Part shown: positions 1 through 62,274 of the stretch, piece after piece
Position numbering within the stretch: position 1 is the stretch's first letter
Layout of the letters: each line of letters begins with the position of its first letter
Origin: a virus
Reading direction: 5' to 3' (one strand)
Length of the DNA stretch: 62,274 nt
Virus record (IMG/VR): IMGVR_UViG_3300037419_000445
Made by a program: the position numbers and the translations under genes
Notes under the pieces: model-generated
What the model was told of the DNA's origin: nothing
What the model saw: only the letters and a program-made list of their open reading frames with translations
Database searches by the model: none

Positions 1-127
1 ATGAGGTTGGCGTTTGCGGTGTTCTCAGCCAATTCTCCGTCTGCGCCGAAAGAAGTTTTAGCCACCTCGCGGTGATTTGGACCTCCGTTTATCAAGCGCG
101 GGTGATGCGGATTAAGCGACCACGGCA
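1..127. repeat. Terminal direct repeat. Bases 1-127 are identical to 62148-62274, the end overlap of a circular molecule.
   Basis: Read directly: atgaggttggcgtttgcggtg...aagcgaccacggca occurs at both contig ends. Minus-strand ORF 61916-62242 starts inside it. Confidence 0.95.
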
Positions 128-147
128 ACTCTGTATGCCCCTTTCCC

Positions 148-411
148 TCAGCCATGGGTGGCCTCGCGGGATTGGTTTTTCTTCGCATTCTTACGTTTGG
201 CGGCGGCGGCTCGCTTTTTGCGGCGGAGATCAATGCCCATCTCAATCATGCCGTCGAGGGCTTTGGGAATGCGATAGCAACCAAGAAAACGGTTGATCTG
301 CTGAAGCTCGTCCCTGATGTCCATGAGGACGGCGATCTTGGCGTGATCCCAATCAGCCGAACCATCATCGTTGCAATTTCGCCAGTTTTCGTTCTTTTTG
401 CGGGTGTTCAT
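148..411 (-). CDS. hypothetical protein (leftward early operon)
   Basis: 87-aa ORF. Its start abuts the stop of 412-813 and it is on the same strand as its neighbours. The overlapping plus-strand ORF 154-462 is treated as a shadow. Confidence 0.45.
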   Translation of the reverse strand: MNTRKKNENWRNCNDDGSADWDHAKIAVLMDIRDELQQINRFLGCYRIPKALDGMIEMGIDLRRKKRAAAAKRKNAKKNQSREATHG

Positions 412-813
412 CTACTCGCCTCCCGCAGGCTTGAGGGCGGCGCGGGCATATTTTCGGCATAGCTTGCGATGATTGGCGTCTGCGGATTTGTGGTCGTTTG
501 CCGACAGAAAGTCGATCTCAGATGAGGCAAATGCCGGAAGTCCACATCCGCAGTTGCATTCACCTTTGCCGATTTTGAAAACCATCGTTTCAAAGAAGCG
601 GTCGCAGCCTATTTTCTCGCGCTCACCTAATTGCTCGCCGTTCCGCCTAGGTCGGTAATCACCGACAGTCGAAATGAGAAAATTACCAATCCTTGTTGCA
701 AGGTGATGAAGGCAATGATCAGCGCAAATGAAATGCCCAGCCATGCCGAACCATTTCCATTTGCTCTCTGGGATCGCCGTCCGCCCGCCTGCTGTGGAAT
801 GGGTGGGGGTCAT
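412..813 (-). CDS. hypothetical Cys/His-rich protein
   Basis: The ORF track gives 412-891. I prefer the internal ATG at 813 (MTPTHSTAGG...), which overlaps the upstream stop as ATGA. Confidence 0.5.
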   Translation of the reverse strand: MTPTHSTAGGRTAIPESKWKWFGMAGHFICADHCLHHLATRIGNFLISTVGDYRPRRNGEQLGEREKIGCDRFFETMVFKIGKGECNCGCGLPAFASSEIDFLSANDHKSADANHRKLCRKYARAALKPAGGE

Positions 814-965
814 GCGGGCACCTGAAAAGATTGCGCCACCTGCAAAACAGCCAATCGCTTCTCGGGCGGCAAATCCCGGCGCTGCTGCCAAACTGCGAGC
901 ATCTGGTCTGCTTGCTGTTGTGCGCTCATCGGCTGCACGCTCTGCTGTACGGTCTGCATAAGCAT
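810..965 (-). CDS. small hypothetical protein (51 aa)
   Basis: Hand-translated MLMQTVQQSVQPMSAQQQ... It is coupled by TGATG upstream and ATGA downstream. It falls below the ORF-track length cutoff. Confidence 0.3.
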   Translation of the reverse strand: MLMQTVQQSVQPMSAQQQADQMLAVWQQRRDLPPEKRLAVLQVAQSFQVPA

Positions 966-1060
966 CAGATCCACCTCATGTTGCGGGCGAATACGAACAA
1001 AACTGAAATGGTAAGGAGGGTGCCGGCGAACATGGCGCCGAGCTGCGCTGCTTCATTCAT
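965..1060 (-). CDS. small hydrophobic peptide (31 aa)
   Basis: Hand-translated MNEAAQLGAMFAGTLLTISVLFVFARNMRWI. The ATG overlaps the end of 1053-1373. Confidence 0.25.
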   Translation of the reverse strand: MNEAAQLGAMFAGTLLTISVLFVFARNMRWI

Positions 1061-1373
1061 TGGTCTGCTCCACTTGCGAGGAGCAACGGGCTAGGGCACG
1101 GCGCGCCTTATTCCACTGTCCGATAGACATCATGCTCGGGCGATCTTGGGACTGCGGCATCAACTCCATGATCGAGGCGAGTGCATCGAAAAGTTCAGGC
1201 GCAGCCACGAATAGTGCGGCCATGCGCTTGCAATCCTTTCGCGCCGGGCCAACTCCATTGCTGTACTGATGAACTTGCGCGACCATGAAACCAGCTGAAT
1301 TGCGGATTTTGATCGAGTGCTGTTCTGGGTCGAGAACCAGATGCCCATATGCGCTGCATGTGTCCGCCATCAC
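1053..1373 (-). CDS. hypothetical protein
   Basis: 106-aa ORF. It overlaps the upstream gene stop by 4 nt, consistent with operon packing. Confidence 0.5.
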   Translation of the reverse strand: MMADTCSAYGHLVLDPEQHSIKIRNSAGFMVAQVHQYSNGVGPARKDCKRMAALFVAAPELFDALASIMELMPQSQDRPSMMSIGQWNKARRALARCSSQVEQTNE

Positions 1374-1789
1374 ACCGCCTCCTGCAGCGCACAGGCAACC
1401 GCAATGCGGCCAACCTCACGCACAATTCGGCGGCGCTCACGATCTGCGTAATGTGCGCGTAGGCACATGGCAGCCCATGCGGCCTCGTTGGGCGACACCC
1501 AGCCGTCAATGTGTCCGTCAAGACCGGTACGCCACGCGCCAACCTTCAACGTGCGGAGGTACTTCGGGCCGAACGTATAGGCGCGCAGGAAGTGCTTCAC
1601 TTCCTTCACGGACAAACCCGTGTTCGTACCGATGAGGTCGCACTTGATGCCGATGGAAAGCGGACACTTGGCCTGACCGTTGTGCGCAATCGGAGAAAAC
1701 AACTCCGCAAGATGTTCGCGCTGTTCGCGGTAGGCCGGCCAATTAATGCTGCGCTCAATTGAGCGGCGTTTCTCGATAATGGATGACAT
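1370..1789 (-). CDS. ProQ/FinO-family RNA-binding protein
   Basis: FSPIAHNGQAKCPLSIGIKCDL...LSVKEVKHFLRAYTFGPKYLRTLKVGAWRTGLDG parallels E. coli ProQ (RPLKIGIFQDL...[34 protein letters not shown]). A GGGGAG RBS precedes the ATG. Confidence 0.7.
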   Translation of the reverse strand: MSSIIEKRRSIERSINWPAYREQREHLAELFSPIAHNGQAKCPLSIGIKCDLIGTNTGLSVKEVKHFLRAYTFGPKYLRTLKVGAWRTGLDGHIDGWVSPNEAAWAAMCLRAHYADRERRRIVREVGRIAVACALQEAV

Positions 1790-1815
1790 GTGAGTCTCCC
1801 CAATGCGATGAGGAG

Positions 1816-1844
1816 ACTGTATGCGATAATCGCACTATTGTCAA
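1816..1844 (-). promoter_or_regulatory. Leftward early promoter (PL-like) with an operator in its spacer
   Basis: The minus strand reads TTGACA-atagTGCGATTATCGCA-TACAGT with a 17-nt spacer. The palindrome TGCGATAATCGCA occupies 1822-1834. Confidence 0.6.
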
Positions 1845-1904
1845 CTACAAAAATGCTACTATCGCATTTTTATTGTGCGACAGACCTAAAGCAGACAGGC
1901 CGCC

Positions 1905-2672
1905 CTAAAAGGCTAGCACTCGGCCGGCGACCCTCCCGACGATCTTCAATTCTTCAAGTGTCATGGATTGATTATCGCGATGCGATGGATTGTCAGATAT
2001 CACCTTCACCGTTGGTGGATCGCTCTTCCACATATATTCTAGTCGTTTAATTTGAGGCGCCCTGTGTCCATCGGAGATTAGATAGAGGCCGTCATTGCCG
2101 AACGTGGTTGCACGCAAGTCGATAATAACTTTGTCGCCGTGCCTAACAGTTGGATCCATGGAGTCGCCACGCACCTCCATCACAACAGAGTGCTGGCTCG
2201 ACGCCTTCATAGTGTTTTGTAAATATCCGTCGGGGAATACCCATTCCGCGACCACCATGTGCCCCATCATAGTCCCCCCGTTAATATTGATTTGTATGAA
2301 TTCTCCTACTGTCCCTTCACCAGCCCCCGCAGTGACGTCCAACTCTGGAATAGCACCTGGCATGCGAGCATCGTAATGCTCGCGGTTATAGCCACGCCCG
2401 TACTCCTGTTCGATTCTACTAATCTCAACTAGATCGGTGCCTTCGTATTGTGCTCCCTCCACTGGGGGTAAGCATAGCTCTATTAATTTATTAGACCTTA
2501 GATAATTAACGAGCGCGGCATATTCCTCGATGTGAATATTCCGATCGCAAGTGAGTATTTTAGAAACGCGACTCGGATCGTTGTGTCCGAAGATGCGCGC
2601 GAGGTCAGAGTTTTTTAGTCCGGCCTTCTCTTTGACGACGGCCATCCACTCAGAAATTTTTCTCCGGTCCAT
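1905..2672 (-). CDS. CI-like repressor with an N-terminal HTH and a C-terminal S24 (LexA-type) autopeptidase
   Basis: KEKAGLKNSDLARIFG forms the HTH. MEVRGDSMDPTVRHGDKVIID...IKRLEY carries the Ser/Lys dyad. The ORF track starts at 2738; I prefer the ATG at 2672, which is preceded by AAGAGGGA. Confidence 0.85.
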   Translation of the reverse strand: MDRRKISEWMAVVKEKAGLKNSDLARIFGHNDPSRVSKILTCDRNIHIEEYAALVNYLRSNKLIELCLPPVEGAQYEGTDLVEISRIEQEYGRGYNREHYDARMPGAIPELDVTAGAGEGTVGEFIQININGGTMMGHMVVAEWVFPDGYLQNTMKASSQHSVVMEVRGDSMDPTVRHGDKVIIDLRATTFGNDGLYLISDGHRAPQIKRLEYMWKSDPPTVKVISDNPSHRDNQSMTLEELKIVGRVAGRVLAF

Positions 2673-2705
2673 TTTAAAATTCCCTCTTTTTACGCAATAC
2701 GATAG

Positions 2706-2718
2706 TGCGATAATGGCA
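2706..2718. promoter_or_regulatory. Operator-like site TGCGATAATGGCA
   Basis: One mismatch from the TGCGA-N3-TCGCA palindrome. It lies between the cI start and PR. Confidence 0.45.
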
Positions 2719-2739
2719 TTAATTTTGCGCCGCGTCATG

Positions 2740-2752
2740 TGCTAATATCGCA
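2740..2752. promoter_or_regulatory. Operator-like site TGCTAATATCGCA
   Basis: Imperfect copy of the same palindrome. Confidence 0.4.
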
Positions 2753-2760
2753 TTTTTAAC

Positions 2761-2789
2761 TTGACACAAGTGCGATTTTCGCATATGGT
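2761..2789 (+). promoter_or_regulatory. Rightward early promoter (PR-like) with an operator in its spacer
   Basis: TTGACA(2761-2766)-caagTGCGATTTTCGCA-TATGGT(2784-2789) with a 17-nt spacer. The operator is at 2771-2783. Confidence 0.65.
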
Positions 2790-2816
2790 TACCAACATCA
2801 GAAGCGAGGTAATCAA

Positions 2817-3011
2817 ATGCTGGATGTTGTGGCTGGAACACGTGGAACAGAGTTTTTGGCACTAGTTGAAGTGTTCCGCGACAAGCCGCAGCAGCAGCAT
2901 CCAAGCAATCCACTCACTGAGACGAGATTCGGCACCATGCAGGGATGCGGGGGGCATTACCAATGCCGCCGCATTCCAGTGACGTTGCCGTGGAGTGGGA
3001 CGCTCAAGTGA
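2817..3011 (+). CDS. possible first rightward gene (64 aa, unknown function)
   Basis: A GAGG RBS lies 8 nt upstream of the ATG, just downstream of PR. The stop overlaps an in-frame GTG (3008) of the next ORF as GTGA. No recognisable HTH. Confidence 0.3.
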   Translation: MLDVVAGTRGTEFLALVEVFRDKPQQQHPSNPLTETRFGTMQGCGGHYQCRRIPVTLPWSGTLK

Positions 3012-3403
3012 ACCGCGTTTCAACAATCGCTGGGAACGTCGTTAAGCGTCCTTCCGGGAATCACCCTGATCCGGAGAGATGGGAGATTCTCCGCGAGTAT
3101 GCGCGTGACCGACAGCGATACGAGAGCGGCGAAGTGTACTGCGCGACGTGCCCAGAAACAGAGGGCGGGCAGCACCGTTTTGAGTTGCACCACAGGCATT
3201 ACAATTATTTTGGAGCAGAGCGCGTTGAAGACGTCGTTCTGCTGTGTGCGCCATGTCACGACGCAATCACAAACAGGCTTCGAAATTTTCGTTTGGCTCA
3301 TGGAGACATGACCATGACCGCAACCAACGACAACAAAAAGATTCAGAGATCGTCGTTCGTCGGAGCAAGCCGGATTAGCGATGTAACCAAGCTGTCAGCC
3401 TAG
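2945..3403 (+). CDS. HNH-like (His-Me finger) protein
   Basis: CATCPE...ELHHRHYNYF...LLCAPCHDAITN. The start is uncertain (ATG 2945/2963 or GTG 3008). It carries TNDN at 3323-3334. Confidence 0.55.
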   Translation: MRGALPMPPHSSDVAVEWDAQVNRVSTIAGNVVKRPSGNHPDPERWEILREYARDRQRYESGEVYCATCPETEGGQHRFELHHRHYNYFGAERVEDVVLLCAPCHDAITNRLRNFRLAHGDMTMTATNDNKKIQRSSFVGASRISDVTKLSA

Positions 3404-3441
3404 CTGAAGCATCACACGCGCAAGAGCGCAAGGAGAGAACA

Positions 3442-4065
3442 ATGGCACGTAAGACCTTTATCGTTGGCATACATCTTGCCGATTACATTCAGCACAACCC
3501 GCAGACAGCAATGCCTGCAAATAAATTCTACAAGGCTATGAAGGAGCTTACTGGCAAGCGCAAAAAGACCGACGCAGACCACGAGGCAATCGCCAATATT
3601 GAATACCACGCCGGCCTGTACATGAACGGCGCTGGCCAGGTTGTCTTGCCGAGTACGCAGTTTGAAGCAGCTATTGCGGAGGGCGCAAAAGTTTCAAAGG
3701 AAGGCAAGATTTGCCTTTCCTCAACCTTCGTTGAAGGCGACGCTGTTCTCTCATACGACGGCGGTCCTCTCTCGCTCGATGAACTACTCGCTAGTGAATC
3801 CCATCGCTTAGATGCGCTGGTTCGTGTCGGTATGGCGAAAACGATGCGGCGCCGACCTTATTTCACCAACGCTTGCGCTGATTTCCGAGTGTCTCTCGAT
3901 ACCGAGCAGGCAAACGCGGCGCAGTTGCGTCGTTGGGTGTTCGATGCGCTCAACATCAAGGGAATTGGAGATTGGCGCCCGCGACATGGTCGCGGTGAGA
4001 TTACGAAGTTCGAAGAGGCGCCTGTGTTGGTTACTGCGACAGCAGCGATTGCTCAAGCGGCATAA
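3442..4065 (+). CDS. hypothetical protein
   Basis: 207-aa ORF with an AAGGAGAG RBS. Confidence 0.6.
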   Translation: MARKTFIVGIHLADYIQHNPQTAMPANKFYKAMKELTGKRKKTDADHEAIANIEYHAGLYMNGAGQVVLPSTQFEAAIAEGAKVSKEGKICLSSTFVEGDAVLSYDGGPLSLDELLASESHRLDALVRVGMAKTMRRRPYFTNACADFRVSLDTEQANAAQLRRWVFDALNIKGIGDWRPRHGRGEITKFEEAPVLVTATAAIAQAA

Positions 4066-4082
4066 GTTCTTCTGTGTGGCTG

Positions 4083-4395
4083 GGCGAGGATTTCACGGCA
4101 CGGCAAGTACCCGGTTAGGCGTGGCCCGGTCGGGCGATCCCCGGCACGGCTAGGCAAGGATTTCGTGGTTTGGGTTGACAGAACACGGCACGGCCCGGTT
4201 TGGCACTGCGGGGAATGGCAAGGATTTTGTGGCCCGGCCAGTTTCGGAACGGCACGTCTTGGAATGGCTAGGAATGGCTAGGCATGGACATCGAGGCTCG
4301 GTGGGTTGGGGTTTGGTCCGGTCATGTTCGGTTCGGTTGGGCTAGATCGGGCACGGCAAGTCTAGGCACGATTCGGTTCGGCAAGGATTTCACGG
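4083..4395. repeat. Array of four 16-bp repeats GGC(A/G)AGGATTT(C/T)(A/G)(C/T)GG plus GGCACGGC sub-repeats in a 400-bp non-coding gap
   Basis: Copies at 4083-4098, 4153-4168, 4217-4232 and 4380-4395. GGCACGGCAAGT occurs at 4097-4108 and 4350-4361. Tandem GGAATGGCTA x2 at 4261-4280. Confidence 0.8.
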
Positions 4396-4420
4396 CAATA
4401 GCGGCGCGATAGCGCTTCAC

Positions 4421-4444
4421 AAAAGAAAAACCGCGCTTGCGCGG
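4421..4444 (-). terminator. Possible minus-strand intrinsic terminator
   Basis: The minus strand reads CCGCGcaagCGCGG followed by TTTTTCTTTT. On the plus strand the A-tract precedes the stem, so the orientation is minus. Confidence 0.3.
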
Positions 4445-4465
4445 CAATGGCGGAGCTTTCTCCAA

Positions 4466-4720
4466 ATGACACCACTTGAACAGACGCTCTACGCAATGAC
4501 CCGATTCAAAATGGAAGACGAAGTTGAGATCGCCGGCGAATTGATCGGAACCGTTACCGGGATTCAGGTCACCACGAGCGGTGAGGATACGTACAGGGTT
4601 TTCTATTTCGACAACGCCGAAAACCCGAAGGAAGAGTGGATTCGCGACTCCATGCTTTCGGAGGTCGACGACGAAGAAAGCAACGTGATTCCGTTTCCAG
4701 TTAGCCGCACGCGGCATTGA
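4466..4720 (+). CDS. hypothetical acidic protein
   Basis: 84-aa ORF with a GGAG RBS. Confidence 0.6.
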   Translation: MTPLEQTLYAMTRFKMEDEVEIAGELIGTVTGIQVTTSGEDTYRVFYFDNAENPKEEWIRDSMLSEVDDEESNVIPFPVSRTRH

Positions 4721-4731
4721 GGGAAAAGAAC

Positions 4732-5769
4732 ATGAGCGCAGAGACAGCGAATAGGGATGATGGTTGCGATTGGTACTTCGGCGTGCCGTTTCCGAGCAAG
4801 CGGAAGGTGGCGGAGGCTGCGCCGGTAAAGCGCGAGTTGAAGGTTGGTGATCGGGTGAAGGTGGTGAAGCGTGGCGAGGCGGGCAGTGGACACGGAGCCA
4901 GCGTTGGTGACATCGGCAAGGTATTTGCGGTCGATCATGGCTGCATTTATTGCGAGATGGTTGGTGGGCCTTGGTATTTTAACATCGACGAAATCGAACT
5001 CCTCCAACCAACCTTCGCCCCCAACACCCGCGTTCGCTTAATCCGCAATACACAGCGCTATGCCGTTGGCGACACCGGCACGGTAACGCTATCGAGCGAT
5101 GAGAGCGTTGGCGTCCGCATGGACGACGGCCGCTACTGGTCGTTCAAGCCGGAAGATTTGGCGGTGGTTCCTGAAATGCGCGGTGCCAGTTTGGCCGAGC
5201 AGGCAGACGTTGGATCGCGTCATGATGGAGCGGTAACGGCAGAGAAACTGTCAGTAGCCAGCCTGTGCGACCTTGCTCCTGGTTGCGCTGGGCGCAATGG
5301 GGAGCATGGCAAGCCGAAGTTTAAGGCTGGCGATGTGGTGCAGGCGCTGGTGGAAGACTGGTCTGGCGCAATCAATGCTGGTGACATATTCACCTTATCT
5401 GGCGCCCACGACGAAGCAGTTGAGTTCATCGACCGCGAAGGTGATGACCGTATTCGGCCTGCAGACGAGTTTGAACTCGTCACCTCTGCTCCGTGTCCGC
5501 AAGACAACGTCGTCAGCATCGGCGAATTCAAAGCCAACCTTGGTGATGTCGCAGCGGTTGCTTTTGGCGGCACACCAGAACCCTGCATCGTCATCCGTCA
5601 GGTTGACGGCCAGCCTCGTCCTTCGTCTTGGCCTCACGTCCACAAGTCAGCGGCGGACGCCACAAAGGAAGCCGAGCGGCTGGCCTCGGTAAATCCAGGC
5701 AAGCAGTTCGATGTCTATCAGCGCGTCACTGGGCGGGTTGGTGACGTGCAGGTTAGGGAGGTGGCGTGA
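4732..5769 (+). CDS. hypothetical protein with three internal SH3/KOW-like repeats
   Basis: Repeats are [10 protein letters not shown]...[17 protein letters not shown]...GDTGTVT and [10 protein letters not shown]...GDIFTLS. The ATG at 4732 follows GAGGGAAAAGAAC. The track start at 4717 is TTG. Confidence 0.6.
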
Positions 5770-6200
5770 TGGCAAGTTGGGACAATCCGCAGTTCTCATC
5801 CCTCATCGGAAAGACGATGAAGGATGTTCGTCAGATTGGCGACGATCGCATCGTATTCGAGTGCGATGACGGCAAAGAATACGCGCTCTTTCATGTGCAG
5901 GACTGTTGCGAGAGCGTAATCATCAGCGACATCTGCGGCGACCTTGCAGACCTCGTTGGCACGCCGATCTTGTTGGCCGAAGAAGTAAGCAGCGAAGACG
6001 ACCCGCCTGACGTTGCGGCGAAGAAGGCTGCTGAACGAGCAGCAAAGCCAGACGATTATTACTGGGATGCCGAGAGCCAAACGTGGACGTTCTACAAGCT
6101 GCGCACGATTAAAGGCAGCGTTGACATCCGCTGGCATGGCACATCGAACGGCTATTACTCGGAATCTGTAACCTTCGGAGATACGTCCAATGAATACTAA
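5766..6200 (+). CDS. hypothetical protein
   Basis: 144-aa ORF with a GTGATG stop-start overlap. Contains the HVQDCCESV...WTFYKL...SNGYYSE motifs. Confidence 0.6.
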
Positions 6201-6462
6201 CAACATCACCAACCTCAACGCACACCGCCCACTGCCGCTCGGCAGTGCGGCAGTCGTAAACCTGCAACAGGCACTCGCCTTTGGCGCCAGCGCAGCCAGC
6301 CTCCGATCTGTGGCCGACTGGAACGATCGGAAGTCTTACGAGGAGCGCCGTCGTAAGTCGCGCGCTCGGCACAAGAGTCAGGCCGCTGCGCTGCGTGTGG
6401 TGGCTGATGACATCGAAAGCATGCTGCAGCAGGCCAGTTACGGACCGAAGGAGGCGGCGTGA
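6190..6462 (+). CDS. hypothetical protein
   Basis: 90-aa ORF in operon register. Confidence 0.5.
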
Positions 6463-6680
6463 TGGGATACCGCATCGACTGGAAATCTGTCTCGCAGTGG
6501 GTTGGCACCGAAAAGACTGAACTTGAGGGCGAAGAAATTTACGCAACGCGCGAAGAGGCGGAACAGGCTGTGCGCGACATGCAGATGGACTCGTCTCTCA
6601 TGGGTGAGGTTCACGAAACTGCGGTTCAGGGGCAGGGCGTCGAAGGATGGCTCGCAATCGTATCTGTAGGAGCAGCCTAA
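6459..6680 (+). CDS. hypothetical protein
   Basis: 73-aa ORF with a GGAGGCGGCGTGATG junction. Confidence 0.5.
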   Translation: MMGYRIDWKSVSQWVGTEKTELEGEEIYATREEAEQAVRDMQMDSSLMGEVHETAVQGQGVEGWLAIVSVGAA

Positions 6681-6859
6681 TGCACATCTGGCCCCAGATC
6701 ACGATGCTTGCGCTCATCACGCTTGGCGTCGGTCACACCATCGCAAAGTTCGGCGAACGCAAAACGGACACTTACGGCTGGGCGGAGCTAGTTATCGCCC
6801 CGGCCATTACTTTGACGCTGCTTTATTGCGGCGGGTTCTTTGCTCCATTGGGGATTTAA
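6680..6859 (+). CDS. small membrane protein
   Basis: MHIWPQITMLALITLGVGH...LTLLYCGGFFAPLGI has two hydrophobic segments. TAATG overlap with the upstream stop. Confidence 0.45.
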   Translation: MHIWPQITMLALITLGVGHTIAKFGERKTDTYGWAELVIAPAITLTLLYCGGFFAPLGI

Positions 6860-6860
6860 C

Positions 6861-7106
6861 ATGTCCTTATTCTCAATCCGCAATTCCAGCGCACGTTCGC
6901 ACGCACCCTCGCAACTTCCGTCCGCTGGCGGCTATCTCGCGCTCTTCTTGGCAATTATCACGCTACTGCTCGGTAGTGCAGCAGCCTGGATTACGCACGT
7001 TATCGTCTGCATCAAGGCCAGCGCGTGGGTGTTGCTCGCGTTCGGATGCATCGTTGCGCCGGTTGGCGTGATTCATGGAATCGGTGTTTGGCTGGGAGTG
7101 TTTTGA
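6861..7106 (+). CDS. small membrane protein
   Basis: LALFLAIITLLLGSAAAWITHVIV...VLLAFGCIVAPVGVIHGIGVWLGVF. Confidence 0.45.
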   Translation: MSLFSIRNSSARSHAPSQLPSAGGYLALFLAIITLLLGSAAAWITHVIVCIKASAWVLLAFGCIVAPVGVIHGIGVWLGVF

Positions 7107-7324
7107 TGGACGGAATCTTGGCCGTTATCTTAGCGCTACTCGTCGGCTTCTTTCTTGGGGCAAGCGTTATGTCCGATAATTGGAAGGATGCGGCGAAGCG
7201 CGGGACATTCGAAATTGGCCACGTTGTTTATGTAGCCAAGCCGCTGCGCTCAACTGCGCCCGGCACAGTGTGCGCGTTGGACGTCCCTAGTATTCCGAAG
7301 TGCCTGGATGGTACAGCCAAATGA
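7106..7324 (+). CDS. small membrane-anchored protein
   Basis: MDGILAVILALLVGFFLGASV... with a TGATG overlap. Confidence 0.45.
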   Translation: MDGILAVILALLVGFFLGASVMSDNWKDAAKRGTFEIGHVVYVAKPLRSTAPGTVCALDVPSIPKCLDGTAK

Positions 7325-7404
7325 CCCCAGCCGACGCAGCATACATATTCATCGCAGCAGCCCTCGCAGTCGCGGCAGCCATGCTGCTGGTGCGCGTTGA
7401 CTAA
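7321..7404 (+). CDS. possible 27-aa hydrophobic peptide
   Basis: Hand-translated MTPADAAYIFIAAALAVAAAMLLVRVD. The ATGA overlaps the upstream stop. Confidence 0.25.
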   Translation: MTPADAAYIFIAAALAVAAAMLLVRVD

Positions 7405-7458
7405 CGACACGACCGGCCTTCTGCCGGGTGTCTGGTTAAATTTTATACGGATACAGTA

Positions 7459-8256
7459 ATGGCTATTTCATTAGGTTCGCTTAAGTCGACGAAGAAACAG
7501 GCGCAGGAGCGTCCCCCCATCCTGACGATCTACGGCGTAGACGGCGTTGGCAAGACTACGCTGGCTTCGGAATTCCCTTCGCCTGTTTACATCAGCACGG
7601 CAGGCGAGCGGGCTCCGTCAGACATCGACCTTCCTACGCCAGGTGTAGTAACGACGATTGACGATTTGTGGGACATCGTTGGCGAGTTGCTTGCTGGCGA
7701 GCACGAATTCAAGACTGTCATCATCGACAGCCTCGATGGACTCGAGCCGCTGATCTGGAAACGGACTTGCGCCCGTATTGGGGCAACGTCGATTGACGAC
7801 AGTAGCGCTGGATCTGTGGCTGCGTATGGTCGCGGATACCGTGAGGCCGACGTGGAGTGGAATGAACTAATTGACGCACTCAACGACTTGGTTGAGGCCG
7901 GCATGACGGTGGTTCTGCTTGCTCACCCCGGCATCGTGACGTTCAACTCGCCAATTTCAGATCCTTATTCTCGATACGAAATTAAACTTCACAAGCGCGG
8001 GGCCGCCCTCATCCGCGAGAAGTCGGACGTCGTGGCCTTCGTTAATTATCGGGTGACGCTGGTGAAGGCTGACCCGAAGAATCCGAAGTCTCACACCCAC
8101 GGCGAAGGCAAGGAACGCATCATCCACCTTTCCGAGAACGCTGGCTTCGTTGCTAAGTCGCGTTTTCCAACGCCGGACTCCATCAAGTACGTCAAAGGCA
8201 AGGGCTATTCTGAACTAGCCAAGTACTTCCCGCATGTGAGTGGGGAGGCGGCGTGA
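7459..8256 (+). CDS. Sak4-like RecA-fold ATPase (AAA_24-type recombination protein)
   Basis: Walker A is IYGVDGVGKTTLA and Walker B-like is VIIDSLD. The gene sits next to a DUF669-like gene, as in Sak4 modules. Confidence 0.75.
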   Translation: MAISLGSLKSTKKQAQERPPILTIYGVDGVGKTTLASEFPSPVYISTAGERAPSDIDLPTPGVVTTIDDLWDIVGELLAGEHEFKTVIIDSLDGLEPLIWKRTCARIGATSIDDSSAGSVAAYGRGYREADVEWNELIDALNDLVEAGMTVVLLAHPGIVTFNSPISDPYSRYEIKLHKRGAALIREKSDVVAFVNYRVTLVKADPKNPKSHTHGEGKERIIHLSENAGFVAKSRFPTPDSIKYVKGKGYSELAKYFPHVSGEAA

Positions 8257-8345
8257 TGGAGTTTGGCTTCTGGCTATCAATCATATCGCTGGCGGTGTCT
8301 TCGTTCTCTCTGGGCTTTGCCTTGCGTGGTTTGTTGGAAGGGTGA
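8256..8345 (+). CDS. possible 29-aa hydrophobic peptide
   Basis: MEFGFWLSIISLAVSSFSLGFALRGLLEG after a GGAGGCGGCGTGATG junction. Confidence 0.3.
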   Translation: MEFGFWLSIISLAVSSFSLGFALRGLLEG

Positions 8346-8348
8346 GCA

Positions 8349-8495
8349 ATGAAAGATCACCATGGACATTTCTGGGTTTGTTTTTGGCTTTTCATGATTT
8401 GGCTAGCCATGCCGTCGTTCTCACAAGTTGAGAACATAAACCAGTCACTCGAGAAGATCGCAACGAGCATTAGCCAAACCAACACTGCACGCTAG
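8349..8495 (+). CDS. possible 48-aa membrane peptide
   Basis: MKDHHGHFWVCFWLFMIWLAMPSFSQ... Confidence 0.3.
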   Translation: MKDHHGHFWVCFWLFMIWLAMPSFSQVENINQSLEKIATSISQTNTAR

Positions 8496-8571
8496 TGCGG
8501 TCATTAAAGCACGATCGGCCCTTTAGCCGAGTGCTACGCGGTACAGCCGCAACCCGGACCACGGGAATCAT

Positions 8572-9144
8572 ATGGCACAACTTGGGACTAAATTTAACGC
8601 GCAAGAGCATGATACCGAGCAGCGTGATTACGAGAACCTGCCGGAAGGAATCTACAAGCTTGAGGTTACCGAGGCCGATGTTGCTGCTACCAAAAAGGGT
8701 GACGGCACGCTTCTGAAACTGCGCTACGGCGTGATTGAGCCGGAAGAGTATAAGGGCCGACTTATCTTCGGAAACATCACGCTCGAAAACCCGAACGCTC
8801 AGGCCCAGGAGATCGGCCAGAAGCAGCTCGCGAGCCTGTGCCGTGCGATCGGCCTGTCCGAGATCGAGGACAGCGACGAGCTGAAATTCCAGAGCTTCAC
8901 CGCGAAGGTTGGCTTGTCGAAGCGACGTGAAGTGGCCGGGACGACTTATGAGCCTCGCAACGAGGTGAAGCGGTACTACTTCCCCGACGCAGACGACATG
9001 CCTGAAATCGGCGTGATCGCTGCTGCACCTAAACCCGCCAACGATAACCGTCCTGCAAGCGGCGACGCCCGCACGACGCAGAACGGTGGCGCGGCGGCAA
9101 CTACTGCGGCGGGTGGCAAGAGCCGGCCTTGGGGTCGCAAGTAA
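8572..9144 (+). CDS. DUF669-like protein (putative phage ssDNA-binding protein)
   Basis: LPEGIYKLEVTEADV...GTLLKLRYGVIEPEEYKGRLIF pattern, adjacent to Sak4. The disordered C-tail carries PANDNRP (9037-9048). Confidence 0.65.
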   Translation: MAQLGTKFNAQEHDTEQRDYENLPEGIYKLEVTEADVAATKKGDGTLLKLRYGVIEPEEYKGRLIFGNITLENPNAQAQEIGQKQLASLCRAIGLSEIEDSDELKFQSFTAKVGLSKRREVAGTTYEPRNEVKRYYFPDADDMPEIGVIAAAPKPANDNRPASGDARTTQNGGAAATTAAGGKSRPWGRK

Positions 9145-9157
9145 CGCAGCAACACAT

Positions 9158-9182
9158 TACTGGTGCGCACCGCGCACCAGTA
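9158..9182 (+). other. Perfect 11-bp stem hairpin (TACTGGTGCGC-acc-GCGCACCAGTA)
   Basis: Read directly. No U-tail follows, so its role as a terminator is uncertain. Confidence 0.35.
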
Positions 9183-9208
9183 GTCCAACAAAGTCAAAGG
9201 GAAACACA

Positions 9209-9457
9209 ATGATCAACGCAATTCCCGTTATCGGCTGGGCGCTATCGCTGTTCTTCGCGGCCAGCCTTGCCGTACCGTTCTGGTTTATCTGGACCGTATG
9301 TGGCATCGGCGCGACCTACGCGTATTGGCTGCCGGCCGTGTATCTCGCGCCAGGCTTCTGGATCTGCGTCGGCCTGTTCATCGTGGCGTCAATCATCAAG
9401 CGAGTGTTCGTACCGACGATTGTGAGCGTGTCGCAGAGCGCGGACAAATCCGCATGA
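9209..9457 (+). CDS. membrane protein
   Basis: MINAIPVIGWALSLFFAASLAVPFWFIWTVCGIG...GFWICVGLFIVASIIK, about three TM segments. Confidence 0.5.
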   Translation: MINAIPVIGWALSLFFAASLAVPFWFIWTVCGIGATYAYWLPAVYLAPGFWICVGLFIVASIIKRVFVPTIVSVSQSADKSA

Positions 9458-9633
9458 TGAACATCTACCACGTCTACATCATGCGCGACGACCTTGAGAA
9501 GTGGATTGCGTTGGCGCTCTACAGCACCGAGCAGGCCGAACTTCTCGGGCAGGCGTTTCCCGACATCACGCGGATTGAGACGTGGAACGGCGACGTTGTT
9601 TACAAATCGAAGCACAAACGGACGGTGCATTGA
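9454..9633 (+). CDS. hypothetical protein
   Basis: MMNIYHVYIMRDDLEKW... with an ATGA overlap. Confidence 0.45.
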   Translation: MMNIYHVYIMRDDLEKWIALALYSTEQAELLGQAFPDITRIETWNGDVVYKSKHKRTVH

Positions 9634-9634
9634 G

Positions 9635-9895
9635 ATGAGCGAGTGGCAAACGATGGAAAGTGCGCCACGTGATGGCCGAGTAATCGACTTGACGTGGATG
9701 GAGGGCGGTAAGCCGCAAGAGGTTTGGCCAATGCAATGGGGACACATTCAGCGCAATGGGTTGTTCGCGCCTGGTGTGACCGGAATGTGGGTGGCGCCGG
9801 ACGGGTCAATCACATGGACCGAGCATGACCCGTATGGAGCGCCGACCCACTGGCGAGAGACACAGAACTACCGTCCTGAACATGCGGTGCATTGA
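9635..9895 (+). CDS. hypothetical protein (MESAPRDG-type small phage protein)
   Basis: MSEWQTMESAPRDGRVIDL... Confidence 0.5.
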   Translation: MSEWQTMESAPRDGRVIDLTWMEGGKPQEVWPMQWGHIQRNGLFAPGVTGMWVAPDGSITWTEHDPYGAPTHWRETQNYRPEHAVH

Positions 9896-10098
9896 TGACA
9901 CCCGCCACCCAGCACGACTACAGCCTGCACCCCGCCAACTGGACGTGGGCGATGCATGAGGAAGCAACGCCGGAACAGATGGCCGTCTACAACAAGTGGT
10001 GGTGGGCATCTGTGACCGGAACGAACCTTGAGAAGTGGATGGCGGACGAGAAAATCGACGCTGACATCTACGAGCGCGACAAGGAGTGGGTGCATTGA
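9892..10098 (+). CDS. hypothetical protein
   Basis: 68-aa ORF with an ATGA overlap. Confidence 0.45.
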   Translation: MMTPATQHDYSLHPANWTWAMHEEATPEQMAVYNKWWWASVTGTNLEKWMADEKIDADIYERDKEWVH

Positions 10099-10277
10099 GC
10101 AAAAAACACCGAGATTGGGCTGACGAAGAAGCCGTCATTCTGTTGGGTGAGAAGGCCGGCCTACAAATTGCTCGCGTCGCTCATGCTCTGCGTGAGGCGA
10201 GACAAGAAGGTTTCGATGCGGGTTACAGCGAAGGTTTCGACATCGGCCGCGAAGACGACCGCTACGACAGAATGTAA
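10086..10277 (+). CDS. hypothetical protein
   Basis: 63-aa ORF with a GTG/TTG start. Confidence 0.4.
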   Translation: MGALSKKHRDWADEEAVILLGEKAGLQIARVAHALREARQEGFDAGYSEGFDIGREDDRYDRM

Positions 10278-10324
10278 ATGCCAACACCGCCGCACGTTAG
10301 TGCAGCCTTTACACGGGTGAACCC

Positions 10325-11377
10325 ATGACCCTCTCTATTCAACGCGCCGATCTGGCGCGAATCCTTTCGCTCGCCACCAAAGCAACCGAGAGCCGCAATA
10401 CCATTCCGATTTTGGCCAATGTGCTGCTGATTGCGGACGGCAGCAATCTGCAGGTTATCGGCACCGACCTCGATATTGAATACAGCGCAAGTGCGCCATG
10501 CTCTGGCGAGCAGGGCAGCACCACGGTCGACGCGCGCCGGTTGGCCGACATCGCCAAGCGGTTGTCTGGCGATACGGTAACGCTAGAATTGAAGAACGGC
10601 GCGCTGGTGGTCAAATCCGGCCGTTCGCGCTTTAGCCTGCCTACCTTGGCGGTTGAAGACTTCCCGCGCCTCGATAGTGGCGTGTTCGATGCCGAGTTTA
10701 AGATTGATTTGGCCTCACTGGTCGCGCCGGTTAAGTTTGCAATGTCGTCGGAGCCGGCTCGGTATTACCTCAACGGCGTTTACTTGCACGAAGCAGAAGG
10801 CCAGTTGCGCGCGGTCGCCACTGACGGACACCGCTTGTCGCACAACAGCGTGGCGCACCCGATGCCAACCGCGCCCGGCGTCATTATTCCCAGCAAAACT
10901 GTTGGTCTTATCCCGGCTGGCGTTATCGACGTTGGGCTGTCGAAAAACAAGGTGCGCCTCGCCACTGCCGACACCATCATTGTGTCGAAGCTGATCGATG
11001 GCACGTTCCCAGATTACGTTCGGGTCATTCCCCATGGCAATGACAAGCAACTGACCGTTAGCCGCAAGGAGTTAGCGAGTGCAGTTAGCCGCGTGGCGTC
11101 CATTGCGTCAGAACGCAGCCGAGCGGCTAAGTTCTCGTTGGCCGGCGACAACATCGCAATATCGATGACGTCGGACGAGGGCGCAGCCCGAGAGGACGTG
11201 CCTGCAACATACAGCGCCGAGCCGTTGGAGATTGGGTTCAACAGCGCATACGTGGGGGACGTGTTGGGCGCGCTGACTGGCGATGAAATCACAGTGTCGC
11301 TGGGTGACCCAGGTTCGCCTGCCTTGTTTCGTGGGGCCGGCGAAGGACAAATCGTTTTGATGCCGATGAGGGTATGA
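10325..11377 (+). CDS. dnaN: DNA polymerase III beta subunit (sliding clamp), phage-encoded
   Basis: LSIQRADLARILSLATKATESRNTIPILANVLLIADGSNLQVIGTDLDIE...FPDYVRVIP...LMPMRV gives full-length DnaN architecture. Confidence 0.9.
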   Translation: MTLSIQRADLARILSLATKATESRNTIPILANVLLIADGSNLQVIGTDLDIEYSASAPCSGEQGSTTVDARRLADIAKRLSGDTVTLELKNGALVVKSGRSRFSLPTLAVEDFPRLDSGVFDAEFKIDLASLVAPVKFAMSSEPARYYLNGVYLHEAEGQLRAVATDGHRLSHNSVAHPMPTAPGVIIPSKTVGLIPAGVIDVGLSKNKVRLATADTIIVSKLIDGTFPDYVRVIPHGNDKQLTVSRKELASAVSRVASIASERSRAAKFSLAGDNIAISMTSDEGAAREDVPATYSAEPLEIGFNSAYVGDVLGALTGDEITVSLGDPGSPALFRGAGEGQIVLMPMRV

Positions 11378-11380
11378 CGC

Positions 11381-11707
11381 ATGCCGTGGCCACCAGAAGA
11401 TGGATACCCGTACATGCCCGCGAACGGCACTGAAGGAGAAATCTTTCAGGACGGATGGTGTGTGCATTGCGCGCGAGATGCGGCGTTCAGGAAATCATAC
11501 GAGGAAACAAGCGGCAATCCAGACTGTGACGGATGCTCAATTCTTGGCGCGTCGCTGTGTGGTGAACAACCCAAAGAGTGGTTCTGGCGAAAGGGCGAGC
11601 CCCACTGTTCGGCATACACCGAAGACCCGAACTGTCCGGTGGGATGCCCGGAAACGTTGGAAATGTTCCGCTCGGATGATCGAGAAGTGATGGGGAGGGC
11701 GGCGTGA
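11381..11707 (+). CDS. Cys-rich hypothetical protein
   Basis: PANGTEGEIFQDGWCVHCARD...CDGCSILG...CPVGCPE. Confidence 0.55.
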   Translation: MPWPPEDGYPYMPANGTEGEIFQDGWCVHCARDAAFRKSYEETSGNPDCDGCSILGASLCGEQPKEWFWRKGEPHCSAYTEDPNCPVGCPETLEMFRSDDREVMGRAA

Positions 11708-11997
11708 GCGAGACACCGAGCGCGAGACGGCGAAAAGGACGCGAAGCCTACTATCGCGGCGGAAACCCGAACGACCATAATCCGTATCAATTTAATTCTG
11801 GGGTTTGTAGCCAGAGGATTGATTGGCTTGAGGGTTGGCAAGAAGCCTCAGCCGCGGATGCAGAAAATATTAAGTTAGAAGCCGCGAGAGACGAATTGCG
11901 CGACTTGCCCATATCTCTCGCCATCGACGCTGCACAGACGGACGATGACGTGAAGGAAATCCTGCGGCGCATCGCAGAGCATGTTGGGATGGAATAA
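11704..11997 (+). CDS. Rmf-like domain protein (tentative)
   Basis: GREAYYRGGNP..NPYQFNSGVCSQRIDWLEGWQEA resembles the ribosome-modulation-factor motif. Confidence 0.4.
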   Translation: MSETPSARRRKGREAYYRGGNPNDHNPYQFNSGVCSQRIDWLEGWQEASAADAENIKLEAARDELRDLPISLAIDAAQTDDDVKEILRRIAEHVGME

Positions 11998-12212
11998 TGT
12001 CCACCATCACAATCAACTGGCTATCCGACTCCTACGACGGCTGCGAGACTTGCGGTTCGTCGTGGGCAGAAGGTGCGCGTGTGTATGTAGACGGCAAGCT
12101 TGAGCTTGACCTTGAACCAACTGCGCATTGCCACTCGGGCACGCATTACGATCAGCAAGACGTTTACGATCGCTTGCTACGCCATCTCGGGCATACCGTG
12201 GAGCATGGGTAA
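11997..12212 (+). CDS. hypothetical protein
   Basis: 71-aa ORF with a TAATG overlap. Confidence 0.45.
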   Translation: MSTITINWLSDSYDGCETCGSSWAEGARVYVDGKLELDLEPTAHCHSGTHYDQQDVYDRLLRHLGHTVEHG

Positions 12213-13175
12213 GTGGCACCACTTCCGCAGGTAATTAGTCCAACGCTCAAAGCCGTGCGCCGTGCATTGGAGTCTGGTCACGACGATTGGGAGTCTGTCG
12301 GCGTGCCTGCCGGTGACATCGGAGTTGAGTGCGACAGGGCCATCTGGTTCTCGTTCCGCCGGGCGTCTCCGAAGGAGGAAATCAACTGGAAGACTCGGCG
12401 CATCTTTGAACGAGGCAATATCGAGGAGCCCCGCTTACTAGATCTGCTGCGGTCTATTGGTTGCACGGTATGGGGCGAGCAAGACCGCGTTCGGGCTGTC
12501 GGCGGACATCTCCGCGGAAAGATAGATGGGCGCGGGCTTGGAATTCTGGAGGCGCCGTCCAAAGAGCACGTCATTGAGTGCAAGTCTGCCAAGCAAGAGA
12601 AATTCGCGCCAGTTAAGAAGAATGGCGTGAAAATCGCTATGCCACTGCATTACGCCACCTTCCAGTTTTATATGCACGGGCTCGGTATCGATCGCGTTTT
12701 CTACATGATGTCGAATAAGAACGACGAGGATTTGCACTTTGAGCGCGTGCCTTACGATGCAGACTTCGCCATTCGAGCAGTCGCTAGGATTGAACGCATC
12801 GTGAATATGCCAAACCCACCTTCGCGGTTGTGTACTAAGCGTGACGACTTCCGCGGGATGTTCTGCCGGCAGCAAGAGGTTTGCTGGGGAGAGCGCAAGC
12901 CTCGAGCTCATTGCAGAACGTGTATCCATTCCACGCCACTGATGGACGGCAACGCTGGGTGGGACTGTTCGCGCTGGCAAAAGCCGTTGTCGCTTGAAGA
13001 GCAGGACGCTGGGTGCCCTGCGCATTTGTTTATCCCGCAAACGTTAGTTGGGTACGAGCAAGTGGACGCTGACGAAGAAGCTGAGACGATTACGTATCGG
13101 CGTGAGAGCGACGGTAAAACGTGGGTTGATGGCGCGGCGAACGACAACGACGGCGAGAAGGAGAATGCGGCGTGA
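12213..13175 (+). CDS. PD-(D/E)XK nuclease (Cas4/RecB-like exonuclease) with a C-terminal Cys cluster
   Basis: GKIDGRGL...HVIECKSAK is the D...E-x-K core. The Cys cluster is CTKRDDFRGMFCRQQEVC...CRTC...C...C. The C-tail carries AANDND (13137-13148). Confidence 0.65.
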   Translation: MAPLPQVISPTLKAVRRALESGHDDWESVGVPAGDIGVECDRAIWFSFRRASPKEEINWKTRRIFERGNIEEPRLLDLLRSIGCTVWGEQDRVRAVGGHLRGKIDGRGLGILEAPSKEHVIECKSAKQEKFAPVKKNGVKIAMPLHYATFQFYMHGLGIDRVFYMMSNKNDEDLHFERVPYDADFAIRAVARIERIVNMPNPPSRLCTKRDDFRGMFCRQQEVCWGERKPRAHCRTCIHSTPLMDGNAGWDCSRWQKPLSLEEQDAGCPAHLFIPQTLVGYEQVDADEEAETITYRRESDGKTWVDGAANDNDGEKENAA

Positions 13176-13399
13176 ATATTGAACCGTACCAGTCGACTGC
13201 TCTGCAGATTATGAAACTGGCGAATGAACAAGCAGACGCCACCAAACTAGCATTTGACGCGCTCATTGAGATTGACCGAATCTGCCGTACCCCAACCTCG
13301 GCCGGAGAAAAGGCTGGTCGGCACTTTCAGCGAGACTTCGACGCAATCCGTAGGCTTACTGCTCCGTTCTGCGCCCCCTCCCACCCGGTGGCAGCATGA
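13172..13399 (+). CDS. hypothetical protein
   Basis: 75-aa ORF with a GTGA overlap. Confidence 0.45.
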   Translation: MNIEPYQSTALQIMKLANEQADATKLAFDALIEIDRICRTPTSAGEKAGRHFQRDFDAIRRLTAPFCAPSHPVAA

Positions 13400-13917
13400 C
13401 CAAAGCCCGCACCCACCCGCACGCCAATGATAATAGGCCAGCTTGGTTCGACGCACTTCTGGTGCAGTACATGCCGTTCCTGCATCGAAAGTGTACCGAC
13501 CAAGCCAAGGGAGTCGACCGCGAAGACCTGGCGCAGGAGGCGATGAGGTACATCCTCGACTATTGGTACAGGTTCCGCAGCGATGGAATTTTCACATCGT
13601 GGGTTACGCTGATGGTGAGTGAGGCGCGCAGAGATATGATGCTGCGCCATGACAAGGGCGCAAGAGCCAAGGAGTCTGTAGCGGTGCTGCAATCATACTC
13701 GCCAGCTTCGCAGGAGAGTGCAGCCATGTTGTCAGAGACGTCCGATCGATTGGGTGACGCGGCACCACTAGCTGCAATGATCGGCGCTGGCTTTAGCCAA
13801 GCTGAGATCGGCGCCGCCACTGGTGTGAGCATTTTTACTGTTGAGCGTCGCGTCAAGGCGATGCGCGGGCTGCTGGCCGCCAACGAGAACCGAAAGTCAG
13901 TTCGGAAGGCTGGTTGA
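13396..13917 (+). CDS. sigma-70 family (ECF-like) RNA polymerase sigma factor
   Basis: Region 2-like is EDLAQEAMRYILDYWYRFRSDGIFTSWV. Region 4 HTH is GFSQAEIGAATGVSIFTVERRVKAMRGLL. The N-terminus carries HANDNRPAW (13423-13434). Confidence 0.7.
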   Translation: MTKARTHPHANDNRPAWFDALLVQYMPFLHRKCTDQAKGVDREDLAQEAMRYILDYWYRFRSDGIFTSWVTLMVSEARRDMMLRHDKGARAKESVAVLQSYSPASQESAAMLSETSDRLGDAAPLAAMIGAGFSQAEIGAATGVSIFTVERRVKAMRGLLAANENRKSVRKAG

Positions 13918-14262
13918 ATGCGATTGGTGGTGACTGGAGGGCGAGACTACAGCGACACAGCAGCGGCATTCGCTGCGCTGGATGATCTACACGCGTGCAA
14001 ACCAATTACAGTACTAATTCAAGGCGAGGCTCGTGGGTTAGATGCACGCGCAAAGAATTGGGCATTTCGGCGCGGTGTTCCCTGCGCCAGCTTCGCAGCG
14101 CAGTGGGATAAATACGACAAAGACGCTGGCGGAATACGGAATCAACAAATGATTGATGAAGGAAAGCCGGACTACGGATTGGTTTTCCCCGGTGGGTATG
14201 GGACTGCGGATATGCGGCGAAGGCTGGTTGCTGCGGGAATACCGTTTGAGGATGTGAAGTGA
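13918..14262 (+). CDS. DUF2493 / SLOG-family (YspA-like) protein
   Basis: RLVVTGGRDY...VLIQGEARGLDARAKNWA...AGGIRNQQMI...VFPGGYGTADM. Confidence 0.6.
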   Translation: MRLVVTGGRDYSDTAAAFAALDDLHACKPITVLIQGEARGLDARAKNWAFRRGVPCASFAAQWDKYDKDAGGIRNQQMIDEGKPDYGLVFPGGYGTADMRRRLVAAGIPFEDVK

Positions 14263-15995
14263 TGCCTCTTCGTTATTACCAGAAGGAATCGCTTAAGGCG
14301 GTGTTTGACTATTGGGATAAGCATCCCGGCCACCCTCTTGTCGATATGGCTACTGGAGTTGGAAAGTCTATCACGCAGGCAACGCTGGCCATGGACCTTA
14401 TTAAGGGCTGGCCGGATATGCGTGTGATGTCGGCAACGCACGTTGTTGAATTGATTGAAGCTAATTTCAAGGAGCTTATTGGTATCTGGCCGTTTGCCCC
14501 AGCGGGTATTTGTGCGGCGTCGCTTGGACAGCGTGACTTCAGATCGCAAATCATATTCGCGCAACTGCAGACTGTCTGGAATAAGGCTGCGCAGATTGGA
14601 CACATCGATGTTCTAATCATCGATGAGGTGCATCTTGTGCCTGCAAAAGCTAACACGATGTATCGCAAGCTTATTGATGCCTTGCTGGTCATAAATCCAG
14701 ACATGAAGATTGTCGGTTATAGCGCCACGCTTTACCGGCTTGATAGCGGGCGACTGGATGAAGGTGACGACAAGCTATTCGATCAGGTTGTTTACGAGTA
14801 CGGCATTCGTCGCGGCATTGAAGATGGCTACCTCTGCCCGATAACGTCTAAACCGACAGGAACCAAGTACGACCTATCCGGTGTTGGAAAGTCGATGGGG
14901 GACTATAAGCTGAGCGATTATCGCGCTGCGGTTGATACCGAGATATTAAACAAGCGCGTGGTCGAAGAGGTCATGGACGTCGAAGGCCACAGGAAGTCGG
15001 CGCTGTTCTTCTGTCGTGGGGTGGAGCACGCCACACATATGAGGGATATGGTGCAGGCGGCTGGCCGCACTTGTGAGATCGTTCACGGCGGGACGCCATC
15101 AACGGTGCGGCGTAAGTTAATCGCAGCCTTGAAGGCCGGTGAAATATGGGCGCTTAGCAACGACAATGTATTATCGACTGGAACCAATATCCCGGGTGTG
15201 GATCTAATTGTTGACACCTATAAAACTCTTTCTGCCGGCCGTTATGCGCAGCGCGTAGGTCGTGGCACGCGAGTTATCTACCCTCACGGGTTTGACCCAG
15301 AAGCAGTCGACGCAACTGAAAGGCGTGCGGCTATCGCATCGGGTATCAAGCCAAATTGTCGTTACATGGACTTTGCCGGAAACATCGATGCTCACGGTCC
15401 AGTGGACATGATTAATCCTAAGAAGCCCGGCAAGGGTGAGGGACAAGCACCGATCAAAATCTGCCCGACGTGCGAGGAAATTAATCACGCGAGTGTCCGT
15501 GTGTGCTCGTGCTGTGGATTCGAATTTGAATTTAACACCGCCCCGAAGTTCACTGCCCGTGCAAGCGACGCACCAATTATATCGAGCGACACGCCAAACT
15601 GGCGCACTGTTACAGGTCGCCATTTCAGGGAACACCCGGCCAAGCCTGGGAAGCCCCCGAGCGTGCGTGTGGATTACAAGCTCGGCATGAATGTTCAGAA
15701 GGATTACTTGTGCCCTCAACATGGCGGGCGCGCTGCGGCGAAGGCTTGTAGGTATTGGAAGGACCACGCTGGGAAGTTTCCATATCCAAAAACGACTGCG
15801 GAATGGCTAGACCGGGTAGGAGAACTTCTTACGACTGTAGAGATTGCGACTGCGCCAGATAAGGACAATCCGCGCTACATTAACGTAAGGGATTGGCGCG
15901 CTGGTTCTGCTACGCAAGTTGCCGAACCAGCAAACGACAACTGGAAGCCGCTGATGGCGGCGGGTGATGATTGGGCGGAGGATATACCGTTTTGA
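14259..15995 (+). CDS. SF2 DEAD/DEAH-box DNA helicase with a Zn ribbon
   Basis: Motif I is DMATGVGKS and motif II is IIDEVH. Further motifs are SATLYR and QRVGRGTR. The ribbon is CPTCEE...CSCCG. The C-tail is PANDNWKP...DDWAEDIPF. Confidence 0.85.
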   Translation: MMPLRYYQKESLKAVFDYWDKHPGHPLVDMATGVGKSITQATLAMDLIKGWPDMRVMSATHVVELIEANFKELIGIWPFAPAGICAASLGQRDFRSQIIFAQLQTVWNKAAQIGHIDVLIIDEVHLVPAKANTMYRKLIDALLVINPDMKIVGYSATLYRLDSGRLDEGDDKLFDQVVYEYGIRRGIEDGYLCPITSKPTGTKYDLSGVGKSMGDYKLSDYRAAVDTEILNKRVVEEVMDVEGHRKSALFFCRGVEHATHMRDMVQAAGRTCEIVHGGTPSTVRRKLIAALKAGEIWALSNDNVLSTGTNIPGVDLIVDTYKTLSAGRYAQRVGRGTRVIYPHGFDPEAVDATERRAAIASGIKPNCRYMDFAGNIDAHGPVDMINPKKPGKGEGQAPIKICPTCEEINHASVRVCSCCGFEFEFNTAPKFTARASDAPIISSDTPNWRTVTGRHFREHPAKPGKPPSVRVDYKLGMNVQKDYLCPQHGGRAAAKACRYWKDHAGKFPYPKTTAEWLDRVGELLTTVEIATAPDKDNPRYINVRDWRAGSATQVAEPANDNWKPLMAAGDDWAEDIPF

Positions 15996-16222
15996 TTTAC
16001 CTATACGTGACATTGCGAGAGCGACTTTATGAAGCGTCAATCAACGGCAACGAGCTTGCGCACGAAGCCGTGGAGGAAATCAACAGACTGGATAAGATCA
16101 TTAAAGACCTAACTTCAAGCGCAGTACCAGCATTGCTGGCGTCAAAAGCAGGGATGCTGCTTGGTGACGAATTCACAGAGCGACTTGAGAAATCTGTTGC
16201 TAATGCGAGAAAGTGCGCGTGA
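15992..16222 (+). CDS. hypothetical coiled-coil protein
   Basis: The track ORF is 15971-16222. The TTG at 15992 follows GGAGGA and overlaps the helicase stop as TTGA. Confidence 0.4.
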   Translation: MIYLYVTLRERLYEASINGNELAHEAVEEINRLDKIIKDLTSSAVPALLASKAGMLLGDEFTERLEKSVANARKCA

Positions 16223-16782
16223 TGGCAAAAATAGGTTACGCAGACCCTCCGTACATCGGTTGCGCTCACCTCTACAAAGACCACCCGGATTTTGCCGGAG
16301 AGGTAGATCATGCCGCGTTAATCGAGAGGCTGGAGTCTGAATATGATGGATGGGTGCTTCATGCTTCTGCAACACCTACCAGCATGGCCGTCCTTGCGCC
16401 TCTGGTAGCCAAGACATCGGCGCGCTGGTGTTCATGGGTGAAGGGCTTTGCAGCATTCAAACGCAACGTTCCGGTAGCCTACGCATGGGAGCCGGTCATT
16501 ATCAAACCTGCTCGCAAGCCGGTTGTCAGCAAGCGGCAGGTGAACCGCGACTGGATTCAAGAAAGCATCACCCTCAAGCGCGGCCTGACAGGCGCGAAGC
16601 CGGAAGCCGTCTGCCATTGGGCTTTCGAACTATCAGCTGCGCGACCTGACGACGAACTAGACGACATGTTTCCGGGCACTGGCGCAGTAGGTCGCGCGTG
16701 GAAAACATGGCAGGGCAAGTTCACGCTTCCTGCCAACGATAACTCTCCTTTATTCGCTACTGCGCAGCGTAGCGCGCAATAG
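16222..16782 (+). CDS. minimal beta-class DNA methyltransferase (N6A/N4C type)
   Basis: The N-terminus has GYADPPY and the C-terminus has DDMFPGTGAVG, which is the beta-class order of motif IV before motif I. The tail carries PANDNSPLF. Confidence 0.65.
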   Translation: MAKIGYADPPYIGCAHLYKDHPDFAGEVDHAALIERLESEYDGWVLHASATPTSMAVLAPLVAKTSARWCSWVKGFAAFKRNVPVAYAWEPVIIKPARKPVVSKRQVNRDWIQESITLKRGLTGAKPEAVCHWAFELSAARPDDELDDMFPGTGAVGRAWKTWQGKFTLPANDNSPLFATAQRSAQ

Positions 16783-16839
16783 CAGCAGTGCGCGGCCAAG
16801 TGCCGAGATACCGCGTGCAACTCCCGCTGTGGAGCAAGC

Positions 16840-17091
16840 ATGACTAACAATAAGCCACAAGACGGCAAACAATCCCGCCGCGCCAGCCTAGCCGAGAGCC
16901 TGGCCAACATCGCAATCGGCTATTGCGTAGCAATAGCGGCACAAGTCGTCATCTTTCCTTTGTTCGGGATTCATATCGGTGCAGGTGAGCATGCTGCCAT
17001 CGGCGCGCTATTCACGGCTGTGTCGCTCGTTCGCAGCTATGCGTTGAGGCGGTTGTTTGAGACGTTGCGGGTTAGTGGGGTGCTTTCGTAA
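16840..17091 (+). CDS. small membrane protein
   Basis: SLANIAIGYCVAIAAQVVIFPLFGIHIG...AIGALFTAVSLV. Confidence 0.5.
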   Translation: MTNNKPQDGKQSRRASLAESLANIAIGYCVAIAAQVVIFPLFGIHIGAGEHAAIGALFTAVSLVRSYALRRLFETLRVSGVLS

Positions 17092-18527
17092 TGACTATCG
17101 AACCGATCATCATTGGCGATTGCACACTGTACCATGGCGACAACCGCGACGTGCTTCGGCAGTTGCCGGACAACAGCATCGATAGTTGTGTCACGGACCC
17201 TCCTTACGCGCTCGTGTCCATTGTAAAGCGGTTTGGAGGGGCTAACTCTGCACCAGCCAAAGGTAACGATGCATATATGCGCGCGTCCCGTGGATTCATG
17301 AATGCCACCTGGGATACGGGCGAGGTTGCGTTCAGCGAAGAGTTTTGGGCCGAAGTGTTGCGCGTGCTGAAACCGGGCGGTCATGTCGCCGCGTTCGGTG
17401 CGTCGCGCGGCTATCATCGCATGGCGTGCGCGATTGAGGATGCGGGTTTTGAAATCCGCGACTCGCTGATGTGGATTTATGGGACGGGGTTTCCCAAGTC
17501 GCATGATGTGAGCAAGGGGATTGATAAAGCCGCAGGCGCGGAACGTGAAGTGATCGGCCAGATAGTGCGCGGCGACGTTGAGGCTGCGAAGCGAAACGGC
17601 GTCACGATGGCCGCAGCCGATGCGAACAAGAACAATAAGGCAATCTTTGGCTATGGTGTCGAACAGATCACCGCTCCCGCCACCGACGCCGCCCGCCAAT
17701 GGGAAGGATGGGGCACAGCCATTAAGCCCGCCTTTGAACCAATCGTTCTCGCGCGCAAGCCGCTGTCCGAAGGCACGGTCGCCGCGAATGTGCTGCGTTG
17801 GGGCACGGGTGCGCTGAATATTGGGGCTACAAGGATTCCGGCCAACGGCGATAAGCTTGGCGGTGGGATGGTCAACAAAGGTCGCCCGAAGGCTGGCGAA
17901 GGCTGGGACCGCCCGTGGATGCACGATCCAGAGGTAACGGAACGAAAGAAGGGTGAAGCCGCCGCAAAGGTTGCAGAAGCGGAAGCGGCCGGCCGCTGGC
18001 CCGCCAACGTGGTGCACGACGGCTCGGATGAAGTGGTGGGGCTGTTTCCACACTCCAAGTCCGGCGCATTGACGGCGGATCAACAAAAGAACGGAGGGTT
18101 TGCCGGGACTGTTCATTGTTATGGGAAAGCCAAGACTGGCGGAACGAACGAGTACCGGGCCAATGAAGGCTCCGCAGCCCGCTTCTTCTACAGCGCCAAG
18201 GCCAGCAAAGCAGATCGCGCTGGTTCAAAACATCCGACCGTCAAGCCCGTCGCACTCATGGAATGGCTCGCCGCTCTCATTACACCGCCCGGCGGGACTG
18301 TGCTCGACCCGTTTGCCGGTAGCGGCACGACCGGCGCTGCGGCTGTGCGGAAGGGGTTTAAGGCCGTCCTTTGCGAGCGCGAAGACGAGTACGTCGAGGA
18401 CATCAAGCGGCGCATGTCCGCAGCATTGCCAGTTGCCGCTGCGGTAGCAGCGCAACCAGCAAACGACAATGAGCCTTCACCACAGTCCTCGCCATCACAA
18501 CTCGACATTTTCGGCGCAGCCGCATGA
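17091..18527 (+). CDS. beta-class DNA methyltransferase (N6A/N4C) with a large insertion
   Basis: Motifs are SCVTDPPY, HPTVKP and DPFAGSGTTG. The C-tail is QPANDNEPSPQSSPSQLDIFGAAA. Confidence 0.85.
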   Translation: MTIEPIIIGDCTLYHGDNRDVLRQLPDNSIDSCVTDPPYALVSIVKRFGGANSAPAKGNDAYMRASRGFMNATWDTGEVAFSEEFWAEVLRVLKPGGHVAAFGASRGYHRMACAIEDAGFEIRDSLMWIYGTGFPKSHDVSKGIDKAAGAEREVIGQIVRGDVEAAKRNGVTMAAADANKNNKAIFGYGVEQITAPATDAARQWEGWGTAIKPAFEPIVLARKPLSEGTVAANVLRWGTGALNIGATRIPANGDKLGGGMVNKGRPKAGEGWDRPWMHDPEVTERKKGEAAAKVAEAEAAGRWPANVVHDGSDEVVGLFPHSKSGALTADQQKNGGFAGTVHCYGKAKTGGTNEYRANEGSAARFFYSAKASKADRAGSKHPTVKPVALMEWLAALITPPGGTVLDPFAGSGTTGAAAVRKGFKAVLCEREDEYVEDIKRRMSAALPVAAAVAAQPANDNEPSPQSSPSQLDIFGAAA

Positions 18528-18868
18528 CCGACCTCATCGGCACATGCGCAATCTGCAAACGCAGGCACGCGAACATCGGCTGGGCTGCGTCGGAGCGCCA
18601 CCCAGTTAAATGGGAGTGCAAGGAATGCCTGCAATTACCAATCGAACAAGTTAAGAGGTTTCACCACATGGCGCGCAAAGCATTAGACCGGTTCGAGGAA
18701 CAGGCGCTGGAGGAGGGCGGAAATGCTGGTGGCTCGTTCCTGGACGAGATCGGGAAGACGGACCTCGCAGCGCTAGACGACTACGAATGGCGCGAGTTTC
18801 TGCGGCGCGTTCTGGTTGGTTACGCGGATGGGATGCGGGAGATTGTTGGCCGTGAGGTGCCGTTTTGA
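18524..18868 (+). CDS. hypothetical protein with an N-terminal CxxC...CxxC
   Basis: CAICKRRH...WECKEC in a 114-aa ORF. Confidence 0.55.
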   Translation: MTDLIGTCAICKRRHANIGWAASERHPVKWECKECLQLPIEQVKRFHHMARKALDRFEEQALEEGGNAGGSFLDEIGKTDLAALDDYEWREFLRRVLVGYADGMREIVGREVPF

Positions 18869-19659
18869 TGAGCGTTGAATTGCACAACGGTGATTGCTTG
18901 GACATCCTGCCGACGCTTGCGCCCGGCAGTGTGGATTTGATCCTGTGCGATTTGCCGTATGGGACGACGGCCTGCAAATGGGACGAGATCATTCCACTCG
19001 ATAGAATGTGGGAGCAGTATTGGCGTGTTGCCAAGCCAAGTGCTGCTATTGTGTTGACCTCGCAGCAGCCATTCACGGCAAAGCTTACGATGAGCCAAGC
19101 GAATTTCTTTCGTTACAACTGGGTGTGGGACAAGGGGTATTCAACTGGGTTTGCCAACGCAAACAAAATGCCGATGAGGGGTTTCGAGGACGTCTTGGTG
19201 TTTTACCGCAAATTGCCGACGTATAACCCTCAAGGTCTTGTAGATATCCCTCCAAAAATAAAGAAGCGCGCGTCTGGCGGCGGTGGCGAGGTTATGGGTA
19301 AGAACGGAACCGAGGGCAAGGAGTACGTTTCAACAAAAACCAACTACCCAAACGGAATCATCACCACAAAGAAGGAAGGCAAAACCGTACACCCCACCCA
19401 AAAACCAGTTGCGTTGATGGAATACCTAATCCGCACCTATACCAATCCGGGCGATATCGTCCTAGACAATTGCATGGGCTCAGGCACCACTGGCGTTGCG
19501 GCAGTCAACACCGGACGACGGTTTATCGGCATTGAACGTGACGCGGACTATTTCGCGATTGCGCGCAAGCGCATTGGCGAAGCGCAACCCGTACCCGCAC
19601 CAACACCGGCCAACGACAACATGCCGCCATCTGCAGACTTGTTCGGAGAAGCCGCATGA
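18865..19659 (+). CDS. beta-class DNA adenine methyltransferase (CcrM-like architecture)
   Basis: Motifs are ILCDLPYG, HPTQKP and DNCMGSGTTG. The C-tail is PTPANDNMPPSADLFGEAA. Confidence 0.85.
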   Translation: MMSVELHNGDCLDILPTLAPGSVDLILCDLPYGTTACKWDEIIPLDRMWEQYWRVAKPSAAIVLTSQQPFTAKLTMSQANFFRYNWVWDKGYSTGFANANKMPMRGFEDVLVFYRKLPTYNPQGLVDIPPKIKKRASGGGGEVMGKNGTEGKEYVSTKTNYPNGIITTKKEGKTVHPTQKPVALMEYLIRTYTNPGDIVLDNCMGSGTTGVAAVNTGRRFIGIERDADYFAIARKRIGEAQPVPAPTPANDNMPPSADLFGEAA

Positions 19660-21944
19660 CTCCATTTGAACTCGCAAATTTCTACATCTCTCAGGGCCTT
19701 AAGGTTTTTCCGTGCCGTTCACGCGCGGAAGAAACCGTTGACCAATACACCGGCGAAGTAACAACGCTAGGCGAGAAAACTCCCCTGCTTTCGAATGGCT
19801 TCAAGGGTGCCACGCGCTTCCAACATATCGTCAAGCGCTGGTTCACCGATTGGCCTGACGCTGCCGTTGGTTTGCCTACCGGCAAAGACGCGGGATTCTT
19901 TGTGTTGGATATCGACAACAAGCCTGGTGGTGCAAACGGCTTTGAATGGCTGGCGGAGATGGAAGCGGAGCATGGCCCACTGCCCGAGACAGCGCGCGTT
20001 ATGTCGCCAAATGGCGGCATGCACGTCTATTTCAAATACGTAGAAGGCACACGCAACCGCGGCAATCTAGGCGCTGGCGTGGACTTGCGTTCTGAAGGTG
20101 GGTATGTCTGCGCCGCCGGCAGCGTTATGTCGGACGGACGGGCTTATAAGTGGACGGTGGATACAGGCGGCATTCCGCCTATCGCGGATGCCCCCGCATG
20201 GCTACTCGACCTCGTCGTTCGCAAGCAGGCGCCCGCCTCCACCTGCACGCCATCTGGCCAAGTAACCACAGGGAGCGTTACTAACAGCGCCTATGTCAAC
20301 GCTGCGGTTGATCGCGAACTAGCCGACTTGGCTGGCGCACCTATGGGCAGTCGCAATAATAGCCTCAACGACGCCGCGTTCTGCCTTGGCACGTTCGTTG
20401 GCGCCGGCGCGTTGCCAGAGTCAGAAGCCCGCGCCTTGCTGCAGGACGTGGCGCGCGGATGGGGCAGGGATTGGGCTCGCTGTGCCAAGACGATCGAAAA
20501 CGGTCTTGCGGCCGGACAGCGTAGTCCGCGCGAAATCCCATCGGCCGAACACGACAACGATAACACGCGCCTCGTCGACATTACCAAGATGATTGAGAAC
20601 GGGCTGCGGAAGGCGAAGGAACGCCAACCTGTGCCCGCCGATAAACCGGACATGAAACCGGCAAAAGAACCGGCAAAATCCACTGCGTCTGACAGCCAAA
20701 CGTCAGAAAAACCTACACAATCTTCGGACACAGAACCGGCCAACAAACCGGCATTGGATTCCACCCACCCCGCCGCGCAAGACGACAAACCAGCCATCCT
20801 TGCCACCGCGTTCAAGTGGCAAGACCCGCGCAAGCTCCCAAGGCGCGAGTTCGCCTTCGGCACCCACTATATCCGCAAATATGTCTCCGTGACGGTCGCG
20901 CCGGGTGGGTTGGGCAAGACTGCCAATAGCATTGTGGAATCCCTCGCCATGGTGTCTGGCAAACCTCTTGCCGGCACAAAGCCGGCCGAGCGGCTGCGGG
21001 TCTGGTTTTTCAATTCGGAGGATCCCCGAGATGAGCTGGACCGCCGCATCATGGCGGCGTGCATCCGCTATAAGCTCACACAAGACGACGTGCAGGGCTT
21101 GTTCCTCGATACGGGGCGCGAGCAGGAACTTGTCATCGCGGTTGAGGACAAGAAAGCCGGCGTACGCATCGTGCAGCCGATCGTCGAGGCTGTCGTCGAA
21201 CAAATTCAGAAGCACAAGATTGACGTTATGATCGTCGATCCATTCGTGTCGACACATCAGGTCAACGAGAACGACAACGGCGCGATCGACAAGGTTGCCA
21301 AGCTTTGGGCGCAGATCGCGGACCATACCAACTGCGCTATTGATATCGTGCACCACCTGCGCAAGCTGGCTGATAGGGAAGCCACAGTGGAAGACGCACG
21401 CGGCGCGGTCTCGCTGATCGGGGCTGCGCGCTCGGTGCGGATTTTGAACCGAATGTCGGCAAATCAAGCGAAAGAGGCCGGCCTTCCAGAGCAGGATAGG
21501 TACGGCCATTTCTCAATCACCCACGGCAAGGCCAATCTTACAGCAATGTCCAGCAAACTGGACTGGCGTCGTCTGGAGGGCGTCCCTTTGGGCAACGGGC
21601 GCGGGCTTACCAAGCCCCAGGACTTCGCTCCTGTGGTGGTTGAGTGGCAGTGGCCGTCTATGGAAAAACAGCTTGAAGCGGTGCCTGACGACGCCCTGAC
21701 TGCCATTAAAAAGAGGATCGGCGGGGGTGACTATTGGGTAAGCGAGCAGTCAAAAACCAACTGGGCCGGCATCATCGTGGCTGACATCTTGAAGGTGGAT
21801 TTGGACGACAAAACAGAAAAGAACCGCATCGTCCGACTGCTCAAATTCTGGCAGAAAAGCGGCCACCTTACGACTGAATTGCGGCTGGACGAGCGCAGGA
21901 AACAGCGTAGCGCATACGCTCCGGTGTGGGGTGAAGCGGCGTAA
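19656..21944 (+). CDS. bifunctional primase-polymerase / RecA-fold (AAA_25, DnaB-like) helicase
   Basis: The prim-pol N-domain has GLKVFPC...GFKGAT...FFVLDIDNK. The PriCT-like segment is NSLNDAAFCLGTFVG. The C-terminal ATPase has VAPGGLGKT...VMIVDPF. Confidence 0.85.
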   Translation: MTPFELANFYISQGLKVFPCRSRAEETVDQYTGEVTTLGEKTPLLSNGFKGATRFQHIVKRWFTDWPDAAVGLPTGKDAGFFVLDIDNKPGGANGFEWLAEMEAEHGPLPETARVMSPNGGMHVYFKYVEGTRNRGNLGAGVDLRSEGGYVCAAGSVMSDGRAYKWTVDTGGIPPIADAPAWLLDLVVRKQAPASTCTPSGQVTTGSVTNSAYVNAAVDRELADLAGAPMGSRNNSLNDAAFCLGTFVGAGALPESEARALLQDVARGWGRDWARCAKTIENGLAAGQRSPREIPSAEHDNDNTRLVDITKMIENGLRKAKERQPVPADKPDMKPAKEPAKSTASDSQTSEKPTQSSDTEPANKPALDSTHPAAQDDKPAILATAFKWQDPRKLPRREFAFGTHYIRKYVSVTVAPGGLGKTANSIVESLAMVSGKPLAGTKPAERLRVWFFNSEDPRDELDRRIMAACIRYKLTQDDVQGLFLDTGREQELVIAVEDKKAGVRIVQPIVEAVVEQIQKHKIDVMIVDPFVSTHQVNENDNGAIDKVAKLWAQIADHTNCAIDIVHHLRKLADREATVEDARGAVSLIGAARSVRILNRMSANQAKEAGLPEQDRYGHFSITHGKANLTAMSSKLDWRRLEGVPLGNGRGLTKPQDFAPVVVEWQWPSMEKQLEAVPDDALTAIKKRIGGGDYWVSEQSKTNWAGIIVADILKVDLDDKTEKNRIVRLLKFWQKSGHLTTELRLDERRKQRSAYAPVWGEAA

Positions 21945-21975
21945 AAAAAGATGGGGCTTCTGCCCCATTTTTATG
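21944..21975 (+). terminator. Rho-independent terminator (bidirectional look)
   Basis: AAAAAAAG-ATGGGGC-ttct-GCCCCAT-TTTTAT immediately after the primase stop. Confidence 0.65.
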
Positions 21976-21984
21976 AAATAGGGC

Positions 21985-22014
21985 TTGACGCCCTAGGGCA
22001 TAGAGCCCTATATA
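21985..22014 (+). promoter_or_regulatory. Sigma-70-like promoter embedded in TAGGGC/GCCCTA inverted repeats
   Basis: TTGACG(21985-21990)-N18-TATATA(22009-22014). The palindrome GCCCTAGGGC lies at 21990-21999, flanked by ATAGGGC (21978-21984) and GCCCTAT (22005-22011). Confidence 0.45.
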
Positions 22015-22040
22015 AGGGTCATCAACAACGGAGCAAGCAG

Positions 22041-22256
22041 ATGACCCGCACCGAAGCCGCCGCCAAGTACGCCGAAGCTTACAAGGCCTACCGGCTTTCT
22101 AAGGAAATCCAGCCTTACAATCTGGAAGTTGAGGTCGCTTACGCCACCATGGACGTGCTGAACATGGTCAAAACTGCCAACGAAGCTGAAGCCGTTTACG
22201 TGATCTTGGACGAAACGGCCTACCTCCAGGAGGCGCTTAACAAGCGCGCCGCCTGA
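22041..22256 (+). CDS. hypothetical protein
   Basis: MTRTEAAAKYAEAYKAYRL... with a GGAG RBS. Confidence 0.5.
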   Translation: MTRTEAAAKYAEAYKAYRLSKEIQPYNLEVEVAYATMDVLNMVKTANEAEAVYVILDETAYLQEALNKRAA

Positions 22257-22444
22257 TGCGAGTGGGAAGTAGCGAATTCTACGAACTCGTCGCTATGTTC
22301 GAACGCGAGTTCAGAGGCGTGCGGCTGGACAAAGAAGCCAAAGACATGTGGCCCAAGGGATACGTTTACCAGAATGGCGAGACGAACAATCTATTCCTCG
22401 CCTATCGCAAAGGCGTTGCATACGGTAAGGCCTTAGCAGCATGA
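22256..22444 (+). CDS. hypothetical protein
   Basis: 62-aa ORF with a TGATG overlap. Confidence 0.5.
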   Translation: MRVGSSEFYELVAMFEREFRGVRLDKEAKDMWPKGYVYQNGETNNLFLAYRKGVAYGKALAA

Positions 22445-22644
22445 CCCCAACCCAATACGTAGCTACCCTGAAACGCCTTGGCCTTACACAGGTTGGGGCG
22501 GCTCGCCTTTTTGGGGTGGATCCGCGCACTAGCCGGCGGTGGGTGGCGGGTGATTTGGTGATACCTCGGTCTGTAGCACTGGCCTTGCGCCTCATGGTGA
22601 AACACAGCGTTGACCTGGACGAGGCGGAAAAGTTGGCGCGTTAG
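22441..22644 (+). CDS. small HTH DNA-binding protein
   Basis: LKRLGLTQVGAARLFGVDPRTSRRWVAG. Confidence 0.6.
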   Translation: MTPTQYVATLKRLGLTQVGAARLFGVDPRTSRRWVAGDLVIPRSVALALRLMVKHSVDLDEAEKLAR

Positions 22645-22702
22645 CCACATCTAAGCCACAATTCACCAACCCACCACTAGCCTTAAGCACCCATCAAAAA
22701 TC

Positions 22703-22890
22703 TGCTCCACCACCCATTTTAGGTGGGTAGAGCAGGTGGAGCAAAACCTTCTCAGTTGCACCCGACTTGCTTGCTCTACCACCCCCTTCCCCCCTTTAGG
22801 GGAAGGGGTAGTGGAGCAGGAGCAAGGCCCGGAAAAAAGGTAGAGCATTTCTGGGTGGAGCAAAGTGGAGCAGGACGGGTGGGTGGAGCG
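22703..22890. repeat. Iteron array with at least 9 copies of GGT(G/A)GAGCA in both orientations
   Basis: Plus-oriented copies at 22726-22734, 22735-22743, 22810-22818, 22839-22847, 22854-22862, 22864-22872 and 22882-22890. Minus-oriented copies at 22703-22711 and 22772-22780. A perfect 10-bp hairpin CCCCTTCCCC/GGGGAAGGGG lies at 22783-22808. An 11-bp direct repeat TAAGCCACAAT at 22652 and 22933 flanks the array. Confidence 0.8.
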
Positions 22891-23085
22891 GCGCTGTGTA
22901 GGCCGGCAGCACGCCAAACCGCCAGCCAAGATTAAGCCACAATCTTACTTGCTGTGGCACATGTACAGCGCCCATCGCCACCGCCCAAACTATTTCCTGA
23001 CACCTAGCGCACCCGCTGCCTACTTACTGGCAACACCGCACACAAACCGTGCTGGCATTTACGGTCCACCACCAAATTTATACGC

Positions 23086-23574
23086 ATGGCACGCTGGCGA
23101 ACCAAAACAACCACATTGAAGAACGGCACGCGTGTTACCCGTGCAAGCACCGACGTGCCCGAGTGGAAGCTACAAGCCGCCTCGGTTCGCTCGCTGCGGG
23201 CGCTACCAGAGTTCAACAAGCGGTTCACTCTGGCCGGTGACATGGCTGCAGGCCGGCGCGGCTGGCAGACGGCGACGATCGCTAAGGCCACAGGCCTTGT
23301 GAAGGGTGAAGCAGATTTGCGTTTGTACATGGAAGGCGGGCGTCTCGGGCTGATTGAGTACAAGGCTGCAAAAGGCCGTTTGTCGCCCGAGCAAAAGGAC
23401 AGGGCGGCTTTACTGGCCATGCTGGGATTCGGATACCAAGCAGTCATCAAGGCCACCACAGAGGCCGACGCGGCGATGCAGACGGCGGCGGTGGTTAAGG
23501 GGTGGCTTGGTATCGCAGATAATGACAACGACCCTGATGCAGGGTGGAAACATACAAGGAGCTTGTGCTCATGA
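23086..23574 (+). CDS. VRR-NUC domain nuclease
   Basis: LVKGEADLRLYMEGGRLGLIEYKAAKGRLSPEQKDRAALLAMLG. The C-tail carries ADNDNDPD (23515-23532). Confidence 0.7.
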   Translation: MARWRTKTTTLKNGTRVTRASTDVPEWKLQAASVRSLRALPEFNKRFTLAGDMAAGRRGWQTATIAKATGLVKGEADLRLYMEGGRLGLIEYKAAKGRLSPEQKDRAALLAMLGFGYQAVIKATTEADAAMQTAAVVKGWLGIADNDNDPDAGWKHTRSLCS

Positions 23575-23771
23575 AATCCTACCGGACTGTGCTTGGCCAT
23601 ACCGATGATTGGCGCTCAAACGTCCCGTCCTGCACCGTCATCAGCCAAGAGCGTCAAGAACGATTTAGCGGCCTGTATGACGCATACGGCAATCGGCTTT
23701 ATGCGGTGGACGCACCAGAGCCGGTTGGATTTGTTAGGTTTGGGGAAACTGCCATGAAGGACGACAAGTGA
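23571..23771 (+). CDS. hypothetical protein
   Basis: MKSYRTVLGH... with an ATGA overlap and an AAGGAG upstream. Confidence 0.45.
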   Translation: MKSYRTVLGHTDDWRSNVPSCTVISQERQERFSGLYDAYGNRLYAVDAPEPVGFVRFGETAMKDDK

Positions 23772-24430
23772 ACGACAACCGCACACCGGCAATCCACCGC
23801 TCATCTGTGGCTGAGCAGGCCACCCGGCAGCGCCGCGGCAACCCGCGCCCATACCGTAGCAGCCATTGGCCGCAAGCGGAGCGGCTGCAATACGAGGACG
23901 GCGGGGTCCATATGATTGGCGCCATGCTGGACTGGCGAGCATTCAACGCCATGCCAGTGACTTGCGTTGCCAATGACAACTACATCGAACCAGAAGAAGC
24001 AGAGGCGGGCGAAGAGCAGGAACGCAGGTTCGATAACCTCATGACGACGCAATCTGCGCGACTGACTATCAAGCTTCAGGCCGATGGGAAGCTATGGCGG
24101 CCATCCGACGAGCGCTTTGACATCCCCCACCAGAACGATCGTGCAAGAGCAGAACCAGGCCCCGGACAATACAAGGCAAACGGCGTTGAGTTATACCAAA
24201 TCGAGGCAAACGCCGAAGATGAGGCCATTCGCGCCATAGACTGCACCAGCGCGCGCAATCGGCTTGGGCATGTGTGTTGCAGGTTGCTTGATTTGGCCAG
24301 TGCAGACTCCACGACAGAGGAAATCGCTGACGCCGTAAAGCAGCCGATGTCGCATAAGATGGAAACATACATCGATTGGAGCATCGTTAGTTGGATGCGC
24401 GATGGCGCGTATTTGGATTATGCGGCCTAA
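23768..24430 (+). CDS. hypothetical protein with a possible C-terminal HTH
   Basis: The GTG start overlaps the upstream stop as GTGA. The protein begins (M)NDNRTPA and also has VANDNYIEPEE at 23969-23980. Confidence 0.5.
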   Translation: MNDNRTPAIHRSSVAEQATRQRRGNPRPYRSSHWPQAERLQYEDGGVHMIGAMLDWRAFNAMPVTCVANDNYIEPEEAEAGEEQERRFDNLMTTQSARLTIKLQADGKLWRPSDERFDIPHQNDRARAEPGPGQYKANGVELYQIEANAEDEAIRAIDCTSARNRLGHVCCRLLDLASADSTTEEIADAVKQPMSHKMETYIDWSIVSWMRDGAYLDYAA

Positions 24431-24611
24431 TTGCATGTTGTAACCAATTGAAATCATTGCATGTCACAATTTTACAAGTAAGTAGGAGGGTAAAACCTCT
24501 CGACGGGCCTCGTCACGTCGGCATGCAGTCGTCAGGCATTAGCTGTTTATAGACATCAGACATTGGCCGTTCAGCACGCTTCGCCCGTCCTTCAATTCAT
24601 AAGGCTGCCCC

Positions 24612-24773
24612 GTGCCAACAGTTCGCAAGCCGGCTGACATTATCGCTGCCGAGCTGTGGGACCACGATGACCCAGACGAGGCCGCACAAGATATCGTTGA
24701 GGCGCTAGAGGTTAACTGTTGGCGTTTGGTGTATGTGCCGGACGCAGGCATAGAGGACGCAGTTGGCGTGTGA
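24612..24773 (+). CDS. possible small acidic protein (53 aa)
   Basis: Hand-translated VPTVRKPADIIAAELWDHDDPDEAAQDIVEALEVNCWRLVYVPDAGIEDAVGV. It is below the ORF-track cutoff and the RBS is weak. Confidence 0.3.
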   Translation: MPTVRKPADIIAAELWDHDDPDEAAQDIVEALEVNCWRLVYVPDAGIEDAVGV

Positions 24774-24784
24774 CTCTTAATTAG

Positions 24785-25054
24785 ATGGCTCGGCTTTACG
24801 ACTCTGCTCAGTGGGACAAGTTGCGTGAGTGGCAGTTATCAAGGGAGCCTCTTTGCCAGTTCTGTAAGGCGCAAGAGTTCGTGGTGATTGCCGATGTCGT
24901 CGATCACATAAGACCGCATAAGGGTGATAGGGCTTTATTTTTCGACCCAGACAATCTCCAGTCACTTTGTAAAACTTGCCATGATAGCACGAAAAAACGG
25001 ATTGAGTTGGGGCAGCAAGTCATAGAGTTCGGATCTGATGGCTGGCCCTTGTAA
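24785..25054 (+). CDS. HNH endonuclease (terminase-associated type)
   Basis: CQFCKAQ...VDHIRPHKGD..LFFDPDNLQSLCKTCHDSTK. It lies upstream of terS/terL as in HK97-like cos phages. Confidence 0.85.
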   Translation: MARLYDSAQWDKLREWQLSREPLCQFCKAQEFVVIADVVDHIRPHKGDRALFFDPDNLQSLCKTCHDSTKKRIELGQQVIEFGSDGWPL

Positions 25055-25137
25055 GACATGTATCAAGATACGTAAGGCGGCATTTGCCGTAATTCGCACA
25101 GTAGTTCCAAAAGCCAAGCAAGAATCAAAAGAGGCTG

Positions 25138-25833
25138 ATGGTGACCTTTCTGTGCGAGGAGATACCGGCAGCAGCGAACGATAATAAACCTTCGTGCTTA
25201 CGTTGCGGTACGTTGTTCGCGCCATCAATCGGCAAGAAGTACTGCTCTCGCAAGTGTAAGAAGTTGTCGAGCGCATCGCGCAATGGTCGCCATACGACTG
25301 CCCCTGAAAGATTATGTGAAGGGTGTGGGTCTGCCTTTAAGGGTAGGCCTAACGCGCACTACGCGGCCAGGTACTGTTCTAGGAAGTGCGCTGGGAATGG
25401 TGTAGTTCACGGCCAGTCAGATGGTAACGTCATAAAGATTGTCGCTGATCAGCGATATTGCCAACAGTGTGGCGGCGCGTTTAGGCCAGCAAACAATCGC
25501 AATAACGCGAAGTTCTGTGGCTCTATATGTGCCGAGGTAAATGCCAACGCTGTTGCTGGTGGTATCCGCCGAGCCCGCATGTATGGCGCCGCCAATGATA
25601 ACGTAGACCCGATCGCCGTATTTGAGCGTGATGGTTGGAAATGCAAGATGTGTGGGGTCGACACACCACGATACTTGCGTGGGACTGACAACCCTAATGC
25701 ACCTGAGATGGATCACGTTGTAGCGTTGGCATCTGGCGGTTCTCATACATACGAGAATGTCCAATGCTCATGCCTGAAGTGCAATCGCACGAAGGGCACT
25801 AAGTCGTTGGAATTGTTTATGCTTGCTTCATGA
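25138..25833 (+). CDS. HNH endonuclease with three N-terminal Zn-ribbon repeats
   Basis: The repeats are CLRCGTLF..YCSRKC, CEGCGSAF..YCSRKC and CQQCGGAF..FCGSIC. The HNH core is WKCKMCG...EMDHVVALASGGSHTYENVQCSCLKCNRTKG. It has two ANDN copies (25174-25185 and 25591-25602). Confidence 0.75.
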   Translation: MVTFLCEEIPAAANDNKPSCLRCGTLFAPSIGKKYCSRKCKKLSSASRNGRHTTAPERLCEGCGSAFKGRPNAHYAARYCSRKCAGNGVVHGQSDGNVIKIVADQRYCQQCGGAFRPANNRNNAKFCGSICAEVNANAVAGGIRRARMYGAANDNVDPIAVFERDGWKCKMCGVDTPRYLRGTDNPNAPEMDHVVALASGGSHTYENVQCSCLKCNRTKGTKSLELFMLAS

Positions 25834-25930
25834 AGTCAGGGGGCGCCGGCAAAGTCTCAGGCCTTCGCCTCTAGCTACCGTCGGCCCCCAAAAATACACG
25901 CATCTGCAAATCAGAATATGGGTCTAAATT

Positions 25931-26302
25931 GTGGCTAGGCCACGAATTCCAAAAGCCAAGGCAAGGCTAGAAGCGCGCGATAAAGTAAACGCTGGTCGTT
26001 TCAAGAACCGCAAAGAGCCGACGTCGCCTGACGAGATTGGCGACCCGCCCGAGTGGATGGGAGGCGAACAGCGGTTAGCTTGGCGCACTTTCCAAAAAGA
26101 AATTCCATGGCTCAACGGTTCGCACCGCGGCCTTGTTGAAATTGCAACGATCATTAGAGCTCGGCTCACGGCCGGCGAAGAAGTCGGAATCCAGGCACTA
26201 AATCTTCTTCGACAATGCCTTGGCTCGATGGGCGCTACGCCGTCCGACGCAAGCAAGGTGAGCCTCCCAGAGGATGACGAAGAAGACGACATCCTCGACT
26301 GA
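25931..26302 (+). CDS. terS: terminase small subunit (P27 family)
   Basis: PPEWMGGEQRLAWRTFQKEIPWLNGSHRGLVEIATIIRARL with an acidic C-terminus. GTG start. Confidence 0.75.
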   Translation: MARPRIPKAKARLEARDKVNAGRFKNRKEPTSPDEIGDPPEWMGGEQRLAWRTFQKEIPWLNGSHRGLVEIATIIRARLTAGEEVGIQALNLLRQCLGSMGATPSDASKVSLPEDDEEDDILD

Positions 26303-28157
26303 TGCGCTAGACCGTGTTTCGGCATACGCGCAAGGTGTAATTGATGGACGTATCGTTGCTGGCCCACACGTCCGAAATGCTTGCCGTCGTCATTTCGACG
26401 ATTTGGCCAGCGCTTCCGAGCGCGGACTGCATTGGGACGATGCTGCAGCCGTTCGCGTCTTCAGGTTCTTCGAAGAGAAGCTAAAACTATCCGAAGGCCA
26501 GTTTGAGAATGCCCCGTTTGTCCTGCAGCCGATGCAGGAGTTTATTCTCGGCTCGTTGTTTGGATGGAAGCGGGCTGACGGGACTAGACGCTTCCGCCGG
26601 GCCTACATAGAGGCTGGCAAGGGTTGCGGTAAGTCGCCTCTGGTTGGCGGCATCGGTCTTTACGGCCTGACTGCTGATAACGAGGCTGGCGCACAGATCT
26701 ACAGCGCCGCGGCGACGAAAGATCAGGCGGGAATTCTATTCCGCGACGCCTGCAAGATGGTCAGGCAGTCGCCTGAACTTGATAAGCGGCTGAATTTTAG
26801 CGGCGGGTTTGCGCGAGAATTCAACATCGCGCACCACAAGTCGCAGTCGTTCTTTCGTCCGATGTCCCGTGAGGCCGGCAAGACTGGCTCTGGTTTGCGG
26901 CCTCACTTCGCGCTCTGCGACGAGGTGCATGAGCATCCCGGTCCTGAGATTATGCGTATGCTGGAAGCGGGCTTTAAGTTCCGCAGGCAGCCGCTTCTAG
27001 TCATGATTACCAACTCTGGCAGCGATCGGCTGTCGGTATGTTGGAAAGAGCATGAGATGGCCTGCGCAGTTGCCGCGGGCACCCAGACGCCGGACGAGGT
27101 TTACGAGTACGTCGGCGAAACGTGGGAAGGCTCAGACGAATATTTCGCGTATGTTTGCGCGCTCGACAAGGACGACGACCCGCTAGAGGATCCGTCCTGC
27201 TGGGTTAAAACCAACCCACTGTTGGGTATTACAGTCACGAAGGAATACATTGCGTCGCAGGTTGCGTTCGCGAGGAACTTCCCGAGCGATGCACCTGGCG
27301 TTTTGAGGTTGTACTTTTGCGTTTGGACTGACGCTCACACGGCGTGGATGCCTCGTAAGACTGTCGAATCCGTGATGAAGGACTTCGACCTGGAATCGCA
27401 TAAAGGCAAGCCGGTTTTCCTTGGGATCGATCTTTCGTCGCACAAGGACATGACTTGCGTGGCGTATGTTGCACCAACTGGCCACAAAGAGGTTATCCGG
27501 CCAGACGGTAGCGTGTTTCTGGCGCCTACGTTTGATGCTTGGGTGGATTCGTTCACGCCATCCGATACGTTGAAGCAGCGAGCGGATGAGGATAAGGCGC
27601 CTTATCTGCAATGGGTTGATGGAAAATATCTAAAGCCAATCCCCGGCGAGCGCATCCGATACGATTACGTTGCGTATGACGTCGCTCAGGCCAGCCGACA
27701 GTTCGATATCAAGGCCGTTGCTTACGACAATTATGCGTTCGCTGAGTTTCGCGAAGAGTGCGGCAAGCTTGGATTAGAACTTACCTACCGCGACCATCCG
27801 CAAGGCGGTTATCGCCGTAAGAAGCCCAACGAAGAACTTGTTGAGCAGGCGAAAGCCGAAGGGTTGCCAGAGCCAGGTGGTTTGTGGATGCCAGGCTCGA
27901 TCAGGGAATTAGAATCCCTGATTATTGATGGCCGCATTCGTCTCCGCAGCAATCCAGTCTTGATGACCGCTCTTATGGCCGCGGCTTTCAGCGTGCCTGA
28001 TGCGGTTGGTAACAAATACCTCGTCAAGGACAAGTCGCACCGTCGAATAGACGCCGCTATCGCACTTTGTATGGCTGTGGGCGCCGCGGTTGATGGTGCT
28101 ACAGAATCCGGCACCATGGAAGATTTCGTCAACAATATCGTTTCCGTAACTTGGTAG
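26274..28157 (+). CDS. terL: terminase large subunit
   Basis: The ATPase has RRAYIEAGKGCGKS and FALCDEVHEH. A nuclease half follows. 627 aa, positioned after terS. Confidence 0.9.
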   Translation: MTKKTTSSTDALDRVSAYAQGVIDGRIVAGPHVRNACRRHFDDLASASERGLHWDDAAAVRVFRFFEEKLKLSEGQFENAPFVLQPMQEFILGSLFGWKRADGTRRFRRAYIEAGKGCGKSPLVGGIGLYGLTADNEAGAQIYSAAATKDQAGILFRDACKMVRQSPELDKRLNFSGGFAREFNIAHHKSQSFFRPMSREAGKTGSGLRPHFALCDEVHEHPGPEIMRMLEAGFKFRRQPLLVMITNSGSDRLSVCWKEHEMACAVAAGTQTPDEVYEYVGETWEGSDEYFAYVCALDKDDDPLEDPSCWVKTNPLLGITVTKEYIASQVAFARNFPSDAPGVLRLYFCVWTDAHTAWMPRKTVESVMKDFDLESHKGKPVFLGIDLSSHKDMTCVAYVAPTGHKEVIRPDGSVFLAPTFDAWVDSFTPSDTLKQRADEDKAPYLQWVDGKYLKPIPGERIRYDYVAYDVAQASRQFDIKAVAYDNYAFAEFREECGKLGLELTYRDHPQGGYRRKKPNEELVEQAKAEGLPEPGGLWMPGSIRELESLIIDGRIRLRSNPVLMTALMAAAFSVPDAVGNKYLVKDKSHRRIDAAIALCMAVGAAVDGATESGTMEDFVNNIVSVTW

Positions 28158-28167
28158 CTCGATAAAT

Positions 28168-29463
28168 ATGGGTCTTTTCGATGGATGGTTCAGCAAAACT
28201 ATCGACCTAAATGCGTCTAGCGAGCCGTTTTGGCGCGGATTTTTTGGTTCCGGTAGTACATCCGGTGAAGTCGTCACATTCGACAAGGCCCTGCAACTCG
28301 ATGCTGTATGGGCGTGCATAAACCTAGTTAGTAATGCTGTCGGGACGTTGCCTTGTGTTGTGTATGGCGATGACGGAGTTACACCGGCAAAAGACGACGA
28401 CCTGTATGGTCTTTTGCACGATTTACCAAACTATGACGACACTGCGCCAGAGTTCTGGACGATGGTCGCCTTCTGTCTGTGCCTAGACGGAAACTTCTTT
28501 GCGGAAATTAAGCGTTCTGGCGGGCGAATTATTGCGTTAAATCCGCTGCATCCACTCGCCGTTCAGGTTCGTAGGGATCCGCAAAAAGGCTTTGCGCGCT
28601 ATTACGACTATACAGAGCGCTATTACGAGCAGGCGTCTGTTGCCAAGCGACGCATTGAAGAGAAGGACATGTTCCACGTCCGCGGCCAGCTAATGCCGCA
28701 GTGTGACAGGGGACTTTCTCCGATTGCATTCGAAAGAAACTCGCTAGGTAATGCGATTTCTGGTGAGAAAACCGCCGGCAAGATGTTCAAGAACGGCTTG
28801 ATGTCGTCCTTGATTGTCAGTTCAGACCAAATTCTTCAGGCTCCGCAGCGCAAACAGATTGCTGATACGCTTACGCAGTTCGCGGGCGCTGACAAAGCTG
28901 GCGGCGTTACGGTTCTTGAGGCCGGGTTTAAGCCTTATCCGATGTCGATTAAGCCATCGGACGCGCAGATGTTGGAGTCGCGTCAGTACAGCGTCGAGCA
29001 GATTTGCCGCATTTTCGGTGTGCCTCCGGTGATGATTGGCCACGCGGCGAACGGAACGACGACGTGGGGCAGCGGAATTGAGCAGTTAATTCTGCAATTC
29101 AGCAAAACATGCCTTCTCCCAATGCTGACTCGCATTGAGGCGGCGATTTATCGGGATTTGTTGACACCGGCAACGCGCAAGACGCGGACGGTAAAGTTCA
29201 ACCTTGATAAATTCCTTGAAGGCGACAGCGTTGCGCGGGCCACGTTCCTCACGAAAATGTCTGACAGCGGCATTTACACGAAGAACGAAGCACGAGCTTA
29301 CGAGAATAAGCCCCCTATGGACGGCGGCGATAATCTCATCGTCAACGGGGCGATGACGAGGCTGGATAAGTTGGGCGAAGTGCCAGTTGCACCGCTTCCG
29401 CAGCCACCAGCAGCAAATACCAACGAGAAGCCGGTGCCTGCAGCGCCGAAGAAAGCCGCGTAG
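28168..29463 (+). CDS. portal protein (HK97 family)
   Basis: ALQLDAVWACINLVSNAVGTLP...QICRIFGVPPVMIG. The C-tail has the variant AANTNEKP. Confidence 0.9.
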   Translation: MGLFDGWFSKTIDLNASSEPFWRGFFGSGSTSGEVVTFDKALQLDAVWACINLVSNAVGTLPCVVYGDDGVTPAKDDDLYGLLHDLPNYDDTAPEFWTMVAFCLCLDGNFFAEIKRSGGRIIALNPLHPLAVQVRRDPQKGFARYYDYTERYYEQASVAKRRIEEKDMFHVRGQLMPQCDRGLSPIAFERNSLGNAISGEKTAGKMFKNGLMSSLIVSSDQILQAPQRKQIADTLTQFAGADKAGGVTVLEAGFKPYPMSIKPSDAQMLESRQYSVEQICRIFGVPPVMIGHAANGTTTWGSGIEQLILQFSKTCLLPMLTRIEAAIYRDLLTPATRKTRTVKFNLDKFLEGDSVARATFLTKMSDSGIYTKNEARAYENKPPMDGGDNLIVNGAMTRLDKLGEVPVAPLPQPPAANTNEKPVPAAPKKAA

Positions 29464-29505
29464 CACGCGGCGTTACGTGGTGGACGCACCACACAAGGAA
29501 CATTC

Positions 29506-30624
29506 ATGAATTATCGGCACGTTCTGTCGGCTTTTGCGGCCGAACCTTGGGCAATGCAGCCGGAAAAGCTAGATTCGCTTTGCCGTTTCATTGAGTTCAA
29601 GGCCAACGGCGGCGAATACTCGGCGGAAGAAATTGCCGCAAGAGTGGGGCAGAAGCGCGATCTGCAAGCGAGTGATGCTCCAGCCGGTTCATCCGTTGCC
29701 GTGATTCCGGTGTACGGCGTACTTTCTCAGCGCATGAACATGATGTCGGAGATTTCCGGCGGCATGTCGTACCAGCTTTTGGGCCAGCAGATTGCCGCGG
29801 CGCTTGCCAGCGATGACGTCGCACACGTTGTGCTTGACATTGATAGCCCCGGCGGAGCCGTTCCCGGCGCTCAGGAGCTTGTGTCCGAGATTTTGGCACT
29901 GCGCGGTGGCGACAAGAAGATTATCGCACAGGTGAACGCGCTTGCGGCGTCTGCGGCCTATTGGATTGCATCAGCGGCCGACGAAATCGTTGTAACGCCA
30001 TCTGGCCGTGCAGGTTCTATCGGCGTTTATACGGTGCACGAGGATTTGTCCGAGATGCTGAAGAAGGAGGGCGTTAAGCTCACCTATATCAGTGCCGGCA
30101 AGTACAAAGTTGAAGGCAACGAGACGGAGCCACTGTCTGACGCCGCGAAAAAGCAAATTCAGTCGGGTGTTGATCGTTCCTACAAGGCATTTGTCGACGG
30201 TGTAGCGGCTGGTAGGGGCGTTACCGCGGCATTCGTTGAAGACAATTTCGGGCAGGGCAGGGTATTCGGCGCCGAAGAGCTAGTTAAGCGTGGCATGGCC
30301 GACAGTGTTGGTACTTTGAACGACACGCTGGCTCGTCTTGGCGCAGACACGACGCCTGAATCAGTGAAGAAAATCAAGATTGCGAATGCTTCGCGCGCAG
30401 AAGCGGCCACTTTGATGGTTGCGAAGATGCGAGCGGGCGAACCAATCACCAAGAGAGAATTTGAGAACGGCCTCAAGGGTCTTGTTGGCTGTTCGAATGC
30501 AGAGGCGGAGCGCGCCGCACGGCTCTACCTCAAAGATGGTCAGGGGGAACCTGACGACGGCGGTAAGGCGGCTTTGGCCGCCATTGAGCGTGTTTTGGCT
30601 GAAGCCAAGGCATTCAGCGCCTAA
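29506..30624 (+). CDS. S49-family (SppA/ClpP-like) prohead protease
   Basis: VVLDIDSPGGAVPGAQEL...NALAASAAYWIASAADEIVVTPSGRAGSIGV. Confidence 0.85.
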   Translation: MNYRHVLSAFAAEPWAMQPEKLDSLCRFIEFKANGGEYSAEEIAARVGQKRDLQASDAPAGSSVAVIPVYGVLSQRMNMMSEISGGMSYQLLGQQIAAALASDDVAHVVLDIDSPGGAVPGAQELVSEILALRGGDKKIIAQVNALAASAAYWIASAADEIVVTPSGRAGSIGVYTVHEDLSEMLKKEGVKLTYISAGKYKVEGNETEPLSDAAKKQIQSGVDRSYKAFVDGVAAGRGVTAAFVEDNFGQGRVFGAEELVKRGMADSVGTLNDTLARLGADTTPESVKKIKIANASRAEAATLMVAKMRAGEPITKREFENGLKGLVGCSNAEAERAARLYLKDGQGEPDDGGKAALAAIERVLAEAKAFSA

Positions 30625-30660
30625 CGGCGCATTCCCCCAGACTATCTAGGATATTTCATA

Positions 30661-31881
30661 ATGACTGACGTTCTTGCCGAGAAAATCGGCGAACTTGGTA
30701 ATTCGCTGGCCTCCATCAAAGAGCAGGTTGGCAACCTTGGTTCTGACTTCACCGCCAAGCTCGAAAAGGCCGGTGAGGTTTCTGCTGAACTGAAGGAAAA
30801 GACCGACAAGGCGCTTTCTGAACTTGGTGAGGCTGTTACTCGCCTCGGCGAGCTTGAGAAGCGCGCCGCGCGTGAGAAGGACACCCCGCAGGCTGGTAAG
30901 GTTATGGACCTCGGCGACCATCTGGTTGCTTCCGAGCAGTTCAAGGCGACCGATATGACGGGCGGCTGGCGTGGCGCGATCCGTGTTGGCGTTGAGCGTG
31001 CTGACATCACTTCGGCTGACACCTCTGTTGGCGCAGGCCGTTCGGCGGGCACGTCGTTGGTTCCCGGCGCTCGCGTCCCCGGCATCGTCACACCTCCGCA
31101 GCGCAAGTTGACCATTCGTGACTTGATCGCACCAGGCCAGACGGCGTCCAGCAACGTCGAATTCGTCAAGGAAACGGGCTTCACCAACAACGCCCGTCCC
31201 GTGACGGAAGGCCAGACCAAGCCGAAGTCTGACATCACGTTCAACATGGCGTCTGCACCTGTTCGCACGATCGCCCATATCTTCAAGGCATCGCGCCAGA
31301 TCCTTGACGATGCTCCTGGTCTTGCGAGCTACATCAATGCTCGTGGTACCTACGGTCTGAAGTTCGTTGAAGAAACTCAGCTTCTGACTGGCAACGGCGC
31401 TGGCCAGAACCTGAATGGTATCGTGCCGCAGGCGACTGCTTACGCGCCGTCCTTCAACGCTGCCGATGAGCAGGCAATCGATCGCCTGCGTCTTGCACTG
31501 TTGCAGGTTATTTTGGCGAACTATCCGGCGTCGGGTTTCGTTCTCAATCCGGTTGATTGGGCGCGCATTGAACTGACCAAGGATACGCAGGGACGCTACA
31601 TTGTTGGTAACGCTGCGTCGCCGATTGGACCGTCGTTGTGGAACCTTCCGGTTGTTGAGTCGCAGGCAATGACGTCTGGTGAGTTCATGACCGGTGCGTT
31701 CAATCTTGGTGCCCAGGTGTTCGACCGTATGGGTGTTGAGGTTCTTCTGTCGACCGAGAACTCGGACGATTTCGAGAAGAACATGTGCACCATTCGCGTC
31801 GAAGAGCGCATTGCCCTCGCGGTGTATCGCCCTGAGAGCTTCGTCGCCGGCGATATTGCCACCATGACGACCGCTGCCTAA
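30661..31881 (+). CDS. major capsid protein (HK97 fold) with an N-terminal coiled-coil delta domain
   Basis: TIRDLIAPGQTASSNVEFVKETGFTNNARPVTEGQTKPKSD...VEERIALAVYRPESFV. Confidence 0.9.
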   Translation: MTDVLAEKIGELGNSLASIKEQVGNLGSDFTAKLEKAGEVSAELKEKTDKALSELGEAVTRLGELEKRAAREKDTPQAGKVMDLGDHLVASEQFKATDMTGGWRGAIRVGVERADITSADTSVGAGRSAGTSLVPGARVPGIVTPPQRKLTIRDLIAPGQTASSNVEFVKETGFTNNARPVTEGQTKPKSDITFNMASAPVRTIAHIFKASRQILDDAPGLASYINARGTYGLKFVEETQLLTGNGAGQNLNGIVPQATAYAPSFNAADEQAIDRLRLALLQVILANYPASGFVLNPVDWARIELTKDTQGRYIVGNAASPIGPSLWNLPVVESQAMTSGEFMTGAFNLGAQVFDRMGVEVLLSTENSDDFEKNMCTIRVEERIALAVYRPESFVAGDIATMTTAA

Positions 31882-31888
31882 GTAAAAA

Positions 31889-31916
31889 TGTGGTGGGTGC
31901 TTAGGTGCCCACCACA
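31889..31916 (+). other. Stem-loop directly after the capsid gene
   Basis: TGTGGTGGGTGC-ttag-GTGCCCACCACA forms a 12-bp stem with two G-U pairs. No U-tract follows, so it is a possible attenuator or RNA-stability element. Confidence 0.35.
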
Positions 31917-31937
31917 CCACTTCCTGTTCGGGGCAAA

Positions 31938-32354
31938 ATGAAAATACGCGCATTAAAAACTACGACTGGATTACCGAGAGGTAGTGTCGGAGATGTAGAT
32001 GAAGGCGTTGGGAAAGAACTTATTGCCCTAGGTTACGCAATCGAAGTTTTGCCTCTTGAGAAGCAGGAGGCGGCCTCTTTAGTTGCCGATAATGACAACG
32101 ACCCTTTCGTAGCCGCGCACCAGAATGGTTCCCAGACTGGCGCGGATGCACAGCAGTCATCGTTGCCGGCGGACCAAGTGCAAAAGACGTTGACCTGTCC
32201 GCCGTCCGAGGACGAAGAGACGCAAACGGACGACCAGTTAAAGTCCTCGTCATCAACGATGGATTCAGGCTCGCCCCGTGGGCAGACGCACTCTATGCCT
32301 GCGACCACGACTGGTGGAAAGCGCGGCAGGGGGCGACCTCGTTCGAAGGGCTAA
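31938..32354 (+). CDS. small head-module protein (zero-frame product). Only about the first 57 aa look genuinely coding.
   Basis: MKIRALKTTTGLPRGSVGDVDEGVGKELIALGYAIEVLP resembles the common small ORF after capsid genes. After ADNDNDPF (32085-32108) the frame becomes low-complexity. Confidence 0.45.
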   Translation: MKIRALKTTTGLPRGSVGDVDEGVGKELIALGYAIEVLPLEKQEAASLVADNDNDPFVAAHQNGSQTGADAQQSSLPADQVQKTLTCPPSEDEETQTDDQLKSSSSTMDSGSPRGQTHSMPATTTGGKRGRGRPRSKG

Positions 32355-32782
32355 AGATTTCGCAAGATGGCTATGCGCCAGATCCAAAGTGGGGACTGCG
32401 GTTAGTAACCTTGGTCCGCAATGACGACACACTTCTGTTTAATCGCTTTGGCGAAATAGGGTGGGGCGGTAATGGCGGATTTCACGCTCTAAACATCGCC
32501 ATCCAGTTCGGCGCACGCCGCATTATCCTAGTCGGGTATGACATGCGTGTTGATCTTGGCACTCACTGGCACGGCGATCACGAAAACGGACTAAACAATC
32601 CTGTAGACGCAAACGTTTCTCGGTGGCGCCGAGTTTTGGATGCCCAGTCCGGATTGCTTGAGCGGTTAGGTGTTGAGGTGTTGAACGCCTCCCCAGTTAG
32701 CTCACTTCAAAAATACCCGAAGGTTGATTTTGCTGCGGCTGTGGGCCAAGCGACAGGAAACACGCTAAATGCCGCTGCTTGA
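32096..32782 (+). CDS. MptE/DUF115-like (Maf-type) Rossmann enzyme. The ORF has no in-frame ATG/GTG/TTG before 32411.
   Basis: Hand-translated frame: ...CTAVIVAGGPSAKDVDL...VLVINDGFRLAPWADALYACDHDWW...GWGGNGGFHALNIAIQFGARRIILVGYDM. The coding character clearly extends 105 codons upstream of the track start. Confidence 0.6.
   Translation, partial: QRPFRSRAPEWFPDWRGCTAVIVAGGPSAKDVDLSAVRGRRDANGRPVKVLVINDGFRLAPWADALYACDHDWWKARQGATSFEGLKISQDGYAPDPKWGLRLVTLVRNDDTLLFNRFGEIGWGGNGGFHALNIAIQFGARRIILVGYDMRVDLGTHWHGDHENGLNNPVDANVSRWRRVLDAQSGLLERLGVEVLNASPVSSLQKYPKVDFAAAVGQATGNTLNAAA
32102..32108 (+). promoter_or_regulatory. Candidate -1 programmed frameshift heptamer C_CCT_TTC with a downstream hairpin (32113-32145)
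   Basis: The X_XXY_YYZ pattern is in the zero frame of 31938-32354. The -1 frame opens at 32096, after a TGA at 32093-32095. The stem CCGCGC(ac)CAG/CTGGCGCGG starts 4 nt downstream. Confidence 0.45.
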
Positions 32783-33146
32783 TATCGACCTTGTTAAGTC
32801 GCACTTGCGCGTTGACGATACTGACTCCGACACGCTGATTGCGGCATATCAAGGAGCCGCAGAAGAGGCGATCGAGCAGTATCTTGACCGCGATATTTAC
32901 CTGGCCGGAACAAGTCCGACAACGGCAGACGGAATTGCATTAAATCCAGCGATTACTGCGGCGATCCTGTTGCTCATTGGCGATATGTATGCCGACCGTG
33001 AAACGGAAGATTCTGATTTCCAGCGGCGCGCGCCTCCTGGCCAAAACGCAGTATTTCCAAGACAGGTTCGCGCCTTGCTCGCGCCATACCGCGTTTGGCG
33101 AATTGTGAGCGAGAGCGCAAGCTATTATGGATACGACTGCATCTAA
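32769..33146 (+). CDS. head-tail connector (gp6-like / QLRG-type) protein
   Basis: LDIDLVKSHLRVDDTDSDTLIAAYQGAAEEAIEQYLDRDI. Confidence 0.65.
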   Translation: MPLLDIDLVKSHLRVDDTDSDTLIAAYQGAAEEAIEQYLDRDIYLAGTSPTTADGIALNPAITAAILLLIGDMYADRETEDSDFQRRAPPGQNAVFPRQVRALLAPYRVWRIVSESASYYGYDCI

Positions 33147-34089
33147 AAGGCCCCTGCTTCTGCAAGGAATGCACGGCCTAGGCGATAACCTCCATCAGCG
33201 CGCCGTTATACGCCAGTTGATGCAGCGCTACGATGTTACACTAGAGTCCTCGTGGGTTGCCCCGTATTACGACCTTATTGCGCAAGGCTTGCGCGTTATC
33301 AATAAGCCTACGGCACTTCGGACTCAGTCGAAGAACGCAAAGAGAGAGCGCGGAAAGTTTTCAACAGGTGTGCCGGCAGGCGCCAGAGTTCGCAAAGTCT
33401 GGTACGCGCCTCAAGAGGTTCGGCAGTGCCGCGGTGTTTTGGCCGCTATGTGCCTCAACTGCGATGTAAGTTACGACAGGGCCGACTTCCGAATTCAAGT
33501 GCCGGCAGAATGGGTAAATGCAGCGCGCGCCGCCGTTGGATATCCAGACAAGCCAATTCTGGTTTACCGCCCGCTGGTAGAGCGTACCGAATGGAATGGG
33601 TGCGCAGCACGTAACCCCGACCATGACGCTTACTATGCGTTGTTTAGGTCTGTGAGAGACAAATTCCACGTCGTTTCCATCGCGGACTTGGTGCCTGGTG
33701 TTGAGTGGACAGTAGGCCATGATGTTGAGGACGACCAAAGGTTCCACTTTGGCGAACTGCCTTTTGAGACTTTGGCTGGTCTGTTTTCTATTTCTGCATT
33801 GGCGCTTGCGGCGCCTGGGTTCGCGGTAATTCTGGCGCAGGCTGTAGAGACACCAGTTTGCGGTGTGTTTGGCTCCTACGAGGCAAGTTACAGCTTTAGC
33901 GGCGGCGCTCGCTGGTCCCCATACTTGGGGATTGACCCAAATACGCCATGCGACGACTTCAAGCACGATAATACCAAGGACAAGTCTATTGATATCGATG
34001 CAGCCAGCGCGAGACTTGCCGTATTCGCCGACGAAGCGATCAAGCGTTACAATCAACGCACCGAAGATAGACTTGGAAGGGCTGCATAA
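33127..34089 (+). CDS. GT9-like glycosyltransferase (heptosyltransferase family)
   Basis: The N-terminus is LLLQGMHGLGDNLHQRAVIRQL. The C-terminus AAPGFAVILAQAVETPVCGVFG parallels the GT9 DSGPMHLAAALGTPVVALFG. Confidence 0.55.
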   Translation: MDTTASKRPLLLQGMHGLGDNLHQRAVIRQLMQRYDVTLESSWVAPYYDLIAQGLRVINKPTALRTQSKNAKRERGKFSTGVPAGARVRKVWYAPQEVRQCRGVLAAMCLNCDVSYDRADFRIQVPAEWVNAARAAVGYPDKPILVYRPLVERTEWNGCAARNPDHDAYYALFRSVRDKFHVVSIADLVPGVEWTVGHDVEDDQRFHFGELPFETLAGLFSISALALAAPGFAVILAQAVETPVCGVFGSYEASYSFSGGARWSPYLGIDPNTPCDDFKHDNTKDKSIDIDAASARLAVFADEAIKRYNQRTEDRLGRAA

Positions 34090-34603
34090 GCGCTATGTCC
34101 ACCCCGGCGAGTTGGACGTTCTGGCTTACTTGCTAAAAGGCGCGCGTACCGTAGTTGAATTTGGATGTAACAACGGTCGCACTGCAGCCGCCATGCTGCG
34201 AAATGTATTAACGATCAATCGATACGTCGGCGTTGATGTGCCAGTTGGATACAAGTTCGCATGCAACGTGCAGCGTAACGAGACTCCACAGATTGCTGGT
34301 GAACTTGCGCTGTCGGACAGGCGATTTGAACTTGTTCTGCGAGAACGCGGTTCGTTCGACTTAACCGCAGAAGACCTACCAGCCTGCGATGCGGTTTTTA
34401 TCGATGGCGATCACAGCGAGCCGGGCGTTCTGAATGATTATGCATTGGCTAAAGCTATCGTTCGCCGTGGTGGCGTTATTGTTTTTCATGACGATAACGG
34501 TCTTAGCACTGTTGATGTTAGCCGCGTGCTTGATGATTTATGCGACGGCGGAGCGGACATTACGCACGTTGCTGGCACATGGCTTGCGTTTGAGAGGGTG
34601 TGA
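34073..34603 (+). CDS. class I SAM-dependent methyltransferase (Methyltransf_24-like)
   Basis: VVEFGCNNGRTAAAML and AVFIDGDHSEPGVLNDYALAKAIVRRGGVIVFHD. The start is uncertain (TTG at 34073 or 34112). The track ORF 33863-34603 overlaps the previous gene. Confidence 0.6.
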   Translation: MEGLHKRYVHPGELDVLAYLLKGARTVVEFGCNNGRTAAAMLRNVLTINRYVGVDVPVGYKFACNVQRNETPQIAGELALSDRRFELVLRERGSFDLTAEDLPACDAVFIDGDHSEPGVLNDYALAKAIVRRGGVIVFHDDNGLSTVDVSRVLDDLCDGGADITHVAGTWLAFERV

Positions 34604-34606
34604 GTA

Positions 34607-34957
34607 GTGCGCGCGGGTTCGTTAAACAAACGCGCTACGTTCCAGTCATTGGTAACAACGCCTGACGGTGCCGGCGGCTCGACCACTGGCTGGACAGACT
34701 ACGCCACGGTTTGGGCACAACTCTCGCCCGAGCGCGCGCGTGAGAAGATCCAGCAAGGCAGGATTGCCGACAAACAGGCAGGCGTGCTGCGCGTCCGGTC
34801 CAGCACTGCAACTAGATTGATCGATGGTACCTATCGCGTGCTGGTGGATGGCGTCCGTTATAACGTGCGCGCGCACATCAACCCGGATCAGCGCAACGAT
34901 ATGTTGGAGTTCGCGGTGGATACTGATGGCGAAGACCCATCAACAGACACACCGTAA
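34607..34957 (+). CDS. head-tail adaptor / head closure protein
   Basis: LNKRATFQSLVTTPDGAGGSTTGWTDYATVWAQLSP...YRVLVDGVRYNV. Confidence 0.7.
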   Translation: MRAGSLNKRATFQSLVTTPDGAGGSTTGWTDYATVWAQLSPERAREKIQQGRIADKQAGVLRVRSSTATRLIDGTYRVLVDGVRYNVRAHINPDQRNDMLEFAVDTDGEDPSTDTP

Positions 34958-35173
34958 CTACTTGTCGGCCGTCTTCTTGAAGCGCTGCAAAATGTAGTTC
35001 TCTGGCATAGTTGTGCTTCTTGCCAATATCAGTTTTGCGGCAGCATCGAAGCACGAAAGCCTTTGCGCGCCGTCCTTAATGCTTGCGCACGTAAGAACAT
35101 CCTCATCTGTCGAGGCGTGTGCTGCACCAAGACACGCAATCAATAAAGCTGAAGCCAGGAAAATCTTATTCAT
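34958..35173 (-). CDS. minus-strand moron encoding a small secreted protein or lipoprotein
   Basis: MNKIFLASALLIAC|LGAAHAS has a signal peptide with lipobox-like LIAC. It fills the gap between two plus-strand genes exactly, with its stop adjacent to 34957 and its ATG adjacent to 35174. Confidence 0.55.
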   Translation of the reverse strand: MNKIFLASALLIACLGAAHASTDEDVLTCASIKDGAQRLSCFDAAAKLILARSTTMPENYILQRFKKTADK

Positions 35174-35389
35174 ATGAAAACAATCCGTATGATTAAGGAT
35201 TACTCCTATCGTGCCACTCCTCGCGTATTCTTGCAATACATCGGTGGCTGCACCTATGAGCGAGTTCCAGAGGCTGCCGTTCGCGCCATTGTCGGTGCGG
35301 ATGCTGGAGAAGTGGTTGATCCAGTTGAACCAATTGAGGTTAACGCAGTAGGCGATAAGAGCTTCATTGAGCGGTTAATGGGCCAATGA
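35174..35389 (+). CDS. hypothetical protein
   Basis: 71-aa ORF. Confidence 0.45.
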   Translation: MKTIRMIKDYSYRATPRVFLQYIGGCTYERVPEAAVRAIVGADAGEVVDPVEPIEVNAVGDKSFIERLMGQ

Positions 35390-35796
35390 TCGACCCCTCA
35401 TTTCCGCTTCAGACGGCAATCTTTGGCGCTCTGACCGCCGCTGGCACGCTGCCATCAGTTGTGGGCGGGCGCGTCTATGACGCGGCAGCACAGAACGCAG
35501 TAACTCCATATGTCTCGCTCGGAGACTGTCAAGTCCTACCTGACAAGTCAGGCTGCATTGACGGTGCAGAGTGTTATCCGATCATCGATGTGTGGTCGAC
35601 TTATAATGGCTACAAAGAAGCCAAAGAAATCGCTGCGGCGATCGTCGCGAAGTTGGACGACAAACCAGAAAACTTGAGTGTGTCTGGTTTCGATGTAGTC
35701 GTTTTTGAGATTGAGCAATACCAGCCGCTCCGTGACCCGGACGGCATCACGCGCCGGGTATCGCTGACATTTAAGGCGCTTCTTTCACCCGCCTAG
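35386..35796 (+). CDS. DUF3168-like tail completion / neck protein
   Basis: LQTAIFGALTAAGTLPSVVGGRVYD...PYVSLGD, positioned before the tail tube gene. Confidence 0.55.
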   Translation: MIDPSFPLQTAIFGALTAAGTLPSVVGGRVYDAAAQNAVTPYVSLGDCQVLPDKSGCIDGAECYPIIDVWSTYNGYKEAKEIAAAIVAKLDDKPENLSVSGFDVVVFEIEQYQPLRDPDGITRRVSLTFKALLSPA

Positions 35797-35884
35797 CCGG
35801 GATTTCACAACTAACCACCAGCGCGATAGCGCACTCTGCCGCCGTGAATAACGGCTTGCTGTTCTATGAAAGGAACATCGTACT

Positions 35885-36322
35885 ATGGCACAGCCGACCG
35901 TTCTCCCCGGCACAAAGCTCCTTATCCTTGTAGGTGACGGGGCGTCTCCTGAAGTGTTCGCCGAACCTTGCGGCTTGACGACCAAGTCGTTCGATCTGAC
36001 TGCCTCTACCAATACGACAGTCTTGCCCGATTGTGCCGATCCAGAAGCGCCCGCTTGGGAAGCTAAGGACGTTAATTCCCTGTCCGCTACCGTTAGCGGC
36101 ACTGGTGTCATGGCTGTTGAATCGTTCTCCACTTGGAACGATTGGTTCATGAGTGCTGCAGCGAAGAACGCTCAGATCAAACTGGATAATGCTACGCTTG
36201 GTCACTACGCGGGCACCTGGATTTTGAGTTCGTTCAAACTCGGTGGTCAGCGCGGCCAGAAGGTTACCGTTGATATCACTCTGGTGAACGATGGTGCAGT
36301 GACGTGGGTTGACGCGGCCTAA
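35885..36322 (+). CDS. major tail (tube) protein
   Basis: GTKLLILVGDGASPEVFAEPCGLTTKSFDLTASTN...VTVDITLVNDG, in the expected position. Confidence 0.75.
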   Translation: MAQPTVLPGTKLLILVGDGASPEVFAEPCGLTTKSFDLTASTNTTVLPDCADPEAPAWEAKDVNSLSATVSGTGVMAVESFSTWNDWFMSAAAKNAQIKLDNATLGHYAGTWILSSFKLGGQRGQKVTVDITLVNDGAVTWVDAA

Positions 36323-36831
36323 TGCCGTACAACCCGTCAGTCGCAAAGTTTAGATCAGACATGAAAACCATGGTCGCACAGACCAGGGATAATTTTCATG
36401 AGGTCATTCTTAAGCAGGCTGACGAGTTGATAGAGAATATGCGCGATGTGTGCCCAAAGGATACGGGCACACTTGCCGCATCCATTCGTAAAAAAGACAT
36501 CTCTATTATTACACCCGGCTCAATGACCGTCTCTGTCCTGGTTATCGCGGGCGGGAAGACGACAACAAAGCGAACTCTGGCCGGTCATACCTACGATTAT
36601 GCGGTGGCTACTGAGTTCGGAACTAAGAAAGAAACGCCAGAGCCGTTCTTTTTCAACACCGCCCGCAGGTATGAGCAGGGAAGTTCTGAACAATATAAAG
36701 AAACGTTGGAAGAGACGATAAAAGAAAACAACGAGATCAGACAGATCAGGGCTGACAACGAAAATAACCAAACTTCCGTAAACCATCGCGGCGCTGTTGT
36801 TTCTTCAAAAATCAAGAATGCGAAACTATGA
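36322..36831 (+). CDS. HK97 gp10-family protein
   Basis: CPKDTGTLAASIRKK...YAVATEFGTKKETPEPFFFN. Confidence 0.55.
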   Translation: MPYNPSVAKFRSDMKTMVAQTRDNFHEVILKQADELIENMRDVCPKDTGTLAASIRKKDISIITPGSMTVSVLVIAGGKTTTKRTLAGHTYDYAVATEFGTKKETPEPFFFNTARRYEQGSSEQYKETLEETIKENNEIRQIRADNENNQTSVNHRGAVVSSKIKNAKL

Positions 36832-37265
36832 GTGCTGACGGTTCGATAGAACTTGTATGGGCTGACGAAACGCGGCGCTTTCGCATTGGCATCGGAGAAT
36901 TCCGCTCCCTTCAAGAAAGCGTAAATTCTAGGCGCGTCTTAATCGGGGCACAGCCAGTTGGTCCTGGTGGCCTGCTTGATCTTTTACGCACCAAAAATGC
37001 GTGGCCGGATGACGTTCGTGATGTGCTTAAGGCCGGCCTAATTGGCGGCGGTCTGGAGTTTCAAGAGGCAAATAAACTTCTGGTGCGTCATTTCGACGGG
37101 AAGCCACTTCTTGAGCATTCCAAGACGGCGTTTCCAGTGCTTCTCGCCGCTCTAGTCGGCGTTCCAGACGATGAGCCGTCAAAAAAAAAGACGGAAGCGA
37201 CAGTGACGACGGAGAAGACGGACCAATCCAATTCTCTGTCGTCTACGGAAACGGTGCAGCAATAG
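36828..37265 (+). CDS. tail assembly chaperone (G-like, zero-frame product)
   Basis: IELVWADETRRFRIGIGEFRSLQE is GTA-type TAC-like. It lies immediately upstream of the tape measure gene. Confidence 0.7.
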   Translation: MSADGSIELVWADETRRFRIGIGEFRSLQESVNSRRVLIGAQPVGPGGLLDLLRTKNAWPDDVRDVLKAGLIGGGLEFQEANKLLVRHFDGKPLLEHSKTAFPVLLAALVGVPDDEPSKKKTEATVTTEKTDQSNSLSSTETVQQ

Positions 37266-37411
37266 GCTTCACGCCAGAGCAGGTAGATAAGTGCTCTTTC
37301 TGGCAAATGCGCGCGTGTATTGCCGGTTACAATAAATCAAATAACGCTGAAGATGAGGTTAGACCTCCCAGCGATTCAGAATTCGACGATATGGTCGCGA
37401 GGCTAACTTAG
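36828..37411 (+). CDS. tail assembly chaperone -1 frameshift product (G-T-like)
   Basis: The slippery A_AAA_AAG lies at 37184-37190 within a run of nine A. The -1 frame is open from 37175 to the TAG at 37409-37411 and encodes ...IGFTPEQVDKCSFWQMRACIAGYNKS...DDMVARLT. Confidence 0.65.
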
Positions 37412-39504
37412 TGTCAAACGATCTCGTGGTTCAGCTTGGAGCGAAGCTGGATCAATTCTCTCGCGACATGGACCAGGCTGGTGATATTGCTGACCAAGCG
37501 GTCAGCGATATCGAGAGCAAGTTTGCGAATCTGAACCCGACAATCGGCGGCTTTGCCTCTTTGGGTATTGCCGCCGCAAGTGTTACTGGGGCCGTTACAA
37601 CTCTGCTGACGGCGCTCGCGCACGTCAATAGTGAACTTGCAGACCTTCAGCGCAATTCTGAATTCGTCGGTGTTACGACAGATCGCTTCCAGCGCATTCA
37701 GTTCGCCGCTGGTCAAGGTGGTGTGTCGTCGAGTGACACCGTTACTGACCTTCGTAAGGTTGCCTCTCTACTGGCAGATGCGAAACAGAACGAAAACTCG
37801 CTGACGCGCCTACTTGATGCCAACAACATCAAGTACAAGGACCGCAACGGCCAGATTATTACGCTCAATCAGCTTTTGACGATTGCCGGCGGACTTCTCA
37901 ATAAATTTGACTCTATGCCAGAGAAGACCAAGGCGGCGCAAATGCTTGGTCTATCCCAAGGGTGGGTTGAGGCTCTTCGCAACGGCAGCAAGACGTTTGA
38001 AGATATCGCTGCGGGAGCAGACGATGCGGGTGCGGTGATCGACCGTGAGACGGTTGCTAAGGCCGCTGAGTTTGACCGCGCGTGGAAACGTTCAACGGCG
38101 CAGCTCGGAGCGCAGTTTAAGTCTGTTACTGCGGATATCGCTATTTGGCTGGATGACCTGATTGAGAAGGCCGGTAAGCTACTTGAGGAAACATTAAGGG
38201 CGCAGGGCGTTCAGGCCGGTAGCGGGCAAGAAAAATTCGACGCTTATGCAGATGCACTCGATATCCTCAGAAAGGATATGCAGGGCGCTGCACAAGATGC
38301 AGATCAAGTTGCGCGCGTTATTGAACGCATGAAGAATTCAGGGAAGGGCGACCCTGAGATCATTGCTGGCCTTGAGTTAATTCGTGCCAAGGCGCTCCTG
38401 ACCACCAAGCAACTTCAAGAAGCGGCAGAAGCACAATCAAAGCTTAATTTTCCTGATGGTGTACCAACTCCAAAGTCCCGTCCGGCGTCAGCTAATAACG
38501 ACGATCCAAATGCTGCAAAACTTCCCAACCGACTAAATGGCACAAGGGACGCATTTGATCGCTCGTCTGAAGCCATTGCCAAGCATACGGCGCGGATGGA
38601 GGCGGATGCTGAGTCGGTGGGCAAGGGGGCGGCTGCGCAGGAGGAGTTGCGCGCTAGTTCACAGCTTCTAACCGCAGCCCAACAGGCCGGTATCCCAATC
38701 AACCAGAAAGTCTTGGATCAAATCCAAGACTTGGCTCAGGACGCAGGCGATGCGGCAGAGTCGTTAGCTAGAGCAAAAGTCGCATCAGATACTGATTTTG
38801 GATTGAAGTCAGCGTTTCTCACCCCTCAAGACCTAGCTATTGCCCAGCAGTTAAAGGGCATTTACGGAAACGATATTCCGACTGCTCTTGCCAGTACGGA
38901 AGCGGCTGGTCTTCGTGCCGCGGCGACGCTTAGACAGCTTGGCACGCTAGGACAAGACGTCAACCGAAGTTTCCTTGTGGACTTCACCACGCAAATCCGT
39001 AATGGCGCGTCTGCCATGGATGCGCTCAAGACTGCAGGCGTAAATGCACTTGGGAAGATCGCAGATAAGCTTGTCTCGATGGCTGCGGACAATCTGTGGG
39101 CATCGGCGTTTGGTGGCAGTAGCGGATTGGGCGGGTTCTTCGGCACATTGTTTGGCGGCGGTGCTAGTAGTGGACTGAGCGCGCCACAGAGTATCCTCCC
39201 GCCAATCTATGGCGATGGGACTGACAACCATCCAGGAGGGCTTGCAATTGTTGGCGATAGAGGCCCAGAACTGGTCAATCTTCCGCGTGGATCGCAAGTT
39301 ATCCCTAACGACGTCCTTCGCAATAGTGGGGTAGGCGGTGGTGTCTCCGTCTCCGTGGGCGGCAGCACCGTAGTGGTGCAGGGCGACGCTAGCGAGAAAA
39401 CGCTCGCGCTTATCAGTCAGGCGCTTGTCGCGCACGATGCCTCATTGCCTCCAAAGGTTGTCTCGGCCGTCCTCGACGCGAAGAAGAGGCGGGTACTGGC
39501 ATGA
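37411..39504 (+). CDS. tail tape measure protein
   Basis: 697 aa, helical and Ala/Gln-rich with a Gly-rich C-terminus, positioned after the chaperone frameshift. Confidence 0.9.
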   Translation: MSNDLVVQLGAKLDQFSRDMDQAGDIADQAVSDIESKFANLNPTIGGFASLGIAAASVTGAVTTLLTALAHVNSELADLQRNSEFVGVTTDRFQRIQFAAGQGGVSSSDTVTDLRKVASLLADAKQNENSLTRLLDANNIKYKDRNGQIITLNQLLTIAGGLLNKFDSMPEKTKAAQMLGLSQGWVEALRNGSKTFEDIAAGADDAGAVIDRETVAKAAEFDRAWKRSTAQLGAQFKSVTADIAIWLDDLIEKAGKLLEETLRAQGVQAGSGQEKFDAYADALDILRKDMQGAAQDADQVARVIERMKNSGKGDPEIIAGLELIRAKALLTTKQLQEAAEAQSKLNFPDGVPTPKSRPASANNDDPNAAKLPNRLNGTRDAFDRSSEAIAKHTARMEADAESVGKGAAAQEELRASSQLLTAAQQAGIPINQKVLDQIQDLAQDAGDAAESLARAKVASDTDFGLKSAFLTPQDLAIAQQLKGIYGNDIPTALASTEAAGLRAAATLRQLGTLGQDVNRSFLVDFTTQIRNGASAMDALKTAGVNALGKIADKLVSMAADNLWASAFGGSSGLGGFFGTLFGGGASSGLSAPQSILPPIYGDGTDNHPGGLAIVGDRGPELVNLPRGSQVIPNDVLRNSGVGGGVSVSVGGSTVVVQGDASEKTLALISQALVAHDASLPPKVVSAVLDAKKRRVLA

Positions 39505-40151
39505 GCATTACCTACCCAATTGATCTGCTCGCCACGTTCCCAGGCTGGACCACGGTTTTTGAACCGTCATACCGGCAGGAACAATCTCGCGTCGCTGGCG
39601 GAAAGACTTACATCAAAGACCTTGGCGACCCGCTTTGGTCGCTGACTGCGCAGTCGCGCCAGTTAAGCCCGAATGAATTGGACTATTGGCGCGCTCGACT
39701 TGATGCCATGGAGAACGGCTTACAGACGCTCTACGGATGGCAAATGTCTCGGTACTATCCGATCAAGTATCCGCGCGGGACGTGGCCTACTGGCGTTGCG
39801 TTTGATGGCACGGCAACACTTCTTAGCGTGGGCACAGATCGCAAGTCGATTTCCATTAGCGGCTTGCCGGCCGGTTATGTCGTTTCCATTGGCGACATGG
39901 TGCAGGTTGGTACTGATCTCCATCGCGTGATGGAGGACTCTACCGCAAGCGGTGCCGGCGAAACATCAGAGTTTGAGGTTCGTCCGCATATCTGGCCCGG
40001 TGTTGCTGCTGGCGGCAGTCCTGCAACGACGGCGACTGTTAAGCGTCCGGCCTGCGTCATGGCAATCGTTCCTGGATCCATCCAGAGCCAAGCCGACCCC
40101 CAGACAGGTTGGGGTGCAGTATCGTTTCAAGCGATTGAGGCGCGAGGGTAA
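39501..40151 (+). CDS. minor tail protein (distal tail candidate)
   Basis: Assigned by its position after the tape measure gene, with an ATGA overlap. No motif recognised. Confidence 0.45.
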   Translation: MSITYPIDLLATFPGWTTVFEPSYRQEQSRVAGGKTYIKDLGDPLWSLTAQSRQLSPNELDYWRARLDAMENGLQTLYGWQMSRYYPIKYPRGTWPTGVAFDGTATLLSVGTDRKSISISGLPAGYVVSIGDMVQVGTDLHRVMEDSTASGAGETSEFEVRPHIWPGVAAGGSPATTATVKRPACVMAIVPGSIQSQADPQTGWGAVSFQAIEARG

Positions 40152-40804
40152 TGCGCGCAATCTCCTCAGAAAACTACGCAGCTCTACAGGACCGCCGCTT
40201 AGTTGCGCGAGACTTCATTTGGTTTATCGTCCGCGACCGCACAACCGGTGAGGCCGTTACTGACGGTTATTGGTCCGGCGCTGGTTTCATCACCACAGAC
40301 GTTATCGATCCGAACACTGGCGGCGTTGCCACGCGCTCGTTCAATGGCGCTGGCCAGCTTATCCAGATTTCCGATATCCCGCTTGTTTCGAACATCACTG
40401 TTCAGAATGTAACGATAAAGCTCAATCAGGTTGCAGACCACGTCAACGACCTTATCCGCAGCTACGATTGCAAGCAGGGCCAGGTTCAAATCTGGCGCGG
40501 TTTATTCGATCCGAACAGCAGGCAGTTGGTGTCGCCCGCACCTCCGCGGTTCTTTGGCTTTATCGACCAGATCGAAATTCTGACTCCAGCCGAGAACTCG
40601 GAAGGTGGCGTAACACTTACTTGCACTTCCCACACGCAGGAAATGACGCGGTACAATCCTGATACTCGCTCGGATGCCAGCCAAAGGTTGCGCGCCGCAA
40701 ACGACAATTTCTATCAGGACACAGCGACTATCGGCACCGCTCAGTTCTTCTGGGGACGCGCAAACGGCACCGTGCATACTACCTTTAACAAGAAGTTCGG
40801 ATGA
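40151..40804 (+). CDS. minor tail protein
   Basis: Assigned by position. The C-tail carries RAANDNFYQ (40697-40708). Confidence 0.45.
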   Translation: MRAISSENYAALQDRRLVARDFIWFIVRDRTTGEAVTDGYWSGAGFITTDVIDPNTGGVATRSFNGAGQLIQISDIPLVSNITVQNVTIKLNQVADHVNDLIRSYDCKQGQVQIWRGLFDPNSRQLVSPAPPRFFGFIDQIEILTPAENSEGGVTLTCTSHTQEMTRYNPDTRSDASQRLRAANDNFYQDTATIGTAQFFWGRANGTVHTTFNKKFG

Positions 40805-41262
40805 TCCGTCGCGGCCGACTATCTGACGCGCCGCGCGCTGTTGAGTTGCTGCGCGATAGCCGAACCGGTGCTGGCTTCCACAATCCGGACGGCGTGTCGG
40901 GCTTCGTGTTTCCGTTCGATCCTGACTATGCCGAGCGAATGTTCCTGCGCTATTTGGCCGGCGATCGTCTGCTTTGCTTAGTGCTTGATGTTGACGGTGT
41001 AGCGCAGGGCCTTCTGCTCGCTCACGCATACGAACATGAATTTGGCCCAGTGTGGCTCGCACAGGAACGTGTGTGGTGGATAGATCCAGCGCACAGGGGA
41101 ATCGCCGCAATCAAGATGCTCGACGCATATGATGATTGGTGGCGCAGCGAGGGCTGCTCGTTCGGTGGAATGGGTGGCATGGGCGAAGACCCAGCGGTTC
41201 GCAAACTCTACGAGCGGCGCGGATATCGCGTCGCAGAGACGCATTTTTTGAAGGCCGCCTAA
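40801..41262 (+). CDS. GNAT-family N-acetyltransferase inside the tail module
   Basis: RVWWIDPAHRGIAAIKMLDAYDDWW...VRKLYERRGYRV is the GNAT core. Confidence 0.6.
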   Translation: MIRRGRLSDAPRAVELLRDSRTGAGFHNPDGVSGFVFPFDPDYAERMFLRYLAGDRLLCLVLDVDGVAQGLLLAHAYEHEFGPVWLAQERVWWIDPAHRGIAAIKMLDAYDDWWRSEGCSFGGMGGMGEDPAVRKLYERRGYRVAETHFLKAA

Positions 41263-41321
41263 GCGCGAGCCTGCTGCTGGCCATGGCCGGCGCTCCATAA
41301 AATCCAAGGACTGTCCTCAGC

Positions 41322-43892
41322 GTGGTTATTTTTACCGCATTAGTTGCGCTTGCGGAGGGTGCTGTCGCTTTCATCGGCGGCCTCGGCGCTATCGGCACAT
41401 TCGCGCTGCAGATGGCGGCCGGAATTGGCGTCAGCTATCTGGCCAAAGCGCTTGCCGGCAAGAAGCCAAACGCTGCGCCGCAAGGTCCGTCCGGCGTTCA
41501 AGGCTCACTCTCGACTGGCGGCGACGTTGCGCGCTCGTTTATGGTCGGTAAGGGCGCGACAGCTGGATCGCTTGTTTACGCCAATACGTGGGGCAACGAC
41601 GGACAGACGCCGAACGCTTACTTTACCCAGGTTATCGCGCTCAGTGATCTGCCGATTTCATCACTGAATGAAGTCTGGGTAAACGGCACCAAAATTACGC
41701 TTAGCGACACCGCGGACGCTGACAAAGGCTATCCAGCTACTGAATACTTCAAAGACGGCAAAGACCATCTTTGGATTAAGTTCTACGACGGCACACAGAC
41801 TGCCGCTGACTCGTATCTCACATCCAAGGTTAGCAGCACAGATCGCCCCTACGAATCCACTCGCGTAGGCACTGGCGTTTCTTACGCCATCTGTACATCA
41901 CTTGTCGAAGACACGCTGTTTACCGGGTTTCCGTCGTTTCTGTTCGGCGTTTCCGGCGTCAAGTTCTACGACCCGTCGAAAGACGACACCGCGGGCGGGT
42001 CTGGGGCGCATCGCTATTCCGACCCGACCACGTGGGGCGGTGACGGCGACGATTATCCGGCAGTGCAGATTTACAATCTTCTGCGCGGCCTACAGTATCA
42101 GAACAAGTGGTTCTACGGGCTGCAAAGCCTCGCGGCAGCGCGTCTGCCTGCCGCCAACTGGATTGCGCAGATCAATAAGTGCCGCGCTGGCATAGATGCC
42201 GGCGGCGCAACGACTGAGCCTACCTACCGCTCGGGCGGCCAGATTGAACTGTCCTCGCAGCTTGCCGACACCGTCGAAAGCCTTCTGACGACGTGCCAAG
42301 GCAAGCTTGCAGAGGTCGGCGGCTTCTACAAGGTGTTCCTTGGGGCGCCGGATAGCCCGGTCTTCTCGTTCACTGACGCCGATATTCTTTCGACTGAGGA
42401 ACAGTCGTTCACACCGTTCTTCGGCCTGTCGGACACCATCAATGGCGTAACTGCAAAATATCCAGACCCAGAGCAGGGCTGGCAGACAACTGCCGCGCCT
42501 CCGCTGTATCGCACCGACCTTGAGGTTGAGGCCGGCAACAGACGCCTGCTAACGGACGTGTCGTTGGACTTTGTGCCGTACTCGGCACAGGCCCAGCGGT
42601 TGATGAAGTCTGCGCTAGACGCTGCGCAGCGTGCGCGTAGGCACACGATCGCGTTCCCGCCGATGTTTTGGTACGTCGAGCCGGGTGACGTTGGCGAGTG
42701 GACCAGCGCGCGCAACGGCTACGATGCCAAACTATTTGAAGTAAACGGCGCGGTTGATAAAGCCAACCTCGACGTCACGCTCGACCTTACCGAAGTCGAT
42801 CCGTCTGACTACGACTGGAACCACGATACTGATTTCCAGTCTAGCGTTCCCGGCGCTACGGTTTCTGTTCCACCGGTCCCGCAGGGCGTTGTCGATTGGG
42901 CGGTTGAGGGCGTCGTTCTAAAGGACGCCGCTGGCAACGACAGGCGTCCTGCCATCCGCATGACGTGGGATGGCGACATGCCGGGCGTGGTCGGCATCCA
43001 GTACGAGGTTCGCCTCAAGTCCGACGCTTCCGACGTTACGCGAGGGCGCACTGACCAACTTGCTGCAGCGGCCATTATTGTCACGCAATCAATTCTGCCG
43101 AATACGCAGTATCAGGCGCGCGGCCAGTACCTGCCTTCCACGCCGCGCGACATGCTGTGGTCAGATTGGCTCGACGTTACTACGCCTGACACGAGGCTTA
43201 CTGCGCTTGATTTCGACCCGGAGGCATTGACCGCCGCCGTCTCGAACCAGTTTCAGGTTGGCGACGACAAGGTGCGGGCGCTGGTGCAGTTGGTCGCCGC
43301 CACTGTCGCGCAGATTGCTGGAAAATCTGCGGTCGATAAGACGCTTATCCGCTCCGATCTGCATGCCGTGTCAGGGGCGCTGACTGCATCAATTAGCGAG
43401 GTAAGAACCGTTGCTGCATCGGCTACCGAGGCAGTCGCAAGTCTCGACACTTCGGTTCAGGCGACGTTTGAAGAGCAGTCCGCGTTCATCACAACGAACC
43501 AGACAGCCGTTGCGGATATCAACGGCAAGCTCGGCACGCAATGGACCGTGACTCTCGACGTCAACAACTACGTCAGCGGAGTTCAGGCGTACAATGATGG
43601 CACAACGTCGGCGTTCGTAATTTCTGCAGATCTGTTTCAGGTGGCATGGCCAAATGTAACTGGCGGCGCTCCTGTGACTGTATTCCAGATTGCCGACGTG
43701 GACGGCGCGGCAAAGTTGGCATTCCGCGGCGACATGATCGCCGATGGTTCGATCGAAGCGCAGAAGATCAGCGCAGAAGAAGTCAGTTCTGTGTTCGCGA
43801 GCTTCGGGAATATGCAAGCCGGCATCATCCAAAGCCCGGATGGCAAATATGTCATCGATCTAGAGAACGGTCGCGAGATCATCAGTGACTAG
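41322..43892 (+). CDS. host-specificity / central tail fibre protein (gpJ-like)
   Basis: 856 aa. It has an N-terminal hydrophobic segment and then GSLVYANTWGNDGQTPNAYFTQVIALSDLPISSLNEVWVNG. GTG start. Confidence 0.7.
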   Translation: MVIFTALVALAEGAVAFIGGLGAIGTFALQMAAGIGVSYLAKALAGKKPNAAPQGPSGVQGSLSTGGDVARSFMVGKGATAGSLVYANTWGNDGQTPNAYFTQVIALSDLPISSLNEVWVNGTKITLSDTADADKGYPATEYFKDGKDHLWIKFYDGTQTAADSYLTSKVSSTDRPYESTRVGTGVSYAICTSLVEDTLFTGFPSFLFGVSGVKFYDPSKDDTAGGSGAHRYSDPTTWGGDGDDYPAVQIYNLLRGLQYQNKWFYGLQSLAAARLPAANWIAQINKCRAGIDAGGATTEPTYRSGGQIELSSQLADTVESLLTTCQGKLAEVGGFYKVFLGAPDSPVFSFTDADILSTEEQSFTPFFGLSDTINGVTAKYPDPEQGWQTTAAPPLYRTDLEVEAGNRRLLTDVSLDFVPYSAQAQRLMKSALDAAQRARRHTIAFPPMFWYVEPGDVGEWTSARNGYDAKLFEVNGAVDKANLDVTLDLTEVDPSDYDWNHDTDFQSSVPGATVSVPPVPQGVVDWAVEGVVLKDAAGNDRRPAIRMTWDGDMPGVVGIQYEVRLKSDASDVTRGRTDQLAAAAIIVTQSILPNTQYQARGQYLPSTPRDMLWSDWLDVTTPDTRLTALDFDPEALTAAVSNQFQVGDDKVRALVQLVAATVAQIAGKSAVDKTLIRSDLHAVSGALTASISEVRTVAASATEAVASLDTSVQATFEEQSAFITTNQTAVADINGKLGTQWTVTLDVNNYVSGVQAYNDGTTSAFVISADLFQVAWPNVTGGAPVTVFQIADVDGAAKLAFRGDMIADGSIEAQKISAEEVSSVFASFGNMQAGIIQSPDGKYVIDLENGREIISD

Positions 43893-44313
43893 GCGAATTG
43901 TCAGCGGTAACTTTGGCGGAGCGAACCCTGGTTTCAGAGTTTCGAACCCCGGCTTCGACGCGGTTACAGAGGCGATAAACTCACAGAACATTCCTCTCGA
44001 TACTAACGTCAATTACATTGGTTCGGTTGTTGCGGCTGGCCTTGTCCAGTGCGGCGGCTCGCCGGTGAGTTTTCCGACGATGCCATATGTTCCTATCGCG
44101 GTGATTTACCCGTGGGATGGAACGAACCTGACGCTCTACAATATCCGCAACTTCACAAACGGAAGCCGAACGCACCTATGGGTGCCGGCCGTAGCGATTA
44201 TCGATCAATCTTCCATCACGGTTCGGCAATTCAACCTTCCATTTTACAACCCGCTGGCGTTCTACAATCCTAACGGACAGTGGTTTGCATACAGCGTTTT
44301 TGCGACGGGTTAG
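43885..44313 (+). CDS. tail-associated protein, paralog 1 of 3
   Basis: The N-terminus RRIVSGNFGGANPGFRVSNPGFDAVT is related to the next two ORFs. Confidence 0.5.
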   Translation: MTRRIVSGNFGGANPGFRVSNPGFDAVTEAINSQNIPLDTNVNYIGSVVAAGLVQCGGSPVSFPTMPYVPIAVIYPWDGTNLTLYNIRNFTNGSRTHLWVPAVAIIDQSSITVRQFNLPFYNPLAFYNPNGQWFAYSVFATG

Positions 44314-44769
44314 ATGTCAACGCGCAGAGCACTGAGGGGTAGGCGAAACGGAGTTTACGGGATTTGGGTTTCAAAGTCAGGGAAAGACGTGCTCACCGCA
44401 CAGCCAGGCGAGTTCGTATTCGATAGTTCGTCCATTGCATATCAAAAAGTCATGTCTGGCTCGACCACTGTTCTTATTAATCAAGGTGTTGGTGGTTCGC
44501 AAACAACTCAAGTCGCGTTGCCAGCAGAATACGCAGCCTATTCACACCTGCAAATGTGGGCGACAGTTACGCAGGTTCTCATGAGAAATGGCAGCGTAAT
44601 AGAAACTTTGGACGCCACATTCGACGGATTTACTAGCATGAGCATGAAGATTGTAAGCGGCGTTCTTACATTTTTTTGCACAAGCCTCCAAGATACTCGC
44701 GTTTTTGCCCCAACCCAATATCGCTTCGTTGCAAATTGGGCGATTTTCAACGCTAGGATCGACGCATGA
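44314..44769 (+). CDS. tail-associated protein, paralog 2 of 3
   Basis: GIWVSKSGKDVLTAQPGEFVFDSS. Confidence 0.5.
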   Translation: MSTRRALRGRRNGVYGIWVSKSGKDVLTAQPGEFVFDSSSIAYQKVMSGSTTVLINQGVGGSQTTQVALPAEYAAYSHLQMWATVTQVLMRNGSVIETLDATFDGFTSMSMKIVSGVLTFFCTSLQDTRVFAPTQYRFVANWAIFNARIDA

Positions 44770-45344
44770 CTCCTCGCGTAATGACCGGCAACAACTTGGC
44801 AAAAACCAGAAAAGGGTTGTGGGTATCAAAAGCCGGCAAAGACGTCACCGTGGTCGGCAATATGGATATGGCTTTTTCATCTGATCTGAAAAGCCCCAAA
44901 GTTGTTGTCGCTGGTTCGGTTACGATCTCGCCGCGGAATGGCTATCGAGCGAAGGATAGCGGACGACCGGGAATTCAGAACGTAACGCCAATCCCATTTG
45001 GCAGAACCATCAATCCATACCCTGCAGCGTTTCTGATCGGTTCGGCACCGGCGTGGGTGCTGCCGTTGATCGGCGGCGGTGAAATGCTACCGTATCTGGA
45101 TAACAAATGGCACACGCCAGTCTATGAGGACTGTGGCGGAACGGCTCCTAACGTCCTTGACACAACTTACGGTACGGCGATTTGGAAAGTATCCGATAGC
45201 GCAGGTGGCGATGGGAATGGCGTTTCTCAGATTTGGAAATGCTGCGCACTTTACCCGCGAGTATTTGCTGACAGGCTTGAGATTGTTTCGGCATGCTCGT
45301 CTTTGCTGACCGTCAAATATCTCGTTCTTGATTATAGCTTCTAG
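44766..45344 (+). CDS. tail-associated protein, paralog 3 of 3
   Basis: GLWVSKAGKDVTVVGNMDMAFSSD. Confidence 0.5.
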   Translation: MTPRVMTGNNLAKTRKGLWVSKAGKDVTVVGNMDMAFSSDLKSPKVVVAGSVTISPRNGYRAKDSGRPGIQNVTPIPFGRTINPYPAAFLIGSAPAWVLPLIGGGEMLPYLDNKWHTPVYEDCGGTAPNVLDTTYGTAIWKVSDSAGGDGNGVSQIWKCCALYPRVFADRLEIVSACSSLLTVKYLVLDYSF

Positions 45345-45354
45345 GATTCGATCG

Positions 45355-45915
45355 ATGTTTGTCATCCATGACGAGGCAGGAAATACACTTCATACCATGT
45401 CCGGTCCGAATAAAACCTATGGCGATGTCCTCACCGAGAGCGGGCAGCACTGGATATTTCTTGAGGGCGAGTACGACTTCAATCCGCTGATTCATTCGGT
45501 AGACGTGGAGCGAAAAAAATCTGGATTTCCGCATAACGACTGCGTCGTGAAGCGTGCTGTTACCTTCGCGGAGCCAATCAGCGTTAGTATAGATAGTATC
45601 AAGGAAGCTGCTGCTGAGCAGATCAATTCCAACTTCGCCAACATTGCCGCTGCCGAGGCGCACCGCGATCAAGCACACCGACATAAGCGAGAGACAGCGC
45701 AGCGGGTGATGTCCGGCACCGCTCTACCAGATGACCATCCGTTCGCGCAGGAGGCGAGCCTACGAGGCCTACCGCCGGAAGAACTAGCACGCGATGTTCT
45801 AGGCAAGACCGACAATTTCGCGGCGCGCGAACTTAAACGGCAGAAACTATTGCTGGCTGTCGCGGCCGCAAAGACGCCGGCCGACATTGACGAAGTGTTG
45901 GCAGCGCTGAACTAG
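45355..45915 (+). CDS. hypothetical protein (fibre-associated by position)
   Basis: MFVIHDEAGNTLH... uses the ATG at 45355 within track ORF 45328-45915. Confidence 0.5.
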   Translation: MFVIHDEAGNTLHTMSGPNKTYGDVLTESGQHWIFLEGEYDFNPLIHSVDVERKKSGFPHNDCVVKRAVTFAEPISVSIDSIKEAAAEQINSNFANIAAAEAHRDQAHRHKRETAQRVMSGTALPDDHPFAQEASLRGLPPEELARDVLGKTDNFAARELKRQKLLLAVAAAKTPADIDEVLAALN

Positions 45916-46039
45916 CAGATATCGGGCAGGCGTTAGCCGCCCTTCACACCACCACACCTTATCCGCCACGCGCCTTCTAGGCCCGTGAAGACGTGCGTTT
46001 GCGCGTGTTGGCCCTTTGGCTATCTCCCCAGGACTATAA

Positions 46040-49000
46040 ATGACCACGCCACTCGATATCACCGATTTCGTTTACAAGACCGGCACACTCACGATCGCAC
46101 CCGGCGACACGACTGCGGTGTTCACCGGCACGAGCCTGTCGGCGAACATCAAGGACGGTGATTACCTGTTCGCTGGTGGCTCGCTGGCTGTTATCGAGAC
46201 TGTCACGGACGACACGCACGCCGAACTGTTCACTGAATGGGCTGGCTCTGATGTTACGGCCGGTTCCTACGTCGTCTTGAAATCATCCCTGCTGCGCTAT
46301 CACACCGCGCTGATCGGATACGATTCAGCGACCTTCCTTGCGATGCTCGACGGCCTGACGGTTTTCTACGTGGTCACTGGCGACGAGCCGGACCCTTCCA
46401 TCGGCGAGGAGGGCCAGTTCGCCATCAAGACCAATACGGGCGGCTGGCAGCAATGGATCAAAACCGGCGGCGTGTGGGTGTTGCAGGCGACCCCGGTTGG
46501 CGTGGCGTGGCGTGGTGCTTGGAATAGTGGAACGTCCTACGCCATCAACGACGCCGTTCAGCGCCTCGGCTCGACGTACATTTCAAAGTCTGCGAACACC
46601 AACGCGCCACCAGAATCCAGCACATCAGATTGGGACTTGTCGTCTGCCAAGGGCGATGCGGGCCGTGATGGCGGCGTCATCGCTATTCCCTACACATACA
46701 GCAGCACGACTTCCGACAGCGACCCCGGCGACGGCGTAATCCGTCTCGGACCGGGCGCGTCTCAGAAAGCCGCAACGATTTGGCGCGCGGACGTGCTGGA
46801 CGTCGACGGCAAGGACTGGACAGGCACGCTCGCGGACCTCGCCGCCAGTACGTCGGCTGTGAAATGCGCCGCGCGCTTGTACAAGAAGTCTGACCAGACT
46901 GCGCGCATCGTTGGCAACGTCACAGCCTTTGCCACGCCGACAGGTTATCGCAACCTGACGTTTGTCGCGACCAGCGGCGACGACAATCCGTTCACCAATG
47001 GCGACGCAGTCATTCTGGTGCTCGATCGGACGGGTGACAAGGGAGACCAAGGCATCCAAGGCGTGAAAGGCATGACCAATCGAGGCACTTGGGCCTCGGT
47101 GACCGCCTACGTCACGGACGATGTTGTTACCAAGGACGGCAGCTCGTACATCGCTATCGCTGGCAGCACGAATAAAGATCCAGTCACGGAGCCGACGTTC
47201 TGGTCAGTGCTCGCGGCCAAGGGTGCAACAGGTGCCACGGGCGCGACCGGAAGCACAGGCAGCACTGGCGCGACCGGAAGCACCGGCCCAACCGGCCCAG
47301 GCTTCACATGGCGCGGCATCTATTCGAGCGCGACTGCTTACGCAGTCAATGATGTCGTCGGATATAGCGGCAAGGCATATATCAACATTCAGGCGGGCAC
47401 GAACCAGCAGCCCGACACGGCGACGGCTTACTGGACGCTGTACATCGACACGCCGGGCATCGTCGACAGCCACACGGTTTCCGGCATTGCCAGCAACTAC
47501 ACCGCAGCGACCGGCGACCGTGGCACGATGCTCCGTTGCACAGCCACGCTGACGCTTGCGCTGACTGCCGCTGCCACCCTTACGAATGGCTGGTACTGCT
47601 ACGTCAAAGCAGACGGCGCTACCGTTACGATCGATCCTGACAGTTCTGAGACAATTGACGGCGCGACGACTCAGACGCTTGCCAGTGGCTCGGCCGTAAT
47701 CCTGTTCTGTACCGGAACCGGATTTATCACGTTCAGTACGTCATCCGGTGGTGGCTCGCTTTCGGTAATCAACGAGAACATCCAGACCGCCGATTACACC
47801 ACGCTTGCGTCCGACCTTGGTAAGCGCGTGTTGATGAACTCTGCGAGCGCGCACACGATCACTCTGCTTGCGGCTGCAACGGCCGGTGCGGGATTCGCGT
47901 TCTTCGTCCGCAACAGCAACACCGGCTTGCTCACGGTCGACGCTAACTCGTCCGAGACGATTGACGGCGATTTGACCTTTGTCCTCGACAAGGACGAAGA
48001 AGCCTTATTGAGCTGCACCGGCACAGGCTGGCGAAAGCGGGTTTATCGCTCCGAAGGCCATCTCGAACCAGAGACAGACGTCGCTACCGGGTCCACCATG
48101 GACATCGGCGCGACTAATACTGAGCGCGTTCGCGCAACGGGAACGACTGGCGTTACTTCATTCGGGACGCGAGCGTACAAACGCCGGGTAGTTCGAGCCA
48201 CAGGTCAGTTTACCGTCACTCACAACGCGACATCGCTCTTTCTGCCGGGGGAAGCAGATTTAACTTTCGATAACGGTGATGTATTCGAGGCCGTTAGCGA
48301 TGCTTCTGGGAATTGGCGGATCGTCGATATCCAGAAAAACCTCGCTCCTGCGCGAGGAAAACTGACAGCCAACCGCACTTATTACGTGAGGACGGACGGC
48401 AGCAATAGCAATACCGGCCTTGCCAATACATCGGGCGGCGCTTTTCTGACTATCCAGAAAGCTATCGACGTTGTTGCAGCTCTCGATATATCCATCTTTA
48501 CCGTAACAATCCAAGTAGCGTCTGGAACCTACACGACTCCAATTGTTGTGAACGGTCCTTGGGTCGGAACAGGCGTTGTTCAGCTTATCGGCGACACCAC
48601 CACGCCGTCAAACGTGGTGATTTCGATTACGTCATCCGATGCCATTACTGTTCGTAATAACGCAGTTCTTGCTGTCGGCGGCTTTAAGACGCAAGTTTCA
48701 GGAGTTGGTGACGGCTTCGCGATTACATCGAACGGAACAGTCAATGTTGTCGGCGCGCTTGCATTTGGCGCGTTCAATTCGAGCAATGTTCAGATCAGTG
48801 CTGCAAATGGCGGCAAATTACTGAACATCGGCGGCGGTAATATAACCATCTCGGGCGGCGGATTCGCTCACGCCTACGCACAGCAGTTTGGTGGCGTTGT
48901 ATATGCGGGGATCACTGTAACATTGACTGGCACGCCGACGTTTAGCAATTCATTCGTAGGGGCAAATAACTTAGGGTTCATCCGTTCCGCTGGCGTCACT

Positions 49001-49132
49001 TACTCAGGATCTGCAACAGGACTTAAGTGGACGTCCACGGTGAACTCCGTCGTGCAAACGGATGGAGCTGGCGCGAACAGCTTGCCCGGTAGCGTCAATG
49101 GTACCGCTGCGAACGGGGGGCTTGGACTGTGA
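46040..49132 (+). CDS. tail fibre with collagen-like triplets, three CBM5/12-like repeats and a C-terminal beta-helix-like region
   Basis: GDKGDQGIQGVKG lies at 47033-47071 and (G-X-T)9 at 47222-47302. The W/Y-rich repeats are AWRGAWNSGTSYAINDAV, NRGTWASVTAYVTDDVV and TWRGIYSSATAYAVNDVV. Confidence 0.8.
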   Translation: MTTPLDITDFVYKTGTLTIAPGDTTAVFTGTSLSANIKDGDYLFAGGSLAVIETVTDDTHAELFTEWAGSDVTAGSYVVLKSSLLRYHTALIGYDSATFLAMLDGLTVFYVVTGDEPDPSIGEEGQFAIKTNTGGWQQWIKTGGVWVLQATPVGVAWRGAWNSGTSYAINDAVQRLGSTYISKSANTNAPPESSTSDWDLSSAKGDAGRDGGVIAIPYTYSSTTSDSDPGDGVIRLGPGASQKAATIWRADVLDVDGKDWTGTLADLAASTSAVKCAARLYKKSDQTARIVGNVTAFATPTGYRNLTFVATSGDDNPFTNGDAVILVLDRTGDKGDQGIQGVKGMTNRGTWASVTAYVTDDVVTKDGSSYIAIAGSTNKDPVTEPTFWSVLAAKGATGATGATGSTGSTGATGSTGPTGPGFTWRGIYSSATAYAVNDVVGYSGKAYINIQAGTNQQPDTATAYWTLYIDTPGIVDSHTVSGIASNYTAATGDRGTMLRCTATLTLALTAAATLTNGWYCYVKADGATVTIDPDSSETIDGATTQTLASGSAVILFCTGTGFITFSTSSGGGSLSVINENIQTADYTTLASDLGKRVLMNSASAHTITLLAAATAGAGFAFFVRNSNTGLLTVDANSSETIDGDLTFVLDKDEEALLSCTGTGWRKRVYRSEGHLEPETDVATGSTMDIGATNTERVRATGTTGVTSFGTRAYKRRVVRATGQFTVTHNATSLFLPGEADLTFDNGDVFEAVSDASGNWRIVDIQKNLAPARGKLTANRTYYVRTDGSNSNTGLANTSGGAFLTIQKAIDVVAALDISIFTVTIQVASGTYTTPIVVNGPWVGTGVVQLIGDTTTPSNVVISITSSDAITVRNNAVLAVGGFKTQVSGVGDGFAITSNGTVNVVGALAFGAFNSSNVQISAANGGKLLNIGGGNITISGGGFAHAYAQQFGGVVYAGITVTLTGTPTFSNSFVGANNLGFIRSAGVTYSGSATGLKWTSTVNSVVQTDGAGANSLPGSVNGTAANGGLGL
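47222..47302 (+). repeat. Collagen-like Gly-X-Y coding repeat (GATGATGATGSTGSTGATGSTGPTGPG)
   Basis: Nine GGN-NNN-ACN-type triplets read directly. Confidence 0.85.
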
Positions 49133-49533
49133 TGTCTGTATTTGATGATTTCGGATTACCGAAATATGACCCAAACAACTGGTTTTGGATAATTGATGGC
49201 GACGAACAACGTGGGTATTCGAGCGCCGCCTGTTCTTACGTTCCTATCGCCAATGTTGATATGACGCGAGTTGCGCGTGTCAGCAGAGAGAACGATATGA
49301 TCGCGGTCCTTCGATCGGCTAACGTGCCTCCGTATCACCGCGTCTCAAAAAGCACGGTATTGGCACGTCTCGGTGATGAAAACTGTGCGAAGGCTTTTGG
49401 GCTGGCCACTGTTGGACAGCAGCTTCGCTGGAACGCACCAGACAAGCCACAGGTCAACGCTGACGACACTGAAACGATTGCGCTCATTCGTTCCGTTGGG
49501 GCCGACCCTAAAGTGGTATTGGCTCCTGAGTGA
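49129..49533 (+). CDS. hypothetical protein (fibre-associated by position)
   Basis: 134-aa ORF with a GTGATG overlap. Confidence 0.5.
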   Translation: MMSVFDDFGLPKYDPNNWFWIIDGDEQRGYSSAACSYVPIANVDMTRVARVSRENDMIAVLRSANVPPYHRVSKSTVLARLGDENCAKAFGLATVGQQLRWNAPDKPQVNADDTETIALIRSVGADPKVVLAPE

Positions 49534-50575
49534 TAATTTTGCGTTTTGGTGATTTTGCGCCGGATACTATCCATCTTCGCATCGGCACTTCTATAAAATG
49601 ATAAGATGCTGCTGCGAGCGCAACTATTCCTACGAATGACACGGTCAATGCAACAGCAATATGTTGTCGCGAAAAATCTGCATTTTGAACCAGCAGATAC
49701 ATAGCCACAAATTGCCACAGGAAGAAGCTGTAGGATATCTCACCGAGCCAAATTAGCGGACGAACTTTTGACCAGTCTGCGTTCATCTTAGCGACAAGAT
49801 AGATACCGAAGCCGATGGCGGGTGCGACAATCCAATTCAATTGAACCCAAGCACTTGTGTATGGCTTCTGCGCGAGAAGATAGGTCAGCAGGACAACGTC
49901 GGCAAGAAGGAGCAGTCCCGCAGCTTTTAGATCGCCTGTCCGCTTAAAGACGAACGCGATGCAAATACCGAAGATAAATTCAGGAAGCCGCGCGAGTGGA
50001 AGCGAATACAGCATTATCCAGCTTCCGTTATGATCGTTCATGGTGAAGTCGGCATACCCCACTAAAAACATGACGCCCCACATCGCCAGCATCACAAGAG
50101 TCATCCCGATATTATTTAGGCGGGCGACCAATGGCAGGATGAACGGGAAAAGCAGATAGAAAAACCACTCGACAGAGAGGGACCACGTTCCTCCGTTGAT
50201 GCCTACCGGGAATAGCGACGCAAACCAGCCCTGAACGGAAAAGACATTAGCGATAATGTTCAAGAAACCCGACCAGCCGTGGATACTAATCGGCAGCACG
50301 ATAAACGACGCGATCACTGCGAAGGCGTAGGCAGGGTAGATGCGAGCGAAACGGGAGATCAGGTATTCCCGAACGTCCAAATGTCCGTCGTATGCGTAGG
50401 TAAGAACAAACCCTGACAATACGAAGAAGATCGTCATGCCCGCCGCGCCGTTGGTTAGCACGTTCGATGCATAGCCCTGCGGTAGAAGCGGGACGCGGAT
50501 ATGGAAGTGAAAAAGAAACACGTAAAACGCGGCGACAAACCGCAAGATCGTTAGGCCGTGTAGTTTCTGTTTCAT
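49508..50575 (-). CDS. acyltransferase family 3 (OafA-like O-acetyltransferase), a lysogenic-conversion candidate
   Basis: LTILRFVAAFYVFLFHF... About 10 TM segments, on the opposite strand to its neighbours. Confidence 0.8.
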   Translation of the reverse strand: MKQKLHGLTILRFVAAFYVFLFHFHIRVPLLPQGYASNVLTNGAAGMTIFFVLSGFVLTYAYDGHLDVREYLISRFARIYPAYAFAVIASFIVLPISIHGWSGFLNIIANVFSVQGWFASLFPVGINGGTWSLSVEWFFYLLFPFILPLVARLNNIGMTLVMLAMWGVMFLVGYADFTMNDHNGSWIMLYSLPLARLPEFIFGICIAFVFKRTGDLKAAGLLLLADVVLLTYLLAQKPYTSAWVQLNWIVAPAIGFGIYLVAKMNADWSKVRPLIWLGEISYSFFLWQFVAMYLLVQNADFSRQHIAVALTVSFVGIVALAAASYHFIEVPMRRWIVSGAKSPKRKIITQEPIPL

Positions 50576-50678
50576 TGCTCGCCCCGCCTACGCAACCCTA
50601 CCCCACCAAACCGGCCCTATCCAGCCCTAGTGCAGCGCGTTAGCGCCACAAAAACCCACAAAATTTAGGAGATTAACC

Positions 50679-50810
50679 ATGACGTTAGCGTCTTTGCGCG
50701 CTCGCTTGTCTGCGCCTTTGGAATTGGCTGCTGCCCAGATCAAGGCTCGCCCGAAAGGCGCGCTGGTTGTTTGGGCTGTTTCGTTGGTCGTTGTCGCGCT
50801 GGTGTTTTAG
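50679..50810 (+). CDS. possible 43-aa C-terminally anchored membrane peptide
   Basis: An AGGAG RBS precedes MTLASLRARLSAPLELAAAQIKARPKGALVVWAVSLVVVALVF. Confidence 0.35.
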   Translation: MTLASLRARLSAPLELAAAQIKARPKGALVVWAVSLVVVALVF

Positions 50811-50813
50811 GCG

Positions 50814-51029
50814 ATGCGGCTAAGGTTCATCCCCAACGTATGGGCGGAGGCCAAGCGCCTTTGGTCTATCCGCGTCGGCCTGCTTTTTGGTGCCTTGAAC
50901 GGCGCGATGCTTGGCTTGGTGGCATTTGCCGGTGTCATCGATCCTTGGTGGTTTTTGATCCTCAACATCGTTGGCTGGATGGTGCTGATTGGCGCCCGCC
51001 TTCTTAAACAGCCTGGAGCGGAGGCGTGA
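50814..51029 (+). CDS. holin candidate (two TM segments)
   Basis: LLFGALNGAMLGLVAFAGVIDPWWFLILNIVGWMVLIGA, immediately upstream of the endolysin. Confidence 0.55.
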   Translation: MRLRFIPNVWAEAKRLWSIRVGLLFGALNGAMLGLVAFAGVIDPWWFLILNIVGWMVLIGARLLKQPGAEA

Positions 51030-51577
51030 TCCCCGCCAACAAGCGCCCCGTCGCCAAGAAAGGCGTAGTCATCAGCGCTGCGCTCATGGCTGCAATTGTC
51101 AGCGCGGCTATCCCAGTTACCACAACATGGGAAGGCATGGACAAGGTTGCGCGGCGCGATGCGATCGGCACCGGCCATCCTGTAACTTACTGCTACGGAC
51201 AGACCGATGAGTTTGGCTTGGTAAAGCCCGGCCAACGGTTCACGAAAGTGGAGTGCGACGAAGCGATCAAAAAGAGCCTGCCGAAATACATCAAGGGCGT
51301 AGCGTCGTGCGCTACGCGAATCTTCCCGGTGAAGGTATGGGCCGCACTCGTAGACGGCGCCTACAACGCAGGAATCGCCGCAGTGTGTCGTTCGCCAATG
51401 ATGGTTCGCATGAACGAGGGCGACTACACGGCGGGCTGCAATGCGTTTGCAGGCTGGTACATCCGCTCAGACGGGCAGGTCCGCAAGGGCTTGATTGCTC
51501 GCCGCCGCGGATTGCATGGCGACCCTCGAACGTCAGAGCGCACCTTGTGCCTTGAGGGCGTGGAGGATGGCAAATGA
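51026..51577 (+). CDS. GH24 lysozyme (endolysin) with an N-terminal signal-anchor
   Basis: VVISAALMAAIVSAAIPVTTTWEGMD...ALVDGAYNAG...GLIARRRGL. Confidence 0.8.
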   Translation: MIPANKRPVAKKGVVISAALMAAIVSAAIPVTTTWEGMDKVARRDAIGTGHPVTYCYGQTDEFGLVKPGQRFTKVECDEAIKKSLPKYIKGVASCATRIFPVKVWAALVDGAYNAGIAAVCRSPMMVRMNEGDYTAGCNAFAGWYIRSDGQVRKGLIARRRGLHGDPRTSERTLCLEGVEDGK

Positions 51578-51647
51578 CGCACTGTCATGCCCGCCGCCAC
51601 ACTGGCGCAAGCCAGCCGCTAGAACCTTCCAGTACGAGGAGCAAACG

Positions 51648-51725
51648 ATGTTCCTCGGTCCAATCGGCATAGCAGCCGCCATCATAGTTTTCATTCTTCT
51701 CATCGCAACATGGGGGCCGCGCTAG
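51648..51725 (+). CDS. possible 25-aa hydrophobic peptide
   Basis: A strong GAGGAG RBS lies 7 nt upstream of MFLGPIGIAAAIIVFILLIATWGPR. Confidence 0.3.
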   Translation: MFLGPIGIAAAIIVFILLIATWGPR

Positions 51726-52112
51726 ATGTGGTTTCTTTCTTATCTAGGCGCGAACTTCGCGCTCATCTTGGTTGTCGTGCTGTTGGTCGTTGCGCTCGGC
51801 GCAATCGCTTGGTTCGCGAAGAACTGGAAGGTCGCTGTTGCCGCCGTGTTGGTGGTGTGCGCCGGGCTTGGCTATCAGCAGATCGACAAGAACGCTTATC
51901 AGCGGCGTGTGAGCGAGGAGGCCGCAGAGCGCGTAGCCGTGCTGCAAAGCAGGCTGGATACGTTGCAAGCCGTATCGCAGGCCGATGCAGAGCGCGCCTT
52001 GAAAGCGAGCGCCATCATCACAGAACTTGAAAGGACGGCAAACATGACACCGCCGAACAACGGGCCGTGTCTGGATGCAAATGCGGCAAGCCGAGTGGGG
52101 GATATTAAGTGA
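51726..52112 (+). CDS. i-spanin-like protein (N-terminal TM plus coiled coil)
   Basis: Hydrophobic N-terminus followed by AAERVAVLQSRLDTLQAVSQADAERALKA. Confidence 0.5.
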   Translation: MWFLSYLGANFALILVVVLLVVALGAIAWFAKNWKVAVAAVLVVCAGLGYQQIDKNAYQRRVSEEAAERVAVLQSRLDTLQAVSQADAERALKASAIITELERTANMTPPNNGPCLDANAASRVGDIK

Positions 52113-52372
52113 AATACGCAGTATGTGCAGCAGCACTCGCGCTCGCCTTGGCCGGTTGCCAGCCGTCCACGACGCAAGGCAGCCTGCCAACGGTACCGGC
52201 CGATATTCAGGCTTGTTTTAGGGGCGGGCCAGTTAACGTGCCACAGAAGGCGCTCACGGTTGCGGAAGTTGAATCCCTCTGGAAGCAGGACCGCATTAAG
52301 CAGGCGGTGCTTCGCCAGTGCGGCAACCGCTTCCTGGCTTGGTACGGCGACCTCCAAAAGAGGTGGCGCTGA
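52109..52372 (+). CDS. o-spanin-like outer-membrane lipoprotein
   Basis: MKYAVCAAALALALAGC with lipobox LAGC. Confidence 0.6.
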   Translation: MKYAVCAAALALALAGCQPSTTQGSLPTVPADIQACFRGGPVNVPQKALTVAEVESLWKQDRIKQAVLRQCGNRFLAWYGDLQKRWR

Positions 52373-52662
52373 TGGGTATCTTCGAATGGGGCGCGATAGC
52401 TGCGCTAGTGGCGCTTGGTACGGTGGTCTGGAGGCTGGCGACTATCATTCAGCGCACCAGTGATAAGGCCAATGCCGCTGAAATTATGTCTACTGGAGCA
52501 AATGGCAAAGTCATCGAGCTTGAACGTTCCTTAGCAAAGTACAAGGAACAGGTCGCGGCAGAATACGTAAGCCACGTCGCGATGAGGGAGGTTACCGAAG
52601 CGGTCAACAGGCTGTCTGAACGCTTCGATAATTTCCTGATGCACTTCATCCCGAAGCAGTAG
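52372..52662 (+). CDS. membrane-anchored coiled-coil protein
   Basis: MGIFEWGAIAALVALGTVVW... with a TGATG overlap. Confidence 0.45.
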   Translation: MGIFEWGAIAALVALGTVVWRLATIIQRTSDKANAAEIMSTGANGKVIELERSLAKYKEQVAAEYVSHVAMREVTEAVNRLSERFDNFLMHFIPKQ

Positions 52663-52809
52663 GCCACGCTGTGCGCCAGCACAGCCGTCTTTCTGCATTT
52701 TTCTCCGCTGCCATTTCCGTTCTGCCACCAAATTTATAGGCATGGCTGGCGGCGGACTATTTTCTGACACTTCGCGCCGCTGACGCCTACTTACGGGCAA
52801 TAGCGGCTT

Positions 52810-52836
52810 AAAGGCCGCCTCGTGCGGCCTTTTTAG
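52810..52836 (+). terminator. Rho-independent terminator ending the late operon
   Basis: AAAGGCCGC-ctcgt-GCGGCCTTT-TT. Confidence 0.65.
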
Positions 52837-52867
52837 TCTGTAAAACACAATAATTACATGAGGTTAA

Positions 52868-53206
52868 ATGCCTTCATTCCTGATCGTGGCTATCCTTTTG
52901 CTTGCTACAGCCATGCCAGCCTCGGCGCACTCCTGCATCGCCTCGCACTATGGCGTTGGTGACGGCTATGGCGGCAAGCGGACTGCCTCTGGCGAGCGCA
53001 TGAACCCGCACGCGATGACTGCGGCGCACCGGACGCTACCGTTCGGGACGCGCCTGCGGGTGTGTCATCGCGGCTGCGTCACGGTGCGGGTCAACGACCG
53101 TGGCCCATGGGTACGCGGCCGGTGTTTGGATCTGTCATACGGTGCAGCGCGCGCTATCGGCTTGGGCGGTACGGGTCGGGTGACTCTGGAAACAGCAGAT
53201 GATTAG
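52868..53206 (+). CDS. RlpA-like double-psi beta-barrel (DPBB) secreted protein
   Basis: Signal peptide [20 protein letters not shown], then [41 protein letters not shown]...VRVNDRGPW...[12 protein letters not shown]. Confidence 0.7.
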
Positions 53207-53292
53207 TCCATTCCTCGCCGTCAACACGATAGGGGCGATCATGATTGTGCTTATTGCCGTGTACTTCCTTTTCCCAAAATGGCGGTGAACTG

Positions 53293-54582
53293 ATGCCGAC
53301 TCCTCCGGTAACTGACGACGAATTGAAGGCCACTGTCGCCGCGTATAATGCGGCACAGGGCGACCAATCTGCCGCCGCTGATGCGATGGGGCTTGCTCGC
53401 AGCACACTCCAGAACCGGCTTAAAAGGGCGGCGGAGAGGGGGTTGATGGGGACCGCTGCTGTGCTGCCGGGTTTTAGGATTGCGAAGATTACCAACTCGC
53501 CCCATGGCGACACCGTTCAGCAGAAGCCAGAGCGGGGCGAGCCGTACAAGCCTATCGACGCTTTGGCCCTCAAGGGCCGCACCTCTTGGAATGATATTCT
53601 TCCAGACGGTTCGCGCATTGCCACGCGCGAAGTCGTCATGGAGCGGGCGGAAGCCAAGGCGCAGATGGACGCCATGCGCGCCGCTGTGGCGGGGTTCAAG
53701 GATGAGATTCCGCGCGTAGATGCGATTGTTCCCGTGCCGCTCTGGACCGCGCCCGATCTGCTCTGCATGTACGCCGTAACTGACGCCCACATGGGCTGTC
53801 TTTCTTGGCATGAGGAAACCGGTGACGAGGACTACGACCTCTCCATTTCCGAAAAGCTATTAGAAGATTGGTTCTGTGCCGCGATAGATATGGCACCGCG
53901 CGCACAAACCGCAGTACTCGCACAACTAGGAGATCTTCTCCATCACGATTCGCATGAAAGCGTCACGCCAGCACACCGCAACGTTCTTGATGCGGATTCT
54001 CGTTTTCAGAAAATGGTACGCGTTGCCATTCGAGTGCTTCGAAAAGTAATTGCGAGACTTCTGACGAAGCACGAGTTCGTTCATATTGTCATGGCAGATG
54101 CTAACCACGATCCCGCCAGCGAGGCGTGGTTGCGTGAAATGTTCGCAGCGTTCTATGAGAACGAGCCTCGCGTTACGGTCGATAACAGCGCTGGCACGTA
54201 CTACGTTTATAAGCACGGTGACGTGTCTCTATTTTTTCATCACGGTCATCGTCGCGGAGTCAATAACGCCGACTCTGTGTTCGCTGGGCGATTCCGAGAA
54301 ATCTATGGCAGCACAAAATTCAGCTACGCGCACCTTGGGCACAAGCACAGCGACGAATTGAAAACTACCAACCTTATGAAGGTTGAGCAGCATGAGACGT
54401 TAGCGGCTCCAGACGCCTATGCGGCGAACGGTGGGTGGCTGTCCGGTAGGTCGGCGAAAGTAATCGTCTACCATAAAGCGTTCGGCGAGGTTAGCCGGGT
54501 CACTCTGACGCCTGGAATGGTTGCTGGTGCTTCTACGAAACCGATTGCAGCAAACGATAATGAAGTTCGGAGGGCGGCGTGA
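53293..54582 (+). CDS. HTH-containing metallophosphoesterase-like protein
   Basis: The HTH is AMGLARSTLQNRLKRAAE. The phosphoesterase-like motifs are VTDAHMG, LGDLLHHD, MADANHD and FHHGH. The C-tail carries IAANDNEVRRAA. Confidence 0.55.
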   Translation: MPTPPVTDDELKATVAAYNAAQGDQSAAADAMGLARSTLQNRLKRAAERGLMGTAAVLPGFRIAKITNSPHGDTVQQKPERGEPYKPIDALALKGRTSWNDILPDGSRIATREVVMERAEAKAQMDAMRAAVAGFKDEIPRVDAIVPVPLWTAPDLLCMYAVTDAHMGCLSWHEETGDEDYDLSISEKLLEDWFCAAIDMAPRAQTAVLAQLGDLLHHDSHESVTPAHRNVLDADSRFQKMVRVAIRVLRKVIARLLTKHEFVHIVMADANHDPASEAWLREMFAAFYENEPRVTVDNSAGTYYVYKHGDVSLFFHHGHRRGVNNADSVFAGRFREIYGSTKFSYAHLGHKHSDELKTTNLMKVEQHETLAAPDAYAANGGWLSGRSAKVIVYHKAFGEVSRVTLTPGMVAGASTKPIAANDNEVRRAA

Positions 54583-54890
54583 TGCGATGTGATGGATGCC
54601 AGCATTGGAAAAAGGAATCAGAGAACGAAGAGTGGGAGGCGAAAGAGGCTGGCTTCGGAGAGTGCCTAGCGGTGCGGGAGCGCTGGCGAATCACGGACGA
54701 GGTTTCATCAAAACCATATGAGGCAGACAGTGACGAGGAGGAAAATAGTTTCGTCGCGATGCGTACTTCAGCGCTTCAGGCAGCCCGAGCCTATGTGCAG
54801 GATGGCAGTCAGTATCGCGCCGAATTATTCACCGCACCAGACTTCTTTTGCGCGCTGTTTGATGCCGCCACGCCAGTAGGTGCGGCATGA
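54579..54890 (+). CDS. hypothetical protein
   Basis: 103-aa ORF with a GGCGGCGTGATG junction. Confidence 0.5.
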   Translation: MMRCDGCQHWKKESENEEWEAKEAGFGECLAVRERWRITDEVSSKPYEADSDEEENSFVAMRTSALQAARAYVQDGSQYRAELFTAPDFFCALFDAATPVGAA

Positions 54891-55105
54891 CTCCAACATC
54901 ATTCCCCGAGTGCAACGTAACGTACCGCCCACCTCACAACTGGTCGAACCAGTTCGCGGACGATGTACCCGTCCTCCGCACCGACGGCACTTGCGTATCG
55001 CGATGGGTGCTTAGCAAGGACGAGCTTGGCGCGCTCAACATGGGCGGCTGCATTGAACTTACGGTTGTCGGAGGCCAGCCTGCGGTTAAGTTGGAGGTGG
55101 TGTGA
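54887..55105 (+). CDS. hypothetical protein
   Basis: 72-aa ORF with an ATGA overlap. Confidence 0.45.
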   Translation: MTPTSFPECNVTYRPPHNWSNQFADDVPVLRTDGTCVSRWVLSKDELGALNMGGCIELTVVGGQPAVKLEVV

Positions 55106-55281
55106 TGATTGAGACTATTGCGCTGTTTCTAGGATATGCGGTGATGGTTTCCGGTGGCGTGGCTATTGCGATAGCAATAGCGTGGTTGTGCATGGAATTC
55201 CTCTGGCGTCGGTACGGTGATTACAAGTTGTTGCGTGATTACTTTGTCTGGAAGCGCGACAATGGGGGCGTCTCCGGTTGA
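55105..55281 (+). CDS. possible 58-aa membrane protein
   Basis: MIETIALFLGYAVMVSGGVAIAIAIAWLCMEF... with a TGATG overlap. Confidence 0.35.
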   Translation: MIETIALFLGYAVMVSGGVAIAIAIAWLCMEFLWRRYGDYKLLRDYFVWKRDNGGVSG

Positions 55282-55643
55282 CCCACCTTCCGCTCACGCC
55301 AGAAACGGTTGCGGCGGCGTATGATTTTCTCGTTCTAACGCCGCCGTACTCTGGCTGGAATCTACCAGACAGTGAAGACGTAACGTTTCGCGTGACAAAG
55401 AGGCGAGATGTGTTTGCGCGATACATCTGGGATGGTTCGCACACGATTGAAGTTTCGTCCGCGTCGGTGGGGCACACCGCGACTCTAATTGAGAAGGTTG
55501 GCCATGAACTGGTACACCTTCATCTGCGGCAGACGGGCATGGAGTCCAAAAGCAATGATCCTAACGTGCATAACGCGGCGTTTCGCAAGTGTGCCGCGCA
55601 GGCTTGTAAAATTCACGGCTGGGATTTGAAGGCGTTTTATTAG
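55278..55643 (+). CDS. SprT-like / HExxH metalloprotease-like protein
   Basis: VGHELVHLHL contains HExxH. TTG start overlapping the upstream stop. Confidence 0.45.
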   Translation: MTHLPLTPETVAAAYDFLVLTPPYSGWNLPDSEDVTFRVTKRRDVFARYIWDGSHTIEVSSASVGHTATLIEKVGHELVHLHLRQTGMESKSNDPNVHNAAFRKCAAQACKIHGWDLKAFY

Positions 55644-55652
55644 GAGAGAAAT

Positions 55653-55832
55653 ATGGGCGAAGGTACAAGGTGCGTTACCGTTGCGGATTCCGAATTGCTT
55701 GATGCCGCGCTTGCACGAATTGATATTCTTGAAATGAAAGTATCTGTTCTAGAAGCGCGTCTCGATGATTTTAATTGCTGCATTTTTGAGATGCAATACT
55801 CCTCCGCCACACAAGTTGCGGAGGCTGCGTGA
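55653..55832 (+). CDS. possible 59-aa protein
   Basis: An AGGAGA RBS precedes MGEGTRCVTVADSELLDAALARIDILEMKVSVLEARL... Confidence 0.35.
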   Translation: MGEGTRCVTVADSELLDAALARIDILEMKVSVLEARLDDFNCCIFEMQYSSATQVAEAA

Positions 55833-55896
55833 GCATAATCGAAATGGCACTGCTGATCGTCGTATTGCTCTGCGTTATCAACTTCATGGAGCCGAC

Positions 55897-56181
55897 ATGA
55901 CCCTCACCCCCGGCACTCGCGTCACCTGCATCTCAACCGACAACCTCGGCCTGCTCGGCTACGGCGACGAGGTGTATCCTACGCTTGGCGAGACCTACAC
56001 CGTGCGCGACGTCGTGCTCGATCACTTCGGCGCGGAAGGCTTGCTGCTTGCGGAGATTAGAAACGACCGCCTGCCTTACCGGGTTGGCAGTCAGATTGTG
56101 GACTTTGAGAAGCCGTTTGCGTCGTGGCGGTTTAGGCCGCTGGTTTCGGAAGAAGGTAAGAAAGAGATGGAGGCGGTTTAG
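55897..56181 (+). CDS. hypothetical protein
   Basis: MTLTPGTRVTCISTDNLGLLGYGDEVYPTLGETYTV..., an internal ATG of track ORF 55765-56181. Confidence 0.45.
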   Translation: MTLTPGTRVTCISTDNLGLLGYGDEVYPTLGETYTVRDVVLDHFGAEGLLLAEIRNDRLPYRVGSQIVDFEKPFASWRFRPLVSEEGKKEMEAV

Positions 56182-56182
56182 G

Positions 56183-56845
56183 GTGGACACAGTGAGCGCA
56201 AGAATAATGGAGGGGCGGATGTTGCCGCAGGAGAAGTCAGCCGCCGCCGAAATCGCCTCACGCATTGCTGCCGCGCAGCGCAGCAATGATGATGCCGTAG
56301 CTGTACCTGGCTTGGAGGGGAGTGGGGTCGAACAACGGTGGCGACCAGTTGATCCAATGTTCTACGCCACTCACGGTATCGGCGCGGCACCACCTGACGG
56401 GAGTTTACTCCCACCCTCCGAATGGTCGCCAACGGAAGGCAAGCCGGTTGAGACTATTGGCCAGCCGAAGGCTGCCAATAGTAACGGTCTACTAGATGAT
56501 GTCGCGCGAGCGGCCGAGCGCGTGGCGCAATGGCGCAACGAATCCAACTACACCACCCTCCGCACCATCCTAGACGCAGCCTTCGACCACGCCGCAACCG
56601 GCAAAGGCAAAGAGCGTCACGCGCGAGATCTACCGTTCGATGAGCAGCCGATGCTTGAAACAACCCGCCTTGTCGGGGCGGGATTCCCGCTCGGGCAGGC
56701 TATCAAGAAGGCTGGCGAGGCGGCCGGCATGATTGAGCGCGGGCAGTATGATGCGGCCGAAGCGGAGTGCCTTGGTGCGATCAACTACCTGGCTGGGGCG
56801 GTGGCTTGGATGAGGGAAGTTAGTGAAGGGAAGGTGGCGGCGTGA
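56183..56845 (+). CDS. protein with a dATP/dGTP diphosphohydrolase-N-like domain (tentative)
   Basis: DHAATGKGKERHARDLPFDEQPMLETTRLVGAGFPLGQAIKKAGEA...ECLGAINYLAGAV. The start is uncertain (GTG 56183, ATG 56207 or 56219). It contains the variant KAANSNG. Confidence 0.4.
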   Translation: MDTVSARIMEGRMLPQEKSAAAEIASRIAAAQRSNDDAVAVPGLEGSGVEQRWRPVDPMFYATHGIGAAPPDGSLLPPSEWSPTEGKPVETIGQPKAANSNGLLDDVARAAERVAQWRNESNYTTLRTILDAAFDHAATGKGKERHARDLPFDEQPMLETTRLVGAGFPLGQAIKKAGEAAGMIERGQYDAAEAECLGAINYLAGAVAWMREVSEGKVAA

Positions 56846-57123
56846 GCATCGGTTTCAATGACGAAGAAATGTCTGCGGCATTTCAAGCTATGCAAACTAG
56901 GAATCTCACAGATGAGATTGCTCGCCTTCGTGCAGCTCTAAATATTTATGCCGATTCTTCGAATTGGGATCGGGTGCGTACATCGGCTGGTCATGGCGAT
57001 ACCTTCCCAGTTCTTACGTGGAAAGGTCCGCGCGAAGACGCGGATTACATGGGGCCAAAGTTCGGACCTGAGTATGCGCAACGGGCTTTGGATGGTCCAG
57101 CCTCTACGCAAGTTGAGGCGTAA
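56842..57123 (+). CDS. hypothetical protein
   Basis: 93-aa ORF with a GTGA overlap. Confidence 0.45.
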   Translation: MSIGFNDEEMSAAFQAMQTRNLTDEIARLRAALNIYADSSNWDRVRTSAGHGDTFPVLTWKGPREDADYMGPKFGPEYAQRALDGPASTQVEA

Positions 57124-57386
57124 GAAATCCGGTACACTTTTCTTACACTTATCGCGCAAATGCGAGGTACCCGGCCAACACCTTTTAGCGGCCCATCAGC
57201 CGCCGCGGTGTGCCATGCGAATTATTCTTCTGGTTGCCGTTATCGCTATTGCTTCAGTCTGGTCCACGCACAGCAAGCCGGAACATCCGCCACATTATAA
57301 GGTCGAGTTCTGCCACGTTCCGGCGCAAGGCTGGTTCCTGCCGTGCAGCATGGTCGATCGGTATGAGTGGGTGTGATAAAAGAGAT

Positions 57387-57512
57387 AAGCGAGTGACTGA
57401 GATGGCTGAAAGTTGATCCCGAACTGTATAAGGGCTTGACCGCATAGAGGCTTGAGGTGGCTGCGGATAGCCAACACCAAGGGCCGCGTGGGTTCGAATC
57501 CCACCTCGCTTA
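57387..57512 (+). ncRNA. tRNA-like element with a class-II-type acceptor stem, D-arm and T-arm but no recognisable anticodon arm (126 nt)
   Basis: AAGCGAG (57387-57393) pairs perfectly with CTCGCTT (57505-57511). The D-arm is ACT-GAGATGGCTGAA-AGT. The T-arm is GTGGG-TTCGAAT-CCCAC. Between them lie 74 nt, including the hairpin CTTGaGGTGGCT-gcggat-AGCCAACacCAAG. Confidence 0.4.
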
Positions 57513-57515
57513 TGA

Positions 57516-57550
57516 CGCCCACCAACCGAAGCTGGCGGGCGTTTCTATTT
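57516..57550 (+). terminator. Rho-independent terminator after the tRNA-like element
   Basis: CGCCCaCCA-accgaagc-TGGcGGGCG followed by TTTCTATTT. Confidence 0.5.
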
Positions 57551-57613
57551 GCCTGCCCCACGCCGCCGGCTTCTTTCGCCACGGTTTGCGGGTGTGGGCG
57601 GGGTGCATCACTT

Positions 57614-57631
57614 GGTAACGCTATGGTAACG
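57614..57631. repeat. Pair of GGTAACG direct repeats in 11-bp register (arm-type integrase site candidate)
   Basis: GGTAACGctatGGTAACG. Confidence 0.4.
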
Positions 57632-57732
57632 AATAGGCTCGATGTTCTTTGTCCGTTCCCACCAAACTACAATAAATTCTCTTGTGATTTCAATGATACG
57701 GGTAATGAAACAGAAGTGGAGGCTTCTGTTGC

Positions 57733-57763
57733 CGCTAAAAGAAACCCTTATTTCATTAGGGTT
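57733..57763 (-). terminator. Possible terminator downstream of int
   Basis: The minus strand reads AACCCTaatgaaataAGGGTT followed by TCTTTT. Confidence 0.4.
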
Positions 57764-57774
57764 ATGCGTCACTC

Positions 57775-57792
57775 GGTAACTCTACGGTAACG
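57775..57792. repeat. Second pair of GGTAAC(G) direct repeats in 11-bp register
   Basis: GGTAACtctacGGTAACG, abutting the int stop codon. Confidence 0.4.
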
Positions 57793-57793
57793 A

Positions 57794-58792
57794 TTACCGA
57801 GCGTCTGCGGCAGTGTGCTGCCAGTCGGGATGATGGTGTCCATACGTCTTTTGAAACACCGTTATCGACATGCCGAGCGACTCTGCGGCCTCGTATGGAT
57901 CTACACGTTGACGCAGAAGGTGCGTTGCGCGCGAGTGACGCAACACATGTGGATGCACATCGTGAAGTTTGGATTCAGCGCGAGCTTTATTCCAGCCCTT
58001 AGCAACCCTCTCCACGCTCTTGCCGCGGTACTCCACGACGTATTTGGAGTCCGGTGACATACGACGCCAGCGCCGCAGATGGCCTATCAGGCGCCTTCCT
58101 ATGCGGACTGGCGGTGCTCGCTTCTTGGTCTGGGTGGTTCCGGGCCGCTGGCGGTAGAGAAGGCCGGCCATTAGGTCGATTTGGTCCCACTGCAACTTCA
58201 TGAGGACGGTGGCGCGACTGCCGGTGTACCAGCCAAGCAGGAAGAACCGTGCGATGTGCTCGCAGTCGGCCTGCCTACGGATATGGCGCAAGAACTTCGC
58301 GGCTTCGGGGATAGTAAGCCATCGCTGGCGCGGGAGTGGCTTTTCCGGTCGCTTTATCGTTGGTACGCGGATTGGGTGGTAGTTCTTGCTCCAATGCCTC
58401 AGGGCGGTCTCTAGGAAGCCCAGCTCACGGCGCACGGTGGTTTTACCGCCACGGTGCTTGGTGTATTTCTTGACGTTGTCGGCGGTGATTTCTGAGGCCC
58501 GCTTATCCCCCCACCACTTGCCGAGGCGAACGAGGTCGTTGCTTATGGAATCTTCCGATGGAAGCCCTTCGACATGGTCCCGCTGATAGGCAAGTATAAC
58601 ATCGCAAATTTTCGGGTTTGGGTCGCCGTCCGGCCTGTGATTTCTAGCTATGTATTCCGCAAGAGCTTTTTGCGCTGCGCTATCCTCGCCAAGAGAATAT
58701 CCTGTGCGGATACGTTTGTTTCCGTCGACGATCGTCCACGAATTTCTTGACTTGTCCTGCCAGAGGCGCGGGCCTGAACTTCTACGCGGCAT
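57794..58792 (-). CDS. int: tyrosine recombinase (phage integrase)
   Basis: RLWQDKSRNSWTIVDG at the N-terminus. The catalytic region is HVLRHSRATHLLRQRVDPYEAAESLGMSITVFQKTYGHH. Confidence 0.9.
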   Translation of the reverse strand: MPRRSSGPRLWQDKSRNSWTIVDGNKRIRTGYSLGEDSAAQKALAEYIARNHRPDGDPNPKICDVILAYQRDHVEGLPSEDSISNDLVRLGKWWGDKRASEITADNVKKYTKHRGGKTTVRRELGFLETALRHWSKNYHPIRVPTIKRPEKPLPRQRWLTIPEAAKFLRHIRRQADCEHIARFFLLGWYTGSRATVLMKLQWDQIDLMAGLLYRQRPGTTQTKKRAPPVRIGRRLIGHLRRWRRMSPDSKYVVEYRGKSVERVAKGWNKARAESKLHDVHPHVLRHSRATHLLRQRVDPYEAAESLGMSITVFQKTYGHHHPDWQHTAADAR

Positions 58793-58992
58793 AGTTCTCG
58801 CATTTCCTTGATTGCCGCCAATGTTACAAAATGCTTACCGGCGATCAACTCCAGATTTAGCCGTCCTTTGGCGTACTCCTGGCGTAATCCTGACACAGTC
58901 ATCCCCCCTGCAGGGAAGGCATATTCTAACGCACGCGCCAGTCGGAGCGGAGCGTCGTCTGGCGGTGTGTTATCATTCGCCGCCCGCGTCAT
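58648..58992 (-). CDS. Xis-like / small DNA-binding protein upstream of int
   Basis: TVSGLRQEYAKGRLNLELIAGKHFVTLAAIKEMRELC. The N-terminus is MTRAANDNTPP. It overlaps the int start by 145 nt in another frame. Confidence 0.5.
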   Translation of the reverse strand: MTRAANDNTPPDDAPLRLARALEYAFPAGGMTVSGLRQEYAKGRLNLELIAGKHFVTLAAIKEMRELCRVEVQARASGRTSQEIRGRSSTETNVSAQDILLARIAQRKKLLRNT

Positions 58993-59225
58993 CCAGCGTC
59001 CTCAGAATTGGGAGGGGAGGGGACGAGCGAGAAGCCCTTAAGCATGGTTTCAATTTCAGCAACCAGATCAGGCCATTCGCTGGCCGGTAGTTGGAAGATT
59101 TCGTCAATGCTTATTGTCGGCTGCTCCTGAGGCGAGGACTGCTCAACTCTCACCGTTGCACGATAGCCTGAGCCATCCGAATACGGCAAAAAATTCCCAA
59201 CGGCGCGTTTGAAGCAATCGCTCAT
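58989..59225 (-). CDS. hypothetical protein
   Basis: 78-aa ORF with a 4-nt overlap. Confidence 0.45.
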   Translation of the reverse strand: MSDCFKRAVGNFLPYSDGSGYRATVRVEQSSPQEQPTISIDEIFQLPASEWPDLVAEIETMLKGFSLVPSPPNSEDAG

Positions 59226-59428
59226 CCCGCATCCCTCTCTGTGAGTTCGGCGGAGAGGGCGGCAAGCTGCCTTGATGCTCGCGATTGCATGTCGCGCCAG
59301 TTCTCGGGCGTCATGCGTTCGATGTAAAATTTGAGCCAGCCAATGTGCTGTTGAACGACGTTCGGCGTTTTACTCGCCTCCGCCGCCTTCTCCAGGCGCT
59401 GTGGGGAGAGGGTCATGGCTGCATCCAT
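59222..59428 (-). CDS. hypothetical protein
   Basis: 68-aa ORF. Confidence 0.45.
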   Translation of the reverse strand: MDAAMTLSPQRLEKAAEASKTPNVVQQHIGWLKFYIERMTPENWRDMQSRASRQLAALSAELTERDAG

Positions 59429-59685
59429 TTTTCAATATCGTCAGCCGACAGCTTTTTCCAGTTCGTGATTTTGCCATCATCAATATCAATGTCGAGAATG
59501 ACGTAATCGCCGTAATGATCGCCGGGCATGAAGCCGGGGACATAGCCGTCATCCTGCGAGAAGATCGTCTCACCGTCCTGATCGATCAGATCAGCAGTGA
59601 AATTATCGCAAACCTTCAAATGCAGCTTCAGCGTCTTTGCTTTTACTGAAACAGTTTTCGTTGCTGTGATTTCAACCATCTTCAC
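59413..59685 (-). CDS. hypothetical protein
   Basis: 90-aa acidic ORF. Confidence 0.5.
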   Translation of the reverse strand: MKMVEITATKTVSVKAKTLKLHLKVCDNFTADLIDQDGETIFSQDDGYVPGFMPGDHYGDYVILDIDIDDGKITNWKKLSADDIEKWMQP

Positions 59686-60209
59686 TTCCCCTCCTTGGAC
59701 TGTTCGAGCGCGGCGGCAATCACGTAGGCATCCACACGGAAGTCCATGTGGTTCATGTCCTGATTAGCGTAATGCTCGACGACGAATGCGTGGAGTTTTT
59801 CCAGCAGCGCACACCGCTCCGTCTCTTCTGCAAGCTGGCGCTCTAGATCGGTGATGCGGGATTCGGCGGCAATGGCCCGTTCAAGAATGCCATCACCCCA
59901 CCGCTCAATGTCGAGCGGACCGGAGTATCCTGCGAGCAACATCGCATCATCTGCTGCAAGTTCGCGGGTTGCGTCATCAAGTCGAAGGTCTACACCCGGC
60001 ATCCAGAACAAAAGAGCCATTTGGAGGCGCTGAATCCAGCCCGCTTGATGCGCAATCTCCGCGTCCTTCGCTTCGAGGGCGGAGGCACTGGCGGTAAGCT
60101 GTTCGATTGCAAGGCCAATGTCCCAAGCGTCAGCTTTCGTCTCGTTTGACGCCATCAACCGAGCTTCGATCTTCCGCAGTTCGCTCATCAGATCGTCGCG
60201 CGTCGTCAT
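59682..60209 (-). CDS. hypothetical coiled-coil protein
   Basis: 175-aa ORF. Confidence 0.5.
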   Translation of the reverse strand: MTTRDDLMSELRKIEARLMASNETKADAWDIGLAIEQLTASASALEAKDAEIAHQAGWIQRLQMALLFWMPGVDLRLDDATRELAADDAMLLAGYSGPLDIERWGDGILERAIAAESRITDLERQLAEETERCALLEKLHAFVVEHYANQDMNHMDFRVDAYVIAAALEQSKEGK

Positions 60210-60212
60210 GGG

Positions 60213-60416
60213 CTATTGCTCCCCGTGGTTCGTGCGGGTGCAACTGACAAATCCCTTTAGCTCGCGTGGGGGATCGTGACGCCCTTTTGATGGATTGCAA
60301 TCAGGACAAGGAATGCCAGCATTGCACTGACAGCCGCCATCAGCCCATGGTTTGTGCGGGTGAGATTCGCAGACCCAAAAGTGATCTTCACAACGAACAC
60401 AGCTAATAGCCATCAC
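60213..60416 (-). CDS. small Cys-rich (zinc-finger-like) protein
   Basis: CVRCEDHFWVCESHPH...CQCNAGIPCPDC. Confidence 0.45.
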   Translation of the reverse strand: MMAISCVRCEDHFWVCESHPHKPWADGGCQCNAGIPCPDCNPSKGRHDPPRELKGFVSCTRTNHGEQ

Positions 60417-61516
60417 GTCCTCCCTTCGATCAGAGCGATGATGGCGTCGGTGATCGCTGTGATTAGATCATCGTTTTCTGCGCAAGCGAGTTCTGCCCCG
60501 GTCGCTGGGTTTAGTATCTGACAAGCATAAAGTGGCTCATCCGGTCGCGTCTTCCCCTTGCCGATCAACCAGTACAGATCGCTAGGAATTTTGTTCAATG
60601 CTGCCTCAAGCGCCAGCGCCTCCCGGTCCAGCGAGACGGGGCGGGTGTAGACCGGCGTGTAAATATGCTGGAAGCGACTCTCGACAGACGCAAACTCTGG
60701 CGGACCGACAAAATAATATCCGTTCTCGCCCGCCTTTGCGAACAAGTAGCCGAACGGCGCAACCGCCTGCGGTTCTTGTGCGGGGGCTGACGGGGCATTA
60801 TGTCGATATTCGTCACCCGTGCCACCACACTCATTACACCGACCTGCTTGCATTGGATTGGATAGATTTTCGCCAGTTCCCTTGCATGCCGGGCATTTAT
60901 TTCCTGTCCACCCTTCCGTCCCGCCGCCGGGGGCTGCGGATTGGGCAAGAAATGCATCACACTTATTGAGGGCCTGAAGAAGGACGCAGGCTGGGTCACT
61001 GCATCCCATGTCCATGCTGTATTCAATGGCTAGACGACATGCCTCAATCGTCTGTCTCGCCACGTCCGCGCTCGGTGGCGTGGGGGTGGCGGCGAGCCTT
61101 CGGATTATTTCCTGGTATCGACCGCAAATCTTTCGTGCCAACTCAGGCGTAAAATCAGCATCTTCATCAGGAAGCGCAGGAAGCGTCAGACCATTCCCCG
61201 CCTTCTCTGCCGGGGCGAGGGCGGCTTCTATGCCAGATATTACGCCGTTAATCGCGTCCTCTAGGATAGCTTGTTCATGTTCGTTCGGCTTGTAATCTTG
61301 GTCAGCACGAAATTCGTAATCAGAAACATACTGATGCACGTCGAACTCATGCAGCACGTCCCGCGCCCCATCGCCTGGTGATGTGGCGGAGAGGCGAACA
61401 AGAGGCCATAACATCGCTGCTTTGCGTTTGGCGTGTGAGTAGTCCTGAACCTGATAAATGAAGTCTGCCAATTCATCTTCATTCGCCAGCGCGGCGATTT
61501 CATCGGGGCGGGTCAT
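60413..61516 (-). CDS. hypothetical protein with a DnaJ-type CxxCxGxG zinc-finger pair
   Basis: CPACKGTGENLSNPMQAGRCNECGGTGDEY. Confidence 0.55.
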   Translation of the reverse strand: MTRPDEIAALANEDELADFIYQVQDYSHAKRKAAMLWPLVRLSATSPGDGARDVLHEFDVHQYVSDYEFRADQDYKPNEHEQAILEDAINGVISGIEAALAPAEKAGNGLTLPALPDEDADFTPELARKICGRYQEIIRRLAATPTPPSADVARQTIEACRLAIEYSMDMGCSDPACVLLQALNKCDAFLAQSAAPGGGTEGWTGNKCPACKGTGENLSNPMQAGRCNECGGTGDEYRHNAPSAPAQEPQAVAPFGYLFAKAGENGYYFVGPPEFASVESRFQHIYTPVYTRPVSLDREALALEAALNKIPSDLYWLIGKGKTRPDEPLYACQILNPATGAELACAENDDLITAITDAIIALIEGRT

Positions 61517-61923
61517 GCTTCACCTTTATCGGTTGATGCGATGGCGCGGAGACAGGCTGCGGTGAGGGCGAGCGCGGGCGTTGCTGCCGTGAGTTGGTGA
61601 CGCTCTGGCGGGCAGGTCCAGCCCTCATCCCAGACGGTTGCCGCTGCTCCATTTGGGGTCATGGCGACATCCCAAAGGCGGCATTCCGGCACCAGCGTAA
61701 TCGCGGCGTCGAGAGATTCCATATAGCGAGGCACTAAAACAAGGTGACCAAATTTGTCTCTGGTTTCGTCCATCCAACATTCTCGCCCCGTCGCTTTGTG
61801 AACGTAACTCCACTTGTTGCGCGTTGCGCCGTCCGTCACAGCAAGCCAAATCTCAGCTTCAAGCTCGCCATCCGGTTCGGTCGCTCGCTCCACTCGATCT
61901 GCAAGCGCAAGGAGGTCAGTCAT
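61513..61923 (-). CDS. hypothetical protein
   Basis: 136-aa ORF. Confidence 0.5.
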   Translation of the reverse strand: MTDLLALADRVERATEPDGELEAEIWLAVTDGATRNKWSYVHKATGRECWMDETRDKFGHLVLVPRYMESLDAAITLVPECRLWDVAMTPNGAAATVWDEGWTCPPERHQLTAATPALALTAACLRAIASTDKGEA

Positions 61924-62242
61924 TCGCCCCTCCGTGTAACGAGCGGAAGCGGGAGAGGGCGGAACGGGCAGTTTGAATCTTTAGTCGGATGCACCCAGCA
62001 CTTACACACCGTGGGCACAAGCGCTCGCCGTCGCAATCATCTTCCGGCATATCGAATTCGGAAAGATTGTCCTCGGCGTAGTGAAGCCAGTCCTCCAACG
62101 CCTTCACCAGCCTCTCTACGGCTGGGTAGGTGTTGACGGCGGCGACGATGAGGTTGGCGTTTGCGGTGTTCTCAGCCAATTCTCCGTCTGCGCCGAAAGA
62201 AGTTTTAGCCACCTCGCGGTGATTTGGACCTCCGTTTATCAA
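61916..62242 (-). CDS. hypothetical protein whose start lies in the terminal overlap
   Basis: 108-aa ORF. Across the circular junction it is followed by 148-411. Confidence 0.45.
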   Translation of the reverse strand: MINGGPNHREVAKTSFGADGELAENTANANLIVAAVNTYPAVERLVKALEDWLHYAEDNLSEFDMPEDDCDGERLCPRCVSAGCIRLKIQTARSALSRFRSLHGGAND

Positions 62243-62274
62243 GCGCGGGTGATGCGGATTAAGCGACCACGGCA
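62148..62274. repeat. Second copy of the 127-bp terminal overlap
   Basis: Identical to 1-127. Confidence 0.95.

Follow-up and report, generated by a model that had tools for sequence, protein, structure and literature searches.

Possible genome-encoded mimics of the alpha-proteobacterial ssrA tag in a Rhizobiales phage lineage

Introduction

The window analysed here (IMG/VR record IMGVR_UViG_3300037419_000445; 62,274 nucleotides) raises the question of why a phage should encode the same tetrapeptide, A-N-D-N, in many unrelated proteins, usually close to one of their ends. The first-pass annotation, made from the sequence alone, attributed this to a short linear motif read by a common partner, and knew of no described motif like it. 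This last statement has to be revised, because ANDN represents the first four tmRNA-encoded residues of the ssrA tags of alpha-proteobacteria, such as ANDNNAKEYALAA in A. tumefaciens (PMC12493166) and AANDNFAEEFAVAA in Caulobacter, where SspB is the ClpXP adaptor (PMC9393093). The start of the tag thus appears to be copied into the ends of many proteins in a phage of root-nodule-type bacteria.

Results

A six-frame scan of the window found exactly 13 copies of ANDN, 12 on the plus strand and one on the minus strand (58969-58980). These are the copies already read in the first pass, and the variants TNDN, DNDN, ENDN, ADNDND (twice) and M-NDN were all present as well (Table 1). Each copy is in frame with the ORF that contains it, and none was found in the window's remaining frames. 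For a gene set of 101 genes (19,349 aa), residue frequencies predict 0.18 copies (Poisson P = 2.8e-20). When residues were shuffled within each protein 5000 times, the average was again 0.18 copies and the highest count 3. ANDN is both the most frequent and the most over-represented tetrapeptide of the window, the runner-up having P ~1e-5, and NDN occurs 20 times against 1.6 expected. The specificity appears to be that of an alpha-type tag, because ANDE, ANDD and ANDT were found once each and ANDS twice. A terminus is at most 31 residues away from 11 of the 13 copies; A or P stands directly before 11 of them, and Pro follows within three residues in 9.

It could be argued that what recurs is a DNA or RNA word (GCNAAYGAYAAY) or a dispersed repeat, or that Pro/Ala-rich linkers produce the motif by an accident of composition; GCC and GAC codons are modestly favoured at the sites, which would fit a DNA word. 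This view is contradicted by the data, and we give it practically no credence. All 13 copies follow the coding strand and the coding frame, across all three plus frames, and shuffling of residues yields 0.18 copies. The synonymous codons are mixed roughly as in genome-wide usage, and the DNA on either side of the motif is no more similar between the 13 sites than between random pairs (identity 0.29 vs 0.26). In addition, the window gave no Rfam match at the gathering threshold and, with ARAGORN, neither a tRNA nor a tmRNA gene. With codons that vary as elsewhere in the genome and flanks that are unrelated, it is the peptide that is under selection, as the first reading had maintained.

Most carriers in the window are, as noticed from the outset, DNA-transaction enzymes, clustered at 8.5-26 kb. 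Pfam confirmed the labels DUF669, SF2 helicase, HNH, Prim-Pol/AAA_25, DnaN, S49, integrase (57794-58792) and, for two proteins, N6_N4 methyltransferase. The sigma factor gave a weak Sigma70_r2 match under the curated cut-off, and the supposed HTH-metallophosphatase has an HTH_30 domain but no metallophosphatase match. The labels PD-(D/E)XK, VRR-NUC, third methyltransferase, Xis-like and sugar-transfer had no Pfam match, that of Xis having been assigned by position only. The two primase variants probably lie outside the ANDN system.

Table 1. ANDN sites and NDN variants in the window, with the proteins that carry them.
Protein	Gene	Motif	Position (strand)	Location and context
DUF669 protein	8572-9144	ANDN	9037-9048 (+)	P/A-rich C-terminal tail, residue 156, 31 aa from end; Pfam domain 17-130; KP-ANDN-RP; ends RPWGKK, without Ala-Ala
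320-aa protein (first pass: PD-(D/E)XK nuclease)	12213-13175	ANDN tag	13134-13175 (+)	Complete ssrA-tag-like C-terminus AANDNDGEKENAA; 12 aa from A of ANDN to end (native ANDNNAKEYALAA, 13 aa), Ala-Ala last
Sigma-factor-like protein	13396-13917	ANDN	13423-13434 (+)	N-terminal, residue 10; H-ANDN-RPAWF
SF2 helicase	14259-15995	ANDN	15930-15941 (+)	C-terminal tail, 17 aa from SSB-like end AEDIPF
189-aa protein (first pass: methyltransferase)	16213-16782	ANDN	16732-16743 (+)	12 aa from C-terminus; LP-ANDN-SPLF; no Pfam match
N6_N4 methyltransferase	17091-18527	ANDN tail	18459-18527 (+)	QP-ANDN-EPSPQSSPSQLDIFGAAA; residue 457, Pfam domain 30-439; clamp-binding-like QLDIF and Ala-Ala end
Second N6_N4 methyltransferase	18865-19659	ANDN tail	19609-19659 (+)	TP-ANDN-MPPSADLFGEAA; residue 249, Pfam domain 23-234
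220-aa protein of no assigned function	23768-24430	ANDN	23969-23980 (+)	Internal, residue 68 of 220; starts M-NDN-RTP (23768-23779), ends -YAA
HNH endonuclease	25138-25833	ANDN	25174-25185 (+)	N-terminal, residue 13; AA-ANDN-KP
HNH endonuclease, second copy	25138-25833	ANDN	25591-25602 (+)	Residue 152 of 231, shortly before HNH domain (169-221)
217-aa tail-module protein	40151-40804	ANDN	40697-40708 (+)	31 aa from C-terminus; RA-ANDN-FY; no Pfam match
445-aa HTH protein	53245-54582	ANDN tag	54547-54582 (+)	Complete ssrA-tag-like C-terminus AANDNEVRRAA; NV1.1.1 orthologue ends AANDNVPVEQKRVA
Small ORF adjoining integrase	58648-58992	ANDN	58969-58980 (-)	N-terminal, MTRA-ANDN-TPP
HNH-like protein	2945-3403	TNDN	3323-3334 (+)	25 aa from C-terminus
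162-aa protein	23086-23574	I-ADNDND-P	23515-23532 (+)	Near C-terminus
Head-module ORF	31905-32354	V-ADNDND-P	32085-32102 (+)	
Prim-Pol/AAA_25 primase	19656-21944	DNDN	20553-20564 (+)	Internal; protein ends -GEAA
Prim-Pol/AAA_25 primase	19656-21944	ENDN	21267-21278	Internal

Beyond the window, the motif recurs in Sinorhizobium phage NV1.1.1 as well as in 33 related contigs of prophage or viral origin. The 964 proteins called in the lineage contain 230 copies against 1.7 expected, distributed over at least 50 unrelated protein clusters, in 27 of which ANDN forms a C-terminal tag. The consensus is [A/P]-A-N-D-N-x-P (A 47% and P 31% at position -1; P 44% at +2). ANDN is retained by 29 of 31 DUF669 orthologues, whose tails are otherwise variable, and all five sigma orthologues found have an N-terminal M-T-P-x-P-ANDN-x-RP. 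One or two copies (plus SNDN or DNDN) occur in 27 of 33 helicase orthologues, in tails that end D-[DE]-IPF and cannot be aligned apart from the motif. In 13 of 17 related methyltransferases ANDN stands beside a DLF/DMF motif, in either order. The 320-aa protein has an ANDN tag in 11 of 32 orthologues, the others having VNDN, SNDN or the Ala-Ala end alone; more generally, ADNDN, SNDN and VNDN stand in for ANDN in some orthologue tails. This conservation in related phages, in terminal tails that lie outside Pfam domains and are not alignable between orthologues, supports the early suggestion of a short linear motif.

The C-terminal copies also have a preferred spacing. In the six-frame ORFs (60 aa or longer) of 36 related loci, the stop follows ANDN most often at 10-14 aa, with 8, 16, 23, 20 and 11 cases at 10, 11, 12, 13 and 14, respectively. 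The 72 distinct C-terminal tags include 47 that end in AA and a further 13 that end in [TVC]A, and A occupies position -1 in 56%. When the tail-derived pattern ANDN-x7-9-AA-stop was searched in IMG/VR, it retrieved 52 tmRNA genes verified by ARAGORN, many of them of the permuted type, whose tags are ANDN...[LV]AA and 13-15 aa long.

Ala-Ala ends, a companion signal absent from the first-pass annotation, are found in 22 of 101 proteins of the window in the hand-curated set (22% against about 1% expected) and in 21 of 97 with an automatic caller. The figures are 20 of 88 in NV1.1.1 and 268 of 964 in the whole lineage (1.2% expected), compared with 8 of 192 (4%) in a host replicon, S. meliloti pSymB, and from 1 of 50 to 7 of 53 in four unrelated alpha-phages. 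It should be noted that a Shine-Dalgarno/overlapping-start junction, GAGGCGGCGTGATG, has a part in shaping some of the -EAA ends. Two structural proteins of this phage, major capsid and portal, end in AA, and other contigs encode ANDN-tagged proteins of ~410-460 aa; such ends and tags on structural proteins are odd for a pure degradation signal.

Discussion

We consider it reasonably probable that the ANDN tails are genome-encoded mimics of the ssrA tag, ANDN being the putative SspB-alpha module and Ala-Ala-COOH the putative ClpX module. ANDN is encoded in disordered tails, at the N- or C-terminus, of many unrelated proteins in this Rhizobiales phage lineage. By its homology with the E. coli module we take it to be the likely determinant that SspB-alpha recognises; it would dock its carrier on this host adaptor and so tether the cargo to ClpX. 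A terminal Ala-Ala, if present, would be the degron bound by the ClpX pore, and carriers with both elements would be adaptor-enhanced ClpXP substrates. Many carriers cannot be simple ssrA-type degrons, because they lack Ala-Ala (the helicase, ending IPF, and the DUF669 protein) or have the motif at the N-terminus; these would be tethered to SspB/ClpX and either be engaged by another end or merely fill the adaptor. This suggests that much of the phage proteome is tied to the host SspB/ClpXP degradation machine. If so, a temperate phage would give short, tunable half-lives to those of its DNA enzymes and regulators that are potentially toxic (nucleases, methyltransferases, helicase, sigma factor and Xis-like protein), and these would build up only when their synthesis outpaces or saturates ClpXP.

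A common reader, as originally proposed, remains the best reading, and a host factor appears the most plausible of those named. Viral contigs without tblastn similarity to the proteome of this phage also carry C-terminal ANDN tags, which argues for a host rather than a phage reader, and no SspB, ClpX, ClpP or ClpS family was matched by Pfam among the 76 window proteins scanned. The sugar-transfer genes, none of which Pfam confirms, and the S49 protease, encoded in the head module, found no support as readers; nor did the beta clamp, since the methyltransferase tails have a separate clamp-like QLDIF/ADLF beside ANDN. A point against mimicry of the tag is that the motif is not enriched in the other alpha-proteobacterial phages considered (Paracoccus Shpa, 0; Brucella phage, 0), whose hosts are expected to have ANDN-type tags. 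That ANDN docks some partner outside the ssrA pathway, either a hub of the phage replication factory (DnaN, the DUF669/SSB-like protein or another ORF) or another host protein, and resembles the tag by coincidence, appears unlikely. The functions and clustering of the window carriers would suit such a hub, as would the further hub motifs in the same tails (the clamp-like ones and the SSB-tail-like DIPF); Pro at +2 is absent from native tags, and N-terminal and internal copies misfit a C-terminal degron. However, four-residue identity combined with native length, Ala-Ala and A at -1 is an improbable coincidence, and ANDN lacks any hydrophobic residue, which clamp-binding (QL[SD]LF) and SSB-tail motifs do contain. 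Moreover, the motif extends to tail proteins, to contigs without detectable homologues of this phage's proteins, and to the unrelated Rhizobium phage RHph_Y3_1, which has two P-ANDN-x-P sites and whose annotation lists no DnaN.

The same pathway could also be addressed for another end, ANDN and/or Ala-Ala-COOH on dozens of abundant proteins saturating SspB-alpha and ClpXP (proteolytic queueing) and stabilising ClpXP substrates of host or phage, such as cell-cycle regulators, ssrA-tagged products and antitoxins, instead of controlling the carriers. Motif carriers make up ~20% of proteins and Ala-Ala ends ~25%, abundant structural proteins included; copies without a ClpX degron (helicase, DUF669) would hold the adaptor without being consumed, as AANDENY alone does in E. 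coli, and helicase tails have tandem copies. Still, one dedicated, highly expressed inhibitor would be simpler than altering at least 50 protein families, and the native-like spacing to Ala-Ala in 27 families resembles productive degrons, so that we regard decoys as a rather poor prospect. Far less probable is that ANDN is cut by the S49 head protease or by a peptidase of the host, or has its Asn or Asp modified, so that terminal peptides are trimmed or marked. Cleavage near a terminus would yield short leader or trailer peptides, and an S49 protease is indeed encoded (29506-30624), but its gene lies between those of portal and capsid, where a prohead protease is usually encoded; such a protease works inside procapsids, whereas most carriers are non-structural. 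Pfam confirmed no sugar-transferase or modifying enzyme, and neither the fixed spacing to Ala-Ala nor the ssrA identity would be explained.

Compared with native tags, the 10-14 aa peak is near the native length, and a large sub-class of the phage tails copies the (A)ANDN-x7-9-AA-COOH layout. Differences exist at position +2, where A, E or Y in the native tags contrasts with a preference for Pro (44%) in the phage motif, and at -1, which is Pro at 31% of phage sites; because of these residues, the preferences of the reader may differ from those for native tags. Recognition by ClpX is predicted to be weak, because the antepenultimate residue of the phage tails is frequently E, K, R or D instead of L. 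Precedent for the proposed modularity comes from E. coli, where a terminal Ala-Ala is critical, although not sufficient (PMC10862746). In the E. coli tag, AANDENY binds SspB and ALAA binds ClpX (PMC8512704), the module corresponding to ANDN being the adaptor-binding site. There, a protein with AANDENY alone is bound by SspB but not degraded, whereas degradation does occur with SspB when AANDENY is in tandem, and C-termini that are weak come to depend on SspB (PMC8512704).

Enrichment of the ANDN tetrapeptide in the phage proteins

A six-frame scan of the 62,274-base window returned exactly 13 copies of the tetrapeptide ANDN, 12 on the plus strand and one on the minus strand, at the same positions as in the first-pass annotation. 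All 13 are read in the frame of an accepted gene (defined by a codon-usage gene caller or by inspection), and the scan found no ANDN in the non-coding frames of the window. The gene set comprised 101 genes encoding 19,349 residues, for which residue frequencies predict 0.18 copies (Poisson P = 2.8e-20); 5000 within-protein shuffles gave the same mean of 0.18 and never more than three copies, in agreement with the earlier rough estimate of well under one. Moreover, ANDN is the top tetrapeptide of the window both by over-representation and by frequency (the runner-up has P ~1e-5), and the shorter NDN occurs 20 times against 1.6 expected. An origin by chance or composition is therefore ruled out by the residue-frequency expectation, the shuffles and the ranking of all tetrapeptides.

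The context described in the first-pass annotation, i.e. a position close to a protein end, A or P before the motif and Pro shortly after it, was also recovered: no more than 31 residues separate 11 of the 13 copies from a terminus, A or P precedes the motif in 11 sites (Ala in six of the 13), and a Pro follows within three residues in nine. Wherever Pfam detects a domain, ANDN lies outside it. The annotation had further proposed that selection acts on the peptide rather than on a DNA word, and this holds, considering that all the sites are in frame, that the synonymous codons are mixed (at the four positions they are used roughly as genome-wide) and that the flanks are random (the 30-base flanks of the 13 sites have a pairwise identity of 0.29/0.28, compared with 0.26 for random pairs). 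The same data exclude a dispersed DNA repeat, an in-frame mobile insertion and a fixed DNA word.

Phage relationships and conservation of the motif

The structural genes of the window share about 69% DNA identity with Sinorhizobium phage NV1.1.1, and relatives of its helicase (59–61% amino-acid identity) were found in prophage regions of Agrobacterium rosae, a Bosea species, an uncultured Rhizobiaceae bacterium and a proteobacterial MAG; IMG/VR contains 29 further relatives. The window encodes an integrase and an S24-type repressor and thus represents a temperate Rhizobiales phage or prophage. No tRNA/tmRNA fragment marking an attP site was detected in the window.

Phage NV1.1.1 contains 20 copies of ANDN, and 36 related loci (705 kb) contain 255, of which 240 are on the main coding strand. 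Over the whole lineage (the window, NV1.1.1 and the related prophage and viral contigs; 964 called proteins), 230 copies were counted against 1.7 expected, and 20.6% of the proteins carry one. It should be noted that the relatives share ancestry, so that these totals do not represent independent events and cluster counts are a fairer measure: the lineage proteins form 435 similarity clusters, 50 of which contain ANDN and 27 a C-terminal tag. Many unrelated families have thus gained or retained the motif.

Alignment of the carriers with their homologues showed that the motif is conserved in relatives, with the pattern that is classic for short linear motifs. One or two ANDN are kept in 27 of 33 helicase orthologues, in a tail that is otherwise unalignable and ends D-[DE]-I-P-F; the motif is present in 29 of 31 orthologues of the DUF669 protein, and in all five sigma-factor-like orthologues, where it is located 3–6 residues after the probable initiator Met. 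The lineage consensus is [A 47% / P 31%]-A-N-D-N-x-[P 44%].

Identity with the alpha-proteobacterial ssrA tag

While the first-pass annotation knew of no described motif like this, the tmRNA (ssrA) tag of alpha-proteobacteria in fact starts with ANDN. In A. tumefaciens the tag reads ANDNNAKEYALAA (PMC12493166, Table 1), and in Caulobacter, including the tmRNA-borne alanine, AANDNFAEEFAVAA, SspB being the adaptor that delivers proteins with the Caulobacter tag to ClpXP (PMC9393093). Two proteins of the window have ssrA-like C-termini (see the table of features), and whole-tag look-alikes are found at the C-termini of proteins of the relatives, such as AANDNTETVTKKAA, AANDNQPVKEAA, AANDNFSDKSEVAA, ANDNHHVAKVAA, ANDNYAAKAAA and dozens more. 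In the 36 loci, distances between the A of ANDN and the C-terminus peak sharply at 10–14 residues, with 8, 16, 23, 20 and 11 counts, respectively, at distances of 10, 11, 12, 13 and 14 (six-frame ORFs of at least 60 aa). Among the 72 distinct C-terminal tags, 15 are 11 aa long, 14 are 12, 15 are 13 and 11 are 14; the last two residues are Ala-Ala in 47 and [T/V/C]-Ala in another 13. Ala precedes ANDN in 56% of the C-terminal tags of the lineage, as in the native tag. The free C-terminal Ala-Ala is absent from the N-terminal, internal, helicase and DUF669 copies.

The tags were not added from a tmRNA, being in-frame parts of phage ORFs, and neither a tmRNA gene nor an RNA element was found in the window by ARAGORN and Rfam. 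They are therefore mimics rather than true tmRNA tags.

A nucleotide pattern built from the phage tails (GCC AAC GAY AAY, 21–27 bases, GCN GCN TRA, which covers the GCCAAC codon subset) gave at least 120 matches in IMG/VR, and the gap was in frame in 109 of the 120 matches listed, compared with about 43% by chance. Among these, 53 loci contain tmRNA genes recognized by ARAGORN, many of the permuted type that is typical of alpha-proteobacteria, and 52 of the 53 encoded tags read ANDN-x-[LV]AA and are 13–15 residues long. A further 36 of the matches listed are C-termini of long ORFs in contigs with 52–66% G+C, and tblastn found no similarity to the window proteome in several such contigs (e.g. 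loci L045/L161/L068 and L050/L101/L130/L145 of our comparison). A scan for ANDE, the gamma/beta-type start, returned mostly real tmRNA genes among the matches listed, in which ORF-embedded ANDE tags showed no in-frame excess over the out-of-frame background; this is only suggestive, and the phenomenon may be specific to ANDN-type hosts.

Two side observations concern the pattern-retrieved viral contigs. About half of them (L046–L162; L165 onward) contain complete tmRNA genes, at least 53 and at least 50, respectively, by ARAGORN, with many permuted ones among them; these genes either are phage-borne or belong to the host DNA beside prophages that have integrated at ssrA. In addition, proteins of about 410–460 aa in several contigs (L049, L051, L056, L090, L116 and others) end in tags like PP-ANDNNQDEAEEAA; judging by size only, they may be portal-like.

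Ala-Ala C-termini

The first-pass survey located the motif sites correctly and missed a companion signal at the C-termini. In the window, 22 of 101 proteins end in Ala-Ala, against about 1.3 expected, and 34 end in Ala; the Ala-Ala enders include the portal, the major capsid protein and the primase. The same ending is found in 20 of 88 proteins of NV1.1.1 and in 268 of 964 (27.8%) lineage-wide. In E. coli, the terminal Ala-Ala is critical, although not sufficient, for recognition of ssrA-like degrons by ClpXP (PMC10862746).

In some genes, the two alanine codons are part of a recurrent junction GAGGCGGCGTGATG, a sign of tightly coupled translation that has some influence on the -EAA ends. However, as a by-product of a Shine-Dalgarno/overlapping-start junction, Ala-Ala would be accounted for only in some of the proteins ending in -EAA. 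Different codons are used for the two alanines, and in many of these genes no downstream start overlaps the stop, so that the junction is not the whole cause.

Features of the window discussed in the text
Feature	Position (nt)	Strand	Remarks
S24-type (LexA/CI-like) repressor candidate	1905-2738	(-)	lysogeny module; untagged
Ala-Ala ends (examples)	4057-4065, 8248-8256, 21936-21944, 29455-29463, 31873-31881
Junction GAGGCGGCGTGATG	6451-6464, 8245-8258, 54571-54584		GAGG (Shine-Dalgarno-like), Ala-Ala codons, stop overlapping start (GTGA/ATGA)
DUF669 (SSB-like) basic end R-P-W-G-[KS]-K	9100-9144		downstream of ANDN in nearly all orthologues
Phage DnaN	10325-11377
ssrA-like C-terminus AANDNDGEKENAA, then stop	13134-13175		ends Ala-Ala
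SF2 helicase end (D-W-A-)E-D-I-P-F, then stop	15978-15995		SSB-C-terminal-tail-like, acidic
N6_N4 methyltransferase tail SQLDIFGAAA, then stop	18498-18527		clamp-binding-like
N6_N4 methyltransferase tail SADLFGEAA, then stop	19633-19659		clamp-binding-like
Portal, tail with loose variant AANTNEKPVPAAPKKAA, then stop	28168-29463
ssrA-like C-terminus AANDNEVRRAA, then stop	54547-54582		ends Ala-Ala
Tyrosine integrase	57794-58792	(-)	lysogeny module; untagged
Small upstream ORF, N-terminal ANDN	58648-58992	(-)	lysogeny module

Control replicon and control phages

A 250-kb stretch of S. meliloti pSymB (192 proteins, about 70,000 aa) contains no ANDN, and 8 of its 192 proteins (4%) end in Ala-Ala; a general property of the host proteome is thereby rejected. 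Nor is the enrichment general in phages of alpha-proteobacteria, since four control phages have 0–2 copies: one in Rhizobium phage RHph_Y21 (Ala-Ala ends in 5/66 proteins), none in Paracoccus phage Shpa (3/53), none in the coding frames of Brucella phage 177_141 (1/50), and two, both as P-ANDN-x-P, in Rhizobium phage RHph_Y3_1 (7/53). The heavy enrichment is lineage-specific, though the motif with its context also occurs elsewhere. RHph_Y3_1 is temperate and otherwise unrelated, and its sites read …APVPANDNTPAVK… and …LKPANDNKPARP…; these and its Ala-Ala ends hint at a weaker form of the same strategy outside the lineage.

Other motifs in the same tails

In the methyltransferase tails, the motifs QLDIF and ADLF are found downstream or upstream of ANDN, and in the orthologues DLF, DMF or SLF adjoins ANDN in either order. 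As the phage has its own DnaN, this suggests that the methyltransferases are clamp-tethered. ANDN itself was rejected as a beta-clamp-binding motif of the QL[SD]LF type, which has a conserved Gln and Leu/Phe anchors, because it contains no hydrophobic residue. Nearly all helicase orthologues end in D-[DE]-[IV]-P-F, and 45 of the 964 lineage proteins end in -PF. The basic end of the DUF669 protein may be a second docking motif.

Proposed mechanism and alternatives

In E. coli, the modules of the ssrA tag are separable: the adaptor SspB is recognized by AANDENY and the pore of ClpX by ALAA, AANDENY on its own leads to SspB binding but not to degradation, degradation comes to depend on SspB when the C-terminus is weakened, and tandem AANDENY is degraded with SspB even without ALAA (PMC8512704). 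For alpha-proteobacteria, an adaptor for tmRNA-tagged proteins has been described by Lessner et al. (2007), as mentioned in PMC8138137. By analogy, the phage ANDN would dock its carriers to SspB-alpha, and a terminal Ala-Ala at the native spacing would complete an adaptor-enhanced ClpXP degron, in which the -EAA, -KAA and -RAA tails would resemble engineered, adaptor-dependent tags with a weak ClpX module. By the same analogy with E. coli, SspB-alpha presumably contacts the ANDN residues. Where ANDN has no Ala-Ala end, as in the helicase (often in tandem), in the DUF669 protein and in the N-terminal copies of the sigma factor, HNH and Xis-like proteins, it may tether the carrier to the adaptor, and the tethered protein could be engaged from another end or merely occupy SspB.

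A Pfam scan of 76 window proteins found no SspB, ClpX, ClpP or ClpS family, and thus no phage-encoded component of the SspB/Clp machinery. Because of this, and because ANDN tags occur in unrelated contigs, a host reader is favoured. The earlier interpretation stands in part: the motif is a peptide with a common reader, which is probably a host factor, while the phage candidates that it named (DnaN, the S49 protease and the sugar-transfer genes) are not supported.

Mimicry of the tag in sequence and spacing, selection at the peptide level, conservation, and recurrence in independent lineages are direct observations. From these we infer binding to SspB-alpha, degradation by ClpXP and a regulatory purpose, and we consider it probable, with moderate confidence, that the genome-encoded mimics of the ssrA tag feed the SspB-alpha/ClpXP pathway. 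A point of misfit is the preference for Pro at +2 of the phage motif, which is not seen in native tags; a reader unrelated to the ssrA pathway would leave the shared tag start, the peak of tag lengths and the Ala-Ala ends to be explained, and appears unlikely to us. Another point of misfit is that structural proteins (major capsid, portal) end in Ala-Ala, and that the 410–460-aa proteins of other contigs carry full ANDN tags. A decoy role, or quality control of unassembled subunits, fits these cases better than simple regulated turnover. Nevertheless, a decoy variant of the same SspB-alpha/ClpXP recognition seems to us even less likely than an unrelated reader. The carriers (nucleases, methyltransferases, the helicase, the sigma factor and a putative excision factor) are proteins that a temperate phage would be expected to keep short-lived unless massively expressed.

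If SspB-alpha/ClpXP is indeed the destination, one could speculate that this lineage of temperate Rhizobiales phages plugs a fifth to a quarter of its proteome into the ribosome-rescue quality control of the host, and that a global timer or switch is provided by ClpXP/SspB capacity. The products of leaky expression from the prophage would be removed, while a lytic burst would saturate the protease and stabilize all tagged phage proteins at once. As a side effect, host substrates of ClpXP, for instance regulators of the cell cycle, would no longer be turned over. We regard this extension as rather unlikely.

Implications

If the inferred reader is the true one, a virus has made a portable motif of that half of the ssrA tag which binds the adaptor, and displays it on dozens of unrelated proteins; to the best of our knowledge, no earlier case of such viral use of the ssrA adaptor module has been noticed. 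The tags would then constitute a natural, evolution-tuned library of SspB-alpha/ClpXP degrons, with more than 70 distinct C-terminal tags differing in linkers and antepenultimate residues. This library could help to dissect adaptor and ClpX specificity in alpha-proteobacteria, in which ClpXP is an essential protease and a driver of the cell cycle. It would also provide a testable mechanism by which nucleases, methyltransferases and regulators are harmless in lysogens and yet abundant in lytic growth. In addition, ANDN near termini, together with -AA ends, could serve as a simple signature to predict, for uncultured viral contigs, the clade of the host and the turnover of the proteins, and the tags themselves would be ready-made tools to deplete proteins in a controlled way in Sinorhizobium, Agrobacterium and their relatives.

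Comparison with known systems

Compared with the native alpha-proteobacterial ssrA tag and its SspB-alpha/ClpXP pathway, the phage copies have the same first four encoded residues, commonly preceded by Ala, and the C-terminal sub-class has nearly the same length (10–14 compared with 13–15 aa) and the same Ala-Ala-COOH end. In contrast to the native tag, they are gene-encoded and not added by trans-translation, have Pro at +2 and E/K/R/A before the final AA instead of the native [YA]-A-L, and in many cases are isolated, being located at an N-terminus or at a long distance from any Ala-Ala end. A division into an adaptor module and a ClpX module, established for the E. coli tag, would be a further common feature. 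In engineered SspB degrons (AANDENY-...-DAS tags; AANDENY handle), a strong adaptor module is combined with a weakened ClpX module, resulting in tunable, adaptor-dependent degradation; the phage tails (ANDN with -EAA, -KAA or -RAA, or ANDN alone) have the same layout, the engineered tags being synthetic and E. coli-based, and the phage versions natural and of the alpha type.

Natural ClpX C-motif-1 substrates, for example alpha-proteobacterial cell-cycle proteins, have ssrA-like -LAA/-AA ends, and their AA-to-DD mutants are stable. In these substrates a genome-encoded terminal Ala-Ala is the ClpX recognition element, as proposed for the phage proteins, but they have no upstream ANDN, and only a few percent of the proteins of a host end in this way (4% in pSymB), compared with 22–28% of the phage proteome. 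The QL[SD]LF motifs of beta-clamp binders and the D-D-D-I-P-F tails of SSB resemble ANDN in being short, terminal, located in disordered tails and present on many DNA enzymes. ANDN, however, is polar, has no hydrophobic anchor, is also found on non-DNA proteins, and is additional to these motifs: QLDIF/ADLF (methyltransferases) and EDIPF (helicase) are present in the same phage tails.

A Pseudomonas phage encodes its own SspB (PMC5587285), showing that phages touch the SspB pathway from the other side too. The closest natural precedent is the integration-dependent immunity of mycobacteriophages, in which ssrA-like tags form the C-termini of the integrase and the repressor, and the choice between lysis and lysogeny is set by ClpXP-type proteolysis (Broussard et al., 2013, as outlined in PMC9635641). 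In both cases ssrA-like tags are encoded by phage genes, and in mycobacteriophages host ClpXP determines the levels of the tagged proteins and through them a developmental decision; that system, in the same account, involves two regulatory proteins with a C-terminal ClpX-type tag only, in an actinobacterial host without SspB, and the repressor tag is lost on integration. The window does not belong to this type, because its integrase ends ...TAADAR and its repressor candidate ends ...RVLAF, both untagged. Here, instead, the host is an alpha-proteobacterium, the module is of the adaptor type (ANDN), copies are also found internally and at N-termini, and no fewer than 50 families of proteins are involved. 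The literature searched contained no report of a proteome-wide ssrA-tag mimic in phages, and the present case differs from the mycobacteriophage precedent in that dozens of families carry, at their N- or C-termini, the half of the tag that corresponds to the adaptor-binding module.

Follow-up and report, generated by a model that had tools for sequence, protein, structure and literature searches.

The locus described here belongs to a temperate phage of the alpha-proteobacteria (Rhizobiales) that resembles phage 16-3. It is the replication module of that phage and lies in a window, the whole stretch of DNA that was analysed, of 62,274 nucleotides. The phage encodes one clamp gene, DnaN, and three DNA methyltransferase genes (MT1, MT2 and MT3). 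The features concerned are listed below, with the basis for assignment in brackets.

7459-8256, plus strand: Sak4-like AAA_24 ATPase, ending HVSGEAA (Pfam, PHROG 124)
8572-9144, plus strand: DUF669 SSB-like protein (Pfam DUF669; PHROG SSB families)
10325-11377, plus strand: DnaN, the beta sliding clamp, 350 aa (Pfam, TIGR00663, PDB alignments, orthologues)
12213-13175, plus strand: Cas4-domain exonuclease, ending GAANDNDGEKENAA, ANDN at 13137-13148 (PHROG 1990)
13396-13917, plus strand: ECF-like sigma factor, ANDN as residues 10-13 (13423-13434)
14259-15995, plus strand: SF2 helicase, tail EPANDNWKPLMAAGDDWAEDIPF, ANDN at 15930-15941 (Pfam ResIII, Helicase_C)
16213-16782, plus strand: MT1, small predicted beta-class amino-methyltransferase with DPPY...FPGTG (fold match, family conservation)
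17091-18527, plus strand: MT2, CcrM-like N6/N4 methyltransferase, 478 aa (PF01555, E 7e-27; NF050803 partial)
18459-18470, plus strand: ANDN of the MT2 tail, a look-alike of the SsrA tag start (translation)
18498-18512, plus strand: QLDIF of the MT2 tail, four residues ahead of AA-COOH (translation)
18524-18868, plus strand: DUF6511 protein, between MT2 and MT3 (Pfam, orthologues)
18865-19659, plus strand: MT3, CcrM-like N6/N4 methyltransferase, 263-264 aa (PF01555, E 1e-27)
19609-19620, plus strand: ANDN of the MT3 tail (translation)
19630-19644, plus strand: SADLF of the MT3 tail, four residues ahead of AA-COOH (translation)
19656-21944, plus strand: Prim-Pol and AAA_25 primase/helicase, ending PVWGEAA (Pfam)
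25138-25833, plus strand: HNH endonuclease, ANDN at 25174-25185 (near the N-terminus) and 25591-25602
53245-54582, plus strand: DNA repair exonuclease, ending IAANDNEVRRAA, ANDN at 54550-54561 (PHROG 704)
58648-58992, minus strand: small early-left protein starting MTRAANDNTPP, ANDN at 58969-58980

The earlier note had described a full-length phage DnaN at 10325-11377, and this was borne out, as all three DNA_pol3_beta Pfam domains were matched (E 3e-35, 2e-22 and 4e-23), TIGR00663 (dnaN) was matched above its cut-off and the canonical peptide pocket is present. The best solved relatives are the alpha-proteobacterial clamps 6deg (E 6e-70) and 5wce (E 4e-66), and the pocket-lining segments ATDGHRL, FPDYxRVIP, GFNxxY and LMPMRV-COOH are conserved in both alignments. 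DnaN itself lacks ANDN, its C-terminal end being the pocket-forming LMPMRV, and orthologues are present in L001-L013 and in phage 16-3. The large ORFs tested included no replicative polymerase, the Prim-Pol/AAA_25 protein being the sole polymerase-like gene, and no restriction-enzyme domain was found adjoining the methyltransferase genes; the earlier statements that no polymerase gene is visible and that the methyltransferases are orphans thus both stood.

The claim that there are three beta-class methyltransferases also held, for MT2 and MT3 through PF01555 and for MT1 by fold only. MT1 gave no sequence match in Pfam, PHROG, NCBIfam or PDB; throughout its family (>1300 representatives) DPPY is invariant and is followed by FPGxG, and its structural model (pLDDT 90) found M.MboIIA, M1.HpyAVI, CcrM and RsrI in Foldseek with a probability of 1.0 and TM of 0.5-0.56. 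The likely start of MT1 is the ATG at 16222 and that of MT3 is at 18868, the database protein P0001 having 263 aa. The tails are PANDNSPLFATAQRSAQ in MT1, QPANDNEPSPQSSPSQLDIFGAAA in MT2 (with ...ANDNQPSPQTDLFAA and ...ANDNTPQADLFAA in orthologues) and TPANDNMPPSADLFGEAA in MT3, the final SADLFGEAA of which is identical in L001 and P0011. Their supposed disorder agrees with prediction, the modelled MT3 consisting of a folded domain (residues 1-240, pLDDT >90) and a coil tail (residues 241-264, pLDDT 54-58). The MT1 tail has ANDN at 16732-16743 (16732-16758 translates to ANDNSPLFA) but lacks both an AA end and a good clamp motif. Its SPLF does not match the conserved motif, and the wider MT1 family is devoid of such tails.

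QL[SD]LF motifs are found in a range of bacterial beta-clamp clients, namely Pol III alpha, Pol II/IV/V, Hda and MutS/L. QLDIF and SADLF, which translation places exactly at the coordinates first given (18498-18512 and 19630-19644), fit QL[SD]LF and Qx[DE][LM]F, and they resemble the motifs of these clients in being short, often terminal pentapeptides that lie in disordered sequence and have a [DS][LM]F core, whereas the candidate client is here a DNA methyltransferase and the phage brings its own clamp. The QLDIF of MT2 is the only QxDIF in the whole window and, among the window ORFs, the sole Qx[DSEN][LMI]F. In related phages [QST]x[DSN][LMI]F was present in 8 of 9 N6/N4 methyltransferase tails but in only 4 of the 319 remaining ORFs (Fisher p 1e-12), two of these four being themselves methyltransferases (one MT-A70, one N6_N4). 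Overall, 12 of 328 ORF tails have it, where shuffling of the tails gives 1.4 +/- 1.2. ANDN, xDLF and AA tails occur in many of the 120 closest MT3 homologues, amongst which the motif is seen again whether ANDN is present or not, and on either side of it, with ends such as RQLSLF, PQSDLFAA, QDDLFSASA and QGDMF...ASLFANDN...AA. These comparisons support the view that, in this phage group and more widely, amino-methyltransferases have conserved a putative clamp-binding peptide, although the consensus Gln is missing from many copies (SADLF, TADMF, PASLF) and DLF is short and could have another binding partner.

There is precedent for such an arrangement in phage Mu, in which motifs of this kind attach MuC (QHDLF, QPDLF) and Mor (DLF only) to the clamp and so couple a non-replicative process to replication (PMC12867686). 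In eukaryotes a PIP box tethers Dnmt1 to PCNA, and thereby maintenance methylation to newly replicated DNA (PMC9690074), but the comparison is one of analogy only: both involve a methyltransferase with a clamp-binding peptide (putative in the phage), whereas neither the clamp family nor the motif nor the enzyme class is related, Dnmt1 being a C5 cytosine enzyme and the phage enzymes beta-class amino-methyltransferases. No description of a clamp-docked DNA methyltransferase in bacteria or phages was found in the literature searched. Orphan N6-adenine methyltransferases are likewise found in the replication modules of the temperate phiLM21-family sinorhizobial phages, some with CcrM-like GANTC specificity (Decewicz et al. 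2017, PMC5537653), but that study makes no mention of C-terminal motifs (0 occurrences of 'C-terminal'). Such enzymes frequently reproduce the specificity of the host CcrM, and a regulatory role is ascribed to them (PMC5537653), and anti-restriction is only one possible purpose of those described here.

An important consideration in interpreting these tails is that two further peptide features extend far beyond the methyltransferases. The window has 13 copies of ANDN, all of them in frame, and ANDN is the commonest tetrapeptide of the phage lineage (73 observed, 0.59 expected). Its density is 21-54 per 100 kb, the corresponding figure being 1.9 for alpha-proteobacterial chromosomal DNA and 0 for phage RHph_X2_26. 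Its codons match genome codon usage, the flanking DNA is unconserved and, judged from sequence, ANDN is selected at the peptide level. An AA end is found on 79 of 312 lineage ORFs (about 25%) where 3.9 (about 1%) would be expected, and C-terminal ANDN is associated with it (odds ratio 8.5, p 2e-10), 43 of 61 distinct ANDN tails ending in AA and the distance from ANDN to the end peaking at 11-16 residues. Pro stands at +2 after ANDN in 33 of 73 copies. The resulting [AP]ANDNxP...AA-COOH architecture is carried by nucleases, the helicase, a sigma factor, the SSB-like protein and others, and this proteome-wide distribution does not support the earlier treatment of PANDN and the terminal G[EA]AA as incidental. 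The independent RefSeq annotation of phage 16-3 has an AA end on 16 of 70 CDS and ANDN in 13 of 70; its methyltransferase p097 ends QPDMFIAANDNVPAATQFAVGNLFGDAA and p044, orthologue of the DNA repair exonuclease, ends QAANDNVPASERRVA. Orthologues of the Prim-Pol/AAA_25 protein end ...VAA, ...RAA and ...QAA, and those of the sigma factor have a second ANDN...AA tag at the C-terminal end. The ANDN of the DUF669 protein (9037-9048) lies within a disordered C-terminal region, with one or two copies in each of the orthologues from L006, L012, L013 and 16-3. AA ends also occur on a few late proteins, e.g. portal, the degradation of which would look costly.

It is hardly credible that the tails are a functionless by-product of gene packing or composition, with a Shine-Dalgarno sequence and an ATGA/GTGA overlap forcing G-E-A-A and the rest being Ala/Pro-rich low-complexity sequence. 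Several AA ends do overlap the ribosome-binding site and start of the next gene (GGAGAAGCCGCATGA at 19645-19659, for example), and AA ends are commoner with overlap (43%) than without (17%). However, 35 of 209 ORFs without overlap still have an AA end, such ends make use of every Ala codon and each of the three stop codons, with or without overlap, and the control rhizobiophage RHph_X2_26 has overlaps yet only 3 AA ends in 80. Moreover, ANDN lies upstream of any ribosome-binding site, with its synonymous sites free, and is >100-fold enriched. This explanation is therefore contradicted by ANDN enrichment, codon usage, AA-end distribution and densities relative to controls.

The architecture is, in sequence, a copy of the alpha-proteobacterial SsrA tag, the invariant start of which is identical to ANDN. 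Permuted tmRNAs provide the natural tags ANDNYAPVAQAA and ANDNFAPVAQAA; A. tumefaciens has ANDNNAKEYALAA and Caulobacter AANDNFAEEFAVAA. The start of the tag is bound by the alpha-proteobacterial SspB adaptor and its Ala-Ala end engages ClpX. The phage tails share the (A)ANDN start, the Ala-Ala end and a similar length of 11-16 residues, and the Cas4-domain exonuclease, whose orthologues' tails were compared, has in GAANDNDGEKENAA a complete SsrA-like tail without a clamp motif. They differ in being gene-encoded rather than added by trans-translation, in the middle of the tail, where Pro at +2 is absent from the natural tags checked, in weaker ClpX determinants before AA, and in that ANDN is present at N-termini and within internal linkers too, positions to which a C-terminal degron logic is inapplicable. 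Recognition by ClpXP requires a terminal Ala-Ala, which is a weak signal unless favourable residues precede it; where they do not, adaptors are needed (PMC10862746). The residues preceding AA in the phage tails (E, A, N, R, G) are poor determinants for ClpX alone, which is why an adaptor-dependent, tunable degron would be expected.

It might be argued that xDLF is itself part of this degron, or mediates some other interaction, for example acting as a hydrophobic enhancer for ClpX/SspB like the EEF of AANDNFAEEFAVAA, and that there is no clamp tether. The Phe of ...LFG[EA]AA could conceivably play such a part, as it lies five residues from the end, a position at which aromatics favour recognition by E. 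coli ClpX (PMC10862746); the Caulobacter tag has acidic-acidic-Phe at the same distance, and the consensus Gln is often missing. We nevertheless consider this improbable, as xDLF is specific to amino-methyltransferases and missing from some 40 other ANDN...AA tails (sigma factors, nucleases and C5 methyltransferases have such tails without DLF), precedes ANDN in several enzymes (SMDLFAANDN..., QGDMF...ASLFANDN...) and is present in homologues with neither ANDN nor an AA end (RQLSLF, KERGLF, ADSLFD), of which RQLSLF is a perfect clamp-motif consensus.

A different and rather unlikely proposal is that ANDN is a docking peptide for a phage hub (the clamp, the Sak4-like ATPase, the SSB-like protein or another) that gathers replication, recombination and modification enzymes into a replication factory, the SsrA likeness being coincidental and the AA ends a separate matter. 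In its favour, 11 of the 12 ANDN-bearing window proteins are early DNA-metabolism proteins, ANDNxP as an extended consensus is unlike natural tags, and ANDN is found where no C-terminal degron is needed, in primase interdomain linkers and at the N-termini of the sigma factor and the 58648-58992 protein. Phage 16-3 has MRVAANDNIKQDSPLRL at the place equivalent to the latter, and the N-terminal ANDN of the HNH endonuclease is retained in the L010 orthologue. Furthermore, RHph_X2_26, the sole related phage examined that lacks ANDN, has no annotated DnaN in bases 20000-68522, but this co-absence is known from one genome alone. Set against these points, ANDN is identical to the tag start and is strongly linked to an AA C-terminus, the spacing between the two being that of natural tags. 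Nor did any candidate hub emerge that has a polar peptide pocket of a suitable kind; the pocket of the clamp takes hydrophobic motifs.

The C-terminal tip of SSB is DDDIPF. The tails of the phage helicase and DUF6511 protein similarly end D[IV]PF or EVPF, although these are non-SSB proteins and the SSB-like DUF669 protein lacks a tip. In the helicase, EDIPF is at 15978-15992 and the tail is kept in all orthologues; the REVPF end of the DUF6511 protein is a second PF-COOH tail.

Since the ANDN...AA architecture is proteome-wide and SsrA-like, the methyltransferase tails are not simply clamp tethers. What stands of the earlier clamp-peptide reading is the conserved, methyltransferase-specific motif and the intact pocket of the phage clamp; the simple tether does not. 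To retain it unchanged, as replication-coupled anti-restriction with ANDN and AA functionless, would be to dismiss the two most over-represented peptide features of the lineage, which are selected at the peptide level to judge from their distribution and are present on many proteins without a clamp motif, and this we regard as very unlikely.

The explanation that we prefer, and to which we would give about an even chance, is that the tails are composite short linear motifs combining clamp tethering with adaptor-dependent ClpXP turnover, the two perhaps in competition. A phage without a replicative polymerase supplies its own beta clamp together with three orphan beta-class methyltransferases, and QLDIF or SADLF would dock the enzyme on a sliding clamp, that of the phage or of the host, so that methylation would track the replication fork; motif fit, tail disorder, methyltransferase-specific conservation and the intact clamp pocket all point to such docking. 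From sequence identity, spacing and statistics we infer that [AP]ANDNxP would mimic the tag start bound by SspB and the terminal Ala-Ala the ClpX-binding end, and the tail would then serve as a tunable degron. As the clamp motif is always 0-6 residues from one of the two candidate degron determinants (ANDN, AA), clamp binding and SspB/ClpX engagement probably exclude each other. It may be, speculatively, that clamp-bound enzyme would be shielded and free enzyme removed.

The PIP-degron of eukaryotes (CRL4-Cdt2) similarly fuses a clamp-binding peptide (putative in the phage) to a degradation signal and ties stability to clamp loading, but there clamp binding triggers degradation, whereas the geometry of the phage tail suggests the opposite, that binding would protect. 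Genome-encoded C-terminal Ala-Ala degrons for ClpXP are familiar from CtrA of Caulobacter and from MuA, but the proposed phage code is carried by a quarter of proteins and includes an adaptor-site look-alike; we know of no natural AA-degron code on the scale of a quarter of a phage's proteins. The engineered DAS+4 tag, an SspB-binding module with a weak ClpX end, has the same two-module logic. In Streptomyces a built-in, genome-encoded AA-COOH degron controls sigma-AntA, which belongs to the ECF class as does the tagged phage sigma (PMC7142297). ANDN...AA tags lacking the clamp motif mark many other early proteins of the lineage. Phage 16-3 shares these features, and the idea is therefore open to experiment in a model phage.

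The window appears to be a complete temperate phage of 62 kb, in which a long early operon runs rightward. Its main features are as follows, the replication module being given in its own gene order.

1905-2738, minus strand: S24 repressor
7459-8256: Sak4-like AAA_24 ATPase, first gene of the replication module
8572-9144: DUF669 SSB-like protein
10325-11377: DnaN
12213-13175: Cas4-domain exonuclease
13396-13917: ECF-like sigma factor
13918-14262: YAcAr/SLOG protein
14259-15995: SF2 helicase
16213-16782, 17091-18527 and 18865-19659: methyltransferases MT1, MT2 and MT3, with DUF7220 and DUF6511 genes interspersed
19656-21944: Prim-Pol/AAA_25 primase, last gene of the replication module
26-49 kb: terminase, portal, major head protein and tail module
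57794-58792, minus strand: tyrosine integrase

After the tail-fibre genes, on the opposite strand, there is also an Acyl_transf_3 gene (49508-50575, minus strand, E 9e-28), as is typical of lysogenic-conversion O-antigen acetyltransferases.

A megablast search with the region revealed no DNA-level relative among deposited phages and relatives were recovered by protein search instead. Protein similarity places the module with Sinorhizobium phage 16-3 and its relatives, with identities of 48-51% to 16-3 and AP-16-3 for DnaN and of 33-44% to 16-3 and RHph_X2_26 for the primase. Twelve uncultured relatives (L001-L010, L012 and L013) were included in the comparison and, since the kin are the 16-3 group and one of the twelve was binned with a Bradyrhizobiaceae genome, an alpha-proteobacterium must be the host, most likely one of the Rhizobiales. 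An earlier note on this DNA had described polymerase and restriction enzyme genes as absent, and neither a replicative polymerase nor SspB, ClpX or restriction-endonuclease domains were found among the window ORFs tested, which took in only part of the small ORFs; the sole polymerase-like gene is that of the Prim-Pol/AAA_25 protein, most orthologues of which end in Ala-Ala (AA). The window contains no clamp-loader gene and loading of the phage clamp by the host complex is assumed.

The DnaN is full length, as had been claimed, with three DNA_pol3_beta domains in one chain of the length expected for a clamp, about 350-380 aa (PF00712, PF02767 and PF02768, all above their cut-offs) and a score of 249.8 bits against TIGR00663, for which the cut-off is 137.65. 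Over its whole length it can be aligned with alpha-proteobacterial clamps of solved structure (6deg, 5wce), in which the same stretches match its ATDGHRL, FPDYVRVIP, GFNSAY and C-terminal LMPMRV. In E. coli structures these stretches line the hydrophobic peptide-binding pocket, which lies between domains II and III and includes the C-terminal MPMR[LV], and by this alignment the pocket is intact in the phage protein.

All three methyltransferases had been assigned to the beta class and this was borne out, for MT2 and MT3 by PF01555 and for MT1 by motif order and modelled fold alone. MT2 and MT3 are CcrM-like (PF01555 E 7e-27 and 1e-27, respectively). In this class the catalytic (D/N/S)PP(Y/F/W) motif precedes the FxGxG that binds SAM, and DLPYG and MGSGTT are invariant in 40 homologues. 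MT1 had no sequence-family match in Pfam, PHROG, NCBIfam or PDB; its family has more than 1300 representatives in which DPPY and FPGxG are invariant, and its model (pLDDT 90) matches M.MboIIA, M1.HpyAVI, CcrM and RsrI, all of the beta class, with probability 1.0. The role of methylation could be anti-restriction, as proposed in the earlier note, or the CcrM-like regulatory mimicry that has been proposed for sinorhizobial phage methyltransferases in a detailed study which does not discuss their C-termini (PMC5537653).

On translation, the candidate clamp-binding peptides fall exactly where they had been reported, QLDIF at 18498-18512 in MT2 and SADLF at 19630-19644 in MT3. Measured against QL[SD]LF or Qx[DE][LM]F, the former fits with Ile for Leu, the latter lacks Gln and the SPLF of MT1 does not fit, whilst the pentapeptides of relatives include QADLF, QTDLF, QGDMF, QPDMF and QLSLF. 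Residues 241-264, the tail of MT3, are modelled as coil devoid of secondary structure, with pLDDT 54-58. Every N6_N4 methyltransferase called in related loci has [DSNE][LMI]F within its last 40 residues, and the strict form, [QST]x[DSN][LMI]F, occurs in 8/9 of them against 4/319 other ORFs (Fisher p ~1e-12); two of these four exceptions are methyltransferases of another sort, one being MT-A70 with the end TPDMFAASTQVDAA and the other N6_N4 of the SPPF type, in which both SSDLF and VGDLF occur. Shuffled tails yielded 1.4 +/- 1.2 strict motifs compared to the 12 observed. Among the 120 closest MT3 homologues the tails diverge freely and the element is retained, giving ends such as HTDLFGAAA, PADLFSERAA, QNDMFGVRNAA, PQSDLFAA and QDDLFSASA, as well as RQLSLF, a perfect clamp-motif consensus. 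Three relatives carry a tandem pair, QGDMF...x[AS][SN]LF, and methyltransferase p097 of 16-3 ends QPDMFIAANDNVPAATQFAVGNLFGDAA. The element, here abbreviated DLF, is absent from C5 methyltransferases and from all other tailed proteins and, because it is found on either side of ANDN and also without ANDN or AA, it is a module of its own that goes with amino-methyltransferases.

These data suggest that the clamp-binding-like peptide is meaningful. The clamp-binding idea put forward in the earlier note is thus supported for MT2 and MT3, whose peptide is conserved and methyltransferase-specific, but not for the non-conforming tail of MT1. That many of the motifs lack the consensus Gln is a weak point. 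Degenerate motifs of this kind can be functional, as was recently demonstrated for phage Mu, whose MuC (QHDLF, QPDLF) and Mor (only DLF) work via the clamp of the host (PMC12867686). The literature searched contained no account of a clamp motif on any methyltransferase from bacteria or phages, and the earlier author was likewise not aware of such tethering in phage methyltransferases.

A second element of the tails is ANDN. The PANDN sequence had been taken to be incidental to the methyltransferase tails, a view that has to be abandoned, as ANDN is spread over nucleases, a helicase, a sigma factor and an SSB-like protein. It is the most frequent tetrapeptide of the window ORFs, and all 13 copies in the six-frame translation are read in frame within long ORFs. 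It is found on the SSB-like protein, the sigma factor (residues 10-13), the helicase, MT1, MT2 and MT3, the Cas4 exonuclease (ending AANDNDGEKENAA), an HNH endonuclease with two copies, a repair exonuclease (ending AANDNEVRRAA), a small early-left protein that starts MTRAANDN and two further proteins. The pooled lineage contains 73 copies against 0.59 expected from composition, with permutations such as NADN and DNAN seen 0-1 times; the density is 21-54 per 100 kb in the lineage, 16-3 itself having the same module and 15 copies in 37.5 kb (L134; NC_011103, record 22643-60195), against 1.9 per 100 kb in a 669 kb sample of alpha-proteobacterial chromosomes. Extended, the motif reads [AP]-A-N-D-N-x-P, and half of the copies lie no more than 30 residues from a C-terminus. 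Since the codons (GCN AAY GAY AAY) are chosen as elsewhere in the genome and conservation does not extend to any nucleotide of the flanks, it is the peptide and not the DNA that is under selection. A DNA repeat or promoter was considered as the cause of PANDN and ruled out, given that synonymous positions vary and the flanks carry no information. In the primase orthologues of the uncultured relatives L004, L006 and L013 ANDN occurs in the linker between the two domains, e.g. PANDNEPDADPSPIVATAFKW.

Many proteins of the lineage also end in AA: 16/89 ORFs in the window and 79/312 in the lineage, where about 4 would be expected, and in the RefSeq gene calls for 16-3 16/70 CDS end AA, 30/70 end A and 13/70 contain ANDN. 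Some of these ends coincide with the ribosome-binding site of the next gene and an ATGA/GTGA overlap. Translational coupling was rejected as a full explanation, as 17% of non-overlapping genes still end AA and the ends draw on every Ala codon and on each of the three stops. Proteins with a C-terminal ANDN are much more apt to end AA (odds ratio 8.5, p 2e-10). AA closes 43 of 61 distinct tails, as it does in MT2 and MT3 but not in MT1, and most often 11-16 residues separate ANDN from the terminus. Such statistics contradict the suggestion that the tails are an artefact of gene packing or composition, which is hardly tenable. A weak point is that AA or ANDN...AA is also borne by a handful of late proteins, the portal among them, on which a degradation signal is unexpected; assembly may bury the portal C-terminus. 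The window portal (28168-29463) ends PAAPKKAA, that of L003 (19055-20329) likewise ends AA and that of L008 (18467-19774) ends in a full EPANDNSAHGDTPDTEEPKAA.

The SsrA (tmRNA) tags of alpha-proteobacteria start with ANDN, run for 12-13 residues and end in AA, and the SspB-alpha of these bacteria reportedly recognises the ANDN part. The tag is ANDNNAKEYALAA in A. tumefaciens (PMC12493166) and AANDNFAEEFAVAA in Caulobacter (PMC1233412). ARAGORN analysis of 16 soil-metagenome loci identified permuted tmRNAs encoding ANDNYAPVAQAA or ANDNFAPVAQAA. The coding sequence for ANDN[YF]APVAQAA was present on at least 120 soil metagenome contigs (L014-L133), so that the tag is uniform in soil alpha-proteobacteria, and 16/16 contigs checked carried permuted (two-piece) tmRNA genes. 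Close look-alikes among the phage tails are ANDNAPAKAGAA, ANDNTPAQAGEAA, ANDNFPIEVAA and ANDNAPQRVAA. The SsrA tag is added co-translationally by tmRNA, whereas the phage tails are encoded in ORFs and are thus mimics of that tag. No tmRNA or tRNA was found in the window. RHph_X2_26 (L011) infects the same genus as 16-3 and has in common with it a module of helicase, primase, Cas4 and DUF669, yet has no ANDN in 48.5 kb (MW960037, record 20000-68522) and AA ends on only 3/80 ORFs, so that the look-alike is specific to the lineage and not host-imposed; no DnaN is annotated in the same interval.

In the SsrA system the SspB adaptor binds the N-terminal part of the tag and ClpX the terminal Ala-Ala (PMC9382460). 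The latter is needed for ClpXP but is weak after Gly, Glu or polar residues, adaptors then being required (PMC10862746), and phage tails such as GEAA, ENAA and RRAA match this situation; the engineered DAS+4 tag follows the same logic of a weak end plus an adaptor. The Pro at +2 after ANDN is a further weak point. It would be accounted for, as would the N-terminal and linker copies, if ANDN served to dock proteins onto a hub of phage origin, but docking leaves unexplained both why the motif is identical to the tag and why it is coupled to AA with tag-like spacing, and it seems rather unlikely. No prior description of SsrA-like phage tails was found in the literature searched. An ANDNGKLEVAA tail is common to two non-methyltransferase proteins of the relatives L013 (9585-10004) and L012 (16011-16637), the former having TNDLF just before ANDN; only one other protein that is not a methyltransferase carries the strict clamp-like motif.

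A genome-encoded AA degron is known on the orphan ECF sigma factor sigma-AntA (PMC7142297). The phage sigma factor is likewise of the ECF type, with an N-terminal ANDN and, in most relatives, also a C-terminal ANDN...AA. The N-terminal copy is at residues 10-13 in every relative, and the full C-terminal tag is found in L003, L005, L008, L009 and L010; the window protein ends in a degenerate AANEN...KAG. Two adaptor-site look-alikes on one small sigma factor would be well matched to an adaptor that is a dimer. The lack of an evident anti-sigma gene again recalls sigma-AntA.

The reading that we consider most likely, at about even odds, is that each methyltransferase tail combines short linear motifs of two kinds, a clamp tether and the frame of an SspB-dependent ClpXP substrate, which are probably engaged in a mutually exclusive manner. 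The DLF element would tether the enzyme to a clamp, of phage or host, loaded at phage forks, so that methylation would follow the replication fork, and the ANDN...AA frame would make the methyltransferase, like many early proteins, an SspB-dependent ClpXP substrate. Every tail with both modules has its clamp-motif Phe near one part of the degron frame, at a distance of 2-6 residues from the C-terminus (as in DLFAA, DLFGEAA and DMFGVRNAA) or of 0-4 residues ahead of ANDN (as in SLFANDN, DLFAANDN and DLFSGAANDN), and because of this proximity the clamp and SspB/ClpX probably cannot bind one tail together; clamp-bound methyltransferase would therefore be spared and free enzyme cleared. We infer these binding events and their proteolytic consequences from motif presence, conservation, specificity, disorder, the intact pocket, the tag identity and the statistics. 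The LFGxAA tails would also agree with DLF belonging to the degron and not being a clamp motif, an unlikely reading in conflict with the upstream copies, the AA-less homologues and the methyltransferase specificity. It is very unlikely that the tails are simple clamp tethers for replication-coupled anti-restriction, as originally proposed. MT1 fits neither module of the composite tail fully, which is a weak point. Some host cell cycles read GANTC methylation, and in such hosts a proteolytic limit on CcrM-like activity would make sense. In its widest form, a proteome-wide adaptor-dependent degron code in 16-3-like phages, fused on amino-methyltransferases to a competing clamp motif to give replication-gated stability, the proposal is tentative and open to considerable doubt. 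On this widest reading the gated stability would be a bacterial-virus counterpart of the eukaryotic PIP-degron, with its logic inverted.

A third type of tail was also observed. The helicase ends DDWAEDIPF (15930-15995) and the DUF6511 protein REVPF (18854-18868); their orthologues in the lineage, in 16-3 (helicase p088 ending AANDNTPPPANDNRRNWEWELDDEVPF) and even in RHph_X2_26 all end [DES][IV]PF or IPF, and PF ranks second among the C-terminal dipeptides of the lineage (13 ORFs). The C-terminal tip of SSB is DDDIPF, which these tails resemble, whereas the phage's own SSB-like DUF669 protein has no such end; that of RHph_X2_26 has an internal DDDIPF. The PF tail may be a third short linear motif, recruiting host proteins that interact with SSB.

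The ingredients, namely clamp motifs, the SsrA/SspB/ClpXP system and encoded AA degrons, are known, but no description was found of a clamp motif on prokaryotic methyltransferases, of a phage lineage with an SsrA-tag look-alike on a quarter of its proteins, or of the fusion of the two. As the Sinorhizobium meliloti phage 16-3 is classical, genetically tractable and bears all the features, direct testing is feasible. If the clamp motif is functional it would represent the first prokaryotic clamp-tethered DNA methylation, and would explain both the presence of methyltransferases in replication modules and the possession of its own clamp by a polymerase-less phage. ClpXP drives the alpha-proteobacterial cell cycle; provided that the tails are degrons, mass expression of tagged early proteins might saturate ClpXP and perturb that cycle, and flooding ClpXP could therefore be a host-takeover device. 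Should the ANDN...AA tails indeed act as SspB/ClpXP degrons, the whole lineage would time or limit its early proteins by mimicry of the host's quality-control tag, which would add a new level to the control of lysis and lysogeny and show degrons of adaptor-dependent design in nature.
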